Origin: Macrostomum lignano
Taxonomy: Eukaryota
DNA: 64,000 nucleotides
Direction: 5' to 3'
Assembly (NCBI GenBank): GCA_002269645.1
Contig: NIVC01001291.1
Coordinates: 186,001-250,000, forward strand
The notes under the pieces were generated by a model. That model did not search any database. It was not told where the DNA came from and worked only from the letters and a program-made list of their open reading frames with translations. Position 1 is the first letter of the stretch. The number at the start of each line of letters is the position of its first letter. The translations under genes and the position numbers were made by a program. Positions 1-64,000 of the stretch are shown here, in pieces.

Positions 1-1411
1 GCTGACTGAATTTTGGACATTGCGCATGTATGGAGAAGGCTGTGTATTCGAACTTGGGTGCAAGCCTTACTGACAGAAGCCAGCATCTGAAGGACTTTTT
101 GTGATCAAGCTGCTTGAAGTTAATAGCAAAGTGGGTACCACAAAAAATGCCATTATCTATAGCAATGTATGAGGCTTGATTGAGAAGGTCACTTCTAAGA
201 GAGGCTACATAGATATTGACATAAAACTTGGTCTTGATGCCTGATGGAGATGGTGGATTTTTTAATTTGTGCCAGCCTGCTGCTACATTGAGGTGAGAGC
301 CAAGAAAGTCTGTCGACAAAAGACCAGACTTTGTTTGCTAAGTTTGGAGTAAAAAAGCTATTGTTGCTAGTAGCTATGCCAGACATGAGCAAGTGTTACA
401 ATAGTATCAAAGTTCTTTTTCAATATTTGAGCCTCAGAAAGTAATAGTGAGTGAGTGCAGTAACAGCTGACATAAAGATTGCAAACCTCATCTGTGGCCT
501 CCAGTCACATGCATCCAGGCATCCATGCTGCTATTGCAAGGCTCCTGTACCACTGAACACCTGTGGCCCAATGAGAACTATTGGAAGAATATGGTAGATG
601 GCCTTGGACTTCGCCAGCAGCAGCAAAGAGAGAAGCAGTGCAAAGGGTATATACAACTACATTTAGGCCCCTCTGCTTTAGCCTTTAGGCAGAGGATGAA
701 GCTGAGATTCTGATTGTTCTGTCATAGGCGTAGAGAAACATACATAGAATAAAAATTTTAAGAACTCTATCAGAAAAGTTCACTAGGCCTATGTAGGGCT
801 AATGCAAAGGCAATGAATAAGGCCTTTATATTTATAATTTAAACTTTTTTAATTCTTCTTTATTAACTTTTTATATTATTAATATTATTGTCACAAGGTC
901 TAAGCTACTTTGCCCCTACTATATAAACATATTACTCAAGAAAAAATCATGACTATCTCTTTAGTTTACCTAATCAAGGTTAGGGCCTAACTTAAATAAA
1001 ATAATAAGAGTTAAAGGACAACGTACAATCTTTTAAATCTCGAAATACGGCCAGTCATAACAGCTTCATTAGTTCACGAATCCGCGTGCATTTAAAAAAG
1101 TATAACAACGCAGAACCTAGATAGACACCTTTTTCAAATAATATGCCGGCCTTTAGCGGATAGTGGTATTCTTGTGTAATGCATGTTAGCTTTATTGACA
1201 CAATTAGCTAAGAGAAAAATAAAGCAAGAGCCGATCCACAAAATTTTCGATGAGGGAATTAAGTTTACCAAAAATCAAAATACAAACAGGAAGTTGGCAC
1301 GGCAATTTTTTACAGGAATAGCTCACCGCTATTTAAAATTAATAGTATTAATATTTTCTATGATAAGCATGAGATCAAACACTCCAGACCGCGGATTTAT
1401 AAATATAAAAT

Positions 1412-1676
1412 GAGGGGGTTGATTTTAACCATAGTTTAGGGCGCGCCATAATATACACGAGAGGAATGCCATAATATAGACGAGAGGGGCGCCACCATAA
1501 TATAGATTGTATCTAGACGAGACGGACGCCATTATACACTAGAGGGGCGCCACACTGAGCAAAATTAGGGTGGTTGCAGAGGGCCTTTTTTAGTCCAAAG
1601 GAAAAGGGGCGCCAACGCGCCATCATCGCCAGCCACTGGGGTGTGGTGGCGGTTTGCCCCCTTAAACCCGCCCCTG
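1412..1676 (-). mobile_element. possible end of a non-autonomous DNA element with short degenerate internal repeats
   Basis: Minus strand begins CAGGGGCGGGTTTAAGGGGGC (at 1676), a common terminus type of invertebrate non-autonomous elements. About 4 degenerate copies of ataatatagacgagaggggcgcc lie at 1447-1551. No partner TIR or TSD found. Confidence 0.25.
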
Positions 1677-2676
1677 ATTCTATCTCTATTAATCTACATA
1701 TGTATCTCTCTCTGCAGTCTCTCGGAGAGTAAGTTTGAAAAGTTTTCGTGCAACATTTGATTGATTGTTGTATAATTGGTTATACAACAGACAGACCCTA
1801 GCCCTATTAAATTCATGTATGCATCTCCAAATCGCCTGAAGGTCTGATAGGAAGATGCTTATGCGCCCAAAGCTACGATGAGTATCAGGATTCACATCAC
1901 ACCGACGCTCCCACCAAGCCAAACAGTCAGACCTTGTTGCTGCCGGACAAGGTACAAGGTCCGCCGGACAAGGTGGAGGTAAGCTCGTACATTACATATA
2001 CTTTATACTAGAATTACGGCCATCAAATGTCTTTCTCTTCTGCGCCTTAATTGTCAGTACGTGTCACACATTTTGAACACATGTAAGAAGCTTCATTTGG
2101 CTATTTCAATAAAAACTTCTTGCTGGCCTCTTTGCTTATACCAATTCAAATCGAAAGCATCTACATATGCGTAGGCAATAAAGACTGCGTATTTTCTGTA
2201 TGACCAATTATTCAATATATTTGCATGCAGTACACTGCAAGTTGTGTGTATGTACAGTTTTCTGAATTTCTTGGGTAGTCAGCCCGGAAAGTAACCAAAG
2301 ATGCACAATAAAAATCGTTCCCTGGCTACCGTTGCACCCCATGCAGTCTTTTTGATGAAGCCCTGATTGCTAACAAAAATCCTTGAATTCATTCAATCAA
2401 AGTAGCGTATTTGTCTCTTGCATGCTCTTACGAGCGTAAAAGTACGAGCTTACGTTGATATTCTAGCGATAAAAACGAAGGCAATTAATTTTATTTTGGG
2501 GCATGGAGAAATATATAGTCACGGACTTAGAAGTCGCGCTTATTTTTACCTTAAATCTTCAAGATCAAACAAATATTAATTAATAGAAAGCAAAGTATCA
2601 AATGAGAGACAGATTTAGTCTTATTGTAATTGTATAGGCTCGACTCAGTGAAAAGAGGAGCGTCCAGCCAGTCAGC

Positions 2677-4350
2677 TCACACGGGCACATTCTCTCGACT
2701 GGCCCACGTTCGCATCGCCTTGATGATGTACTCAGTCTGAGGATTGCTAGTGTTGCGTAATATCTGCAGCACCTCGCGTATCCGCTCCTTGGACTCCTTG
2801 CCAGCTAGGATCATCTGGAAGACGCCGACGCAGGCGCCTCGCTTGCCCTCCCAGTACTCCGGGTTCGGGTCCAGCCGCTCAAGAACGTCGAACGCCTTGG
2901 CAGCGTAGTAGAACTGACCCATGCGGTAGCAGTCGTTGGCGATTAGCTGAAGAAGACTAAACGACTCAGTGGAGGTCTCCATCTTCAGGTAGAGCTCCCA
3001 AGCCAGCCGGGCCTTCTGGTTCATGATGTAGCAGCGAGCCAGCCAGCTCAGGTACACGTAGTCCTGACGAAGGCGCTCGTTCTGAATCAGAAGGAAAATT
3101 TCCTCAGCCTCCTTGAAGTGTCCGACCGAAGCCTTGGCTTGAGCATAGTTAAAATTGAAGGTGTCGTCGTTGTAGAAGTAGCTCTTGATGGAGTTCAGGT
3201 AGATAAGAACGTCATCGAACTGGCGCAGCAGGAAGAAGCAGCTGGACATGCACTGCCTGCCCGGAATCGTGTCGCACTCAGAGGCTGAGCCTCCAACGAG
3301 CTGAAAGTATTGCTGAGCAATCTTCAAGTGCTCTCGAGATCCCTGCTCCTGGCCCAGGGCTGCGTTCACCACGCCCTTGAGGGTGTACTCATTCGGCGAT
3401 GTCGGGTCCACGTCTTTCATCAGCTCGTACGCGTTTTGAATGTCGTCCTGGCGCAGGTAGAAGATCACCAGGTTGAGCCTCGCTTCCGGCAGCGCGTCAA
3501 TCAGCGGCGGCAGCACCTGCAGTGCGCCTTCGCCGCCGCGGAACACAACCAGGTTGTGCTTAATGAGATCTCGAGCATACGCGAAATTCGGCGAGGCAAT
3601 CTCCTGCAGCTGTTTGAGCTCCGCCTCGGCGCCTTTGCCATTGTACAGCCTGAAATGGTTGCAGGCTTTCAAGTTGATGGCGGTGACGCTGTCAGGATAG
3701 TGCTGCAGGTACACTGCCAGCACCTCCTGGCTAACGTCGTAGTAATCAAGCTTGTAGTAGCACAGGGCCACGTAGACATTCAGCGCCAGGTAGTCCCTGT
3801 TGTCCAGCAGGATGCGCTTGTAGATGTCGATGGCCTCCTGGTAGTGGTTGCGCAGGTAATGAATTGAGGCCAGGCACAGCTGGTCCTCCTCCTTGTCCTG
3901 CAGCTGCTGGTGGTAGCCCATCAGTCGGGCCTCGTTGCCGAACTTGTGCGACACGTGAAACAGCAGCCGGTTCTGCAGGCGGCTCTTCGGCCCCTTCTGC
4001 GCCGCCTCGTCGGCCTCTTTGTACATGCCGAGCATGAAGTAGCAGCAGCCGAGGAACACCCACACGTTCGGGTTGCAGTTCTTTTTCTTAGTCATCTTTT
4101 CGTACTCCTCGGCGGCTCGCTTGTAATCGCCGAGGTGAAACGCGCAGTAAGCAATCCAAGAGTCCTGCTCCTCCGTGCTCTTCTTCTTGTCCTCGCTGGA
4201 GTTCCGCTCGAACTCCAGCAGCGTGATTGCGCCGGTGAAGTCGCGATTGTCCAGAAATTGATCCAGCTTCGGCGGCTCCTTCTTGGCCGCCTCCACTCGG
4301 CCAGCACCGGCCGCCTGCTGCGTTGCCGGCTTCGCTCGCTGAAGCAGCAT
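2677..4350 (-). CDS. IFT56: intraflagellar transport protein 56 (TTC26/DYF-13), TPR-repeat IFT-B subunit, 557 aa, intronless
   Basis: Full-length recognisable match to TTC26: [79 protein letters not shown]. Single open frame from ATG to stop. AATAAA on the minus strand at 2490-2495. Confidence 0.97.
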
Positions 4351-4732
4351 CTGCTTGTTGTTAAGGACCTGTGCTTGAGAAACTTTCGTTAGGGTCTCAG
4401 CTCTGCAGAGAAGTTTGGAACGTCACCGCGTTTTTGCTGCTGGAATGCCAATTTGAATTCGCGCCGCGCAGAGAGGGGGTGAGAGCTTTGGATTGAGCAA
4501 AGCTTGTCTCGGAGTTGAGGTGGCGGGGCTGGGTCGCGGGGGCTTCCTCGGGCCTCCGGGGGGAGAGGGGTAAGAGAATTTACCTGGCCTGCCTCTCTCT
4601 CCCCAGCCGCTCATCTCATTGCACTCGGCGCAGCCCCCTGCCCTCCTGTCCCGCCCGGCCAACTGCGGACGCGAGTGCAGAGTGGCTGTGCGGGACAGAA
4701 GGGCGCGAAAGAAACAAACTAGCGTTCATTGC

Positions 4733-4747
4733 GTTGCTATTGGCAAC
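4733..4747. promoter_or_regulatory. RFX X-box upstream of IFT56
   Basis: GTTGCT-ATT-GGCAAC matches the X-box consensus GTNRCY(N0-3)RGYAAC, ~385 bp upstream of the ATG of a core ciliary gene. Confidence 0.7.
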
Positions 4748-5050
4748 GAGAATGCACAGGTACTACTGTTGTACGAAGCTAAATAAGGCCGTACACTGCG
4801 CACTTAAATGAGTATTTCTGCTCTAGCAGCTAGCGGTAGGTGTACGCTATAGTTTTCGGACTGATTTTTATCGCCTTATTAAAAAATCTTCCATAAAATC
4901 ATTTTATCCTTATATTCCTATCATTTTTCAGACTACCCATACTACTTTCAAGAATATGCAGTGAAAACGCTGCTGGCTGCATGGAAGGCAAAAATTTAAG
5001 ACAATAGTCTTAGGCATTTTGTATACGTGACATCGATTCTTTAGACTGCA

Positions 5051-8000
5051 GACGCTGACACTGACATCACTGACACTGGCATCACTGACACTGGCATCAC
5101 TCACACTGAAATCACTGACACTGAAACTGACATCGCTGACACTGACACTGACATCACTGACACTGGCATCACTCACACTGAAATCACTGACACTGAAATC
5201 ACTGACACTGACATCACTGACACTGGCATCACTGACACTGGCATCACTCACACTGAAATCACTGACACTGACACTGACATCACTGACACTGGCATCACTG
5301 ACACTGGCATCACTCACACTGAAATCACTGACACTGAAACTGACATCGCTGACACTGACACTGACATCACTGACACTGGCATCACTCACACTGACATCAC
5401 TGACACTGAAATCACTGACACTGACATCACTGACACTGGCATCACTGACACTGGCATCACTCACACTGAAATCACTGACACTGAAACTGACATCGCTGAC
5501 ACTGACACTGACATCACTGACACTGGCATCACTCACACTGAAATCACTGACACTGAAATCACTGACACTGGCATCACTCACACTGAAATCACTGACACTG
5601 AAACTGACATCGCTGACACTGACACTGACATCACTGACACTGGCATCACTCACACTGAAATCACTGACACTGAAATCACTGACACTGAAATCACTGACAC
5701 TGACATCACTGACACTGGCATCACTCACACTGAAATCACTGACACTCTGACATCACTGAAAATGACATCGCTGACACTGACATCATTCACACTGAAATCA
5801 CTGACACTGACACTGACATCACTGACAATGACATCACTGACACTGACATCACTGACACTGAAATCACTGACACTGACACTGACATCACTGACAATGACAT
5901 CACTGACACTGACATCACTGACACTGAAATCACTGACACTGACACTGACATCACTGACACTGACACTGACATCACTGACAATGACATCACTGACACTGAC
6001 ATCACTGACACTGAAATCACTGACAATGACACTGACATCACTGATAATGACAACACTGACACTGACATCACTGACAATGACATCACTGACACTGACATCG
6101 CTGACACTGACATCACTGACACTGACATCGCTGACACTGACACTGACATCACTGACACTGACACTGACATCGCTGACACTGACACTGACATCACTGACAC
6201 TGACACTGACATCGCTGACACTGACACTGACATCACTGACACTGACACTGACATCACTGACACTGACATCACTGACACTGACATCACTGACACTGACATC
6301 ACTGACACTGACATCACTGACACTGACACTGACATCACTGACACTGACACTGACATCACTGACACTGGCATCACTCACACTGAAATCACTGACACTGAAA
6401 TCACTGACACTGACATCACTGACACTGGCATCACTCACACTGAAATCACTGACACTCTGACATCACTGAAAATGACATCGCTGACACTGACATCATTCAC
6501 ACTGAAATCACTGACACTGACACTGACATCACTGACAATGACATCACTGACACTGACATCACTGACACTGAAATCACTGACACTGACACTGACATCACTG
6601 ACAATGACATCACTGACACTGACATCACTGACACTGAAATCACTGACACTGACACTGACATCACTGACAATGACATCACTGACACTGACATCACTGACAC
6701 TGAAATCACTGACAATGACACTGACATCACTGATAATGACATCACTGACACTGACATCACTGACAATGACATCACTGACACTGACATCGCTGACACTGAC
6801 ATCACTGACACTGACATCGCTGACACTGACACTGACATCACTGACACTGACACTGACATCGCTGACACTGACACTGACATCACTGACACTGACACTGACA
6901 TCACTGACACTGACATCACTGACACTGACATCACTGACACTGACATCACTGACACTGACATCACTGACACTGACACTGACATCACTGACACTGACACTGA
7001 CATCATTGACACTGACATCGCTGACACTGACATCACTGACACTGACACTGACATCGCTGACACTGACATCACTGACACTGACATCGCTGACACTGACACT
7101 GACATCACTGACACTGACACTGACATCGCTGACACTGACACTGACATCGCTGACACTGACACTGACATCGCTGACACTGACATCACTGACACTGACATCG
7201 CTGACACTGACACTGACATCACTGACACTGACATCGCTGACACTGACACTGACATCACTGACACTGACACTGACATCGCTGACACTGACACTGACATCAC
7301 TGACACTGACACTGACATCACTGACACTGACATCACTGACACTGACACTGACATCACTGACACTAACACTGACATCACTGACACTGGCATCACTGACACT
7401 GACACTGACATCACTAACACTGACATCACTGACACTGAAATCACTAACACTGACATCACTGACACTGGCATCACTGACACTGACACTGACATCACTGACA
7501 CTGACACTGACATCACTGACACTGACATCACTGACACTGACATCACTAACACTGACATCACTGACACTGACACTGACATCACTGACACTGACATCACTGA
7601 CACTGACATCACTAACACTGACATCACTGACACTGACATCACTGACACTGGCATCACTAACACTGACATCACTGACACTGAAATCACTGACACTGACACT
7701 GACATCACTAACACTGACATCACTGACACTGGCATCACTGACACTGACACTGACATCACTGACACTGACACTGACATCACTGACACTGACATCACTGACA
7801 CTGACATCACTGACACTGGCATCACTAACACTGACATCACTGACACTGACACTGACATCACTGACACTGACATCACTGACACTGACATCACTGACACTGA
7901 CATCACTGACACTGACATCACTGACACTGACATCACTGACACTGACACTGACATCACTGACACTGACACTGACATCATTGACACTGACATCGCTGACACT

Positions 8001-11000
8001 GACATCACTGACACTGACACTGACATCGCTGACACTGACATCACTGACACTGACATCGCTGACACTGACACTGACATCACTGACACTGACACTGACATCG
8101 CTGACACTGACACTGACATCGCTGACACTGACACTGACATCGCTGACACTGACATCACTGACACTGACATCGCTGACACTGACACTGACATCACTGACAC
8201 TGACATCGCTGACACTGACACTGACATCACTGACACTGACACTGACATCGCTGACACTGACACTGACATCACTGACACTGACACTGACATCACTGACACT
8301 GACATCACTGACACTGACACTGACATCACTGACACTAACACTGACATCACTGACACTGGCATCACTGACACTGACACTGACATCACTAACACTGACATCA
8401 CTGACACTGAAATCACTAACACTGACATCACTGACACTGGCATCACTGACACTGACACTGACATCACTGACACTGACACTGACATCACTGACACTGACAT
8501 CACTGACACTGACATCACTAACACTGACATCACTGACACTGACACTGACATCACTGACACTGACATCACTGACACTGACATCACTAACACTGACATCACT
8601 GACACTGACATCACTGACACTGGCATCACTAACACTGACATCACTGACACTGAAATCACTGACACTGACACTGACATCACTAACACTGACATCACTGACA
8701 CTGGCATCACTGACACTGACACTGACATCACTGACACTGACACTGACATCACTGACACTGACATCACTGACACTGACATCACTGACACTGGCATCACTAA
8801 CACTGACATCACTGACACTGACACTGACATCACTGACACTGACATCACTGACACTGACATCACTGACACTGACATCACTGACACTGACATCACTGACACT
8901 GACACTGACATCACTGACACTGACACTGACATCATTGACACTGACATCGCTGACACTGACATCACTGACACTGACACTGACATCGCTGACACTGACATCA
9001 CTGACACTGACATCGCTGACACTGACACTGACATCACTGACACTGACACTGACATCGCTGACACTGACACTGACATCGCTGACACTGACACTGACATCGC
9101 TGACACTGACATCACTGACACTGACATCGCTGACACTGACACTGACATCACTGACACTGACATCGCTGACACTGACACTGACATCACTGACACTGACACT
9201 GACATCGCTGACACTGACACTGACATCACTGACACTGACACTGACATCACTGACACTGACATCACTGACACTGACATCACTGACACTGACATCGCTGACA
9301 CTGACATCACTGACACTGACATCGCTGACACTGACATCACTGACACTGACATCGCTGACACTGACACTGACATCACTGACACTAACACTGACATCGCTGA
9401 CACTGACACTGACATCACTGACACTGACACTGACATCGCTGACACTGACATCACTGACACTGACATCGCTGACACTGACACTGACATCACTGACACTGAC
9501 ACTGACATCGCTGACACTGACACTGACATCGCTGACACTGACACTGACATCGCTGACACTGACACTGAAATCGCTGACACTGACATCACTGACATCACTG
9601 ACAATGACATCACTGACACTGAAATCACTGACATTGACACTGACATCACTGACACTGACACTAACATCGCTGACACTGACATCACTGACAATGACATCAC
9701 TGACACTGACACTGACATCACTGACACTGACACTGACATCACTGACACTGACACTGACATCGCTGACACTGACACTGACATCGCTGACACTGACACTGAC
9801 ATCACTGACACTGACACTGACATCGCTGACACTGACACTGACATCGCTGACACTGACATCACTGACACTGACACTGACATCGCTGACACTGACACTGACA
9901 TCGCTGACACTGACTCTGACGTCACTGACACTGACACTGACATCACTGACACTGACATCACTGACACTGACACTGACATCGCTGACACTGACACTGACAT
10001 CACTGACACTGACACTGACATCGCTGACACTGACATCACTGACAATGACATCACTGACACTGACACTGACATCACTGACACTGACACTGACATCACTGAC
10101 ACTGACACTGACATCGCTGACACTGACACTGACATCGCTGACACTGACACTGACATCACTGACACTGACACTGACATCGCTGACACTGACACTGACATCG
10201 CTGACACTGACACTGACATCACTGACACTGACACTGACATCGCTGACACTGACACTGACATCACTGACACTGACACTGACATCACTGACACTGACACTGA
10301 CATCACTGACACTGACATCACTGACACTGACACTGACATCGCTGACACTGACACTGACATCACTGACACTGACACTGACATCGCTGACACTGACACTGAC
10401 ATCACTGACAATGACATCACTGACACTGACATCACTAACACTGACATCACTGACACTGACATCACTGACACTGACATCACTGACACTGGCATCACTAACA
10501 CTGACATCACTGACACTGACATCACTGACACTGGCATCACTAACACTGACATCACTGACACTGACACTGACATCACTAACACTGACATCACTGACACTGA
10601 CACTGACATCACTAACACTGACATCACTGACACTGAAATCACTGACATTGACACTGGCATCACTAACACTGACATCACTGACACTGGCATCACTGACACT
10701 GACATCGCTGACACTGACATCACTGACACTGGCATCACTGACACTGACACTGACATCACTAACACTGACATCACTGACACTGAAATCACTAACACTGACA
10801 TCACTGACACTGGCATCACTGACACTGACACTGACATCACTGACACTGACACTGACATCACTGACACTGACATCACTGACACTGACATCACTAACACTGA
10901 CATCACTGACACTGACACTGACATCACTGACACTGACATCACTGACACTGACATCACTAACACTGACATCACTGACACTGACATCACTGACACTGGCATC

Positions 11001-11228
11001 ACTAACACTGACATCACTGACACTGAAATCACTGACACTGACACTGACATCACTAACACTGACATCACTGACACTGGCATCACTGACACTGACACTGACA
11101 TCACTGACACTGACACTGACATCACTGACACTGACATCACTGACACTGACATCGCTGACACTGGCATCACTAACACTGACATCACTGACACTGACATCAC
11201 TGACACTGACACTGACATCACTGACACT
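5051..11228. repeat. ~6.2-kb minisatellite of 6/9/15-bp units (CTGACA / CTGACATCA) with higher-order duplications
   Basis: Continuous (ctgaca)n(tca) array. Rare variants recur at 5745/6455 (710 bp apart) and at 7004/7976/8933 (972 and 957 bp apart). Source of the SVSD, LTLTS and MSVSV pseudo-ORFs. Confidence 0.95.
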
Positions 11229-11710
11229 AGCAATCTCGGGCAAGAAGAATGCGTTAGAAAAAAATGTGAACAAAACAAAAATTTACGTGCAGTAGCTTCA
11301 ACTGGATGCACTTAAGTTGCGCATGAATTCAGACTGGAGTTAAACAAATGAAGCAGTTCAACTGAGCCCCAACTGATATTTTATATCAGCTGACTCTGTC
11401 CCTGCGCCCACAAAAATGTGTGTCTTTTTGAAAAGAAACAGTTGGCAGTTTGCCAAACCCCAGCAGCTGAAAGTTTAGCTCAGAATTTATTGCCCAATTT
11501 TGAGCCGCCGGGGGGATTAGGCATGCACTGTATACTATGGCAAAGCCACTGACTGCTGCATGCTAGTTGTACATCAGCGTCATGCGCTCAATGCAGGGTG
11601 CACTTCTTCCTGTCGAGCGTCGAGTTCCAATCGAATCGATCTACAGGAATTGGGGAGTCGCGCAAGTTCCTGTCCTGACCTGCGGAGGAGAAATGCTATC
11701 ATAAACTCAT

Positions 11711-12122
11711 TGGCGCAAAAATGGACTCATTAGTGCCGAAATGGAACCAATGGTGCTAAAATAGACTAAATGGCGCCAAAGCAGATCAATGGCGCTAAAA
11801 TAGATCCAATGGTGCCAAAATTGATCCAATGGCGCCAAAAAAGATTCAATGACGCCAAAATAGAACCAATGACGCCAAAATAGGCCCAGTGGCGCCAAAG
11901 TACATCCAATGGCGCCAAAGAAGACCCAAAAGCGCCAAAACGGACCCAAGGGCGCCAAAATAGATTCTATGGCGCCAAAATAGATCCAATGGCGCTAAAA
12001 TAGGCCCAGTGGCGCCAAAATACATCCAATGGCGCCAAAGAAGACCCAAAAGCGCCAAAATAGGCCAATGGCGACAAAATAGATCCAAAGGCGCCAAAGC
12101 AGATGAATGGCGCCAAAATAGG
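11711..12122. repeat. degenerate 20-bp minisatellite (tggcgccaaaatagatccaa)
   Basis: About 20 diverged tandem copies visible in the sequence. Confidence 0.9.
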
Positions 12123-12529
12123 CTTAACAAACGTAGCCGAGAACCCCAGTTTCAAACACTCCCACCCCCTGTTATCACACTTGGCAGTAAATCATGCAAT
12201 CTGCTTCCTATTTATCCACTGTCAGTTTTGCCGCCAGAGTCCAAAGCCGCTAAGACGGAATTTCCCAGAAAAGAATGATTTCGGATAATCGGCTTTCTAT
12301 CCGACTTGCAGCGAGCAAGCGAGTAGATTCAGTGGAGACAGCCGTCTGGCTGTGCCAAAGCGGCATAGTGGAAAGAAGGACCGCTTAAGAATCTATAATG
12401 CAGGGCGAGAGAGGGAGAGAGAAATCAAACGGAGCACATAAAAAAGCAGAGAGATTGAGAAGAAGGCAGAGGCGGCGCTGCCAGATGAAATGCCAGTTAA
12501 TCATTCGCCGTCACCCACCACTTGGCTGG

Positions 12530-12900
12530 GGTTGGAGGCAGTAATTTATCACGCGATGCCAGGAAAGCTCTGGGGCTCTCTGCTTTCTCACTCCTTCATG
12601 AGCTTTGGGATTTTATTCCCCCCCACACACACACACACAGATTGGTGGCAGCCGGGCATCCGGATACACAGCAGAGGGGCGTCGCCATCCATTCCGCCAA
12701 CCCCTGGCGACCGCGGGCAGCTGCGGTGTCGCTCAGGGAGATCCGGTGCCCCTCCGGAGAGTCCAGGAGGTGGATGGTCGCTCACCGGTAGCCCTTAGGT
12801 AGCGGACGAGCTAGCAGGGGTTCTTGGGCCTGAAAACCTCGGAGAGGTCCGGGTTGGGCCGAGGTAGGTGAGTCTGTCCTGAGTAAAGGCGGGGCATTCA
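12530..12900 (+). pseudogene. possible decayed non-LTR retrotransposon reverse-transcriptase fragment
   Basis: Motif-like pieces in RT order across shifted frames: GKLWGSLLSHS, CGVAQGDPVP (cf. GVxQGDPLSP), VADELAG (cf. xADDL). No intact ORF. Confidence 0.25.
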
Positions 12901-13276
12901 CAGATAAAGTGCTCGCATTCTCAACACCGGAGAGGCAGAATTACGCATTCCTCGCTACCGGATTTTTCCCTAGAGGTAGCGATACCAAAAACACCCATGA
13001 CCTGAGAAGACCATGGCTCTGACATCGGTGCGGGGGGTGGCTGCCACGAGCAGGGGACCCGAGCATGCGAGTAACGGAGCTGGAGCAGTAAAGGATCATT
13101 GCGCTGCTGTTGTGTGTTGAGAGGCGATTGGTTGTGGCTTTCCCCAATCGCCCCTCCATCTCGCCCTGAGCGCCCCTCCCCCCCGATTGACATAGATGAT
13201 TCTCCCTTGGTTGTAGCGGATCGGGAAGAGAGGGATGTGAATGGGGACAGGACAGGCTTTGCGATGGGAGCGGACG

Positions 13277-13278
<2 letters not shown>

Positions 13279-13323
<45 letters not shown>
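13279..13323. repeat. (GA)n microsatellite, ~22 units
   Basis: Pure GA run. Confidence 0.95.
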
Positions 13324-13325
<2 letters not shown>

Positions 13326-14463
13326 GAGCGGACGGAGGGCTATGGTATTGGGAGGGGCGAATTGTGAATCAGCCTGCAGCCGCTCTCTCCCCTTCATCCT
13401 CTCCCCCTGACGTCTCCCTCCCCAGCGTACAAATACCAGCCGCTTGCTCTGCATGACTATAAAGTGTGCAAGCCAGCCGGGATGCAAGCCAAAGGCCCTC
13501 TCATTCGCTTATAAACCTGGCCCTTCCCATCCCGACTATAACATTGCGCCCTTTCGCTTCCATAGCATCGAGATCCCCATAAATTTGCGTCGCGGCCGAG
13601 CCTCGAAGGAATTTTTCCTTCCCAAACCATCTGCAGTTTCCTGTTCGAGGCTTATAAAAGTGTGTCTGTCCTGCAGGCCCGCGTCTTGTTGTGCCCGTCT
13701 GCCTGCCAGAGAGCAGCTGAGCCCAACCTGGGATAGCATTCATTATTAACACTAGTCTGCGCGCAGTTGGAGACAGACCGACTTCGGAATCCATCGCTGA
13801 GTCGGGTAAGTGCAGCGTCGTGTCTACTCGGTACTTTTGCCAGCAATTGGCGTGATATTTTGATGAGTTTGCCGTGCCTGTCAAAAAATCAGCCAGTTTG
13901 CTAATTGCTATGCCATCCTCATATCTAAGCGTCATGTTTAAGCTGACCCGCAGTGCTCAGCACTTGACACTGTACTCTGCTCAGGACAATACAGACTTGA
14001 AATCTGGGTATAGAAATAAAAAATCAATTCAATATGTCGAGAGCTTTGCTATCTTTCTATAGTCCACTCCGAGCCCAACAGTGTCTAGCGGCGCGGCCTA
14101 TCGCAGCTAATCCTCGTAAATCTCCTATCGCAGCTAATCCGGGAACATTTTCGGCAGAAAAGAATGCAATTTTTATAATTCCACTGCGGCAGAAAACGGC
14201 CGCGACAAAAGCTTGCGGTTTCGGCCAGCAATGGACCACCCTCGGATATCTACCCAGTCTATCCCGCCCTTATCTTTTTCTGTCAGGCTTTGCGGGAGAA
14301 AAAACCGAGGAACAAAAAGAGAGAATAAAATCCGCTAGCAAATCCTCTTCACTTTGTTCTAAAGAAACACTGGCACTGCTCGTCTCCATGGCTACAGCAA
14401 TGGATGAATGACTTATGCAATAGCTGCTCTGAGAACCTTAGCTGACTCTGCTGCTGTAGTGCG

Positions 14464-14970
14464 CCTGCCCCTTCCATCACCCTGCCCCCTTCCATCACCC
14501 TGCCCCCTTCCATCACCCTGCCCCCTTCCACCACCCTGCCCCCTTCCATCACCCTGCCCCATTCCACCACCCTGCCCCCTTCCACCACCCTGCCCCCTTC
14601 CATCACCCTGCCCCCTTCCACCACCCTGCCCCCTTCCACCACCCTGCCCCCTTCCATCACCCTGCCCCTTCCACCACCCTGCCCCTTCCACCACCCTGCC
14701 CCTTCCACCACCCTGCCCCTTCCACCACCCTGCCCCCTTCCACCACCCTGCCCCTTCCACCACCCTGCCCCTTCCATCACCCTGCCCCTTCCATCACCCT
14801 GCCCCCTTCCATCACCCTGCCCCCCTTACACCACCCTGCCCCCTTCCATCACCCGCCCCTTCCATCACCATGCCCCCTTCCATCACCCTGCCCCCTTCCA
14901 TCACCCTGCCCCCTTCCATCACCATGCCCCTTCCACCACCCTGCCCCCTTCCACCACCCTGCCATCACCC
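14464..14970. repeat. C-rich ~18-bp minisatellite (cccttccatcaccctgcc)
   Basis: Tandem copies with length variants. Minus strand carries repeated GGGGG/GGG runs. Confidence 0.9.
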
Positions 14971-15003
14971 TACTTGTAACAGAATTGACTCTGATCTGGC
15001 GTC

Positions 15004-15472
15004 TTTTAGAAACCCCTGTCACCTTCTAGACACCCCAGTCACCTTCCAGACACCCCAGCCACCTTCCAGACATCCCAGTCACCTTCTAGACACCCCAGTC
15101 ACCTTCCAGCCACCCCAGTCACCTTCTAGACATCCCAGCCACCTTCCAGACACCCCTGTCACCTTCTAGACACCCCTGTCACCTTGCAGACACCCCTGTC
15201 ACCTTGCAGACACCCCTGTCACCTTCTAGACACCCCTGTCACCTTCCAGCCACCCCTGTCACCTTCTAGACACCCCTGTCACCTTCTAGACACCCCTGTC
15301 ACCTTCTAGACACCCCTGTCACCTTCTAGACACCCCTGTCACCTTCTAGACACCCCTGTCACCTTGCAGACACCCCTGTCACCTTCTAGACACCCCTGTC
15401 ACCTTGCAGACACCCCTGTCACCTTCTAGACACCCCAGCCACCTTCCAGACACCCCTGTCACCTTCCAGACA
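15004..15472. repeat. 20-bp minisatellite (accttctagacacccctgtc)
   Basis: About 23 tandem copies. Confidence 0.92.
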
Positions 15473-16330
15473 TTGTCACAAAAGTCCACCAGAACAATTC
15501 TAAAAAAAGTGGCGCCATAAACATTCCATATTCCACGCCAACCATCTGTAAATTCCATCTCACAAGGCTTAATGCGATTATTGTTTTTCTCAGACCCCAG
15601 TTTTCCTCAAATTTCATCTCAAGAAGTGGCACAATAATCAGTCTCGCTAGTGCAGCTCTGGCCCATTCGCTCAGCTGGCGAAGCGTGGAATGGGAAATCG
15701 CGACTTGCACCATGCGGCCGAGAGGCGCCTCGCCTTGAAGCGCTGGCTGATTGAGTTCCCGGCAGGCACTGATACCGAATGCTCACAGCTGCAGGCCTTC
15801 TTGCCCTATCGCTATAGGAATTCCTTCTGGAGACTACTGGGCGAGGGGGCTGCCGCAGTGGCTCCCCTGTCTCTCTCTCCATCTCTCTCAGAGGCGGTCG
15901 ATAGACTGACTGACTGACTGACTGCTCACTCAGAGATGAACTGGGTGGCTGGCTCGCTCAGCTAATCAGAAACTGTGTTAGCAACATCGGCTCAACAGCC
16001 CTAGCGTCGCTCAAATATCCTGTCTAGCAATAGCATAGTGAGTGTCCATTAGCTGGGCCCTGGTCGTAGCCGAGTAGCCCGGCAACGCGGCCGGCACAGA
16101 GGGAGTCTTTATTAAATTATCCAGGAATATAAAAGAGGGACTTCCAACCCGGCTGAAGCGATGCGGGTAGGCTGATGGGATATGAGAGACTGGCTGGCGG
16201 ATAGGGATCAATCCTGAGGGATTAATTTATTCCGACAGAGGGCCAGAGAAGCTCAACGAAAGTGCGCTTTGTACTTCGGAATTACTATTAGCATATGGCC
16301 GAAAATAGTCTAGAAACCTCTGTCCGATCT

Positions 16331-19300
16331 GCCACCGTGTGATTTTGATTGGTTGTCAGGTGAGCCACAGCTTGTGATTTTGATTGGTTGTCAGGTGAGC
16401 CACAGTGTGTGATTTTGATTGGTTGTCAGGTGAGCCACAGCTTGTGATTTTGATTGGTTGTCAGGTGAGCCACAGCTTGTGATTTTGATTGGTTGTCAGG
16501 TGAGCCACAGTGTGTGATTTTGATTGGTTGTCAGGTGAGCCACAGCTTGTGATTTTGATTGGTTGTCAGGTGAGCCACAGCTTGTGATTTTGATTGGTTG
16601 TCAGGTGAGCCACAGCTTGTGATTTTGATTGGTTGTCAGGTGAGCCACAGCTTGTGATTTTGATTGGTTGTAAGGTTTGCCACAGTGTGTGATTTTGATT
16701 GGTTGTCAGGTGTGCCACAGCTTGTGATTTTGATTGGTTGTAAGGTTTGCCACAGTGTGTGATTTTGATTGGTTGTCAGGTGTGCCACAGTGTGTGATTT
16801 TGATTGGTTGTCAGGTGAGCCACAGCTTGTGATTTTGATTGGTTGTAAGGTTTGCCACAGTGTGTGATTTTGATTGGTTGTAAGGTTTGCCACAGTGTGT
16901 GATTTTGATTGGTTGTCAGGTGTGCCACAGCTTGTGATTTTGATTGGTTGTAAGGTTTGCCACAGTGTGTGATTTTGATTGGTTGTAAGGTTTGCCACAG
17001 TGTGTGATTTTGATTGGTTGTCAGGTGTGCCACAGCTTGTGATTTTGATTGGTTGTCAGGTGTGCCACAGTGTGTGATTTTGATTGGTTGTCAGGTGTGC
17101 CACAGCTTGTGATTTTGATTGGTTGTAAGGTTTGCCACAGTGTGTGATTTTGATTGGTTGTAAGGTTTGCCACAGTGTGTGATTTTGATTGGTTGTCAGG
17201 TGAGCCACAGCTTGTGATTTTGATTGGTTGTCAGGTGAGCCACAGCTTGTGATTTTGATTGGTTGTCAGGTGAGCCACAGTGTGTGATTTTGATTGGTTG
17301 TCAGGTGAGCCACAGCTTGTGATTTTGATTGGTTGTCAGGTGAGCCACAGCTTGTGATTTTGATTGGTTGTCAGGTGAGCCACAGCTTGTGATTTTGATT
17401 GGTTGTCAGGTGAGCCACAGCTTGTGATTTTGATTGGTTGTAAGGTTTGCCACAGTGTGTGATTTTGATTGGTTGTCAGGTGTGCCACAGCTTGTGATTT
17501 TGATTGGTTGTAAGGTTTGCCACAGTGTGTGATTTTGATTGGTTGTCAGGTGTGCCACAGTGTGTGATTTTGATTGGTTGTCAGGTGAGCCACAGCTTGT
17601 GATTTTGATTGGTTGTAAGGTTTGCCACAGTGTGTGATTTTGATTGGTTGTAAGGTTTGCCACAGTGTGTGATTTTGATTGGTTGTCAGGTGTGCCACAG
17701 CTTGTGATTTTGATTGGTTGTAAGGTTTGCCACAGTGTGTGATTTTGATTGGTTGTAAGGTTTGCCACAGTGTGTGATTTTGATTGGTTGTCAGGTGTGC
17801 CACAGCTTGTGATTTTGATTGGTTGTCAGGTGTGCCACAGTGTGTGATTTTGATTGGTTGTCAGGTGTGCCACAGCTTGTGATTTTGATTGGTTGTAAGG
17901 TTTGCCACAGTGTGTGATTTTGATTGGTTGTAAGGTTTGCCACAGTGTGTGATTTTGATTGGTTGTCAGGTGTGCCACAGCTTGTGATTTTGATTGGTTG
18001 TAAGGTTTGCCACAGTGTGTGATTTTGATTGGTTGTAAGGTTTGCCACAGTGTGTGATTTTGATTGGTTGTCAGGTGTGCCACAGCTTGTGATTTTGATT
18101 GGTTGTCAGGTGTGCCACAGTGTGTGATTTTGATTGGTTGTCAGGTGTGCCACAGCTTGTGATTTTGATTGGTTGTCAGGTGTGCCACAGCTTGTGATTT
18201 TGATTGGTTGTCAGGTGAGCCACAGCTTGTGATTTTGATTGGTTGTCAGGTGAGCCACAGCTTGTGATTTTGATCGGTTGTCAGGTGTGCCACAGCTTGT
18301 GATGTTGATTGATTGTCAGGTGTGCCACAACTTGTGATATTGATTGATTTTCAGGTGTACCACAGCTTGTGATTTTGATTGGTTGTCAGGTGAGCCACAG
18401 CTTGTGATTTTGATTGGTTGTCAGGTGAGCCACAGTGTTTGATTTTGATTGGTTGTCAGGTGTGCCACAGTGTGTGATTTTGATTGGTTGTCAGGTGAGC
18501 CACAGCTTGTGATTTTGATTGGTTGTCAGGTGAGCCACAGCTTGTGATTTTGATTGGTTGTCAGGTGAGCCACAGTGTGTGATTTTGATTGGTTGTAAGG
18601 TTTGCCACAGCTTGTGATTTTGATTGGTTGTCAGGTGAGCCACAGCTTGTGATTTTGATTGGTTGTCAGGTGTGCCACAGTGTGTGATTTTGATTGGTTG
18701 TAAGGTGAGCCACAGCTTGTGATGTTGATTGGTTGTCAGGTGTGCCACAGCTTGTGATTTTGATTGGTTGTCAGGTGTGCCACAGCTTGTGATTTTGATT
18801 GGTTGTCAGGTGTGCCACAGCTTGTGATATTGATTGATTGTCAGGTGTGCCACAGCTTGTGATTTTGATTGGTTGTAAGGTGAGCCACAGTGTGTGATTT
18901 TGATTGGTTGTAAGGTGAGCCACAGCTTGTGATTTTGATTGGTTGTCAGGTGTGCCACAGCTTGTGATTTTGATTGATTGTCAGGTGTGCCACAACTTGT
19001 GATATTGATTGATTTTCAGGTGTACCACAGCTTGTGATTTTGATTGGTTGTCAGGTGAGCCACAGTGTTTGATTTTGATTGGTTGTCAGGTGTGCCACAG
19101 TGTGTGATTTTGATTGGTTGTCAGGTGAGCCACAGCTTGTGATGTTGATTGGTTGTCAGGTGAGCCACAGCTTGTGATGTTGATTGATTGTCAGGTGTGC
19201 CACAACTTGTGATATTGATTGATTTTCAGGTGTACCACAGCTTGTGATTTTGATTGGTTGTCAGGTGAGCCACAGTGTTTGATTTTGATTGGTTGTCAGG

Positions 19301-20038
19301 TGTGCCACAGTGTGTGATTTTGATTGGTTGTCAGGTGAGCCACAGATTGTGATTTTGATTGGTTGTCAGGTGAGCCACAGCTTGTGATGTTGATTGGTTG
19401 TCAGGTGAGCCACAGTGTGTGATTTTGATTGGTTGTCAGGTGAGCCACAGCTTGTGATTTTGATTGGTTGTCAGGTGAGCCACAGCTTGTGATTTTGATT
19501 GGTTGTCAGGTGTGCCACAGCTTGTGATGTTGATTGGTTGTCAGGTGAGCCACAGTGTGTGATTTTGATTGGTTGTCAGGTGAGCCACAGCTTGTGATGT
19601 TGATTGATTGTCAGGTGAGCCACAGCTTGTGATGTTGATTGGTTGTCAGGTGTGCCACAGTGTGTGATTTTGATTGGTTGTCAGGTGAGCCACAGCTTGT
19701 GATTTTGATCGGTTGTCAGGTGAGCCACAGCTTGTGATTTTGATTGGTTGTCAGGTGTGCCACAGCTTGTGATGTTGATTTATTGTCAGGTGTGCCACAG
19801 CTTGTGATTTTGATTGGTTGTAAGGTGAGCCACAGCTTGTGATTTTGATTGGTTGTCAGGTGAGCCACAGTGTGTGATTTTGATTGGTTGTCAGGTGTGC
19901 CACAGTGTGTGATTTTGATTGGTTGTCAGGTGTGCCACAGCTTGTGATATTGATTTATTGTCAGGTGTGCCACAGCTTGTGATTTTGATTGGTTGTCAGG
20001 TGAGCCACAGCTTGTGATTTTGATTGGTTGTCAGGTGT
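16331..20038. repeat. 35-bp minisatellite (gtgagccacagcttgtgattttgattggttgtcag), ~106 copies
   Basis: Exact 35-bp period. A 770-bp (22-unit) internal duplication gives identical ORFs at 16636 and 17406. Confidence 0.96.
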
Positions 20039-20769
20039 GAAAGAATCGCTTGATCCCATTGCTTAAGAATCACTAGAAGTTTCTGAAATATTCACTCAAA
20101 TGTGCTCTTCTTTGCGCAATGCGTTGGCAAGAGAGAAAGTGTGAAGTTTGCAGACCGCCACAATGGCACAGTGACTAAATCGACTCTATTTGAATAGCAG
20201 CCTAGAAAAGTTTCTCCAAAATTTTCTGTGCATTCTCTTTCTTCTCTTCCTGAGGTAGGGTGCCGTAATAGGGTGGCAGAGATGCAGGGGAGAGAGGGGT
20301 GACCACCCAGCAAGAGGTCGCAGGAGAGCGGGTCAGGGCAGGCGCCTATGCATGCGTGCAGACGGACAAAAAAAAGTTGGTACTGCACTTGGAAACTAAC
20401 TCTCTCTCTCTCGCTTAGAGGTTTCACTTGGCTGAACATGCCAAATAGAACAGCTAGTCGTTATCGGGCGTATGCCCAGTCAGCCTTGGTCTCTGTTGCA
20501 ATTTAAAGATATTTATTGCAATGGCAAATAATCTATTATAATTTAGAAGTATGCGGCTTAGTAACCTCTGAGTCGGATGTGCTGGCAGCGACAAAGGAGA
20601 GGTTAGGGTCTAGACTCGGCTGGAAATGTAAGTTAACTTTAAGTGAGTTTTTCTGCTTTTAGCGTGAATGGCATGAATTAATTATGCATGTAGAAAATAT
20701 ACTTGAACAATACATCGTGATACTGACTCAGTTGGACAGGTGGATACAGGTAGACTAAAGTATGGAATA

Positions 20770-21000
20770 AAAGGGAGAGGTAGATAAAAAGGAAGAAGCA
20801 GAGTGAGAGGGAGGAGAAGGAGAGGGAGAGAGGGAGAGTGATGAGAGGAGAGGGAGAGAGAAAGGGAGAGGGAGAGGGAGAAGGTGAGTGGGAAGAGGAA
20901 GAGGGAGAGAGAGTGATGAGAGGGAGAGGGAGTGAGGTGAGCCAGAGGGAGAGGGAGAGGGAGAGGGAGAGGGGGAGAGAAAGGGAGAGAGAGGGAATGA
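20770..21000. repeat. purine-rich (AGGGAG/GA) low-complexity tract
   Basis: Almost exclusively A/G on the + strand. Confidence 0.8.
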
Positions 21001-21697
21001 AGGTGCAGAAGGTGCAGAAATTCCCTTTAAAATACCTTTAAAAGGAGGTGCAATTATTTGTGGAAAATTTCCAAGCCCAGTGTTAAGGACGCCAGCTCGC
21101 AGTCCAGTTGGTGAGCATAGCCAAAGCAGTTCTAAAGCAGGTCACCGAAACCACCAGGAGAAGCAGAGACCGAAGGCCGCAAGAAGAAGCCAAGCACGAG
21201 CGCGAGGTGCCAGCTTTGCCCAATAAAAAGACGAGAAACGATAAACGCAAATTGGCGACTGAATTCTCAAATTAGAAAATCCGCCGCCACTGGCTGGGAA
21301 TGATAGAGGCTGGGAATGATGGAGGCTGGGAATGATGGAGGGGAAGCGGTGGTCCCCTCTGTCGCGCTAGGGAAATGCAAATTGCGAACTCCCTCCAGGG
21401 AGACTGGGGAGAAGAGAAGAGGAGGATGAGGAAACGCAATTTTCTGGGTCCCCTGCCGCAACGGAGTGCGGAGCGTCTGCTTTGGAGCCGAAAAGAGAAC
21501 CGGGGTTGCCAGGCCGCGGAGCTCTGGGGCATGCAGCTGTGGAACTGCTATCAGCTGACTCATCCTGCCTGCGCGGTGTGCGAGATCGATGGCTGTTAGT
21601 GGAGTTGGAAGTATTGATCCTGGCATTATATCGGATTCCCAATGCCTGATGCCCGCCTAGGATAGACAGATCTCACCCTGATAGATTACTGGCCATG

Positions 21698-22140
<443 letters not shown>

Positions 22141-22660
22141 GTACATAGATAGCACTCCAAGCGAACTCAGACAGTCAGCACCAAGTCCCAAAACTGCACC
22201 CAAACCCCTTTTCCCGGCTTCCAGGGATTCTGCAGCCAGTCTTGACTACAGCACCGGCAGCGGCGGCGGCAGCGGCGGCGGCAGCGGCAGAGGCGAAAAC
22301 AGGATATCCCTTTTCCAGGAATTCGGCGTTAACGACCCCCTCACCGTGGAGATGGATTCGGACACGGCCGCCTTTCTGTAAGCCCCAAGCACAGCCCCCG
22401 CGCTAATGCGCCACTAAAAGGCATAAAACCGCTGCCGGCCCCGGCAAACAGCAAATTGGTGCCACTCCAACCGGATCGAATTGCCCACCTGTGCAAACAA
22501 GCCGTTAAAGCTTTCCCTAATCCTGTTTTGCCAACCAACACTAATTGGAGAGTCCGATTGCGTTCCAACAGATTGATGGGCAGATATTGAAAACGGGGAT
22601 GCTTGAAGAGGGAAATATTGGGCTTGCTGAATAAACAAAAGGTATGGGATAGCATCGACT

Positions 22661-23703
22661 GCTGCTTTTGGTAGACACTCTACCAATGCTGATTTGGGTA
22701 GACACTCTACCAATGCTGTTTCGGGTAGACACTTTACCAATGCTGATTTGGGTAGACACTCTACCAATGCTGATTTAGGTAGACACTCTACCAATGCTGA
22801 TATGGGTAGACACTCTACCAATGCTGATTTGGGTAGACACTCTACCAATGCTGATTTGGGTAGACACTCTACCAATGCTGATTTGGGTAGACACTCTACC
22901 AATGCTGATATGGGTAGACACTCTACCAATGCTGATTTAGGTAGACACTCTACCAATGCTGATATGGGTACTGGTAAACACTCTAACAACGCTGATTTAG
23001 GTAGAAACTCTACCAATGCTGATTTGGGTAGACACTACTCTACCAATGCTGATTTGGGTAGACACTCTACCAATGCTGATTTGGGTACTGGTAAACACTC
23101 TACCAATGCTGATTTGGGTACTGGTGGACACTCTACCAATGCTGATTTGGGTACTGGTAGACACTCTACCAATGCTGATTTGGGTAGACACTACTCTACC
23201 AATGCTGATTTGGGTAGACACTCTACCAATGCTGATTTGGGTAGACACTCTACCAATGCTGATTTGGGTAGACACTCTACCAATGCTGATTTGGGTAGAC
23301 ACTCTACCAATGCTGATTTGGGTAGACACTCTACCAATGCTGATTTGGGTAGACACTGCTCTACCAATGCTGATTTGGGTAGACACTCTACCAATGCTGT
23401 TTCGGGTAGACACTCTACCAATGCTGTTTCGGGTAGACACTCTACCAATGCTGTTTCGGGTAGACACTCTACCAATGCTTTTTGGGTACTGGTAGACACT
23501 CTACCAATGCTGATTTGGGTAGACACTACTCTGCCAATGCTGTTTCGGGTAGACACTCTACCAATGCTGATTTGGGTAGACACTACTCTACCAATGCTGA
23601 TTTGGGTAGACACTCTACCAATGCTGATTTGGGTAGACACTACTCTACCAATGCTGATTTGGGTAGACACTCTACCGATGCTGTTTTGGGTAGACACTCT
23701 ACT
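22661..23703. repeat. 27-bp minisatellite (ggtagacactctaccaatgctgatttg) with 30- and 33-bp variants
   Basis: Tandem copies. Each unit contains the hairpin GGTAGA-cac-TCTACC. Confidence 0.93.
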
Positions 23704-24477
23704 GTTCAGGCAAGTCAGGTCAGTAGGATTTCTATTTGTTCCAAAGAAGTTCAAAGCAAAACTGCCTGTCAGTCAACCGCCTGCGGATATTTGCAGTTCA
23801 GCTGAAAATTTTTGTTTTCTTTTTTAGCGAAAAGAAAACACTCGAAGAGGTGAAGAAAAGTCAAAGGGGATTTAAAAAGAGTGCCGAATGAGGCCACAGG
23901 AAGGAATTTGACTACACAGCCGGCCAGCTTCCCAGTTTGGAATTGGGAGCCGCGCGAGGTGCCTGTCGCGAATTTCTTCGCCCTAGCAACAACTGCGGCA
24001 GTGCACTTTCCAGCCGTTTGCCGCTCGGTGAAACAGCTTCGAAATCGAAGCGAAGTGTACAGAACAGAGCCTCATCTCCCATCCCCCACCCCAGGCTTGG
24101 AATGCGGCCATTCCATTCTGCTCCCCAATGCCTCCTGTCCTCCTTCCTCTTCAGTCTGAGACAATTGCGTCCACTTATGACTTTTTTCGTTCCTTTTTTG
24201 TGCCTGTTTCTGCCTGTCTAACCTGGCCGACCCGGCATAGCAACAGTTGCTGTGCGCTGTGCTGCGCAGATATTAGAGCCCCCCCCACCATGCCTAACTA
24301 TTAGGAAAGTAAGCTGCAAGTATGCAAGCTGTATCCACTTGAACCTGGCTGCTCGGGTCTGATATTTATAGATATACAACAAATGGGATATTTAGTGGCG
24401 CTGATAAAACAGTGTTGGGGCTTCAAAACTGAGTTTGGGGTTCTAGTTTCACCGTCCTAAATGGAGCTGAAACACAA

Positions 24478-25601
24478 ATAGGCGGCCAACAACAGGAACT
24501 AGGTGGCCAACAACAGGAACCAGGCTGTCAACAACAGGAACTGAGCAACCAACAACAGGAACTAGGCTGTCAACAACAGGAACTGAGCAACCAACAACAG
24601 GAACTAGACAACCAACAACAGGAACTAGGCGGCCAACAACAGGAACTAGGCGGCCAACAACAGGAACTAGGCAACCAACACCAGGAACTAGGCAACCAAC
24701 ACCAGGAACTAGGCAGTCAACAACAGGAACTAGGCGGCCAAGAACAGGAACTAGGCTGTCAACAACAGGAACTGAGCAGCCAACAACAGGAACTGAGCAA
24801 TCAACAACAGGAACTGAGCAGCCAACAACAGGAACCTGAGCAGCCAACAACAGGAACCTGAGCAATCAACAACAGGAACTAGGCAGCCAACAACAGGAAC
24901 TGGGCAATCAACAACAGGAACTAGGCAGCCAACAACAGGAACTAGGCAGCCAACAACAGGAACTAGGCAACCAACACCAGGAACTAGGCAACCAACAACA
25001 GGAACTAGGCAACCAACAACAGGAACTAGGCAACCAACACCAGGAACTAGGCAACCAACAACAGGAACTAGGCAACCAACAACAGGAACTAGGCGGCCAA
25101 CAACAGGAGCTAGGCAACCAACAACAGGAACTAAGCAACCAACAACAGGAACTAGGCAACCAACAACAGGAACTAGGCAGCCAACAACAGGAACTAGGCA
25201 ACCAACAACAGGAACTAGGCAGCCAACAACAGGAACTAAGCAACCAACAACAGGAACTAGGCAGCCAACAACAGGAACTAGGCAACCAACACCAGGAACT
25301 AGGCAACCAACAACAGGAACTAGGCAACCAACAACAGGAACTAGGCAACCAACACCAGGAACTAGGCAACCAACAACAGGAACTAGGCAACCAACAACAG
25401 GAACTAGGCGGCCAACAACAGGAGCTAGGCAACCAACAACAGGAACTAAGCAACCAACAACAGGAACTAGGCAACCAACAACAGGAACTAGGCAGCCAAC
25501 AACAGGAACTAGGCAACCAACAACAGGAACTAGGCAGCCAACAACAGGAACTAGGCAACCAACAACAGGAACTAGGCAACCAACAACAGGAACTGGGCAA
25601 T
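24478..25601. repeat. 21-bp minisatellite (ctaggcaaccaacaacaggaa), ~53 copies
   Basis: Tandem copies. The + frame reads as ELGNQQQ heptads. Confidence 0.93.
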
Positions 25602-26482
25602 CCCGATAAACAGGCCCTAAAATTTTTTTTTGCGAGCGGCCCTGCGCTCCAGTCTTTAGTGCGGTGCAGACTCCAAAACGGGATGAACTGAACAAAATGT
25701 GTTATGAGCTGAAATCGAGGAAATGGAGAATTTCTGCAATCCGCCAGACTCTACACACTCATTAATATTCCGAAGCACCGATGGAGCACGAAAAGTACAC
25801 ACAAAAAACATGCGCAGAGCCGCTGGCCTCTCTTGTTGACAATTAAAAAATCCCAAATATAGTCTTGGGACAGCTGAGTTTGCGGGCTGCCACATCCCAG
25901 TGAGAAGTTTTTCTTCTTCGCTGGGAAAAGTCCTGACGCGAAGGAAAACTGGTGCGCGAGCCTCCTGGGAGTTTGGGAGCGAGCTGCACCCAAAGTGGCC
26001 CAGAAACCTATCAATCATGCGCCGCTGCCTGTTGAACAATATTGAGAAACTTTTTTCCTTGGAAACTTCTACTAGCTGCAGCTTTCGCTTTCCCGGTGAG
26101 CTTGCAGCTTGCAAGTTGCGCAATTAACTTTTTTTCAAGACAGTCTCAGGGTGCTCCAGAGCTGCTCTCAAAGCGACGCCTGCGAGAAAGGAAGCTTGCA
26201 GTTTCTTAGCACTAAATTCACAATTTATTATCTTCTGGATTTCCGATTTGCAAATATCGGTGTTTTGTCTAAGGCGCACTCACAAGGCTCAAAATACAGT
26301 TCGGTTCCTCTTAAATGGATTTCGCAAAGATTTGCTTCAATTTGCCCGCTATTTCAAGTTTTTCGATAGTGTTAGAAAAATGTGAACTAATAAATATTCT
26401 CAGTTGCCTACTGATAAGTCAATCAATTCGGTAGCATAGTTCGCATTTTAATTGAAAATATCGCCTACTATTTTCACCATAG

Positions 26483-27457
26483 AATTCAACGAGCCTGGCG
26501 ACGGTACCGCGGCTACCGGGGTGTCAGCGGCGGCATCAGCGCGAGCAGCCGCTGCTGGCCGATCGATCAGGAGGCGGCCGAGGAGGAGGTGGCCCAGCGA
26601 ACCCTGGCCACTTCCGGCTACATGACCGCCAGCATCAGCAGCTGCTTCAGCAGCGACATCATGCGCAACTCCAACTCCTTCAGCGACTGGATGCGCGTCT
26701 CCGCCTCCAACACCGAGGACAACCTGGGCGGCGCTGCGGCCAGCGACGTTCCAACGGCGGCCTCGGCAACTCCGCTGCGCAGCCGCCGACTGGAACAGCT
26801 GAAAGAGGCTGACTCGCTCTCCATCATGTCTGACTGCTCCGAGCTCATGGGCGAGGTCGGCAAGCTGATGAAGGAGCAGCTGGCCAGCCAGGACGCCCTG
26901 CTCCGGCCCAAGCTGCACCCCCAGCGTCGCCACCGACTCCGACGTCGTCGTGGACGCTGCAGCCGACGTCCTCGACGACTTCCTCGCCGCAGCGTCGAGC
27001 TCAACAGCCGGCGTCGTCGTTGCGCGGTGACGGCGGCGGCGGTGCCTCTCAGCCGGAAGACCCGCAGGAGGCGGCCGAGGAGGCCAGGCGGGAGGAGCGG
27101 AAGGCCAACCTGCTCAGCCTGGCGCAGGAGTTCGCCGAGCTGAAGCGGCGCAACGCCCGCGCCCTGCCGTTTAACCTGCACCGGCTGGGTTGCGCCGGCT
27201 CCGAGGATGAGGACGACGAGGATGATGAAGACGGCACCGCGGGCGATAAGGCTGGAGATGCTGAACAAGGTGAAGAAACGACTGGCGAGACCTACAGCCT
27301 GGTGCCGGTGCCGCTGACCATGCTGACTGCGCCGGAGGCTCGCGAGCAGCGGCAGCAGCGGCTGGCGGGTCTCTTCGCTGCCGGGCACGGCTCGCTAACT
27401 GCCGCGGCAGCTGGAGCTGCTGCCGATGGCGAGTCGGCAGCTGTGCCGCTGAGGAGG
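26483..27457 (+). CDS. SCHIP1: IQ-motif-containing exon of an IQCJ-SCHIP1-like gene (two apparent +1 frameshifts near 26920 and 27020)
   Basis: Acceptor ttttcaccatag|26483. Reads (R)IQRAWRRYRGYR, resembling the IQCJ motif IIQRAWREY as recalled from the human protein, then a Ser-rich and acidic region and EERKANLLSLAQEFAELK. Strong phase-0 donor AGG|GTGAGT at 27457/27458. Linkage to the downstream SCHIP1 exons is inferred from phase and order. Confidence 0.6.
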
Positions 27458-28810
27458 GTGAGTTCGGCGGAGAGCAGGCCTGGTGGGGACTGAGGAACTG
27501 GGGTCAATACTCATTTTAAAACCTATTTTCTTATGATACTACTGTTGCTTATTCCTACAGTAGTGCAAACTGGGATAAGCGTTTTCAACTATTTTAGGGA
27601 GATTTCTGTTTAAAGAAATTTTGCAATCAATAACTTCTCGGCTATTTTTGGTGCACTGAATCGACTATGGCAAGAATATTAATGAAAAATTTTCAACACA
27701 ATTGGTTCTCAACCGCCTGAGAAGCTTAGTAAATCTTTTCCTTCAAGCCTTGCCGACCGTGCTTGAACCCTAAAGTATAGACCCCCCCCCATGGGATCCG
27801 ACTGTCTGAGTCGCTGTTGCATCTTCCAACTTGCGAAAAAATAGGGAATATTTTCGTCCCTCCAAGGACCGACGGAGCTGGAGAAGGAAGAGAATTTCTG
27901 AGCGCCCGTACAGTTAACTGAATTGCTGCAATAGAAGAGGTTTGATCTATCTCTCCCACTATGGGGCGAGCTGCGATGGCATTTCCCTAGAAACTTTTTC
28001 TCAGCCTTGGTTCCCGTTGCAGCCGACGGGGCAAAAAAAAACTGAGACGGAGAAGGAAGCGACCAAGGACTGCAGATCCTCGCGCACACAAAATTGCATT
28101 GCGATATCCGACAGGGCGGCTGCGCATGCCGCATCCGATGCCGCTGCTTTTTTGGCCCCTCCAAAGTTCCAGTGAGCCCGGAACTGTTTATCAATTCATA
28201 ATCCGCAGCCGCTTCGCTTTCTGCACTGCTTCTTCTACTTATCTTATATTCTTTCTGCTTGGCAATATCTGGGAGTGTGAAGCCCAATGTCTGGATTTCT
28301 CTCTTCAGATTTCTCCATTCCGGATTCCAGGCCAAGAACTCCACGTCTCCCGCATTCATTTCTGTTGAATTCTTGTGGAACACTGAGCTACGGATGCCCA
28401 GTAAGCGCAACAAGTTTCAACCATTTTTCCACTTCCCTAAAAAGTTCCAAGGAACCGACGAAACTTCCTAATCAGCATCGAAGGCTGGCCCAGACGCGGC
28501 CGCCATCAAGCGTGCATAAACTTCCCTCTCTCTCTAGGCCGCAACAACCGGCCTTCACCCGCTCCGCTCCCCTCATTCAGTTTCGTTAGCAAACTCGTCT
28601 TTCTCCCCAATAATAATCTCGACCCCTGATCCCCATGCTCTTTCTCTTCTCCGCCCGCCGAATCCCCGGCCGGCCAAGCTGCTCCTCCCCTCCAAATCTC
28701 CCCGATCGCTGCGACAGACATAAAAGTAGCAGCAGGATGCGCGGCTTGGCCAGCTTTCCCTCCGACCGGCCGCCCGCCCGCCTGTCCGCTCGCTGCCTGG
28801 GCTGCCTGCC

Positions 28811-28951
28811 ATGCAGCTGGACCCGCGCAGAGCAGGCGGCATCAACAGCGGCTACGGGTTCTTGGCCGCCATTGGCGAGCTGTGGCTCGGACCGGCCGAC
28901 ATGCTCGGACTGAGCAGCGTGCGATGGATCTACGCGCCGGAGCAGAGCCAG
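28811..28951 (+). CDS. candidate alternative first (or cassette) exon of the SCHIP1-like gene
   Basis: GC3-rich frame MQLDPRRAGG...VRWIYAPEQSQ ending at a phase-0 donor CAG|GTAGGC, compatible with the phase-0 acceptor at 31081. Confidence 0.35.
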
Positions 28952-29061
28952 GTAGGCCAACCAAGCCGCGGCGTTGACAGGTGTCTGCTCAGCGACGACA
29001 GCGACTCGAGAACGAGCTCTGATTAAACATTGCTGACGAAAGTTGATTACAAAATCGGCTG

Positions 29062-29397
29062 TCATTAGGCTGGGCAACTCAAGCCACATTGAAGAGCCCC
29101 CAAAGCGTGCCTACTGGTCATTAGGCTGGGCAACTCAAGCCGCATTGAAGAGCCCCCAAAGCGTGCCTACTGGTCATTAGGCTGGGCAACTCAAGCCGCA
29201 TTGAAGAGCCCCCAAAGCGTGCCTACTGTTCATTAGGCTGGGCAACTCAAGCCGCATTGAAGAGCCCCCAAAGCGTGCCTACTGGTCATTAGGCTGGGCA
29301 ACTCAAGCCGCATTGAAGAGCCCCCAAAGCGTGCCTACTGGTCATTAGGCTGGGCAACTCAAGCCGCATTGAAGAGCCCCCAAAGCGTGCCTACTGT
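29062..29397. repeat. 56-bp tandem repeat, 6 near-identical copies (intronic)
   Basis: Units start at 29062, 29118, 29174, 29230, 29286 and 29342. Confidence 0.95.
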
Positions 29398-31080
29398 ATG
29401 CGCGAGTGCGTGACTGCGTACTCGTCCGCGTGCACCCGCATGCTCGGGGGTGGCGGAATGGGCAAAACCCCTTGCTTCTATTCTGGCTGCGGATCGACTG
29501 TCGTTTTGAAGTGCGTCGAAGAGTATAATTTAAAGACAAGAGACAAGAATTACAGAGCTCTTGAGGAGAGAAAAATTATGCGAAAATTGCCCGGCTGAGC
29601 GAAGGAATTATAATTTTTCTTGTCGGCTGTTCTCGGAAACAACTTTTTGCATCTCATATCAAATATTGTTGAAGTGAGGTTAGGATCCGGGGCATAAAAG
29701 TATAACAGATATTTGCACAAAAGGGTGCACCCTGGCGCAACACCTTCAGTGACATGGTCACACAACCAGCGATGCGGCAATTCTTTCGACTGCGACGACT
29801 TTCCAATCGTCAGTCATGTACATTTTCTGTGCCTCGGGGGTTGGCCCTCATGGTAGTGTGAATCGCACGATAACGTCCAGCTCGGTACTTCTAACAAGGC
29901 TCAGGTCAGTTTCCGCGTATCGAGCGTATCGAAACTTAGACGCCTGCTGTAGCACTTGGCTCTACAAAAAATTCCTGTCACAGCCTCTGACTACTCAGAA
30001 TGCAAAGTGCCGTCTGTCAGGATCGATTGATCGTCACTAAAGACGATTTTTATGAGTCGCGATGAAGTTGGATGAAGCACGGACGCTTGGATCGGGCGAG
30101 GAAGGGAAGCTGGCGTATAAAGATGAAGGAGAGAGGACCGGGAGTGAGCGGCTGTCTTGAACAAAGCTACCATCGTCAAGTTGAAGTGCCATTTGCTATA
30201 CCCAACTGGCGTGACGGATGGAGCAGCAATGAAGAACTCTTCACTCAGCTTAGGAGAAGTCCTGAGAAGCAGCCGCGCATCCCACTCTGCCACTACGAGC
30301 TACCAGTCTTCTCCCTCGTCTGCCTTCTCTTTAAATCTCTCAACTCAAGTTAATTCAAGCACGAGGGCTCATTTTATTTGCTCTGGAAGTTTGTGTGTGT
30401 TTTTCAGTAAAATAGAATAGCAGCAAAAGTGTTCCTGAATCCTCACTGAGCTTCAAGGAAAGAAAAGAACTGAGAATCGGGACCGCCTGAACGCTAATGA
30501 GTGAAAAGTCAAGTCAAGCCTAGCTAAGCCAAGCTGGCGTGAAAAAGTAGTCTGCTTGAAGCTCATTTTGGCTCCTCCGTTCCTCTGTTAATTACGCAGC
30601 TCTTTCGCTTTTTGCGAAGTAAATTTCATTTGCTTCATCAACGCCTTTTCGGCCTGTGATAATTTTCAACCATGCAGATCTCCCATCCTAGTTTAATATT
30701 GCAATGACGGTTCTGCATGAATTCTTGACATAAAATCGACCAAAATTTTCTAAAATTTTATTTCAATCGATTCGAAAAAAGTCAGAAAGAGTCTGTTTGG
30801 TTCATGTACTTTAACGCACACAAAAACGATGGCGTGAAATTGACAAAAGAGAAGATGATCGAGAGCTTAGACCCAAGAAGCTAAATATGGCAGACGCTGT
30901 GTACATCAATGTACGCAAAACAAGGGGGCAGGGTGTAAATTGGGGGGTTGGTTTGGAAAGAAGGGCCTAGGGGGACGACAGATTGACTGCTTTATGTACA
31001 TTCAGTGTACGGTGTGGGAGAGAGGGAGAGAGAAGTCTGTACAATGAATTCAAAAGCAATTAACCCACCCCATAACCCAG

Positions 31081-31479
31081 ACTGCCGGCCTCTCGGAGCG
31101 GGAACGCGTGCTGCAGGCACTGAGCATGTCAGTCGAAGATGACGATGTGGACAGCGGCTTGGCTTCAACTTCGGCGGCCGTAGCCGGTTGCTTTGGCAAC
31201 GGCGGTCCCGGCTGCGTCGGCCTGTCCTCGTCAACGGCCACCACCGCGTCATCATCGGCCACGGCAACCATGGCGGGCTCCGGCCTGGCGCTGGCACCGG
31301 CGCAGTCGAACGGCATGGAGATGTGCTTCCGCAACGACGCCGCCTCGGACTCGGACTGCTCGGAGGAGGCCGCCAGCCCGGCCGACGGGCCAGACGGTGT
31401 TGAAAATCATGGCGCAGCGATTGACAGCGAGCAGAGCTTCAGGCCGCAGCAAAAAAGGCGGCGAGCACAGGTGTCGCAG
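31081..31479 (+). CDS. SCHIP1: SCHIP1-like exon (ERE..L.M and GMEMCFRND motifs)
   Basis: Acceptor ccataacccag|31081. LSERERVLQALSM resembles NERESIRQKLAL and SNGMEMCFRNDAASDSD resembles SGMNLQICFVNDSGSD. Phase-0 donors at 31470 or 31479. Confidence 0.75.
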
Positions 31480-31590
31480 GTGAAGAAACCATTCGCAGTA
31501 GAACTGGGTTAAGTAATCACAAGCATAGGCTTATCCCATAGATTAGTCAAACCTGCTGGAAGAGTAAGCATCGTTAAAACGGAGTTTTTC

Positions 31591-31604
31591 GTTGCCATGG
31601 TAAC
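31591..31604. promoter_or_regulatory. consensus RFX X-box in a SCHIP1 intron
   Basis: GTTGCCATGGTAAC, a full 14-bp consensus match. Confidence 0.55.
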
Positions 31605-31709
31605 CTAAATTTTTTAATTATTGTTGAAAACACTCTGGAAGTTTAACAACAGAACTTGAGGTTAAATAACCATGCTAACAACTCAACTCACTTTGAAATC
31701 CCCCATAAG

Positions 31710-31895
31710 GCTGCTGCTCCCATGCAGCTTTGCTTCATCAGCGATCTCACCAGCGACGAAGAGGACGGCGACTGCGCCACTGCCGACGGAGCCCGCCAAG
31801 ACGACGCGGCCGACACCGATGATTCAACAGCCGCCAGCGCCAATTCGTCCACGCTGGTCTCCGACTCCGGAATCTGCGATGCCTACAAATCCGAG
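31710..31895 (+). CDS. SCHIP1: SCHIP1-like exon (MQLCFISD motif, acidic)
   Basis: Acceptor cccataag|31710, donor GAG|GTGAGA. 186 nt, phase 0/0. Confidence 0.75.
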
Positions 31896-32041
31896 GTGAG
31901 AGATGGAGAACTCGCATCCTTGCGGGATGCTGTCATCATATTTGATTCTTAGAAAGTCTTCCTTGAGTCTTAGAAAGTCTTTTACGATTTTATTAGAAGT
32001 TTTATGATCATTAGATAAGCCTCAAAGTCTGAATCCGACAG

Positions 32042-32275
32042 CTTCAGCCGCTGAACCCATCGGGAGCATCGGACAGTCAAATTACTGGCGTATCTACCGC
32101 CGCAGCTACCAGTTGCTGCAGTACCAGCAGCCTGTCCGGTTCTGCATCCGGTTCCGCATCTGCTGTTACCGCTGGCGCCGCCGCTTCGGCCGGCACCTGC
32201 TGCTCGGAAGCCAGCGATGGCCTGCTGACTCGGCAGGCGCAACTGCAGGCCGAAGCTCAGCTGGCCCTGGCACAA
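32042..32275 (+). CDS. SCHIP1: SCHIP1-like exon ending LLTRQAQLQAEAQLALAQ
   Basis: Acceptor ccgacag|32042, donor CAA|GTGAGT. 234 nt, phase 0/0. Resembles FLTRQKKLQAEAKMALAM of SCHIP1. Confidence 0.85.
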
Positions 32276-32390
32276 GTGAGTTCTCTTCTGTCCTTAAAAA
32301 TCCAAGATTAATTTATGGTGTACCAGACAGCCGGGTCCCATCGTAGAAAGTTCAATTCGCTACTCTTGACTTGCATCTCACTTTCTCTTC

Positions 32391-32815
32391 ACCACCTCAC
32401 TTCGCACACACACCTCACTCCTCACCCCCACCTCACTCCGCACACCCACCTCACTCCACACGCCCACCTCACTCCGCACACCCACCTCACTCCTCACGCC
32501 CACCTCACTCCACACGCCCACCTCACTCCGCACACCCACCTCACTCCACACGCCCACCTCACTCCGCACACGCACCTCACTCCGCACACCCACCTCACTC
32601 CACACGCCCACCTCACTCTACACACCCACCTCACTCCGCACACCCACCTCACTCCACACGCCCACCTCACTCTACACACCCACCTCACTCCGCACACCCA
32701 CCTCACTCCACACGCCCACCTCACTCCGCACACCCACCTCACTCCTTACGCCCACCTCATTCCACACACCCACCTCACTCCGCACACCTACCTCACTCCA
32801 CACACCCACCTCACT
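32391..32815. repeat. 18-bp minisatellite (ccacctcactccgcacac), intronic
   Basis: About 23 tandem copies between two SCHIP1 exons. Confidence 0.92.
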
Positions 32816-32859
32816 AAGCTCCAATATGCAACCTAACAAACCAACCAACCGACCTCCAG

Positions 32860-33052
32860 GCCCGACCAATGGCCCGCATGCAGCTGGAGGTGGAACGCCA
32901 CGAGCAGCGCAGCCGCGCCAGCCGCGATCTCGTTGCCGAGTTGATGGGCGTCAGCCCAGCCGCAGCACGCCGTTTCCACCGGGCCCACCTGCAGCAGCTG
33001 AGCCTCGGGGCCCTGCAAGTCATTCACAATGACCTGCTGTGCCGCATTGAGA
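32860..33052 (+). CDS. SCHIP1: SCHIP1 coiled-coil exon (ARPMARMQLEVE...LQVIHNDLLCRIE)
   Basis: Acceptor cctccag|32860, phase-1 donor A|GTGAGT. Resembles AKPMAKMQVEVE...QLQVIVNDLHSQIE. Confidence 0.9.
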
Positions 33053-34488
33053 GTGAGTGTATACACACCTAGTTTCTTCCTCGCAGATTAGCCCGAACTA
33101 TTCGAGCTACATTGCTATTCAGCGCCATTTTGGACAGCTCATTAGGCCCCTCCCATCGGTAGCTTGAGGCGACTTGTCCCGTCCTGTTTTAGGCTGTAAA
33201 ACAGCACCTGCACATCAGTTTTAACGAGCGCACCTGCTATTGCTTATTATCATCCGTTATTATTATGACTATATAGATGGTGAGCGTAGGAAAAATATAA
33301 CGAAAAGCGCCAGCCAGCAATGGCAGTAAAGATCGACTGGGCCATCATAAAGCTTCGCTGGTGGGCTGGTGTAGAGTCCTCATTCTGACCATATAAGCGG
33401 CCGCTAGCGAGCTGCACTATTTCCTAGAATTCCAGGGGGGGAGAAGAGGGTCGCGCCGCATCGTCGAGACTGCGGCCCAGAAGATAATGACGTCCGACTT
33501 TTAGCAGCTGCTCCTGCATCGCCTCGGCCAGAAAGTTTGTCCCGTCCCGTCCCGTTCGACATCGAAAGGAATCGATCGGGGTCCCCTATTTCCCATGCCG
33601 TGGAACTGGCATATGGAATTGGCCATGATATTCTGCAGTATGGAGAGATTTGGGAGGCCCAGTAGCTGCGCAAGCGTCCGTGGGCGTTCGGGTATTCGGC
33701 TGCCCGGAACGTAGAGAATCACTGCAGAGAAAGTGAAAACGGGAAGCCTCCATCGGCCTTTCCCCCAGTCTGCCAGGATGCAGTAATGCACAAAAGTGTA
33801 TACAGTTCTATTTGGCGAATATGGGAGCAGTATAGTGGGAACTATAATGGGGGAAATACGGGTAATTCTTCAGGGCAAGGAAAAATATGTTGGGAAGAAA
33901 ATGAAGCATTGGCGCTGTCCGTCTGCCCGGCTGCGTGTGTGTTTTCTCTCCATTTTGGCCTTCAACGGGACCCGTGGCGAGCCGTCTTGAATTCCGGGCA
34001 GCCCTCGGGCCTCGGGACCAAAACACTCGCCGCCGTCATCCATTATCTGCGCCCGCCTGAAGCCCCGCGAGCCTCTCCAAAGGCGAAGGCGAGGCTTCGC
34101 GCGCGCGTCTTTCCGCTGTTCGCTCTCCCCCTTTTTCGCCTCTTAGCCTCGAATTTTTGGACCTCCAGCACAGCCTCCAGGCTTAAAGCATTGCTTTGCT
34201 GCATCTGACAGCTCCAGAGGCTGAAAGAGAGCCTCTATAGGAGCGACTCTATAGAGATGATCCATTAGTGGCTGGCATTCATTTTCTCAGCGAAAGAAAA
34301 TTAGGCCAGAATAGGACATCGGTCACTTCGCTAGCTTAACCAGACGATGGACGCACAAACAAAGCGAGAGCCTTTATCGCTTTTATCTTTCGGGGATTTT
34401 GGCCACTAAGACCTAACAAGCTAATTTAAACAAATCGGTTCACTAAATAAACAAACGCTTCAAACCCGCCTCTCACCCATTCGCGCAG

Positions 34489-34582
34489 CGCACAACGAGG
34501 ACCTGGTTAAAAGCCTAATTGAACGGGACGATCTGCACATGGAGCAGGACTCTATGCTGGTGGAGGTTGAAGATCTCACCAG
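34489..34582 (+). CDS. SCHIP1: SCHIP1 coiled-coil exon (HNEDLVKSLIERDDLHMEQDSMLVEVEDLTR)
   Basis: Acceptor ttcgcgcag|34489, phase-2 donor AG|GTAGGT. Resembles [31 protein letters not shown]. Phases fit both neighbouring exons. Confidence 0.9.
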
Positions 34583-35442
34583 GTAGGTTTCTGCAACATC
34601 CGATTTTTTGTTGGAGGCAGAAGGGCTGTGTCCATTATTGCCCCTTCCACCGACTCCCCTGAGCAGGAAGTACACAAGCGCGCGGATACGTACGCAGTCA
34701 TACGCCCATTGAAAACGATACCGTGACAAAAAATCACTAAAAAGTCGTTGCAAACAGCTGACTAGTGACTCTAGGGACTCTGGGTCGACTTTCGGGACAG
34801 GAGAGTGTACAGCGGGCTTAACTTTATTTATCGTTAGACTTGTACACTTCACTGGACCTTGGAGGTTGGCCCTCAAGGGCGTTAATTGCACGAGCAGAGC
34901 CAAGCCGAGATTCCAATTTAGCCCCAAATTAATTTGGCTACACTTGGAATCGAGCCTGGGCTTGCGCTAGACCACTAGGCTACGGGCCTCCCCTGTAACA
35001 TCAAATTTCTGAGAAGCTGTTATGCACCTAAATGTAGCTTTTGAGTGCAATGCATTCTCTATTCACTCGTGCGCACTTCCTTTGAAGTTTTGATTTACAA
35101 TCCAAATGGTTTACGGGGGGGCGGCCCCAGGCTGCTTAACATGTAATTCCGGAATTCCAATTCATCCCGGACCACTTCGGAAGTGATCTGCACAGGAAAG
35201 AGTTGCAGCCGGGGGTGGGTCCAGAATGACAGCATTGGGCCGGCTGCAATTTGCCCAATAAAATATCTAATAGGGCTTGATGCAGCTGCGTAGACTGGAA
35301 GGCTGCAGATTTCAACTGGCAGTTCAGCGCAAAGGTCGAATGCGTATTTCTCTTTTAATCTGGGGTCAAATCAAGCTGAGGTCATCAAACTGAGGGCTTC
35401 CATACTGCACCGTTCTTGAATCCAAGCACGCATTGATTCCAG

Positions 35443-35638
35443 GCGCGCTCAAGAGGTTGCCAATCGACTTCAGGAGGCACCAAAGCAGCAACAGTCGGCG
35501 GCGGGTGCCGCAGCATCGGCTGCAAAGTCGACGGCTGCCGCGGCAACCTCTCCGGTGCGCAGAAAGATGTCTTCGTTGACGTCGCGGCTGAAGCCAAACA
35601 AGCTGGTGTCGCTGTTCACCGGAGGCGGCGGCAACTGA
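35443..35638 (+). CDS. SCHIP1: terminal exon of the SCHIP1-like gene
   Basis: Acceptor tgattccag|35443 completes the AGG codon. Reads RRAQEVANRLQE...LFTGGGGN-stop (TGA 35636-35638). Confidence 0.7.
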
Positions 35639-36572
35639 GCTGAGCACCTGGTTTACTGGCTTCCTTCGCTTCCTTCGTCACACGGTCATCCTTGCCTAGC
35701 TTTGCCTCGGATCAGCGCGCCCCGACCAAGGCGCGATCGGATTTGTACAGAAGCTCATGATAAGCGCCGTTCTGCATTTTCTCACCTCGCTTGCTCTTAA
35801 GAAACAAAAACATCGATTTAATTGAAGGATCGACTGAGCTTAACATTTATAATGAGATTAATAATATATGCCTGTCATGCGCTTAGCATACTACTTACTA
35901 TTCATAGAGTTTTCCCGTATAAAAAAATTTGTTCGTTTCCTCATTGCAGCCGAGCTAGTTTCGCCCTCCCTTCTCCGTTGTTGCTAGAAAAATATGGCAC
36001 AAGCCAGTAATAAATTATCCTAACCAACTAAAAATGTATTAATCCGCTTTCACCGCCTAAACAGTATTTACCGTAATTTCTGCTTGAGACTTGTAGCTTT
36101 ACTTACGTAAGCTTGACGCATTTTTTATTGCGCTTAAAAACGCATACTCACTGGCGAAACCCCGACATGAAAGTTGAAGCTATAAAAGTAAATTGCAACC
36201 CCCGGACTACCAGAACCTCACGAGTCTAAAACTTGTTCTGAGTTTAACATCAGGTACTTCGTTATTAACTATATAGCACTGGGCCAAAAGTACTCCAGGC
36301 CACCAGGTTGTTCACGCGGGCAAACAGTAATATGAAATTAACAATCAGCTCTGGGTGAAACAGTAAACTCACAGATTAAACAAAATATCGGCCATTTACT
36401 GTTTATTTTAGATTTCCAATAGCTAAAGGGCAAGGAGAGCACTTCAAACACTGTATCCGATTCGTCTATTGCCGATTCCCTATTAGGCCCCTTGTAAAAT
36501 CGTTATCGAAATCCCCACAAAATCCTAGTAAGGAAATGGGACAAGCACGCAGGCGCAGATTAATCAATGCTT

Positions 36573-36586
36573 GTTGCCATGGCGAT
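36573..36586. promoter_or_regulatory. RFX X-box upstream of the first TRPV-like gene
   Basis: GTTGCCATGGCGAT, ~320 bp before ATG 36902. A plausible 50-nt 5'UTR intron (GTGAGC at 36785 to ttcttcAG at 36834) lies between them. Confidence 0.55.
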
Positions 36587-36901
36587 CGAAAGTTGACTAC
36601 AGCCTCGAAGCGTCCCCCGCAGCGGGACAAGAACAGCATGTTTGCTCACGAGCTGCGGAGATCGGCACAGGGCCCGGGCAGAATTATTCAAAATAGGAGG
36701 CACGCGGTTAGAGAGCGCCCACTCAGCGAATCCTCCAACAACACTGTTCCATAGGGATAGGAAGACTGAATCAGCAATTGCTCCGTGAGCACTTCTGTCA
36801 TATATTAGGTATAGTTGGTATAGTTATTCTTCAGGAGACAGACTGCAGCTCGTCTTCTGACGCAGCAGCTAAAAAGTTCAAGATATAGCCGTCAATCATT
36901 T

Positions 36902-38815
36902 ATGCTTTCTAACACACGAAGCATGGAATCGGCAGAAGCGGCGCTGGCTGCTCTGGTCGATGACGACCCTGACGCCTTCATGCGAGCTTTGAAGCCGGAC
37001 CTGTCGGGAAGGCTCGCCCAGCCTCTGGTCGACGTGACCGAAAGCCACGAGATCCGGTGTCGCTTGCCGAGAAGTCGCCGAAAGTGGGGCTTCGTCAGTC
37101 TGCAGTTCGGATACGCGATCCACCTGGCGATTCTGCTGCAGTCCGTGCGAGTGTTCGAGGCTCTGTTGGAAGACAGCTCCGAGCACGCGGCTCAGCTCGA
37201 GCTCGACGGCAGCACCGTTGTACACAGTCTGGCTCGCTGCCAGATGTACGCGCCGAGGTTCAAGCGAGCCAAGCGTCTGGAGACGGCGCTCCTCTCGACG
37301 CTGAGTAGAGAGCCTCGTCTGCTAGACAGGCTGGTCACTCAGGAGGACTCGAGCGGTCTCCGACCTCTGGAGGCGTGCGTGAAGTTCGCTGCATTCCGAC
37401 TGGCCCGCAAGATGTTGCACCTGCCGAACTACCTGTTGAAATCGGAGACTCGATCCGGCGGCTGGGCCGTCTGTCTCTACGACCTCACCGACTACGACCT
37501 GTGTCACGGGAGCCGGTGCAACTCGAGTCCTCTGCACCTGCTCACCTATGTAGCGTCGAGTCAGGTCGAGTCGCTCAAGAAGTCCAAGCTGATGGAGGAC
37601 CCTCTCATCCGACAGTGGCTTCGGTTGACTAACCGTCAGACTCGAGCGATCACATTTCTGAGGCTGCTGGTGATGAGCGTTCCAACATCGGTATTTCTTC
37701 TTACAGCCGTGAACGAATCAATCATGCTGACGGTGGCCTGTTTTGGCAACCTCATTCACTGCAACCGAGCAACATTTTCTGCTGCAAAATCATTAGGATA
37801 CAATGCGAGCGTTTTGAGCAATTTAACCATTTATTTTACGTTCTTTTATCAGCAAAAAATAAAGTCAAAAAGCTGTGCAGAATTTCTTCAATCCATCGAC
37901 ATAAACTTTCTGGTGATTAGTCTCGTGACTGCCTTCATGTGCGTCACTGCGGCTCTGAAGACTGGATTCTCTGCGCTTGAACACGAAAATAAGAAAAAAA
38001 TATTGACTGCGGACAACTGGTCGCTGCTTGACAGATTTGTTCGACGGGCCATCTTTGATTTTTATCACTTTGTTGCAATCGCGAGTGGCATCTGCTTTCT
38101 AGTTGTCGCGACGTTCCTGAGGTCCGATAATTTCTATGAAAATTTGTATCCAAGCGACCAGAGCAACGGTAGAGCTGTGGAGCAACTGTTCATTGGGTCC
38201 AACACTCTCTTCATCGCGTTCACGCTGCTACACTTTGCGCAGTACATGGAGATCGTGACGAAGTCGGTCGGGAAGCTCTTCTTCACCTTCCACTGCATGC
38301 TGTCCAGCTTCCTGGCCGCGCTGCCGCTGCTGTTCTACTGGATCATTCTCTTCAGCCTGGACTTCTTCATCTTGGTTGACTCGCCCGACTTCGAGACCGG
38401 CCTGTTGTCGCTCTACTCGTCGGTCAAGGTCATCCTCAACATGATCACCTTCAGCTTGGACAGCGTGATGGTTCTCATCATCCACGTGCTGTTCTTCGTG
38501 TTTGTGGGCCTCAACCTGCTGAACTTTCTCATCGCGTTCGTCACGGAGACGTTCCAGCGGTGCATCAGTGACTTCGATGTGGCCTTCGACCTGCTGCGAC
38601 TTCTGACAGCGTTGAAGACGTTTCGGTACTTCGGGTTCGTGTTTCGGTGCAAGCACTGGCTCGAGGTGAGGTCTCACGGCAGCTGTAGACGGCGGGTTAT
38701 CGTTGAGGTTGTTCAACCGGTGTTCAAGAGGCTGTACTCGAAAAGTGAATTCAAGCGGAAGCAGCAAAATTTTAGATCCTGTAGTCGAGAAATGGAATCT
38801 TTGCCGGATATTTAA
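36902..38815 (+). CDS. TRPV5/6-like cation channel, copy 1 (type A), intact 637 aa, intronless CDS
   Basis: Degenerate ankyrin repeats (GYAIHLAI, DGSTVVHSL, SGLRPLEAC), YDLTDYD linker (cf. YDLTEID), six hydrophobic segments, pore helix FETGLLSLYSSVKVILNMITF, S6/TRP region LNLLNFLIAFVTETFQR. Confidence 0.85.
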   Translation: MLSNTRSMESAEAALAALVDDDPDAFMRALKPDLSGRLAQPLVDVTESHEIRCRLPRSRRKWGFVSLQFGYAIHLAILLQSVRVFEALLEDSSEHAAQLELDGSTVVHSLARCQMYAPRFKRAKRLETALLSTLSREPRLLDRLVTQEDSSGLRPLEACVKFAAFRLARKMLHLPNYLLKSETRSGGWAVCLYDLTDYDLCHGSRCNSSPLHLLTYVASSQVESLKKSKLMEDPLIRQWLRLTNRQTRAITFLRLLVMSVPTSVFLLTAVNESIMLTVACFGNLIHCNRATFSAAKSLGYNASVLSNLTIYFTFFYQQKIKSKSCAEFLQSIDINFLVISLVTAFMCVTAALKTGFSALEHENKKKILTADNWSLLDRFVRRAIFDFYHFVAIASGICFLVVATFLRSDNFYENLYPSDQSNGRAVEQLFIGSNTLFIAFTLLHFAQYMEIVTKSVGKLFFTFHCMLSSFLAALPLLFYWIILFSLDFFILVDSPDFETGLLSLYSSVKVILNMITFSLDSVMVLIIHVLFFVFVGLNLLNFLIAFVTETFQRCISDFDVAFDLLRLLTALKTFRYFGFVFRCKHWLEVRSHGSCRRRVIVEVVQPVFKRLYSKSEFKRKQQNFRSCSREMESLPDI

Positions 38816-38907
38816 TGCATTCTTTTAGAGATTTTCGACGACTTTCTGAACGTTGTGCCCGTGCGCTTGCCCTGCCAAAGTGCACTCTGCTCCGTATTTG
38901 TTTTTGG

Positions 38908-39655
38908 TGTGATAGGCTCGGCGGTGTAAGCCGCTTAGCCCTTTGGGTTGTCTGCGCGCTGGTTGGCTGGGCCGCCCTTTTCTTTTTGGCCTTCCTCCCG
39001 GGCTGGCCTCCCCCAGCTGCGCCGTGATTGGCCGGTGGGTGGCTGGGCCGGGGGTGGGGCGGGGGTGGGGCGGGGGGGAGCCCCCGGCTCCGGGAGGGTC
39101 GTGGCATTTTAAGGCGCGGCCGGGGCGGGTGGCTGTCGGCCCGTGGTTGTGTTGGTTTGCCGCACTCTACAACGCAGGCCCAGAGCGCCGATTACAGCGT
39201 CTTTAGACCGTCCTTCCCCTAACACATACGCAATAAACGTTTACCATCGGGTCCGCCAGCCGCGAGCAGACCTCAGCTACGATTTATTGACCGCACGCGC
39301 AAGGGCGAGCTATCCGCGAAGTAAGTCACTGCCTTGTCTCTTCATTTCGGGAGCTGTAGCAGGGACAGTCCGTGTGACCTGACGCCGACTCAGAGGGGAC
39401 TAGGCCAGGTAGTCAGCTACGGGCCACCCTGTACTGTAAGCCCGCTGTACATAGACGCCAGTTTGTGCGCCCTGACGCCCTGCTAAAGGTGATCGACATC
39501 ACAGCGTCCCTACGCGTGTGCCGGCCACTTGGGTGCGTCCTGACGCCCCAGACCTAGGGTCCCGTGCGGACACTCGCGTCCCGACGCAGGCCAGCACGGG
39601 CCCGCGTACTCTGACCCTCGTAGGTGCACCATTCCTGAGAGTCGCGAGTACAACA
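38908..39655 (+). mobile_element. solo-LTR-like GC-rich element, copy 1
   Basis: Starts TGTGATAGG and ends GTACAACA. Contains CCAAT (gtgattggcc), GC boxes, TTTTAAGG and AATAAA (39232). No convincing 4-6-bp TSD. Confidence 0.35.
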
Positions 39656-40456
39656 TGAACCTTAGAGCGCAAAACAATATTGCAGTTTCATATTTATGCG
39701 TCATTCGTTTTGCAATATTTTCCTTTGCAAAAGTCCCATCCCATATCTCTTTCAAATGTGTTTTCTTAAAGTTTTTCTGGAAACCTTTTAAATCTTGGAT
39801 TAACTTCTCTGCTGCTTTGAAGTGGCCCTTATTGTACTACGTGTAATTCCTTTACAATCGGTAAATTATTGTACAAGCGTCGTAATCTACTATAAAAATT
39901 CTAAGCGCGATTCTGTGATAAGCATCCAAGAGTCGCTAGGAGCAAGTGCTAATTTCATCATTTAGTATTTCGGTACAACCTTTAATTGATTGCTATAAAC
40001 TGCCAATAAATATTGAACGTCCCAGCCTTTTATCTAACCTTCATTTGTAACCTTCCAAATTGGTCGGTACGTACGCTCGTAGCAATAGCTGCTGAACATT
40101 CGCCTTCCAGGGTTTATAATGAAGCTGGTTTCACTCACGGGTGAAAACTACTCGTAGTACTCAACAGAAACTTACGATTAAATAGTTGAATATACGAGCG
40201 TATGTTGGCTCAAAGTACGTTTTATTCGTGAATGCAAAATATTCAAGCAGTGTACTCGTAGATGTACGGACTGAGACGGGAGAAAACCAAGGTAAACGAC
40301 ACAGCATTCTGCGCAATGACTAAGCAGTATGGAGAAATATTAGGAAAGCTGAATCGCCTGCCTCTAATCAAGTTAATCCAGCTAAACATCGCGAATCAAG
40401 CTTCCAAACAAAGGATTTTGCCACGAAGGTATTCGCAGGTTTAGACGATTAGGACA

Positions 40457-42395
40457 TTATTGCCTTTTAAAAGCCGGTTGAACAACTTCAACGACCACCC
40501 GACGTCTGCAGATGCCATGAGATCTCACTTCTAGCCAGTGATTGCACCGGGGTACAAACTTAAAGTACCGAAACGTCTTCAGCGCTGCCAGAAGCCGCAG
40601 CAGGTCGAACGCCACGTCGAAATCGCTGATGCACCGCTGGAACGTCTCTGTGACAGACGCTATGAGAAAGTTCAACAGGTTGATGCTGACAAACATAAAG
40701 AATGCGAAATGAATAATGAGAACGATGGAACTGTCTAGGTTGAAGTTGATCATGTTCAGTATGACTCTCACGGATGAATACAAAGATAGAGAACCAGTGC
40801 TAAAGTCTTGCGTGTCAACCAGGATGAAGAAAATCAAGCTAAACAAAATTATCCAAAAGTAAAGCAGAGGCATGGAAGCCAGGAAACTTGTCATCATGCT
40901 GTGAAATATGAAAAACAGTTTCCCAATGCCTCTTGATACAATCTCCAAATACTGGGAATACTGCAAGAGAACGGATGCGATAAATAAAGCATTCGAGCCG
41001 AGAAACAGCTGCTCAGTGACCCAGTGACCGCTGGTTGATGGGGAGCAGTGTCCGGTACCACCCTGAGTAGTTCGCCCAAAAGTTGGTGAACAGAACAACT
41101 AGGAAGCAGGAGCTGCTGCCAATAGTTACTGCCAGGTAAACGTCGAACATGGTTCTACGGACGAATCGGTGCGTGGGTCGCCAGTTGTCGGCTGTGAGAA
41201 GCTTCATCCGCTGACTCCGCTCCAGGAGCCGCAGAACAATCTTCACGCAGGCTACGATGACTTTGAAGACCAGAACCGCAAAAATCACACAGGTGTTTAC
41301 AAATATTGCCTCGCCGATTCTTGAGCACTTAGTCTGCTTAACTGTCTGATCATTAAACACTTTCCAAAAGAGGGTTGAGTTCAACAACACGGTCTCATTG
41401 AAGCCTAGCTTCTCTGCGGCTGTGAAGGTGGCTTGATTACAGTGAATCAGCAAACCAAAACTTGATACAAGTAGCATTACATATTGGCTAAACACCGTCA
41501 ACAAAAATGCTGCTGGCGGTATGCCCATCACCAACAGCCTCAGAAATGTGATCGCTCGAGTCTGACGGTACGTCAACCGAAGCCACTGTCGGATGAGAGG
41601 GTCCTCCATCAGCTTGGACTTCTTGAGTGACTCGACCTGACTCGACGCTACATAGGTGAGCAGGTGCAGAGGACTCGAGTTGCACCGGCTCCCGTGACAC
41701 AGGTCGTAGTCGGAGAGGTCGTAGAGACGGACGGCCCAGCCGCCGGATCGAGTCTCCGATTTCAACAGATAGTTCGGCAGGTGCAACATCTTGCGGGCCA
41801 GTCGGAATGCAGCGAACTTCACGCACGCCTCCAGAGGTCGGAGACCGCTCGAGTCCTCCTGAGTGACCAGCCTGTCTAGCAGACGAGGCTCTCTACTCAG
41901 CGTCGAGAGGAGCGCCGTCTCCAGACGCTTGGCTCGCTTGAACCTCGGCGCGTACATCTGGCAGCGAGCCAGACTGTGTAAAACGGTGCTGCCGTCGAGC
42001 TCGAGCTGAGCCGCGTGCTCGGAGCTGTCTTCCAACAGAGCCTCGAACACTCGCACGGACTGCAGCAGAATCGCCAGGTGGATCGCGTATCCGAACTGCA
42101 GACTGACGAAGCCCCACTTTCGGCGACTTCTCGGCAAGCGACACCGGATCTCGTGGCTTTCGGTCACGTCGACCAGAGGCTGGGCGAGCCTTCCCGACAG
42201 GTCCGGCTTCAAAGCTCGCATGAAGGCGTCAGGGTCGTCATCGACCAGAGCAGCCAGCGCCGCTTCTGCCGATTCCATGCTTTGTTTCCGTTCCCGAATC
42301 ATGTTTGCACTTTTTGGTGCCTTCTGCTGCGTTTCGATTTGCTTTAAAATTTCTCGCATACCGAAGTCAGCCAGAAGTGTTTTATCTGCGTCCAC
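40457..42395 (-). pseudogene. TRPV5/6-like channel, copy 2 (type B), frameshifted near 41025
   Basis: Split into ORFs 41013-42395 and 40457-41098. Reads ccagtgacc versus ccagccagacc in the intact copies 4 and 6 (net 2-nt loss). Probable true start ATG 42359 after the acceptor at 42412. Confidence 0.8.
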
Positions 42396-44166
42396 TATAT
42401 TTGCCTTTCCACTTTGAAACAGTGTAAGAGAATAAGAGTCATGGTCTATGAGAACCGCTCCCTGGCCTTCAGCCCGTCTGTCAGTAGCCCAGCTGACTTC
42501 CCAAACGGCTCTGAATGCAGTGCTCCCCTGAATTCCTGGGCAACCCCTGGGCGTTGTCTTCCTATTTAGACTTGAGTTTAGCAGCTGTCCTCTCAGGCGC
42601 TCCAGTTGAACGGGTCCGATATTCAGTTTTAAACTCGTATTAGTCTCGAGCTATTGAATGAGTTCGTTTTCAAATTTAAAGTAGAATTTACCACTAACAC
42701 ACATCGGCTTCGTCGAAAGTTACTAGGATCTGGAGACAGAAATACAATATGCTTTATCACTCAATCGAAAGTGTTGTATTGATGGTTGTCTCGGGGTGGT
42801 TTGGTAGGTCTTCAGAATCCCATCGCTGCCACCAATGTTGTACCTGTGCTACCTACTCGGACAGCGCCAGCACAGTTAAATTGACTTTTCGTCCTTTTGA
42901 TCGGGAGTCTTCAATCGTAGCGTAGCTAGTGCTGCCACCAGTTCCTTCAGGTCTCGGCTTTCGATGAGGTGGGCTTCCCGTCGGAACAAAATAAACAAGT
43001 AAACGAACTCAGCACCGCGTGCAGATTTGAAGATTAACGAACAAGGCGTCTGGTCAGCAGATCCAGCTGGGCCCAGTGGGTGGTTGGGAAGGCGATGTAG
43101 GCCTCCTTTAGACTTGGGCGTCTATGTTTAGTCAGGCGTATTACAGACGGAAACATGGTAGCAGAAGAACTGAAACTGAAAGTGAAATCCTTGACGGAAA
43201 CAAGGGTGAGGGGGCCCCGTACATATATGCTGGGAATCCCCATTGCACCATTGTGCGCCAGATAGCGTGACTCAGTATCTATTTTTAGAACTGACGTCAC
43301 CTCCCGCCTTTGAGAAGGCCGGGGTCGTGATCCCCGTAAACACAGGCCAGCGAGTGTAGTAAACATGTTTACTCCAGGACTCCAGGACTTTTGGACTCCA
43401 GGAAAACACGGCTTTTCATGTGACTTGCTCAAATGACAGAGGAAAACAGGACCACCAATAGTGACCTCAAGACTGGAGTAAAAGGAAGAGCAGACCACAG
43501 CACAGATGTCCATGGCTGCAAACACGGCTTGGAGATTGGAGCTCGTAGACAAGTTTTCGTCGGTTTTTAAAACAGTCAAGAAATTTGTTGCTAGACTTGA
43601 GCTATTGCCAGTTCCCTTGATTGAATCTTGATTATCGAGATTTAAACTTAAATTTGCATGCTAAAAAGCTCAAATACGGAGATGCCTTTCTGGAACCGGA
43701 TCGTTACTCAATTCAACGGCTAAAAAATTCAACCATAGTTTTTAATATCATATACGTGCAAATTTTTGCTGGAGAGCCGTTGCTTTTCAGACTGGCTCCC
43801 AAAAAAGTTCCACTGCAATAGAGACTCAGGCTATGCAGAAATGAGTTACATAGCACTATTGGGCTACTTTCTTCGTCAAATCAATTCATTTGATAATGTT
43901 GTTTGCTCTGCGCCCTCGAGACCATACCAAGGACAACTAAGGACCATACTTGCCTGACTGTATCGCCAGAACTGACTCTAGTTCAGTGGCCTTTGTTTGT
44001 TCAGGCTGGTCAAATGTTTTGGAGAAAAATGTACACTTGTGACCAGCGATTCCCTGTATATTGATTTGCTGGCAGCTATACTTTGCAAAGCTCATAAAAG
44101 CAGCGCACCAGAAAACTAACAGAGATCGGACTGATTCTGCGGCAAACTGTTCAGCTGCACAAAGTA

Positions 44167-46184
44167 ATGGGCGAAGGGATCCCGGCTACTAACGACTTTA
44201 TCAGAGTTCGCTCCAGCAACAGAATTTCACTTCTTGCAGGTAATCGGGTGCTGCCGAGTCAGAACGATACAAACTTGAAAGAGTTGTTCAACATGGAATC
44301 AGCAGAGGCGGCGCTGGCTGCTCTGGTCGATGACGACCCTGACGCCTTCATGCGAGCTTTGAAGCCGGACCTGTCGGGAAGGCTCGCCCAGCCTCTGGTC
44401 GACGTGACCGAAAGCCACGAGATCCGGTGTCGCTTGCCGAGAAGTCGCCGAAAGTGGGGCTTCGTCAGTCTGCAGTTCGGATACGCGATCCACCTGGCGA
44501 TTCTGCTGCAGTCTGTGCGAGTGTTCGAGGCTCTGTTGGAAGACAGCTCCGAGCACGCGGCTCAGCTCGAGCTCGACGGCAGCACCGTTGTACACAGTCT
44601 GGCTCGCTGCCAGATGTACGCGCCGAGGTTCAAGCGAGCCAAGCGTCTGGAGACGGCGCTCCTCTCGACGCTGAGTAGAGAGCCTCGTCTGCTAGACAGG
44701 CTGGTCACTCAGGAGGACTCGAGCGGTCTCCGACCTCTGGAGGCGTGCGTGAAGTTCGCTGCATTCCGACTGGCCCGCAAGATGTTGCACCTGCCGAACT
44801 ATCTGTTGAAATCGGAGACTCGATCCGGCGGCTGGGCCGTCCGTCTCTACGACCTCACCGACTACGACCTGTGTCACGGGAGCCGGTGCAACTCGAGTCC
44901 TCTGCACCTGCTCACCTATGTAGCGTCGAGTCAGGTCGAGTCGCTCAAGAAGTCCAAGCTGATGGAGGACCCTCTCATCCGACAGTGGCTTCGGTTGACG
45001 TACCGTCAGACTCGAGCGATCACATTTCTGAGGCTGTTGGTAATGAGCGTTCCAACATCGGTATTTCTTCTCACAGCCGTGAACGAATCAATCATGCTGA
45101 CGGTGGCCTGTTTTGGCAACCTCATTCACTGCAACCGAGCAACATTTTCTGCTGCAAAATCATTAGGATTCAATGCCAGCGTTTTGAGCAATTTAACCAT
45201 TTATTTTAAGTTTTTTTATCAGCAAAAAATAAAGTCAAAAAGCTGTGCAGAATTTCTTGAATCCGTCGACATAAACTTTCTGGTGATTAGTCTCGTGACT
45301 GCCTTCATGTGCGTCACTGCGGCTCTGAAGACTGGATTCTCTGCGCTTGAACACAAAAATAAGAAAAAATATTGACTGCGGACAACTGGTCGCTGCTTGA
45401 CAGATTTGTTCGACGGGCCATCTTTGATTTTTATCACTTTGTTGCAATCGCGAGTGGCATCTGCTTTCTAGTTGTCGCGACGTTCCTGAGGTCCGATAAT
45501 TTCTATGAAAATTTGTATCCAAGCGACCAAAGCAACGGTAGAGCTGTGGAGCAACTGTTCATTGGGTCCAACACTCTCTTCATCGCGTTCACACTGCTGC
45601 ACTTTGCGCAGTACATGGAGATCGTGACGAAGTCGGTCGGGAAGCTCTTCTTCACCTTCCACTGCATGCTGTCCAGCTTCCTGGCCGCGCTGCCGCTGCT
45701 GTTCTACTGGATCATTCTCTTCAGCCTGGACTTCTTCATCTTGGTCGACTCGCCCGACTTCGAGACCGGCCTGTTGTCGCTCTACTCGTCGGTCAAGGTC
45801 ATCCTCAACATGATCACCTTCAGCTTGGACAGCGTAATGGTTCTCATCATCCACGTGCTGTTCTTCGTGTTTGTGGGCCTCAACCTGCTGAACTTTCTCA
45901 TCGCGTTCGTCACGGAGACGTTCCAGCGGTGCATCAGCGACTTCGATGTGGCCTTCGACCTGCTGCGACTTCTGACAGCGTTGAAGACGTTTCGGTACTT
46001 CGGGTTCGTGTTTCGGTGCAAGCACTGGCTCGAGGTGAGGTCTCACGGCAGCTGTAGACGTCGGGTTATCGTTGATGTTGTTCAACCGGTGTTCAAGAGG
46101 CTGTACTCGAAAAGTGAATTCAGGCGGAAGCAGCGAAATTTTAGATCCTGTAGTCGAGAGATGGAATCTTTGCCGGATATTTAA
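44167..46184 (+). pseudogene. TRPV5/6-like channel, copy 3 (type A), -1 frameshift in an A-run near 45365
   Basis: ORFs 44167-45375 and 45372-46184. aag(A6)t versus aag(A7)t in intact copy 1. Probable true start ATG 44293, since GT-AG intron 44164-44239 contains the ORF-caller ATG. Confidence 0.8.
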
Positions 46185-46276
46185 TGCATTCTTTTAGAGA
46201 TTTTCGACGACTTTCTAAATTTTGTGCCCGTGCGCTTGCCCTGCCAAAGTGCACTCTGCTCCGTATTTGTTTTTGA

Positions 46277-47018
46277 TGTGATAGGCTCAGCGGTGTAAGC
46301 CGCTTAGCCCTTGGGTTGTCTGCGCGCTGGTTGGCTGGGCCGCCCTGTTTGGCCCTCCTCCCGGGCTGCCCTCCCCCAGCTGCGCCGTGATTGGCCGGTG
46401 GGTGGCTGGGCCGGGGGTGGGGCGGGGGTTGGGGCGGGGGGGAGCCCCCGGCCCCGGGGGGTCGTGGCCTTTTAAGGCGCGGCCGGGGCGGGTGGCTGTC
46501 GGCCCGTGGTTGTGTTGGTTTGCCGCACTCTACAACGCAGGCCCAGAGCGCCGATTACAGCGTCTTTAGACCGTCCTTCCCCTAACACATACGCAATAAA
46601 CGTTGACCATCGGGTCCGCCAGCCGCGAGCAGACCTCAGCTACGATTTATTGACCGCACGCGCAAGGGCGAGCTATCCGCGAAGTAAGTCACTGCCTTGT
46701 CTCTTCATTTCGGGAGCTGTAGCAGGGACATTCCGTGTGTCCTGACGCCGACTCAGGGTGGACTAGGTCAGGTAGTCAGCTAGGGGCCACCCTGTACTGT
46801 AAGCCCGCTGTACATAGACGCCAGCTTGTGTGCCCTGACGCCCTGCTAAAGGTGATCGACATCACAGCGTCCCTAAGCGTGTGCCGGCCACTTGGGTGCG
46901 CCCTGACGCCCCAGACCTAGGGTCCCGTGCGGACACTCGCGCCCCGACGCAGGCCAGCACGGGCCCGCGTACTCTGACCCTCGTAGGTGCACCCTTCCTG
47001 AGAGTCGCGAGTACAACA
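46277..47018 (+). mobile_element. solo-LTR-like GC-rich element, copy 2
   Basis: Homologue of 38908-39655 within the duplicated unit. Flanked by TGA on both sides. Confidence 0.35.
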
Positions 47019-47819
47019 TGAACCTTAGAGCGCAAAACAACATTGCAGTTTCATATTTATGCGTCATTCGTTTTACACTATTTTCCTTTGCAAAAGTCCC
47101 ATCCCATATCTCTTTCAAATGTGCTTTCTTAAAGTTTTTCTGGAAACCTTTTAAATCTTGGATTAACTTCTCTGCTGCTTTGAAGTGGCCCTTATTGTAC
47201 TACGTGTAATTCCTTTACAATCGGTAAATTATTGTACAAGCGTCGTAATCTACTATAAAAATTCTAAGCGCGATTCTGTGATAAGCATCCAAGAGTCGCT
47301 AGGAGCAAGTGCTAATTTCGTCATTTAGTATTTCGGTACAACCTTTAATTGATTGCTATAAACTGCCAATAAATATTGAACGTCTCAGCCTTTTATCTAA
47401 CCTTCATTTGTAACCTTCCAAATTGGTCGGTACGTACGCTCGTAGCAATAGCTGCTGAACACTCGCCTTCCAGGGTTTATAATGAAGCTGATTTCACTCG
47501 CGGGTGAAAACTACTCGTAGTACTCAACAGAAACTTACGATTAAATAGTTGAATATACGAGCGTATGTTGGCTCAAAGTACGTTTTATTCGTGAATGCAA
47601 AATATTCAAGCAGTGTACTCGTAGATGTACGGACTGAGACGGGAGAAAACCGAGGTAAACGACACAACATTCTGCGCAATGACTAAGCAGTATGGAGAAA
47701 TATTAGGAAAGCTGAATCGCCTGCCTCTAATCAAGTTAATTCAGCTAAACATCGCGAATCAAGCTTCTAAACAAAGGATTTTGCCATGAAGGTGTTCGCT
47801 GGTTTAGACGATTAGGACA

Positions 47820-49760
47820 TTATTGCCTTTTAAAAGCCGGTTGAACAACTTCAACGACCACCCGACGTCTGCAGATGCCATGAGATCTCACTTCTAGCCA
47901 GTGATTGCACCGGGGTACAAACTTAAAGTACCGAAACGTCTTCAGCGCTGCCAGAAGCCGCAGCAGGTCGAACGCCACGTCGAAATCGCTGATGCACCGC
48001 TGGAACGTCTCCGTGACAGACGCTATGAGAAAGTTCAACAGGTTGATGCTGACAAACATAAAGAATGCGAAATGAATAATGAGAACGATGGAACTGTCTA
48101 GGTTGAAGTTGATCATGTTCAGTATGACTCTCACGGATGAATACAAAGATAGAGAACCAGTGCTAAAGTCTTGCGTGTCAACCAGGATGAAGAAAATCAA
48201 GCTAAACAAAATTATCCAAAAGTAAAGCAGAGGCATGGAAGCCAGGAAACTTGTCATCATGCTGTGAAATATGAAAAACAGTTTCCCAATGCCTCTTGAT
48301 ACAATCTCCAAATACTGGGAATACTGCAAGAGAACGGATGCGATAAATAAAGCATTCGAGCCGAGAAACAGCTGCTCGGTGACCCAGCCAGACCGCTGGT
48401 TGATGGGGAGCAGTGTCCGGTACCACCCTGAGTAGTTCGCCCAAAAGTTGGTGAACAGAACAACTAGGAAGCAGGAGCTGCTGCCAATAGTTACTGCCAG
48501 GTAAACGTCGAACATTGTTATACGGACGAATCGGTGCGTGGGTCGCCAGTTGTCGGCTGTGAGAAGCTTCATCCGCTGACTCCGCTCCAGGAGCCACAGA
48601 ACAATCTTCACGCAGGCTACGATGACTTTGAAGACCAGAACCGCAAAAATCACACAGGTGTTTACAAATATTGCCTCGCCGATTCTTGAGCACTTAGTCT
48701 GCTTAACTGTCTGATCATTAAACACTTTCCAAAAGAGGGTTGAGTTCAACAACACGGTCTCATTGAAGCCTAGCTTCTCTGCGGCTGTGAAGGTGGCTTG
48801 ATTACAGTGAATCAGCAAACCAAAACTTGATACAAGTAGCATTACATATTGGCTAAACACCGTCAACAAAAATGCTGCTGGCGGTATGCCCATCACCAAC
48901 AGCCTCAGAAATGTGATCGCTCGAGTCTGACGGTACGTCAACCGAAGCCACTGTCGGATGAGAGGGTCCTCCATCAGCTTGGACTTCTTGAGTGACTCGA
49001 CCTGACTCGACGCTACATAGGTGAGCAGGTGCAGAGGACTCGAGTTGCACCGGCTCCCGTGACACAGGTCGTAGTCGGAGAGGTCGTAGAGACGGACGGC
49101 CCAGCCGCCGGATCGAGTCTCCGATTTCAACAGATAGTTCGGCAGGTGCAACATCTTGCGGGCCAGTCGGAATGCAGCGAACTTCACGCACGCCTCCAGA
49201 GGTCGGAGACCGCTCGAGTCCTCCTGAGTGACCAGCCTGTCTAGCAGACGAGGCTCTCTACTCAGCGTCGAGAGGAGCGCCGTCTCCAGACGCTTGGCTC
49301 GCTTGAACCTCGGCGCGTACATCTGGCAGCGAGCCAGACTGTGTAAAACGGTGCTGCCGTCGAGCTCGAGCTGAGCCGCGTGCTCGGAGCTGTCTTCCAA
49401 CAGAGCCTCGAACACTCGCACGGACTGCAGCAGAATCGCCAGGTGGATCGCGTATCCGAACTGCAGACTGACGAAGCCCCACTTTCGGCGACTTCTCGGC
49501 AAGCGACACCGGATCTCGTGGCTTTCGGTCACGTCGACCAGAGGCTGGGCGAGCCTTCCCGACAGGTCCGGCTTCAAAGCTCGCATGAAGGCGTCAGGGT
49601 CGTCATCGACCAGAGCAGCCAGCGCCGCTTCTGCCGATTCCATGCTTTGTTTCCGTTCCCGAATCATGTTTGCACTTTTTGGTGCCTTCTGCTGCGTTTC
49701 GATTTGCTTTAAAATTTCTCGCATACCGAAGTCAGCCAGAAGTGTTTTATCTGCGTCCAC
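47820..49760 (-). CDS. TRPV5/6-like channel, copy 4 (type B), intact
   Basis: Uninterrupted frame with the same domain order and pore motif VILNMINF. Probable start ATG 49724 (MREILKQ). Confidence 0.85.
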   Translation of the reverse strand: MDADKTLLADFGMREILKQIETQQKAPKSANMIRERKQSMESAEAALAALVDDDPDAFMRALKPDLSGRLAQPLVDVTESHEIRCRLPRSRRKWGFVSLQFGYAIHLAILLQSVRVFEALLEDSSEHAAQLELDGSTVLHSLARCQMYAPRFKRAKRLETALLSTLSREPRLLDRLVTQEDSSGLRPLEACVKFAAFRLARKMLHLPNYLLKSETRSGGWAVRLYDLSDYDLCHGSRCNSSPLHLLTYVASSQVESLKKSKLMEDPLIRQWLRLTYRQTRAITFLRLLVMGIPPAAFLLTVFSQYVMLLVSSFGLLIHCNQATFTAAEKLGFNETVLLNSTLFWKVFNDQTVKQTKCSRIGEAIFVNTCVIFAVLVFKVIVACVKIVLWLLERSQRMKLLTADNWRPTHRFVRITMFDVYLAVTIGSSSCFLVVLFTNFWANYSGWYRTLLPINQRSGWVTEQLFLGSNALFIASVLLQYSQYLEIVSRGIGKLFFIFHSMMTSFLASMPLLYFWIILFSLIFFILVDTQDFSTGSLSLYSSVRVILNMINFNLDSSIVLIIHFAFFMFVSINLLNFLIASVTETFQRCISDFDVAFDLLRLLAALKTFRYFKFVPRCNHWLEVRSHGICRRRVVVEVVQPAFKRQ

Positions 49761-51531
49761 TATATTTGCCTTTCCACTTTGAAACAGTGTAAGAGAATAA
49801 GAGTCATGGTCTATGAGAACCGCTCCCTGGCCTTCAGCCCGTCTGTCAGTAGCCCAGCTGACTTCCCAAACGGCTCTGAATGCAGTGCTCCCCTGAATTC
49901 CTGGGCAACCCCTGGGCGTTGTCTTCCTATTTAGACTTGAGTTTAGCAGCTGTCCTCTCAGGCGCTCCAGTTGAACGGGTCCGATATTCAGTTTTAAACT
50001 CGTATTAGTCTCGAGCTATTGAATGAGTTCGTTTTCAAATTTAAAGTAGAATTTACCACTAACACACATCGGCTTCGTCGAAAGTTACTAGGATCTGGAG
50101 ACAGAAATACAATATGCTTTATCACTCAATCGAAAGTGTTGTATTGATGGTTGTCTCGGGGTGGTTTGGTAGGTCTTCAGAATCCCATCGCTGCCACCAA
50201 TGTTGTACCTGTGCTACCTACTCGGACAGCGCCAGCACAGTTAAATTGACTTTTCGTCCTTTTGATCGGGAGTCTTCAATCGTAGCGTAGCTAGTGCTGC
50301 CACCAGTTCCTTCAGGTCTCGGCTTTCGATGAGGTGGGCTTCCCGTCGGAACAAAATAAACAAGTAAACGAACTCAGCACCGCGTGCAGATTTGAAGATT
50401 AACGAACAAGGCGTCTGGTCAGCAGATCCAGCTGGGCCCAGTGGGTGGTTGGGAAGGCGATGTAGGCCTCCTTTAGACTTGGGCGTCTATGTTTAGTCAG
50501 GCGTATTACAGACGGAAACATGGTAGCAGAAGAACTGAAACTGAAAGTGAAATCCTTGACGGAAACAAGGGTGAGGGGGCCCCGTACATATATGCTGGGA
50601 ATCCCCATTGCACCATTGTGCGCCAGATAGCGTGACTCAGTATCTATTTTTAGAACTGACGTCACCTCCCGCCTTTGAGAAGGCCGGGGTCGTGATCCCC
50701 GTAAACACAGGCCAGCGAGTGTAGTAAACATGTTTACTCCAGGACTCCAGGACTTTTGGACTCCAGGAAAACACGGCTTTTCATGTGACTTGCTCAAATG
50801 ACAGAGGAAAACAGGACCACCAATAGTGACCTCAAGACTGGAGTAAAAGGAAGAGCAGACCACAGCACAGATGTCCATGGCTGCAAACACGGCTTGGAGA
50901 TTGGAGCTCGTAGACAAGTTTTCGTCGGTTTTTAAAACAGTCAAGAAATTTGTTGCTAGACTTGAGCTATTGCCAGTTCCCTTGATTGAATCTTGATTAT
51001 CGAGATTTAAACTTAAATTTGCATGCTAAAAAGCTCAAATACGGAGATGCCTTTCTGGAACCGGATCGTTACTCAATTCAACGGCTAAAAAATTCAACCA
51101 TAGTTTTTAATATCATATACGTGCAAATTTTTGCTGGAGAGCCGTTGCTTTTCAGACTGGCTCCCAAAAAAGTTCCACTGCAATAGAGACTCAGGCTATG
51201 CAGAAATGAGTTACATAGCACTATTGGGCTACTTTCTTCGTCAAATCAATTCATTTGATAATGTTGTTTGCTCTGCGCCCTCGAGACCATACCAAGGACA
51301 ACTAAGGACCATACTTGCCTGACTGTATCGCCAGAACTGACTCTAGTTCAGTGGCCTTTGTTTGTTCAGGCTGGTCAAATGTTTTGGAGAAAAATGTACA
51401 CTTGTGACCAGCGATTCCCTGTATATTGATTTGCTGGCAGCTATACTTTGCAAAGCTCATAAAAGCAGCGCACCAGAAAACTAACAGAGATCGGACTGAT
51501 TCTGCGGCAAACTGTTCAGCTGCACAAAGTA

Positions 51532-53549
51532 ATGGGCGAAGGGATCCCGGCTACTAACGACTTTATCAGAGTTCGCTCCAGCAACAGAATTTCACTTCTT
51601 GCAGGTAATCGGGTGCTGCCGAGTCAGAACGATACAAACTTGAAAGAGTTGTTCAACATGGAATCAGCAGAGGCGGCGCTGGCTGCTCTGGTCGATGACG
51701 ACCCTGACGCCTTCATGCGAGCTTTGAAGCCGGACCTGTCGGGAAGGCTCGCCCAGCCTCTGGTCGACGTGACCGAAAGCCACGAGATCCGGTGTCGCTT
51801 GCCGAGAAGTCGCCGAAAGTGGGGCTTCGTCAGTCTGCAGTTCGGATACGCGATCCACCTGGCGATTCTGCTGCAGTCTGTGCGAGTGTTCGAGGCTCTG
51901 TTGGAAGACAGCTCCGAGCACGCGGCTCAGCTCGAGCTCGACGGCAGCACCGTTGTACACAGTCTGGCTCGCTGCCAGATGTACGCGCCGAGGTTCAAGC
52001 GAGCCAAGCGTCTGGAGACGGCGCTCCTCTCGACGCTGAGTAGAGAGCCTCGTCTGCTAGACAGGCTGGTCACTCAGGAGGACTCGAGCGGTCTCCGACC
52101 TCTGGAGGCGTGCGTGAAGTTCGCTGCATTCCGACTGGCCCGCAAGATGTTGCACCTGCCGAACTACCTGTTGAAATCGGAGACTCGATCCGGCGGCTGG
52201 GCCGTCTGTCTCTACGACCTCACCGACTACGACCTGTGTCACGGGAGCCGGTGCAACTCGAGTCCTCTGCACCTGCTCACCTATGTAGCGTCGAGTCAGG
52301 TCGAGTCGCTCAAGAAGTCCAAGCTGATGGAGGACCCTCTCATCCGACAGTGGCTTCGGTTGACGTACCGTCAGACTCGAGCGATCACATTTCTGAGGCT
52401 GTTGGTAATGAGCGTTCCAACATCGGTATTTCTTCTCACAGCCGTGAACGAATCAATCATGCTGACGGTGGCCTGTTTTGGCAACCTCATTCACTGCAAC
52501 CGAGCAACATTTTCTGCTGCAAAATCATTAGGATTCAATGCCAGCGTTTTGAGCAATTTAACCATTTATTTTAAGTTTTTTTATCAGCAAAAAATAAAGT
52601 CAAAAAGCTGTGCAGAATTTCTTGAATCCGTCGACATAAACTTTCTGGTGATTAGTCTCGTGACTGCCTTCATGTGCGTCACTGCGGCTCTGAAGACTGG
52701 ATTCTCTGCGCTTGAACACAAAAATAAGAAAAAATATTGACTGCGGACAACTGGTCGCTGCTTGACAGATTTGTTCGACGGGCCATCTTTGATTTTTATC
52801 ACTTTGTTGCAATCGCGAGTGGCATCTGCTTTCTAGTTGTCGCGACGTTCCTGAGGTCCGATAATTTCTATGAAAATTTGTATCCAAGCGACCAAAGCAA
52901 CGGTAGAGCTGTGGAGCAACTGTTCATTGGGTCCAACACTCTCTTCATCGCGTTCACACTGCTGCACTTTGCGCAGTACATGGAGATCGTGACGAAGTCG
53001 GTCGGGAAGCTCTTCTTCACCTTCCACTGCATGCTGTCCAGCTTCCTGGCCGCGCTGCCGCTGCTGTTCTACTGGATCATTCTCTTCAGCCTGGACTTCT
53101 TCATCTTGGTCGACTCGCCCGACTTCGAGACCGGCCTGTTGTCGCTCTACTCGTCGGTCAAGGTCATCCTCAACATGATCACCTTCAGCTTGGACAGCGT
53201 AATGGTTCTCATCATCCACGTGCTGTTCTTCGTGTTTGTGGGCCTCAACCTGCTGAACTTTCTCATCGCGTTCGTCACGGAGACGTTCCAGCGGTGCATC
53301 AGCGACTTCGATGTGGCCTTCGACCTGCTGCGACTTCTGACAGCGTTGAAGACGTTTCGGTACTTCGGGTTCGTGTTTCGGTGCAAGCACTGGCTCGAGG
53401 TGAGGTCTCACGGCAGCTGTAGACGTCGGGTTATCGTTGATGTTGTTCAACCGGTGTTCAAGAGGCTGTACTCGAAAAGTGAATTCAGGCGGAAGCAGCG
53501 AAATTTTAGATCCTGTAGTCGAGAGATGGAATCTTTGCCGGATATTTAA
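51532..53549 (+). pseudogene. TRPV5/6-like channel, copy 5 (type A), same A6 frameshift as copy 3 (near 52730)
   Basis: ORFs 51532-52740 and 52737-53549. Probable start ATG 51658. Confidence 0.8.
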
Positions 53550-53641
53550 TGCATTCTTTTAGAGATTTTCGACGACTTTCTAAATTTTGTGCCCGTGCGC
53601 TTGCCCTGCCAAAGTGCACTCTGCTCCGTATTTGTTTTTGA

Positions 53642-54383
53642 TGTGATAGGCTCAGCGGTGTAAGCCGCTTAGCCCTTGGGTTGTCTGCGCGCTGGTTGGC
53701 TGGGCCGCCCTGTTTGGCCCTCCTCCCGGGCTGCCCTCCCCAGCTGCGCCGTGATTGGCCGGTGGGTGGCTGGGCCGGGGGTGGGGCGGGGGTTGGGGCG
53801 GGGGGGAGCCCCCGGCCCCGGGGGGGTCGTGGCCTTTTAAGGCGCGGCCGGGGCGGGTGGCTGTCGGCCCGTGGTTGTGTTGGTTTGCCGCACTCTACAA
53901 CGCAGGCCCAGAGCGCCGATTACAGCGTCTTTAGACCGTCCTTCCCCTAACACATACGCAATAAACGTTGACCATCGGGTCCGCCAGCCGCGAGCAGACC
54001 TCAGCTACGATTTATTGACCGCACGCGCAAGGGCGAGCTATCCGCGAAGTAAGTCACTGCCTTGTCTCTTCATTTCGGGAGCTGTAGCAGGGACATTCCG
54101 TGTGTCCTGACGCCGACTCAGGGTGGACTAGGTCAGGTAGTCAGCTAGGGGCCACCCTGTACTGTAAGCCCGCTGTACATAGACGCCAGCTTGTGTGCCC
54201 TGACGCCCTGCTAAAGGTGATCGACATCACAGCGTCCCTAAGCGTGTGCCGGCCACTTGGGTGCGCCCTGACGCCCCAGACCTAGGGTCCCGTGCGGACA
54301 CTCGCGCCCCGACGCAGGCCAGCACGGGCCCGCGTACTCTGACCCTCGTAGGTGCACCCTTCCTGAGAGTCGCGAGTACAACA
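53642..54383 (+). mobile_element. solo-LTR-like GC-rich element, copy 3
   Basis: Homologue of 46277-47018, offset by 7365 bp. Confidence 0.35.
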
Positions 54384-55184
54384 TGAACCTTAGAGCGCAA
54401 AACAACATTGCAGTTTCATATTTATGCGTCATTCGTTTTACACTATTTTCCTTTGCAAAAGTCCCATCCCATATCTCTTTCAAATGTGCTTTCTTAAAGT
54501 TTTTCTGGAAACCTTTTAAATCTTGGATTAACTTCTCTGCTGCTTTGAAGTGGCCCTTATTGTACTACGTGTAATTCCTTTACAATCGGTAAATTATTGT
54601 ACAAGCGTCGTAATCTACTATAAAAATTCTAAGCGCGATTCTGTGATAAGCATCCAAGAGTCGCTAGGAGCAAGTGCTAATTTCATCATTTAGTATTTCG
54701 GTACAACCTTTAATTGATTGCTATAAACTGCCAATAAATATTGAACGTCTCAGCCTTTTATCTAACCTTCATTTGTAACCTTCCAAATTGGTCGGTACGT
54801 ACGCTCGTAGCAATAGCTGCTGAACACTCGCCTTCCAGGGTTTATAATGAAGCTGATTTCACTCGCGGGTGAAAACTACTCGTAGTACTCAACAGAAACT
54901 TACGATTAAATAGTTGAATATACGAGCGTATGTTGGCTCAAAGTACGTTTTATTCGTGAATGCAAAATATTCAAGCAGTGTACTCGTAGATGTACGGACT
55001 GAGACGGGAGAAAACCGAGGTAAACGACACAACATTCTGCGCAATGACTAAGCAGTATGGAGAAATATTAGGAAAGCTGAATCGCCTGCCTCTAATCAAG
55101 TTAATTCAGCTAAACATCGCGAATCAAGCTTCTAAACAAAGGATTTTGCCATGAAGGTGTTCGCTGGTTTAGACGATTAGGACA

Positions 55185-57227
55185 TTATTGCCTTTTAAAA
55201 GCCGGTTGAACAACTTCAACGACCACCCGACGTCTGCAGATGCCATGAGATCTCACTTCTAGCCAGTGATTGCACCGGGGTACAAACTTAAAGTACCGAA
55301 ACGTCTTCAGCGCTGCCAGAAGCCGCAGCAGGTCGAACGCCACGTCGAAATCGCTGATGCACCGCTGGAACGTCTCCGTGACAGACGCTATGAGAAAGTT
55401 CAACAGGTTGATGCTGACAAACATAAAGAATGCGAAATGAATAATGAGAACGATGGAACTGTCTAGGTTGAAGTTGATCATGTTCAGTATGACTCTCACG
55501 GATGAATACAAAGATAGAGAACCAGTGCTAAAGTCTTGCGTGTCAACCAGGATGAAGAAAATCAAGCTAAACAAAATTATCCAAAAGTAAAGCAGAGGCA
55601 TGGAAGCCAGGAAACTTGTCATCATGCTGTGAAATATGAAAAACAGTTTCCCAATGCCTCTTGATACAATCTCCAAATACTGGGAATACTGCAAGAGAAC
55701 GGATGCGATAAATAAAGCATTCGAGCCGAGAAACAGCTGCTCGGTGACCCAGCCAGACCGCTGGTTGATGGGGAGCAGTGTCCGGTACCACCCTGAGTAG
55801 TTCGCCCAAAAGTTGGTGAACAGAACAACTAGGAAGCAGGAGCTGCTGCCAATAGTTACTGCCAGGTAAACGTCGAACATTGTTATACGGACGAATCGGT
55901 GCGTGGGTCGCCAGTTGTCGGCTGTGAGAAGCTTCATCCGCTGACTCCGCTCCAGGAGCCACAGAACAATCTTCACGCAGGCTACGATGACTTTGAAGAC
56001 CAGAACCGCAAAAATCACACAAGTGTTTACAAATATTGCCTCGCCGATTCTTGAGCACTTAGTCTGCTTAACTGTCTGATCATTAAACACTTTCCAAAAG
56101 AGGGTTGAGTTCAACAACACGGTCTCATTGAAGCCTAGCTTCTCTGCGGCTGTGAAGGTGGCTTGATTACAGTGAATCAGCAAACCAAAACTTGATACAA
56201 GTAGCATTACATATTGGCTAAACACCGTCAACAAAAATGCTGCTGGTGGTATGCCCATCACCAACAGCCTTAGAAATGTGATCGCTCGAGTCTGACGGTA
56301 CGTCAACCGAAGCCACTGTCGGATGAGAGGGTCCTCCATCAGCTTAGACTTCTTGAGCAACTCGACCTGACTCGACGCTACATAGGTGAGCAGGTGCAGA
56401 GGACTCGAGTTGCACCGGCTCCCGTGACACAGGTCGTAGTCGGTGAGGTCGTAGAGACGGACGGCCCAGCCGCCGGATCGAGTCTCCGATTTCAACAGAT
56501 AGTTCGGCAGGTGCAACATCTTGCGGGCCAGTCGGAATGCAGCGAACTTCACGCACGCCTCCAGAGGTCGGAGACCGCTCGAGTCCTCCTGAGTGACCAG
56601 CCTGTCTAGCAGACGAGGCTCTCTACTCAGCGTCGAGAGGAGCGCCGTCTCCAGACGCTTGGCTCGCTTGAACCTCGGCGCGTACATCTGACAGCGAGCC
56701 AGACTGTGTACAACGGTGCTGCCGTCGAGCTCGAGCTGAGCCGCGTGCTCGGAGCTGTCTTCCAACAGAGCCTCGAACACTCGCACGGACTGCAGCAGAA
56801 TCGCCAGGTGGATCGCGTATCCGAACTGCAGACTGACGAAGCCCCACTTTCGGCGACTTCTCGGCAAGCGACACCGGATCTCGTGGCTTTCGGTCACGTC
56901 GACCAGAGGCTGGGCGAGCCTTCCCGACAGGTCCGGCTTCAAAGCTCGCATGAAGGCGTCAGGGTCGTCATCGACCAGAGCAGCCAGCGCCGCTTCTGCC
57001 GATTCCATGCTTTGCTTCCTTTCCCGAATCATGTTTGCACTTTTTGGCTCTTTCTGCTGCGTTTCGATTTGCTTTAAAATTTCTCGCATACCGAAGTCAG
57101 CCAGAAGTGTTTTATCTGCGTCCACTATATTTGCCTTTCCACTTTGAAACAGTGTAAGAGAATAAGAGTCATGGTCTATGAGAACCGCTCCCTGGCAGAC
57201 AGACAGAAATACAATATGCTTTATCAC
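55185..57227 (-). CDS. TRPV5/6-like channel, copy 6 (type B), intact
   Basis: Uninterrupted frame. Probable start ATG 57089. The upstream MIKHIV extension arises from a 263-bp spacer deletion and lies 5' of the putative acceptor. Confidence 0.85.
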   Translation of the reverse strand: MIKHIVFLSVCQGAVLIDHDSYSLTLFQSGKANIVDADKTLLADFGMREILKQIETQQKEPKSANMIRERKQSMESAEAALAALVDDDPDAFMRALKPDLSGRLAQPLVDVTESHEIRCRLPRSRRKWGFVSLQFGYAIHLAILLQSVRVFEALLEDSSEHAAQLELDGSTVVHSLARCQMYAPRFKRAKRLETALLSTLSREPRLLDRLVTQEDSSGLRPLEACVKFAAFRLARKMLHLPNYLLKSETRSGGWAVRLYDLTDYDLCHGSRCNSSPLHLLTYVASSQVELLKKSKLMEDPLIRQWLRLTYRQTRAITFLRLLVMGIPPAAFLLTVFSQYVMLLVSSFGLLIHCNQATFTAAEKLGFNETVLLNSTLFWKVFNDQTVKQTKCSRIGEAIFVNTCVIFAVLVFKVIVACVKIVLWLLERSQRMKLLTADNWRPTHRFVRITMFDVYLAVTIGSSSCFLVVLFTNFWANYSGWYRTLLPINQRSGWVTEQLFLGSNALFIASVLLQYSQYLEIVSRGIGKLFFIFHSMMTSFLASMPLLYFWIILFSLIFFILVDTQDFSTGSLSLYSSVRVILNMINFNLDSSIVLIIHFAFFMFVSINLLNFLIASVTETFQRCISDFDVAFDLLRLLAALKTFRYFKFVPRCNHWLEVRSHGICRRRVVVEVVQPAFKRQ

Positions 57228-58609
57228 TCAATCGAAAGTGTTGTATTGATGGTTGTCTCGGGGTGGTTTGGTAGGTCTTCAGAATCCCATCGCTGCCACC
57301 AATGTTGTACCTGTGCTACCTACTCGGACAGCGCCAGCACAGTTAAATTGACTTTTCGTCCTTTTGATCGGGAGTCTTCAATCGTAGCGTAGCTAGTGCT
57401 GCCACCAGTTCCTTCAGGTCTCGGCTTTCGATGAGGTGGGCTTCCCGTCGGAACAAAATAAACAAGTAAACGAACTCAGCACCGCGTGCAGATTTGAAGA
57501 TTAACGAACAAGGCGTCTGGTCAGCAGATCCAGCTGGGCCCAGTGGGTGGTTGGGAAGGCGATGTAGGCCTCCTTTAGACTTGGGCGTCTATGTTTAGTC
57601 AGGCGTATTACAGACGGAAACATGGTAGCAGAAGAACTGAAACTGAAAGTGAAATCCTTGACGGAAACAAGGGTGAGGGGGGCCCGTACATATATGCTGG
57701 GAATCCCCATTGCACCATTGTGCGCCAGATAGCGTGACTCAGTATCTATTTTTAGAACTGACGTCACCTCCCGCCTTTGAGAAGGCCGGGGTCGTGGTCC
57801 CCGTAAACACAGGCCAGCGAGTGTAGTAAACATGTTTACTCCAGGACTCCAGGACTTTTGGACTCCAGGAAAACACGGCTTTTCATGTGACTTGCTCAAA
57901 TGACAGAGGAAAACAGGACCACCAATAGTGACCTCAAGACTGGAGTAAAAGGAAGAGCAGACCACAGCACAGATGTCCATGGCTGCAAACACGGCTTGGA
58001 GATTGGAGCTCGTAGACAAGTTTTCGTCGGTTTTTAAAACAGTCAAGAAATTTGTTGCTAGACTTGAGCTATTGCCAGTTCCCTTGATTGAATCTTGATT
58101 ATCGAGATTTAAACTTAAATTTGCATGCTAAAAAGCTCAAATACGGAGATGCCTTTCTGGAACCGGATCGTTACTCAATTCAACGGCTAAAAAATTCAAC
58201 CATAGTTTTTAATATCAATATATGAGCACCTTTTTGCTGGAGAGCCGTTGCTCTTCAGAGTGGCTCCCAAAAAGTTTCGCTGCAATAAACTCAGGCTATG
58301 CAGAAATAAGTTACATAGCATTATTAGGCTACTTTCTTCGCCAAATCAATTCATTTGATAATGTTGTTTGCTCTGCGCCATCGAGACCATACCTGCCTGA
58401 CTTTATCGCTAGAACTGACTCTAGTTCAGTGGCCTTTGTTTGTTCAGGCTGGTCAAATGTTTTGGAGAAAAATGTACACTTGTGACCAGCGATTCCCTGT
58501 ATATTGATTTGCTGGCAGCTATACTTTGCAAAGCTCATAAAAGCAGCGCACCAGAAAACTAACAGAGATCGGACTGATTCTGCGGCAAACTGTTCAGCTG
58601 CACAAAGTA

Positions 58610-60532
58610 ATGGGCGAAGGGATCCCGGCTACTAACGACTTTATCAGAGTTCGCTCCAGCAACAGAATTTCACTTCTTGCAGGTAATCGGGTGCTGCCGA
58701 GTCAGAACGATACAAACTTGAAAGAGTTGTTCAACATGGAATCAGCAGAGGCGGCGCTGGCTGCTCTGGTCGATGACGACCCTGACGCCTTCATGCGAGC
58801 TTTGAAGCCGGACCTGTCGGGAAGGCTCGCCCAGCCTCTGGTCGACGTGACCGAAAGCCACGAGATCCGGTGTCGCTTGCCGAGAAGTCGCCGAAAGTGG
58901 GGCTTCGTCAGTCTGCAGTTCGGATACGCGATCCACCTGGCGATTCTGCTGCAGTCCGTGCGAGTGTTCGAGGCTCTGTTGGAAGACAGCTCCGAGCACG
59001 CGGCTCAGCTCGAGCTCGACGGCAGCACCGTTGTACACAGTCTGGCTCGCTGCCAGATGTACGCGCCGAGGTTCAAGCGAGCCAAGCGTCTGGAGACGGC
59101 GCTCCTCTCGACGCTGAGTAGAGAGCCTCGTCTGCTAGACAGGCTGGTCACTCAGGAGGACTCGAGCGGTCTCCGACCTCTGGAGGCGTGCGTGAAGTTC
59201 GCTGCATTCCGACTGGCCCGCAAGATGTTGCACCTGCCGAACTATCTGTTGAAATCGGAGACTCGATCCGGCGGCTGGGCCGTCTGTCTCTACGACCTCA
59301 CCGACTACGACCTGTGTCACGGGAGCCGGTGCAACTCGAGTCCTCTGCACCTGCTCACCTATGTAGCGTCGAGTCAGGTCGAGTCACTCAAGAAGTCCAA
59401 GCTGATGGAGGACCCTCTCATCCGACAGTGGCTTCGGTTGACGTACCGTCAGACTCGAGCGATCACATTTCTGAGGCTGCTGGTGATGAGCGTTCCAACA
59501 TCGGTATTTCTTCTCACAGCTGTGAACGAATCAATCATGCTGACGGTGGCCTGTTTTGGCAACCTCATTCACTGCAACCGAGCAACCTTTGCCGCCGCTT
59601 TTCGGGCAGGCTACAACACATCGTCTCTTTCCAACACGACGCTGTACCATGAGATTTTTAACAGCCAGTCGGTAAAGAATTATAGTTGCGGTGAATTATT
59701 TGACTCGATGCTTTTGAGCTATTTAATGATAACATTTGTCTCCGTGTTTCATATGGTCATTATGCTCATCAAGTTGGTGCTCTATTTTGTTGAGTGCCAG
59801 CGAAAGATAAGGACTGTGGCGCCCATCGACAGCTCAACTGGGCGCTTTGTGCGCCGCTCGACTTTTGATTTCTATCAGGCGGTGGCTTTCGTAAGCGGCA
59901 TCAGCTTTTTTATATTCGCTTCAGCACTGCAACTAAAAAATTTTTATGAATACTTTGAGCCAAGAGGTGTAATGGAACAGCTTTTAATTGGGTCCAACAC
60001 TCTCTTCATCGCGTTCACGCTGCTGCACTTTGCGCAGTACATGGAGATCGTGACGAAGTCGGTCGGGAAGCTCTTCTTCACCTTCCACTGCATGCTGTCC
60101 AGCTTCCTGGCCGCGCTGCCGCTGCTGTTCTACTGGATCATTCTCTTCAGCCTGGACTTCTTCATCTTGGTCGACTCGCCCGACTTCGAGACCGGCCTGT
60201 TGTCGCTCTACTCGTCGGTCAAGGTCATCCTCAACATGATCACCTTCAGCTTGGACAGCGTGATGGTTCTCATCATCCACGTGCTGTTCTTCGTGTTTGT
60301 GGGCCTCAACCTGCTGAACTATCTCATCGCGTTCGTCACAGAGACGTTCCAGCGGTGCATCAGCGACTTCGATGTGGCCTTCGACCTGCTGCGACTTCTG
60401 ACAGCATTGAAGACGTTTCGGTACTTCGGGTTCGTGTTTCGGTGCAAGCACTGGCTCGAGGTGAGGTCTCACGGCAGCTGTAGACGTCGAGTGGTCGTCG
60501 AGGTTACTCATCCGGTTTTCAAGAAGTTTTAA
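58610..60532 (+). CDS. TRPV5/6-like channel, copy 7 (type C, chimeric), intact
   Basis: Type-A N-terminus and pore region with a distinct central segment (~59591-59986) and a short tail (VFKKF-stop). AATAAA at 60591. Probable start ATG 58736. Confidence 0.85.
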   Translation: MGEGIPATNDFIRVRSSNRISLLAGNRVLPSQNDTNLKELFNMESAEAALAALVDDDPDAFMRALKPDLSGRLAQPLVDVTESHEIRCRLPRSRRKWGFVSLQFGYAIHLAILLQSVRVFEALLEDSSEHAAQLELDGSTVVHSLARCQMYAPRFKRAKRLETALLSTLSREPRLLDRLVTQEDSSGLRPLEACVKFAAFRLARKMLHLPNYLLKSETRSGGWAVCLYDLTDYDLCHGSRCNSSPLHLLTYVASSQVESLKKSKLMEDPLIRQWLRLTYRQTRAITFLRLLVMSVPTSVFLLTAVNESIMLTVACFGNLIHCNRATFAAAFRAGYNTSSLSNTTLYHEIFNSQSVKNYSCGELFDSMLLSYLMITFVSVFHMVIMLIKLVLYFVECQRKIRTVAPIDSSTGRFVRRSTFDFYQAVAFVSGISFFIFASALQLKNFYEYFEPRGVMEQLLIGSNTLFIAFTLLHFAQYMEIVTKSVGKLFFTFHCMLSSFLAALPLLFYWIILFSLDFFILVDSPDFETGLLSLYSSVKVILNMITFSLDSVMVLIIHVLFFVFVGLNLLNYLIAFVTETFQRCISDFDVAFDLLRLLTALKTFRYFGFVFRCKHWLEVRSHGSCRRRVVVEVTHPVFKKF

Positions 60533-61679
60533 ATGGTTAAAAGCATGCGGATAGATCTGCCGTAAAAATATTTGACAGGTTTTTTTTGCAAATAAAAGGT
60601 TTATGTATCGATTTAAAGGTCCCCTTGAAATTCTATACCGTTATGTGCATCTAAAAAACGTTGTGATACTTTGTGAACCTCGTCACACCTCAATCAAAGA
60701 AGTCCAAATTCCGTGTCATAATGCAGCTTATATTTCGTCGTTAATTACATATCAGTCGTGTAATTTGATGGCTGATGGCTTAAAAATAATTGGATGCTGT
60801 GTGAACGAGTATTTACAATCAATGGACTTTTTTTTCTTTTACTACTCGACAAAGGATTAAAAGATGTTTATTAACTAATTTGAAGAGACTAATAAGTCTC
60901 GGAACGTTCTTCAATGTCATGTCAAAAAATCCATGTGAAAATGGACGTGTACGCAATTGCGCAATGCACGACCACCATGACTTGTTTTCCTAAGTAAAAA
61001 GTCAATTAGCTCGTCGCTGATGTCACACAAAGTGTGTACATTTCCTATTCTGATTTGTAGGACTGTCAGACTTATTGTATTTGAAGAGCCTGCCATGGAG
61101 CTGCATCACTAGTACAAGGACAACTGAAGTTACGTTATATATAGGACGCGACACTCAGCTTTCGTGGAAATTTTTTTGGAGGCCCGTAAGCCGTATAAAG
61201 TTCTACGTACATAAGCCTAGGATTCGACCGCTACAAATAGAGCACAGGACTGTGTGTGTTGTTATAAACCATTCAGGTTTTCATTTCTTACTAAACTTGA
61301 TAAGCTGACTTCACCTACTAATTAAAATAATTATATCACGTTCCTTTAATGGCCAATGACATTATGCATTTTTTTGTTTGGATTTGTGAAATACTGGTTT
61401 TCTTGTTTTCTTTTTTGCTGACAAACATGGTTTCTTTATATTACAATTGTCAACAAGAGACCAAGAGACCAAGACAACAAAGCAAAAATTTTATACTTAT
61501 TATAGCTGTAGGTTGCTTACTTACATTTTAACGAAGAACAAAATTCTGGACCTAACACCGAAAGAATTAGCTTTCTACGTGCAACTAGTCGCGAATTACA
61601 TATTTGTGAAGACCATGCCTCCAATAAAAATTACACGATACGCGAGTGTTGCGTCCTACTACTTAAGTTGTCCTTGCAC

Positions 61680-63584
61680 GGGATAGCGACGTTTGCCTGC
61701 GGGACGTTTGCCAGCCGACGTTTGCCTGCGGGAAGTTTGCCAGTCGACGTTTGCCAGCCGACGTTTGCCAGCCGACGTTTGCCTGCGGGACGTTTGCCAG
61801 CCGACGTTTGCCTGCGGGACGTTTGCCTGCGGGACGTTTGCCAGCCGACGTTAGCCAGCCGACATTTGCCAGCCGACGTTTGCCAGCCGATGTTTGCCAG
61901 CCGACGTTTACCAGCCGAAGTTTGCCTGCGGGACGTTTGCCTGCAGGACGTTTGCCTGCAGGACGTTTGCCTGCAGGACGTTTGCCAGCCGACGTTTGCC
62001 AGCCGACGTTTGCCTGCGGGACGTTTGCCTGCAGGACGTTTGCCTGCAGGACGTTTGCCAGCCGACGTTTGCCAGCCGACGTTTGCCAGCCGACGTTTGC
62101 CTGCGGGACGTTTGCCTGCAGGACGTTTGCCTGCAGGACGTTTGCCTGCAGGACGTTTGCCAGCCGACATTTGCCAGCCAACTGCTATATATTTAGCTAT
62201 ATATATTTATGCTATATTTAGCAGTTGTAACATTATAAAAACTAAATATATACTCGTAAAAAGTTTCGTGTATGCCCCACCATTTTCAGCTGAGTGGCGA
62301 AATAATATTTTATTGATTGCGAATAAAAATAAAACACCAACATTAGGAGTTTTGAGTAGTGCGTAATAATTTGAAAATTTGAATTCGGTGTTTGTGTTTG
62401 TGTTCGGTGTCTGGTTCTGTTCCCAGAACCAGAACCAATTTGTGAAGTATAACTTTTTGTCTCCATAACTAGAGGGAGATACATGCTATAAAGTTTTTAT
62501 TATTGAATGACAATCGCCAAGAAGAAAGTGAAAAATAGTGCTAAGTGAGGTTGTTAAGGCAGTCAAACATTCAACAGAATTAAATAGGCCCTAGTTATAC
62601 TACTGTTTTTCTTGGAAGATCCGAACCAATTCTAATTCTGGAATTGGTAATAGGCCTATGAAAAGCCTCTATGATCCGGCCTGAAGCCTCTTCACATTAC
62701 CAATTCCAGAACCAGAATCGGTTCGCATCTTCTAGAAAAACAGCTGTATAGGTCTAAATTTTTAACCCTGGTGTAGGCCTAAGCCTAATGAATCATGAAT
62801 TATGTCAATTTTAACTTTTTTGCATGTCATGGCTAAGCCTACATATATGTAGATTGTAGAACAATGTCACTGACTTTATTGTCAGTGACGCTTTGGTTCT
62901 GCTAGTTCTGCTAGTTTTGGTTACATCAGTTGCTTTGGTACATACATGCATGTTACTAAAACCTACCTAAAATATCAATAAGACGAAGAGCGTTCTAAGT
63001 TCTAAGTAGTTTGTTACGAGCGTAGTAACCTGTATATTTAATAGCAGTTAGTAGGCAGCGAAGTGGAATTATTAGTGCTATGTCCACAGTTTTCAAATGC
63101 AAGTTGTAAGCCTAGAGAGGGCATACTTCTTTAACCAATTGCCGCCTGCGACTGTCCGGCTGGCAAACGTCCCGCAGGCAAATGTCGGCTGGCAAACGTC
63201 GGCTGGCAAACGTCCCGCTGGCAAACGTCGGCTGGCAAACGTCCCGCTGGCAAACGTCGGCTGGCAAACGTCCCGCTGGCAAACGTCGGCTGGCAAACTT
63301 CCCGCAGGCAAACGTCCCGCAGGCAAACGTCGACAGGCAAACGTCCCGCAGGCAAACGTCGGCTGGCAAACGTCCCGCTGGCAAACGTCGGCTGGCAAAC
63401 GTCCCGCAGGCAAACGTCGGCTGGCAAACGTCCCGCTGGCCAACGTCGGCTGGCAAACGTCGGCTGGCAAACGTCCCGCTGGCCAACGTCGGCTGGCAAA
63501 CGTCGGCTGGCAAACGTCGGCTGGCAAACGTCCCGCAGGCAAACGTCGGCTGGTAAACGTCCGGCAGGCAAACATCGTAGACCC
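61680..63584. mobile_element. Foldback-like non-autonomous DNA transposon (~1.9 kb) with long modular TIRs
   Basis: Ends GGGATAGCGACGTTTGCC...GGCAAACATCGTAGACCC. Arms 61680-62180 and ~63150-63584 are built of 14/15-bp subrepeats (gacgtttgccagcc / gacgtttgcctgcgg) in inverted orientation. Direct repeat CTTGCAC at 61673-61679 and 63585-63591 (7 bp, or 8 bp with one shared C). Confidence 0.85.
62596..62750. mobile_element. small hairpin/MITE-like element inside the Foldback spacer
   Basis: ~55-bp imperfect inverted repeat (62596-62651 versus 62696-62750), TA at both ends, ~44-bp loop. Confidence 0.5.
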
Positions 63585-64000
63585 CTTGCACTCGTATTGA
63601 AAAGACTTGTTTGCACCTGGGTCGAGCCGAGTGCAGATCCAACATTGCAAAGGCGATTTAAGCGAGTTAAACGCAATGGGTTGCGTCTGTTCCTGTTTGA
63701 GAAGTCGAGCAGCAAAGTTGATACGAGCTACGGATGCTTTTTTTAGCGAAGAAACCAGACAGCAAGCTGGGAACAGCAGCGTCATCCACTGCTGAGGGCA
63801 TTCAGAAGATTACTAAACTCAAGCCTGGGAGAAGTCATCGCAGAAATCATTGAAAGCCCCGACGATTCGTACTCGGTGTCAGGACAGTCTCGTGACAGAG
63901 CCTACGAAGATGCCAAGTATAATCGAGATGCAAAGCCGACACAACTGTTGAAATTTTAAGGTGCCCGTTTGAAAAAGTGTGTCAAAACACAATGGCTTTG

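Follow-up and report, generated by a model that had tools for sequence, protein, structure and literature searches.

In the ampliconic palindromes of primate Y chromosomes, intrachromosomal gene conversion holds the inverted arms, which flank a short unique spacer, at an identity of ~99% or more. The array described here resembles them in its head-to-head arms of 754 bp around a 2.0-kb spacer, but its arms are tiny and form only part of each gene, and the genes run on into old, diverged sequence.

Regional gene conversion has also been described in the fugu Pcdh2 cluster, where one region shows >99% nucleotide identity and the rest is diverged (PMC1852091; Noonan et al. 2004, cited there); the inference came from synonymous-site identity and raised GC3 (PMC1852091). 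The logic and the result are the same in our array, with one region homogenized among clustered paralogs. However, the fugu copies lie in direct orientation and are homogenized in the 3′ region of their variable exons, whereas in the array the copies are inverted, the 5′ cytoplasmic module is homogenized, and the products are channel proteins. The original prediction knew of no description of such an arrangement; region-limited homogenization of receptor paralogs had already been reported for the fugu protocadherins (PMC1852091).

With respect to the encoded proteins, the vertebrate channels TRPV1-6 (TRPV6, 5wo7 and 7s88; TRPV1, 7l2h) have in common with the array proteins the S6 motif LLNFLIA, the predicted fold and the predicted domain order: putative ankyrin-type helical repeats, linker β-hairpin, pre-S1, the six helices S1-S6 plus the pore helix, then a TRP helix after S6 and, last, a C-terminal β-strand. 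Unlike TRPV1-6, to which they are 12-15% identical, the array proteins have an N-terminus ~100 residues shorter, carry T or N in place of the pore-filter Asp, miss eight pore-turret residues including a Cys, have a TRP box (LLRLL) without Trp, and are encoded by an intronless gene. Outside canonical TRPV1-6, the TRPV-related clade TRPVL ("TRPV-like") occurs in cnidarians and some spiralians, and a structure of it is not in existence (10.1101/2021.11.14.466824). The array proteins are like TRPVL in being TRPV-related and in coming from a non-model invertebrate.

Layout of the array

The window, the whole 64,000-nt stretch of Macrostomum lignano contig NIVC01001291.1 that was analyzed, contains seven paralogous ORF sets in the orientation + - + - + - +, named A1, B1, A2, B2, A3, B3 and C (Table 1, in window coordinates). 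This alternation in the assembly, and a unit of ~7.37 kb, agree with the original prediction: the start-to-start spacings are 7370, 7365 and 7078 bp, and the array contains a tandem repeat of 12.9 kb with 99.2% identity. The DNA upstream of A1 is unrelated to that upstream of A2, A3 and C. The window is also rich in satellites.

Seven CDSs had been predicted. All seven homologous ORF sets are present, but only four are intact; A2, A3 and B1 carry frameshifts, which may mean that some of the array is decaying. The B1 lesion sits outside any homopolymer and splits the gene into two ORFs (41013-42395 and 40457-41098). In effect, the "seven genes" come down to two old paralog types and a single mosaic, multiplied by very recent whole-unit duplication.

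The head-to-head spacer is presumed to be a divergent promoter region. Its third copy is shortened by deletions of 263 bp and 22 bp, and a Pfam search with a 181-aa ORF in the spacer gave no match.

Table 1. Positions of the genes, N-terminal tracts, spacers and near-identical segments in the window
Feature	Position	Strand	Remarks
A1	36923..38815	+	Type A, intact 630-aa TRPV-like ORF; left edge of array
B1	40457..42278	-	Type B, 2-bp deletion and substitutions near 41022-41025
A2	44293..46184	+	Type A, 1-bp deletion in A7 homopolymer (45364-45369), two ORFs
B2	47820..49643	-	Type B, intact 607-aa ORF; frame open upstream to 49760
A3	51658..53549	+	Type A, same 1-bp A7 deletion as A2, at 52729-52734
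B3	55185..57008	-	Type B, intact ORF; frame open upstream to 57227
C	58736..60532	+	Intact 598-aa mosaic ORF
Tract in A1	36923..37675	+	Ankyrin-like helices, linker β-hairpin, pre-S1, first turn of S1 (predicted)
Tract in B1	41526..42278	-	Inverted arm, head-to-head with A2 over 2.0-kb spacer
Tract in A2	44293..45045	+	
Tract in B2	48891..49643	-	
Tract in A3	51658..52410	+	
Tract in B3	56256..57008	-	4 private variants and 3 A-type states
Tract in C	58736..59488	+	
Head-to-head spacer (~2.0 kb, between B and A starts)	42279..44292	.	Copies at 49644-51657 and 57009-58735
Tail-to-tail spacer (~1.6 kb, between A and B stops)	38816..40456	.	Copies at 46185-47819 and 53550-55184
Two adjacent 7.37-kb segments	~41419-48783 and 48784-56148	.	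~4 substitutions and 2 indel columns between them; breakpoints approximate

Near-identical units and reliability of the assembly

When the spacers are counted in, identity from unit to unit is 99.0% (U1/U2), 99.5% (U2/U3) and 98.5% (U1/U3), and between tandem copies overall it is 98.5-99.9%. The identity among copies of the same type is therefore not special to the N-terminus. The two adjacent 7.37-kb segments differ so little that they represent either a very recent duplication, the newest in the array, or an over-expansion in the assembly.

Assembly could have inflated the copy number in part, with fewer real units (e.g. A1-B1-A2-B3-C), an over-expanded tandem repeat, and frameshifts that are homopolymer errors. 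Besides the near-identical segments, the identical A7-run deletion in A2 and A3 fits this reading, as do the satellites filling the window and the source of the contig, since Mlig_3_7 (NIVC00000000) is a long-read assembly of the repeat-rich M. lignano genome (PMC5730564). The array proteins have no record in the gene-position index, which thus adds no independent support for the assembly. However, the differences between U1 and U2 and between U2 and U3 are block-wise and structured, including the 263-bp and 22-bp indels; the B1 lesion is not homopolymeric; and over-expansion cannot produce the inverted 753-bp identity inside one unit. We regard such an artefact as somewhat unlikely.

Predicted TRPV-type fold of the array proteins

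Direct searches with the array proteins returned no Pfam family at E≤1, no PDB match with phmmer and nothing in a word-indexed protein search, the best direct match being YVC1 (E=1.6). A profile of the window proteins, in contrast to these direct searches, retrieved 128 remote homologs at E≤1e-3 (best 2.9e-15), representatives of a divergent TRPV-like family that includes XP_064621355.1 of Lineus longissimus. Among 67 homologs scanned, Ion_trans was found in 31 and Ank_2 in 15. The homology is full-length: in hhalign, the window-only alignment matched that of 64 homologs with a probability of 100% and E=5e-40 over residues 4-576. Motifs common to both are GLRPLE, YD(V/L)TDY(E/D), SPL, YS..LNM and LLNFLIA. 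Identity between family and array is only 15-21%. Family members are single-ORF genes, sometimes in tandem (three in GCA_013332975.1), but the tandem trio (L002) lies in direct orientation, is diverged end to end and has no homogenized module.

The profile of the homolog family matched TRPV6 at 2.4e-50, followed by TRPV5, V3, V2 and V1, while homolog P0004 alone matched TRPV1 best (1e-14). The AF2 model (pLDDT 83, pTM 0.82) contains a linker β-hairpin (strands 172-178 and 181-187) that is joined by a C-terminal strand (593-599), together with six TM helices and the pore and TRP helices, and the best 50 PDB matches in Foldseek were all TRPV1/2/3/5/6, with probability 1.0. Six hydropathy segments (~245-275, 327-350, 381-400, 420-445, 452-485 and 515-540) and a pore segment between S5 and S6 (494-512) agree with the AF2 helices. 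These links by family profile, hhalign and Foldseek reject a placement outside the TRP channels and support the array proteins as TRPV-type channels at the level of fold and superfamily, although very divergent.

Toward the N-terminus, the model shows paired helices in residues 2-165; Pfam gave no Ank match in the array proteins. The TRPV6 alignment begins at TRPV6 residue 164, so the predicted ankyrin repeats number at most ~4, against six in TRPV1-6, unless an upstream exon exists. The post-S6 helix of the AF2 model lies at 551-569. TRP boxes at this place are IWKLQR-like, with a conserved Trp; the array proteins read FDLLRLL, without Trp or Gln, and the family consensus is LQRL. At the pore position aligned to the Asp of the family motif MLNMvDF, A and C have T and B has N.

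The proteins had been called TRPV5/6-like. The TRPV part of this assignment is carried by the family profile and the model; the specific TRPV5/6 affinity is not. Placement in the TRPV5/6 subgroup is not supported, as the pore selectivity Asp (TIID-type) is replaced by T or N, and neither is orthology or a closest affinity to TRPV5/6, as the profile and Foldseek scores for TRPV1, V3, V5 and V6 are similar in magnitude and P0004 favors TRPV1.

The N-terminal tract and the divergence beyond it

All seven copies have a tract of 753 bp in common, with ~99% identity, from the MESAEAA ATG to LRLLVM at the start of S1. Between inverted arms, the shared sequence covers 754-760 bp at 98.8-99.2% identity, starting 1-7 nt before the ATG and ending at nt 753, which bears out the near-identical tract that had been predicted. 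Nucleotide identity of A to B stays at 97-100% as far as nt 720, then falls to 69%, 59% and down to 43%. All three B copies have the same 3′ boundary, at nt 753/754, and the tract coincides with a structural module, the cytoplasmic N-terminus up to the start of S1.

Past this boundary, A and B are 43-60% identical in S1-S4, 60-73% in S5-S6 and 80-90% after S6 at the nucleotide level. The heavy divergence predicted for the TM half thus holds for S1-S4, but its C-terminal third, with the pore, S6 and TRP helix, is only moderately diverged. Variation is concentrated in S1-S4 and the glycosylated S1-S2 loop; the post-S6 cytoplasmic part is otherwise the best conserved (87-89% amino-acid identity).

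Nei-Gojobori estimates for A1 versus B2 are far from uniform along the gene: codons 1-251 have a dS of 0.021, S1-S6 (codons 252-540) is saturated at a pS of 0.78-1.0, and after S6 dS is 0.73. The A-B dN of 0.19-0.64 is well under the saturated dS. GC3 is 76% in the tract versus 52-61% in S1-S4; such high values, which biased gene conversion could produce, are not confined to the tract, as GC3 is 80% in an unrelated neighboring gene and 80-96% in S5-S6 of type A.

Of the 16 variable sites in the tract, 10 are informative; the four-gamete test fails for 15 pairs of sites, a result drawn from few sites in one assembly. Copies of different types have states in common, namely at sites 9 and 15 by A1 and B copies, at 550 by A2 and B copies, and at 651 by C, B1 and B2. 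The CDSs of A2 and A3 have only two differences, at nt 510 and 550, 40 bp apart, with states that match other copies. Part of these mosaic sites could reflect consensus-polishing cross-talk among near-identical repeats in the PacBio assembly. With dS of 0.02 in the tract against saturation in S1-S6, and with incompatible variants shared between A and B, interlocus conversion between inverted paralogs is supported as the source of the N-terminal identity, rather than constraint at the protein level.

The C copy is A-like over nt 1-851, differs over nt 852-1278 (~59587-60000), is A-like again (97-100%) to ~nt 1779, and has its own 3′ end. Synonymous sites of the ~430-bp patch are saturated against both A and B, and C is an A copy with a patch from a third paralog lineage. 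Outside the tract, A1 and A2 differ by roughly 8 non-synonymous and 11 synonymous changes (hand count), which suggests purifying selection. The intact copies retain every family-invariant residue.

Discussion

We consider it probable that this intronless, divergent TRPV-type array was recently amplified and that its N-terminus was overwritten by interlocus gene conversion between inverted copies. It would be a lineage-specific cluster of genes for divergent ankyrin-linker-6TM cation-channel subunits in M. lignano, in which the old paralog types A and B lie tail-to-tail and head-to-head within a 7.37-kb unit. Ectopic recombination between inverted copies would have overwritten the first 753 bp of one type, the cytoplasmic module to S1, with those of the other; unequal recombination would have amplified the unit very recently to ~3.2 copies; and later short-patch exchange may have continued, leaving ~99% identity in all seven copies. 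On the 5′ side, the ATG may be the limit of the tract because paralogs of this age have no homology left in their flanks; on the 3′ side, S1 may be its limit because S1-S4 (43-60% nucleotide identity) is too diverged for heteroduplex or because conversions into S1-S4 were selected against. The same process may have given rise to type C through its patch from the S1-S2 loop to S4. The analysis shows the anatomy of the array, the dS discontinuity, the mosaic variants and the TRPV fold, whereas the direction and number of the conversion events are inferred.

How many events would be needed? Given the identical boundary at nt 753/754 and a tract divergence of ~1%, equal to that between units, most of the pattern could go back to one founding event that preceded amplification. 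In its strict form, with no conversion afterwards, an inverted partial duplication or replacement in the ancestral unit would have given B the N-terminus of A, or A that of B; amplification of this chimeric unit would have followed, and ordinary mutation would account for the 1% differences. The common boundary of all B copies fits this, as does the resemblance of tract divergence (0.8-1.2%) to unit divergence (0.5-1.5%), and the tandem trio of homologs in another genome (L002), which lacks a homogenized domain, indicates that homogenization is not a habit of the family. Nevertheless, the strict form is unlikely: it leaves the 15 incompatible site pairs and the states common to A and B copies to be accounted for, the sole two A2/A3 differences in the CDS both match other copies, and C shows patch-wise replacement at other boundaries in the locus.

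Selection could instead have favored conversion, if sharing one cytoplasmic module enables subunits of types A, B and C to form heterotetramers with varied S1-S4 sensors, which is the reading of the original prediction. This would suit the match of the tract to a structural module, the conservation of the post-S6 cytoplasmic part and the confinement of most variation to S1-S4 and the S1-S2 loop. However, the boundary is equally explained by homology too low for recombination, saturated dS in the TM half precludes a demonstration of positive selection, three copies are broken, and a heteromer-compatible repertoire is pure conjecture, so that we find such a design distinctly improbable. Any benefit of a shared N-terminus would be of the same conjectural kind.

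At the other extreme, the array might be a recent segmental amplification of non-functional, decaying retrocopies whose similarity patterns are neutral by-products. The three frameshifted copies, the intronless genes, the absence of a recognized Pfam domain and the loss of the family pore Asp and TRP-box motif point that way, but four ORFs of 598-630 aa are still open, and A and B have stayed open despite saturated synonymous sites, with dN well below dS. Every family-invariant residue is kept, the AF2 model is confident, and homologs in other taxa are likewise single-ORF genes. We therefore hold this reading to be very unlikely; the intact copies may be expressed channel subunits.

Least probable of all is a selected constant-N-terminus/variable-sensor cassette in which the 754-bp arms are kept identical for co-assembly of A, B and C subunits and for recurrent flip-flop inversion. 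Were it true, inversion would turn over the 3.85-kb segment that tail-to-tail arms enclose or the 2.0-kb promoter spacer that separates head-to-head arms. Membrane modules would be swapped between promoters, an animal counterpart of the invertible constant/variable gene systems known from bacteria, and read-through of convergent copies could give a 754-bp hairpin RNA.

Returning to gene conversion, one founding replacement before amplification, with minor later exchange, fits the locus as well as a continuously maintained design does. The array neatly illustrates a process that is already known; it is not a system of a new kind.

Layout and probable recent amplification of the array

The ORF listing and a self-comparison of the window gave seven homologous coding regions that alternate in orientation: three copies each of two old paralog types, A and B, and one mosaic copy, C (see table). 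Start-to-start spacings are 7370, 7365, and 7078 bp, and the A and B copies are separated by 1.6-kb spacers where they lie tail-to-tail and by 2.0-kb spacers where they lie head-to-head. The original prediction of a seven-copy alternating array was confirmed as a layout, as assembled, but not as seven intact genes: full ATG-to-stop frames occur only in A1, B2, B3, and C, and three of the seven copies are broken. An exact-protein look-up of A1, B2, and C, with five variants of the start, gave no recorded gene in the gene-position index.

Each head-to-head spacer also carries a 181-aa ORF with a TTG start; its conservation is only that of the repeat unit, and it is probably not a gene. None of the spacer and upstream ORFs had a Pfam match.

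The stretch 36922-49831 aligns with 44292-57196 at 99.2% identity over 12.9 kb, spacers included. When the three successive repeat units (U1 to U3, each comprising A, B, and their spacers) were aligned, the differences fell in blocks. Between U1 and U2 every difference lies in the initial 4.5 kb, comprising A, the tail spacer, and the 3' portion of B. Between U2 and U3 nearly all lie in the final 2.9 kb, made up of the 5' portion of B plus the head spacer, and they include 263-bp and 22-bp deletions. Two adjacent 7.37-kb segments are therefore nearly identical, ~41419-48783 and ~48784-56148 being ~4 substitutions and 2 indel columns apart. The near-identity points to a very recent duplication or to over-expansion by the assembler, and it also accounts for the frameshift common to A2 and A3. 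Given such near-identical units, the "seven-gene array" comes down to two old paralog types plus one mosaic, recently multiplied. The earlier observation was largely right, except that most of the array derives from very recent amplification, which may be partly artefactual.

Features of the window and of the comparison locus
Feature	Position	Strand or arrangement	Remarks
A1	36923-38815	+	ATG-to-stop open
B1	40457-42278	-	2-bp deletion and adjacent substitutions, not in homopolymer
A2	44293-46184	+	1-bp deletion in A7 run, same as A3
B2	47820-49643	-	ATG-to-stop open
A3	51658-53549	+	1-bp deletion in A7 run, same as A2
B3	55185-57008	-	ATG-to-stop open
C	58736-60532	+	ATG-to-stop open
Upstream open-frame stretches	44167-44292, 49644-49760, 57009-57227		
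Spacer ORF, 181 aa	43034-43579; repeats 50399-50944, 57501-58046	- (43034-43579)	TTG start
TPR protein ORF, 557 aa	2677-4350	-	Intronless; Pfam TPR_19, ANAPC3, TPR_14
Minisatellite array	5051-11228		15/21/36-bp unit (CTGACACTGACATCA), ~410 copies
Minisatellite array	16338-20039		35-bp unit, ~106 copies
Further short-period satellites	14464-15472, 21698-25600, 29061-29396, 32392-32815		Units 18, 20, 4, 27, 21, 56, 18 bp
14/29-bp satellite (CGACGTTTGCCAGC) blocks	61687-62179, 63157-63577	Mutually inverted	84-90% identity
L002 homolog trio	6080-16897 (GCA_013332975.1, contig JAAUXT010115685.1)	Direct tandem	Single ORFs of 642, 643, 671 aa

A 753-bp tract recently copied between old paralogs

The homogenised tract covers the first 753 bp of each copy, from the ATG of MESAEAA to LRLLVM. 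As inverted arms of 754-760 bp it is 98.8-99.2% identical. The arms start 1-7 nt 5' of this ATG, which is preceded by 'aagc' in A1 and the B copies and by 'caac' in A2, A3, and C, and they end at nt 753/754, at the identical base in B1, B2, and B3. A distinct end in B3, suggested by a BLAST arm reaching 775-778, proved to be a chance match at nt 762; its boundary is that of B1 and B2.

Sliding identity between A1 and B2 is 97-100% up to nt 720, falls past it to 69%, 59%, and then 43-53% through nt 1250, and recovers to 60-73% in S5-S6 and 80-90% after S6. Synonymous divergence is 0.021 over codons 1-251, saturated over codons 252-540 (pS 0.78-1.0), and 0.73 over codons 541-602. Because identical synonymous sites lie beside saturated ones, protein-level constraint is ruled out, and purifying selection is thereby rejected as the source of the N-terminal identity. 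Recent copying from one old paralog to another must account for the 753-bp tract. Gene conversion, as originally inferred, passes two of the tests set out with it: dS is discontinuous along the gene, and the proteins are, as modeled below, TRPV-type.

GC3 is 76% in the tract and 52-61% in S1-S4, but this is indecisive as evidence of conversion because an unrelated neighbouring gene reaches 80%. A separate observation is that GC3 rises to 92-96% in S5-S6 of the A and C copies (nt ~1340-1700, e.g. 38260-38620), with 52-58% in the same region of B, a striking difference in codon composition between old paralogs within one unit.

In the protein, LRLLVM (residue 251) lies at the N-terminal end of S1, and the tract codes for the entire cytoplasmic N-terminal module. 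Amino-acid identity is lowest (27-51%) across S1-S4 and the S1-S2 loop, in which N-glycosylation sequons and cysteines are conserved; it is 72% in the pore domain and 87-89% in the cytoplasmic post-S6 region. The speculative idea that the common N-terminus might have a role in heteromeric assembly matches this module boundary.

Probable later exchanges and the mosaic copy

Among the seven copies the tract has 16 variable sites, and all four combinations were seen in 15 pairs of informative sites. Some states are common to both types: A1 agrees with B copies at sites 9 and 15, A2 with B copies at 550, and C with B1 and B2 at 651. Between the near-identical duplicates A2 and A3 there are only two CDS differences, at 510 and 550, and each is a switch to a state found in other copies. 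Taken together, the incompatible pairs, the cross-type states, and the 510/550 differences indicate, on few sites, that short exchanges were repeated after the founding event. A caveat is that repeat cross-talk during consensus polishing could also produce shared tract variants.

Copy C is A-like over nt 1-851 and again past nt 1278 (97-100% to ~nt 1779), followed by its own 3' end. The patch in between (nt 852-1278) spans the S1-S2 loop to S4, and its dS is saturated in comparison with A as well as with B. Its donor must be a third paralog lineage, not in the window, and patch-wise replacement therefore acts on the membrane module too.

The array proteins as predicted TRPV-type channels

Direct searches with the array proteins gave little: no Pfam family for A, B, or C at E<=1, no PDB match by phmmer, and no match in a word-indexed search of 5.8 billion proteins. 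A four-sequence profile found only YVC1 in the PDB (E=1.6), and AlphaFold on the four window sequences alone gave a pLDDT of 33.

When 1.84 billion representatives were searched exhaustively by HMMER with the same profile, 128 proteins were found at E<=1e-3 (best E 2.9e-15, none below 1e-30), mostly 570-660 aa long and several aligned across query residues 41-581. Among 67 aligned sequences, Pfam reported Ion_trans in 31, Ank_2 in 15, and PKD_channel in 13. By hhalign, the window-only alignment matched 64 homologs over residues 4-576 (probability 100%, E=5e-40). The family profile matched TRPV6 best (2.4e-50), followed by TRPV5, V3, V2, and V1, and one remote homolog (P0004) by itself reached TRPV1 at 1e-14. 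With the 67-sequence alignment, AlphaFold2 gave a pLDDT of 83.2 and a pTM of 0.82. The model has paired helices (2-165) and a beta-hairpin (172-187) in its N-terminal part, long helices for pre-S1/S1 to S6 with a pore helix (493-504), and a post-S6 helix (551-569) and a strand (593-599) in its C-terminal part. In Foldseek against the PDB, the top 50 matches were all TRPV1/2/3/5/6 at probability 1.0, with query-normalised TM-scores of 0.5-0.59 and identities of 12-15%. The profile link, the predicted model, and these matches together place the array proteins among TRPV-type channels at the fold and superfamily level, as a divergent, uncharacterised clade. Only one family member could be named, an 'uncharacterized protein' from the nemertean Lineus longissimus. 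TRPV homologs are present in M. lignano (PMC5196486).

The specific TRPV5/6 affinity first proposed was not upheld. The Asp of the family pore motif MLNMvDF is T in A and C and N in B, eight turret residues including a conserved Cys are missing, and the TRP box reads LLRLL.

The array N-terminus lacks ~100 residues relative to the family and TRPV6, unless there is an upstream exon. Frames are open for 26-72 codons upstream of MESAEAA (42 in A2, A3, and C, 38 in B1 and B2, and 72 in B3), and a 'ttcttgcag' that may be acceptor-like lies at -55 in A2, A3, and C. The MESAEAA ATG is therefore unproven as the start, and the types may not have the same true 5' ends, start codons, or leader (spliced or trans-spliced).

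Homologs in two other assemblies are single ORFs as well. They include the tandem trio of L002, a comparison locus in a eukaryote assembly, whose genes were also found on a metagenome scaffold. No homogenised module was seen in this trio, which is diverged along its whole length, so domain-limited homogenisation was rejected as a family-wide trait.

The rest of the window

The 557-aa TPR protein presumably resembles IFT56/TTC26. Its ORF, which has a GC3 of 80%, is recorded on GCA_002269645.1 contig NIVC01001291.1 (254,411 bp) and is the only window protein in the gene-position index. From its coordinates the window occupies ~186,001-250,000 of this contig. The accession NIVC00000000 belongs to Mlig_3_7, a genome assembly of the flatworm M. 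lignano (PMC5730564), from which the window comes. Rfam gave no match in the window. Outside the array the sequence is satellite-rich, as expected for this genome, and tandem repeat makes up ~1/3 of the first 33 kb. In the two large minisatellite arrays the GC/AT skews are strong and opposite in sign (-0.38 vs +0.40), and spurious ORFs of ~1600 aa arise in several frames. Directly downstream of the array, the two 14/29-bp satellite blocks lie ~1 kb apart.

Proposed mechanism and significance

Ectopic recombination between inverted paralogs, i.e. interlocus gene conversion, is the best-supported explanation. Conversion would stop 5' at the ATG, where alignable homology ends, and 3' at the highly diverged S1-S4 region, with a recent unequal-crossover amplification of the whole unit probably superimposed. 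The sharp 3' boundary may stem from a single founding event, from a mismatch barrier, or from selection that disfavours conversion of the sensor module. Regional gene conversion is known from fugu protocadherins, tandem receptor paralogs of which one part is >99% identical (PMC1852091). For tandem TRP channel paralogs we found no paper on gene conversion in an incomplete literature search, which is weak evidence of absence. The locus reveals no new molecular mechanism; a known process acts here on a new, divergent TRPV-like family.

This family, which comprises 128 representative clusters, mostly from environmental assemblies, is uncharacterised and invisible to Pfam, and standard TRP censuses miss such genes. 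For annotation, N-terminal trees of the array genes would mislead, and copy number and reading-frame status are to be read as assembled. The locus is a compact natural experiment, in which the cytoplasmic module of two old channel paralogs has been freshly homogenised, with a breakpoint that coincides exactly with the cytoplasm/membrane boundary. Transgenesis is possible in M. lignano (PMC5730564), and if the intact copies are expressed, they would be ready-made chimeras for the parts that govern assembly versus sensing in TRPV-type channels.

Follow-up and report, generated by a model that had tools for sequence, protein, structure and literature searches.

The S1-S2 domains of TRPP (the polycystin/TOP domain) and TRPML channels are elaborated, glycosylated and disulfide-bonded, and they contact the pore region. 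In these group-2 TRP channels they reach about 200 aa and are folded. TRPV5 and TRPV6 carry N-glycan sites in their first extracellular (S1-S2) loop, at N358 and N357 respectively (PMC4092855). Among flatworms, TRPV channels are absent in parasitic species and present in free-living ones (PMC5196486). Partial interlocus gene conversion between tandem paralogues has been described for mammalian TLR1/TLR6 (PMC2077338) and for Arabidopsis halleri HMA4 (bioRxiv 10.1101/2025.10.29.685298), in both of which conversion preserves identity in one portion of the protein and a different portion diverges, with sharp borders between the two.

The window analysed here is a 64-kb stretch of the Macrostomum lignano genome (GCA_002269645.1, NIVC01001291.1:186001-250000; positions below count from its first nucleotide). 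It contains a previously unannotated array of seven TRPV-like genes. The encoded proteins resemble TRPV5 and TRPV6 (e.g. PDB 5wo7 and 7s88) in their ankyrin repeats, S1-S6 with a pore helix, putative TRP helix and TRPV fold, as well as in an S1-S2 loop that bears glycan sites, yet they are only about 15% identical to them. Their S1-S2 loop has two Cys that the TRPV6 loop lacks in a profile alignment, and also two or three sequons; with 43 aa in predicted group-1 TRPV-like proteins, it is unlike the large domains of TRPP and TRPML. Sharp borders between identical and diverged parts are shared with TLR1/TLR6 and HMA4. However, here it is the cytoplasmic ankyrin domain and the pore that are homogenised and the divergent island is half of a sensor-like domain; moreover there are inverted pairs among the genes, and conversion is deduced from one genome.

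Organization of the gene array

The array spans 23.6 kb, and its genes alternate in type and orientation (A+ B- A+ B- A+ B- C+), each being free of introns and encoding a protein of roughly 600 aa with an ankyrin domain and six transmembrane helices. Copy 1 (type A, 36923-38815, forward strand) is intact, with 630 codons and a unique 5' flank. Copy 2 (type B, 40457-42278, reverse strand) is broken by a 2-nt deletion near 41020-41030. Copy 3 (type A, 44293-46184, forward strand) contains a frameshift at about 45364-45369, where an A7 run is short of one A, and copy 5 (type A, 51658-53549, forward strand) is ~100% identical to it, the same frameshift included (there at 52729-52734). Copies 4 and 6 (type B, 47820-49643 and 55185-57008, both on the reverse strand) are intact; copy 4 has 607 codons, and its S1-S2 loop is coded by 48690-48818. 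Copy 7 (type C, 58736-60532, forward strand), the mosaic copy, is likewise intact; from MESAEAAL onwards it has 598 codons. Copies 2, 3 and 5 are thus broken, and the other four hold intact ORFs of ~600 codons.

The identity of ~100% between copies 3 and 5 and between copies 4 and 6 extends across 7.4 kb. In a fourth repeat unit, copy 7 takes the place of A, and its 5' spacer shares 97% identity with the ones that precede copies 3 and 5. Unique flanks are found on the 5' side of copy 1 and the 3' side of copy 7. Neither further gene copies or fragments beyond the seven nor a second copy of the type-C cassette described below were found inside the 64-kb window. An exact look-up of the A, B and C proteins, in ten start-codon variants, had no match in a collection of 15 billion proteins.

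Family assignment and predicted structure

Scanned alone, the three window protein types matched no Pfam family at E <= 1, and phmmer searches of PDB sequences with a single sequence or a three-sequence profile gave no match at E <= 10. A word-indexed homologue search, using one protein or an 86-sequence alignment, was also without a match. A profile search with the window sequences recovered 124 relatives (best E = 1.5e-15) that carry the Pfam domains Ion_trans, PKD_channel and Ank, and hhalign comparison of the window profile with a relatives-only profile gave E = 1.4e-41 over 514 columns. The best matches of the family profile among solved structures were TRPV6 (E = 6e-52), then TRPV5 and TRPV3, so that the link to TRPV is a transitive one, made through 83 intermediate relatives. 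The AlphaFold2 model reached a pLDDT of 83.9 and a pTM of 0.83 (pLDDT 37 from the three window sequences alone), and its top Foldseek matches were all TRPV1/2/3/5/6, with TM-scores of 0.53-0.71 and full-length alignments. Because of the profile match to TRPV6 and the confident model with TRPV structural matches, we assign the array genes, transitively, to predicted divergent spiralian TRPV-like cation channels.

An ankyrin-repeat domain is present, in that the alignment to TRPV6 runs from residue 164, in its ankyrin repeats, and the helical repeats of the model have pLDDT >90. Hydropathy, AlphaFold and the TRPV fold agree on six transmembrane helices and a pore helix; the model places S1 up to residue 275, S2 at 319-360, S3 at 372-403, S4 at 411-438, S5 at 441-478, the pore helix at 487-498 and S6 at 509-543, followed by a helix at 545-564. 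The region after S6 aligns to TRPV6 up to residue 620. Its sequence, FQRCISDFDVAFDLLRLL, has no recognisable canonical TRP box, and in comparison with TRPV5/6 the canonical pore filter motif is not recognisable either. Residues that are key across the relatives are kept in the window proteins.

The relatives include uncharacterised spiralian TRPV-like proteins of the same length and architecture at 18-24% identity, such as those of Lineus longissimus (XP_064621355.1) and Ridgeia piscesae (KAK2177882.1), together with many that are metagenome-derived. They are often intronless and tandemly arrayed, with a sequon-rich S1-S2 loop and a conserved Cys before S2, and they may belong to clades that have been described as TRPVL or as unclassified and TRPV-related (PMC12980990).

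Mosaic structure of copy 7

Copy 7 is a real recombination mosaic. Its nucleotide identity to type A amounts to 99% at 58736-59590 and again at 59987-60486, and to 49% between them, at 59591-59986. Counted against copy 1, mismatches number 9 of 855 at 58736-59590, 212 of 414 at 59591-59986 and 6 of 464 at 59987-60450 (cassette against flank, Fisher p = 1e-133). The preliminary description had copy 7 matching type A up to HCNRATF and from IGSNTLF onwards and differing in between, and the boundaries it gave (59590/59987) are right to within a few bases. A frameshifted type A sequence was considered for the cassette and ruled out because nucleotide identity is only 49%.

The borders between tracts lie at CDS nt ~754, 855/856, 1251/1252 and ~1752. 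The first tract (58736-59489, forward strand), from the ankyrin domain to the start of S1 (codons 1 to ~251), is near-identical in A, B and C; this identity sets in with the ATG and falls off abruptly from CDS nt 754 on, with dS of 0.01-0.03 inside the tract. S1 and the first 10 loop residues (59490-59590) follow, where A and C are the same and B shares 64-71% aa identity with them. The divergent cassette (59591-59986, codons 286-417; 132 codons, 396 bp) contains most of the S1-S2 loop, S2 (59690-59770), the S2-S3 linker, S3 (59849-59944), the S3-S4 loop and the first turn of S4, while S1 and most of S4 are excluded. The C cassette is 49% identical to A in nucleotides and 39% in amino acids, and 31% identical to B in amino acids. 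A second A-like tract (59987-60486) covers S4, S5, the pore helix, S6 and the putative TRP helix, with ~1.3% mismatch to A, dS of 0.05 and GC3 of 0.83-1.0. An extra breakpoint is found at 60487, from which copy 7 is unlike A up to the stop codon: this 3' end (60487-60532) is its own, homologous to both A and B at ~73-75% identity, and it has the stop of type B, after which the unique flank begins.

Segments of the genes also seem to differ in how they group the copies when the three sequence types are compared. At CDS sites 9 and 15, near the 5' end, copies 3, 5 and 7 share bases that separate them from copy 1 and type B, and the spacers join the same three copies; in the gene bodies, by contrast, copies 3 and 5 go with copy 1.

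Divergence and base composition

Divergence among the copies falls into three tiers. Codons 1 to ~251 are near-identical in every copy, synonymous sites included. In the S4-S6-TRP module, A and C hardly differ (S4-S6 dS = 0.05), and B is anciently diverged. In the 132-codon core, from the S1-S2 loop to the S3-S4 loop, synonymous sites are saturated in all three pairwise comparisons (pS 0.8-0.95) and dN is 0.59-0.71; because dS is saturated, no dN/dS value is given for the cassette. The A/B comparison gives a dN of 0.18 in S4-S6, where dS is saturated, and of 0.59 in the cassette. Tract dS of 0.01-0.05, saturation immediately beside the tracts and sharp borders are the pattern expected of interlocus gene conversion or concerted evolution.

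Base composition follows the same division, GC3 being 0.77-1.0 in the homogenised tracts and 0.27-0.6 in the cassette. At synonymous differences between A and B in S4-S6, A has GC 32 times and AT 2 times. The high GC3 could stem from codon selection instead of biased gene conversion.

The S1-S2 loop

In copy 7 the loop is coded by 59561-59689 (forward strand, codons 276-318), with Cys280 at 59573-59575 and Cys318 at 59687-59689, so that the two Cys stand at the loop ends, adjoining S1 and S2. Its sequons are NTS (59615-59623), NTT (59633-59641) and NYS (59678-59686). The loops of A, B and C are all exactly 43 aa long and free of indels; the three strings are as quoted in the preliminary description, which had aligned two Cys, a Gly and two sequons in them, and Cys280, Cys318, Gly292 and the sequons at N294 and N300 are indeed invariant. 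A and B have two sequons and C has three, the third being NYS.

The charge distribution of the window proteins fits the positive-inside rule. Among 83 distant relatives, N-x-S/T density is 3.8 per 100 aa in the loop and 0.45 elsewhere, an 8-fold difference, and 73 of the 83 have at least one loop sequon. An extracellular or luminal position of the loop is supported indirectly, because TRPV6 homology, positive-inside charge and sequon density all point to it. Cys318 aligns in hhalign with the conserved loop Cys of the relatives, and a plausible Cys280-Cys318 disulfide would close the loop, for which the AlphaFold model has pLDDT of 47-74. The loop may thus be a conserved extracellular scaffold with two or three predicted N-glycans and a Cys280-Cys318 closure. 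This much of the earlier model, an extracellular, glycosylated and possibly disulfide-closed loop, has indirect support from TRPV6 homology, sequons and Cys parity (see below), whereas its idea of a variable recognition surface is not supported.

Invariant residues among A, B and C make up 44% of the loop, 11% of S2, 15% of the S2-S3 linker and 26% of S3, and the loop is the best-conserved piece of the cassette, not its variable part. That most other residues change is accordingly true of the cassette as a whole and not of the loop. Loop dN (0.51-0.68) equals that of the rest of the cassette (0.56-0.72), an outcome that, as far as the cassette goes, the preliminary description had itself named as refuting its model. 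Nor is the loop unusually long, as had been thought, since the family median is 41 aa and TRPV6 has ~34 aa in the profile alignment; the contrast drawn with a merely short loop in TRPV5/6 overlooked that their glycans are attached there.

Origin of the array and alternative explanations

We consider it probable that copy 7 derives from a resident paralogue and that crossing-over and gene conversion stalled at the sensor core, with the loop acting as a scaffold. The ancestral order would have been A-B-C. Unequal crossing-over between C and A would then have produced the 7.4-kb A/B repeat, a step proposed because copies 3 and 5 carry the upstream spacer of C. Interlocus gene conversion, including arm-to-arm conversion in the head-to-head B/A pairs, would homogenise the ankyrin domain and the A/C pore, and conversion tracts would stop at the borders of the sensor-domain core. 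The core may be too diverged for heteroduplex formation because it is the least constrained part of the protein family; the corresponding region also evolves fastest in array L002, an unrelated tandem set of relatives. A cassette pattern could arise in this way without a dedicated swapping mechanism, because conversion tracts end at the diverged core. The most likely history of copy 7 is that A-type sequence overwrote an old resident paralogue on two sides.

The direction of transfer could also be the opposite, copy 7 being a former tandem A copy into which an unseen type-C paralogue, distant in the genome, would have placed an ectopic conversion patch of 396 bp. In favour of this are the sharpness of the two junctions, flanks that are 99% A-like on either side, and the position in an A slot with a shared upstream spacer. 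However, the last 46 nt are non-A yet homologous, with a type-B stop and then a unique flank, as expected of a resident paralogue, and a short patch at about 50% identity is a poor conversion substrate; we regard such a patch as a minority possibility. A preliminary reading saw a swappable S1-S4 cassette with the S1-S2 loop as a variable recognition surface; in its full form, the block would be exchanged between genes under diversifying selection and the loop would be hypervariable and recognise ligands. Three anciently diverged versions do exist within otherwise near-identical genes, the loop is predicted to be extracellular with conserved glycan and Cys positions, and in array L002 it is among the least conserved parts. 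Here, though, the loop is more conserved than S2, the linker and S3 and has no indels, its dN is that of the remaining cassette, and a single mosaic is seen, for which no donor was found in the window or by exact protein look-up and in which S1 and S4 lie outside the block, all of which makes this reading unlikely.

Two further explanations were weighed. The near-perfect 7.4-kb repeats and a frameshift in a homopolymer mark a region that is hard to assemble, and long-read assembly of this genome, which is highly duplicated, might have joined reads of different paralogues in copy 7; but two in-frame switches 396 bp apart within an intact 598-codon ORF are not expected from reads of many kb, and the cassette sequence is unique within the window, so that an artefact is very improbable. 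It is also quite unlikely that the array is decaying, unexpressed DNA in which the pattern means nothing for function. Frameshifts in three of seven copies, absence from the public protein collection and the lack of a Pfam match for the window proteins alone would fit decay. Long-term purifying selection is indicated instead because ORFs are intact in four copies, A/B dN is 0.18 in S4-S6, with saturated dS, and 0.59 in the cassette, and key family residues are kept.

Functional considerations

The array adds an unannotated, highly divergent cluster of predicted TRPV-like genes to a regeneration-model flatworm and offers a clean natural case in which concerted evolution of a predicted ion channel is resolved by domain: the cytoplasmic and pore modules stay identical, and one half of a sensor-like domain is anciently diverged. 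Functional differences among A, B and C are inferred to reside above all in S2, the S2-S3 linker and S3, in the part of this domain that in TRPV channels is coupled to gating and lines pockets for ligands and lipids. A and C are natural chimeras that differ, the 3' end apart, by 132 codons, and they could serve as reagents for the roles of S2-S3 and the S1-S2 loop in TRPV gating.

Cysteines of the loop and of the pore turret appear to be linked in this family. In the relatives the number of loop Cys co-varies in parity with pore-turret Cys (Fisher p = 7e-5), which suggests that spiralian TRPV-like channels have an undescribed disulfide joining the loop to the pore turret. Loop and turret hold one Cys each in most relatives, whereas the window genes and a few of the closest relatives (P0001, P0008, P0011 and P0023) have two loop Cys and no turret Cys. 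A more speculative proposal, which we think improbable, is that the array forms a combinatorial sensor in which conversion is favoured, the ankyrin domain (all types) and A/C pore stay uniform and three S2-S3 modules are combined in heterotetramers, and in which the disulfide has moved from a loop-turret position into the loop. Such a sensor would have mixed gating and ligand sensitivities, with a variable/constant logic brought about by concerted evolution and not by splicing, and relocation of the disulfide would uncouple the loop from the pore.

Mosaic structure of copy 7

Among the seven genes of the array, which fall into sequence types A, B and C, the last (copy 7, type C; 58736-60532, plus strand) had been noted as a chimera. 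Its mismatch profile against type A bears this out, with 9 of 855 positions differing across 58736-59590 and 6 of 464 across 59987-60450, against 212 of 414 in the intervening cassette (59591-59986); the contrast between cassette and flanks is statistically overwhelming (Fisher p = 1e-133). A frameshifted version of type A was ruled out as the source of the cassette, the nucleotide identity being 49%. The AlphaFold2 model has S1 running to residue 275, followed by the S1-S2 loop (276-318), S2 (319-360), S3 (372-403) and S4 (411-438). The divergent block, codons 286-417, thereby takes in most of the S1-S2 loop, S2, the S2-S3 linker, S3, the S3-S4 loop and one turn of S4. Because S1 and the remainder of S4 do not differ between A and C and lie outside the block, the name 'S1-S4 cassette' used in the preliminary description is a misnomer.

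The share of residues common to A, B and C is 44% for the S1-S2 loop as a whole and 33% for its portion within the cassette, compared with 11% for S2, 15% for the S2-S3 linker, 26% for S3 and 48% for S4. The loop is 43 residues long in all three types, lacks indels and has the same dN as the remaining cassette, none of which fits the hypervariable recognition loop that had been proposed. It is instead a conserved scaffold, and what sets the types apart lies in S2, the linker and S3, a stretch of the sensor-like domain that in solved TRPV channels forms the walls of ligand and lipid pockets. As natural chimeras differing just in 132 codons and the extreme C-terminus, types A and C make the functional question directly testable.

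Identity of the encoded proteins

On their own the window proteins matched no Pfam models or PDB sequences, and a word-indexed homologue search with them returned no relatives. An exhaustive HMMER search with a three-sequence profile recovered 124 relatives of similar length at 18-24% identity (best E = 1.5e-15), several of which have Pfam hits to Ion_trans, PKD_channel or ankyrin domains; those bearing names come from one nemertean and one annelid. A profile built solely from the relatives matched the window profile over 514 columns (E = 1.4e-41), and the best match of the joint profile was TRPV6 (E = 6e-52), followed by TRPV5 and TRPV3, with the alignment starting in the ankyrin repeats and running past the TRP helix. 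AlphaFold2 modelling on the joint alignment gave a pLDDT of 83.9 and a pTM of 0.83, and the top Foldseek matches of the model were all TRPV1/2/3/5/6. Together, the profile-profile match, the TRPV6 match and the predicted fold argue that the products of the array genes are divergent TRPV-like channels. M. lignano is known to have TRPV homologues, which parasitic flatworms lack (PMC5196486).

None of the seven ORFs, looked up as ten start-codon variants, is present in a collection of 15 billion proteins, which does include the annotated neighbour TTC26, and the exhaustive search gave no closer relative than that cited. The array thus seems to have no annotation in the public assembly. Its genes are new members of a TRPV-like family.

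History of the array

Divergence among the types is unevenly distributed along the gene. Codons 1-240 have a dS of 0.01-0.03 among A, B and C; in S4-S6 dS is 0.05 for A/C and saturated for A/B; within the cassette it is saturated in every pair, with dN at 0.59-0.71. The identity shared by all three types sets in with the ATG and breaks down at CDS nucleotide 754, within S1. Copy 7 is again unlike A from 60487 to the stop codon, and its 3' tail, still homologous, stops at the end of type B and gives way to unique flank. Upstream of copy 7 lies a spacer that shares 97% identity with its counterparts at copies 3 and 5, the 5' flank of copy 1 is unique, and the earliest informative CDS sites unite copies 3, 5 and 7. 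The simplest history would start from an A-B-C trio, in which unequal crossing-over of C with A would have built the A/B repeat, while interlocus conversion would have rendered the ankyrin domain uniform in all types and the pore uniform in A and C. On this account the mosaic adds a new case of partial gene conversion and unequal crossing-over to those known.

GC3 is 0.77-1.0 in homogenised tracts versus 0.27-0.6 in the cassette. For S4-S6, types A and C have values of 0.83-1.0 (59987-60364 and its equivalent in copies 1, 3 and 5) and type B values of 0.53-0.63 (47990-48390). At synonymous A/B differences in S4-S6 type A has G or C 32 times and A or T twice, whereas the bias in the cassette runs the opposite way (5:21). 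This pattern agrees with biased conversion, without proving it.

The cassette had been regarded as swappable, a reading that we did not adopt. Its core evolves fastest both in the wider family, as judged from the alignment consensus, and in a tandem array of relatives that is unrelated to this one, and the cassette is therefore read as an island resistant to conversion rather than an actively swapped module. In that second array (locus L002, 6080-16897; GCA_013332975.1, JAAUXT010115685.1), which includes the relative P0002 and whose three paralogues (642, 643 and 671 aa) are all intronless, the S1-S2 loop and S2 are least conserved, at 17-20% identity, compared with 50-78% for the ankyrin and pore regions. 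The same logic has been documented for TLR1/TLR6 (PMC2077338) and HMA4 (bioRxiv 10.1101/2025.10.29.685298).

The S1-S2 loop

The loop peptides of the three types agree exactly with those quoted in the preliminary description, and the conserved positions it listed are real: A, B and C all have Cys280, Cys318, Gly292 and sequons at N294 and N300, with a third sequon (NYS) in type C. Several lines place the loop at a predicted extracellular position, as had been suggested. The profile alignment shows it to be homologous to the S1-S2 loop of TRPV6, its K+R density is 7-12% versus 20-24% in the pre-S1 and S2-S3 segments, and the 83 aligned relatives average 3.8 sequons per 100 residues in the loop versus 0.45 elsewhere, at least one being found in 73 of 83. 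The loop is not unusually long, however, since the family median is 41 residues and the TRPV6 loop spans about 34 in the profile alignment. Nor does the supposed contrast with a short loop in TRPV5/6 hold, as the glycosylated residues N358 of TRPV5 and N357 of TRPV6 lie in the same loop (PMC4092855).

One loop Cys accompanies one pore-turret Cys in 49 of the 83 relatives, while relatives without the turret Cys have a mostly even number of loop Cys, mostly two. The association between loop Cys parity and the S5-pore turret Cys (Fisher p = 7e-5) is robust to changes in loop boundaries and suggests a previously undescribed loop-to-turret disulfide in spiralian TRPV-like channels. Given this association, the two loop Cys of the window proteins, which lack the turret Cys, and the alignment of Cys318 with the conserved loop Cys of the family, an intra-loop Cys280-Cys318 bond is a reasonable inference; AlphaFold2 confidence in the loop is low, at pLDDT 47-74.

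Array organization and surroundings

The seven intronless copies, each a gene of about 600 codons, occupy 36.9-60.5 kb of the window in the order A+ B- A+ B- A+ B- C+, with a repeat unit of 7,365 bp holding one A and one B gene. Four of the seven (copies 1, 4, 6 and 7) are intact. Copies 3 and 5 share the absence of one A from an A7 run (45364-45369; 52729-52734), attributable either to homopolymer sequencing error or to real slippage, and copy 2 has a 2-nt deletion (about 41020-41030) outside any homopolymer. The units 42761-50125 (copies 3 and 4) and 50126-57490 (copies 5 and 6) are about 99-100% identical, frameshift included, and the first unit differs from both by about 3%; the near-identity of the two would stem either from a very recent duplication event or from duplication of an assembly path. 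Every B-to-A head-to-head spacer contains a 181-codon ORF on the minus strand (43034-43579, 50399-50944 and 57501-58046) with no Pfam match, which may be kept merely through duplication of its spacer.

TTC26, an IFT56-like TPR protein, is encoded by a single-exon ORF (2680-4350, minus strand) that exactly matches an annotated M. lignano protein encoded on contig NIVC01001291.1 of GCA_002269645.1. Bases 1-14,350 of the window proved identical to 186001-200350 of this contig, which places the whole window at 186001-250000. This stretch of a free-living flatworm genome is rich in minisatellites, with large arrays at 5051-11228, 16338-20039, 21698-22152, 22660-23702 and 24479-25600, in which, for example, a 15-nt unit recurs about 410 times across 6.2 kb and a 35-nt unit 106 times. 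GC skew is extreme (-0.38 to +0.41), and several frames of these arrays hold spurious ORFs longer than 1,600 codons. Just to the right of the end of the gene array, at 61687-62179 and 63157-63577, are a 14/29-nt minisatellite (CGACGTTTGCCAGC...) and an inverted copy of it.
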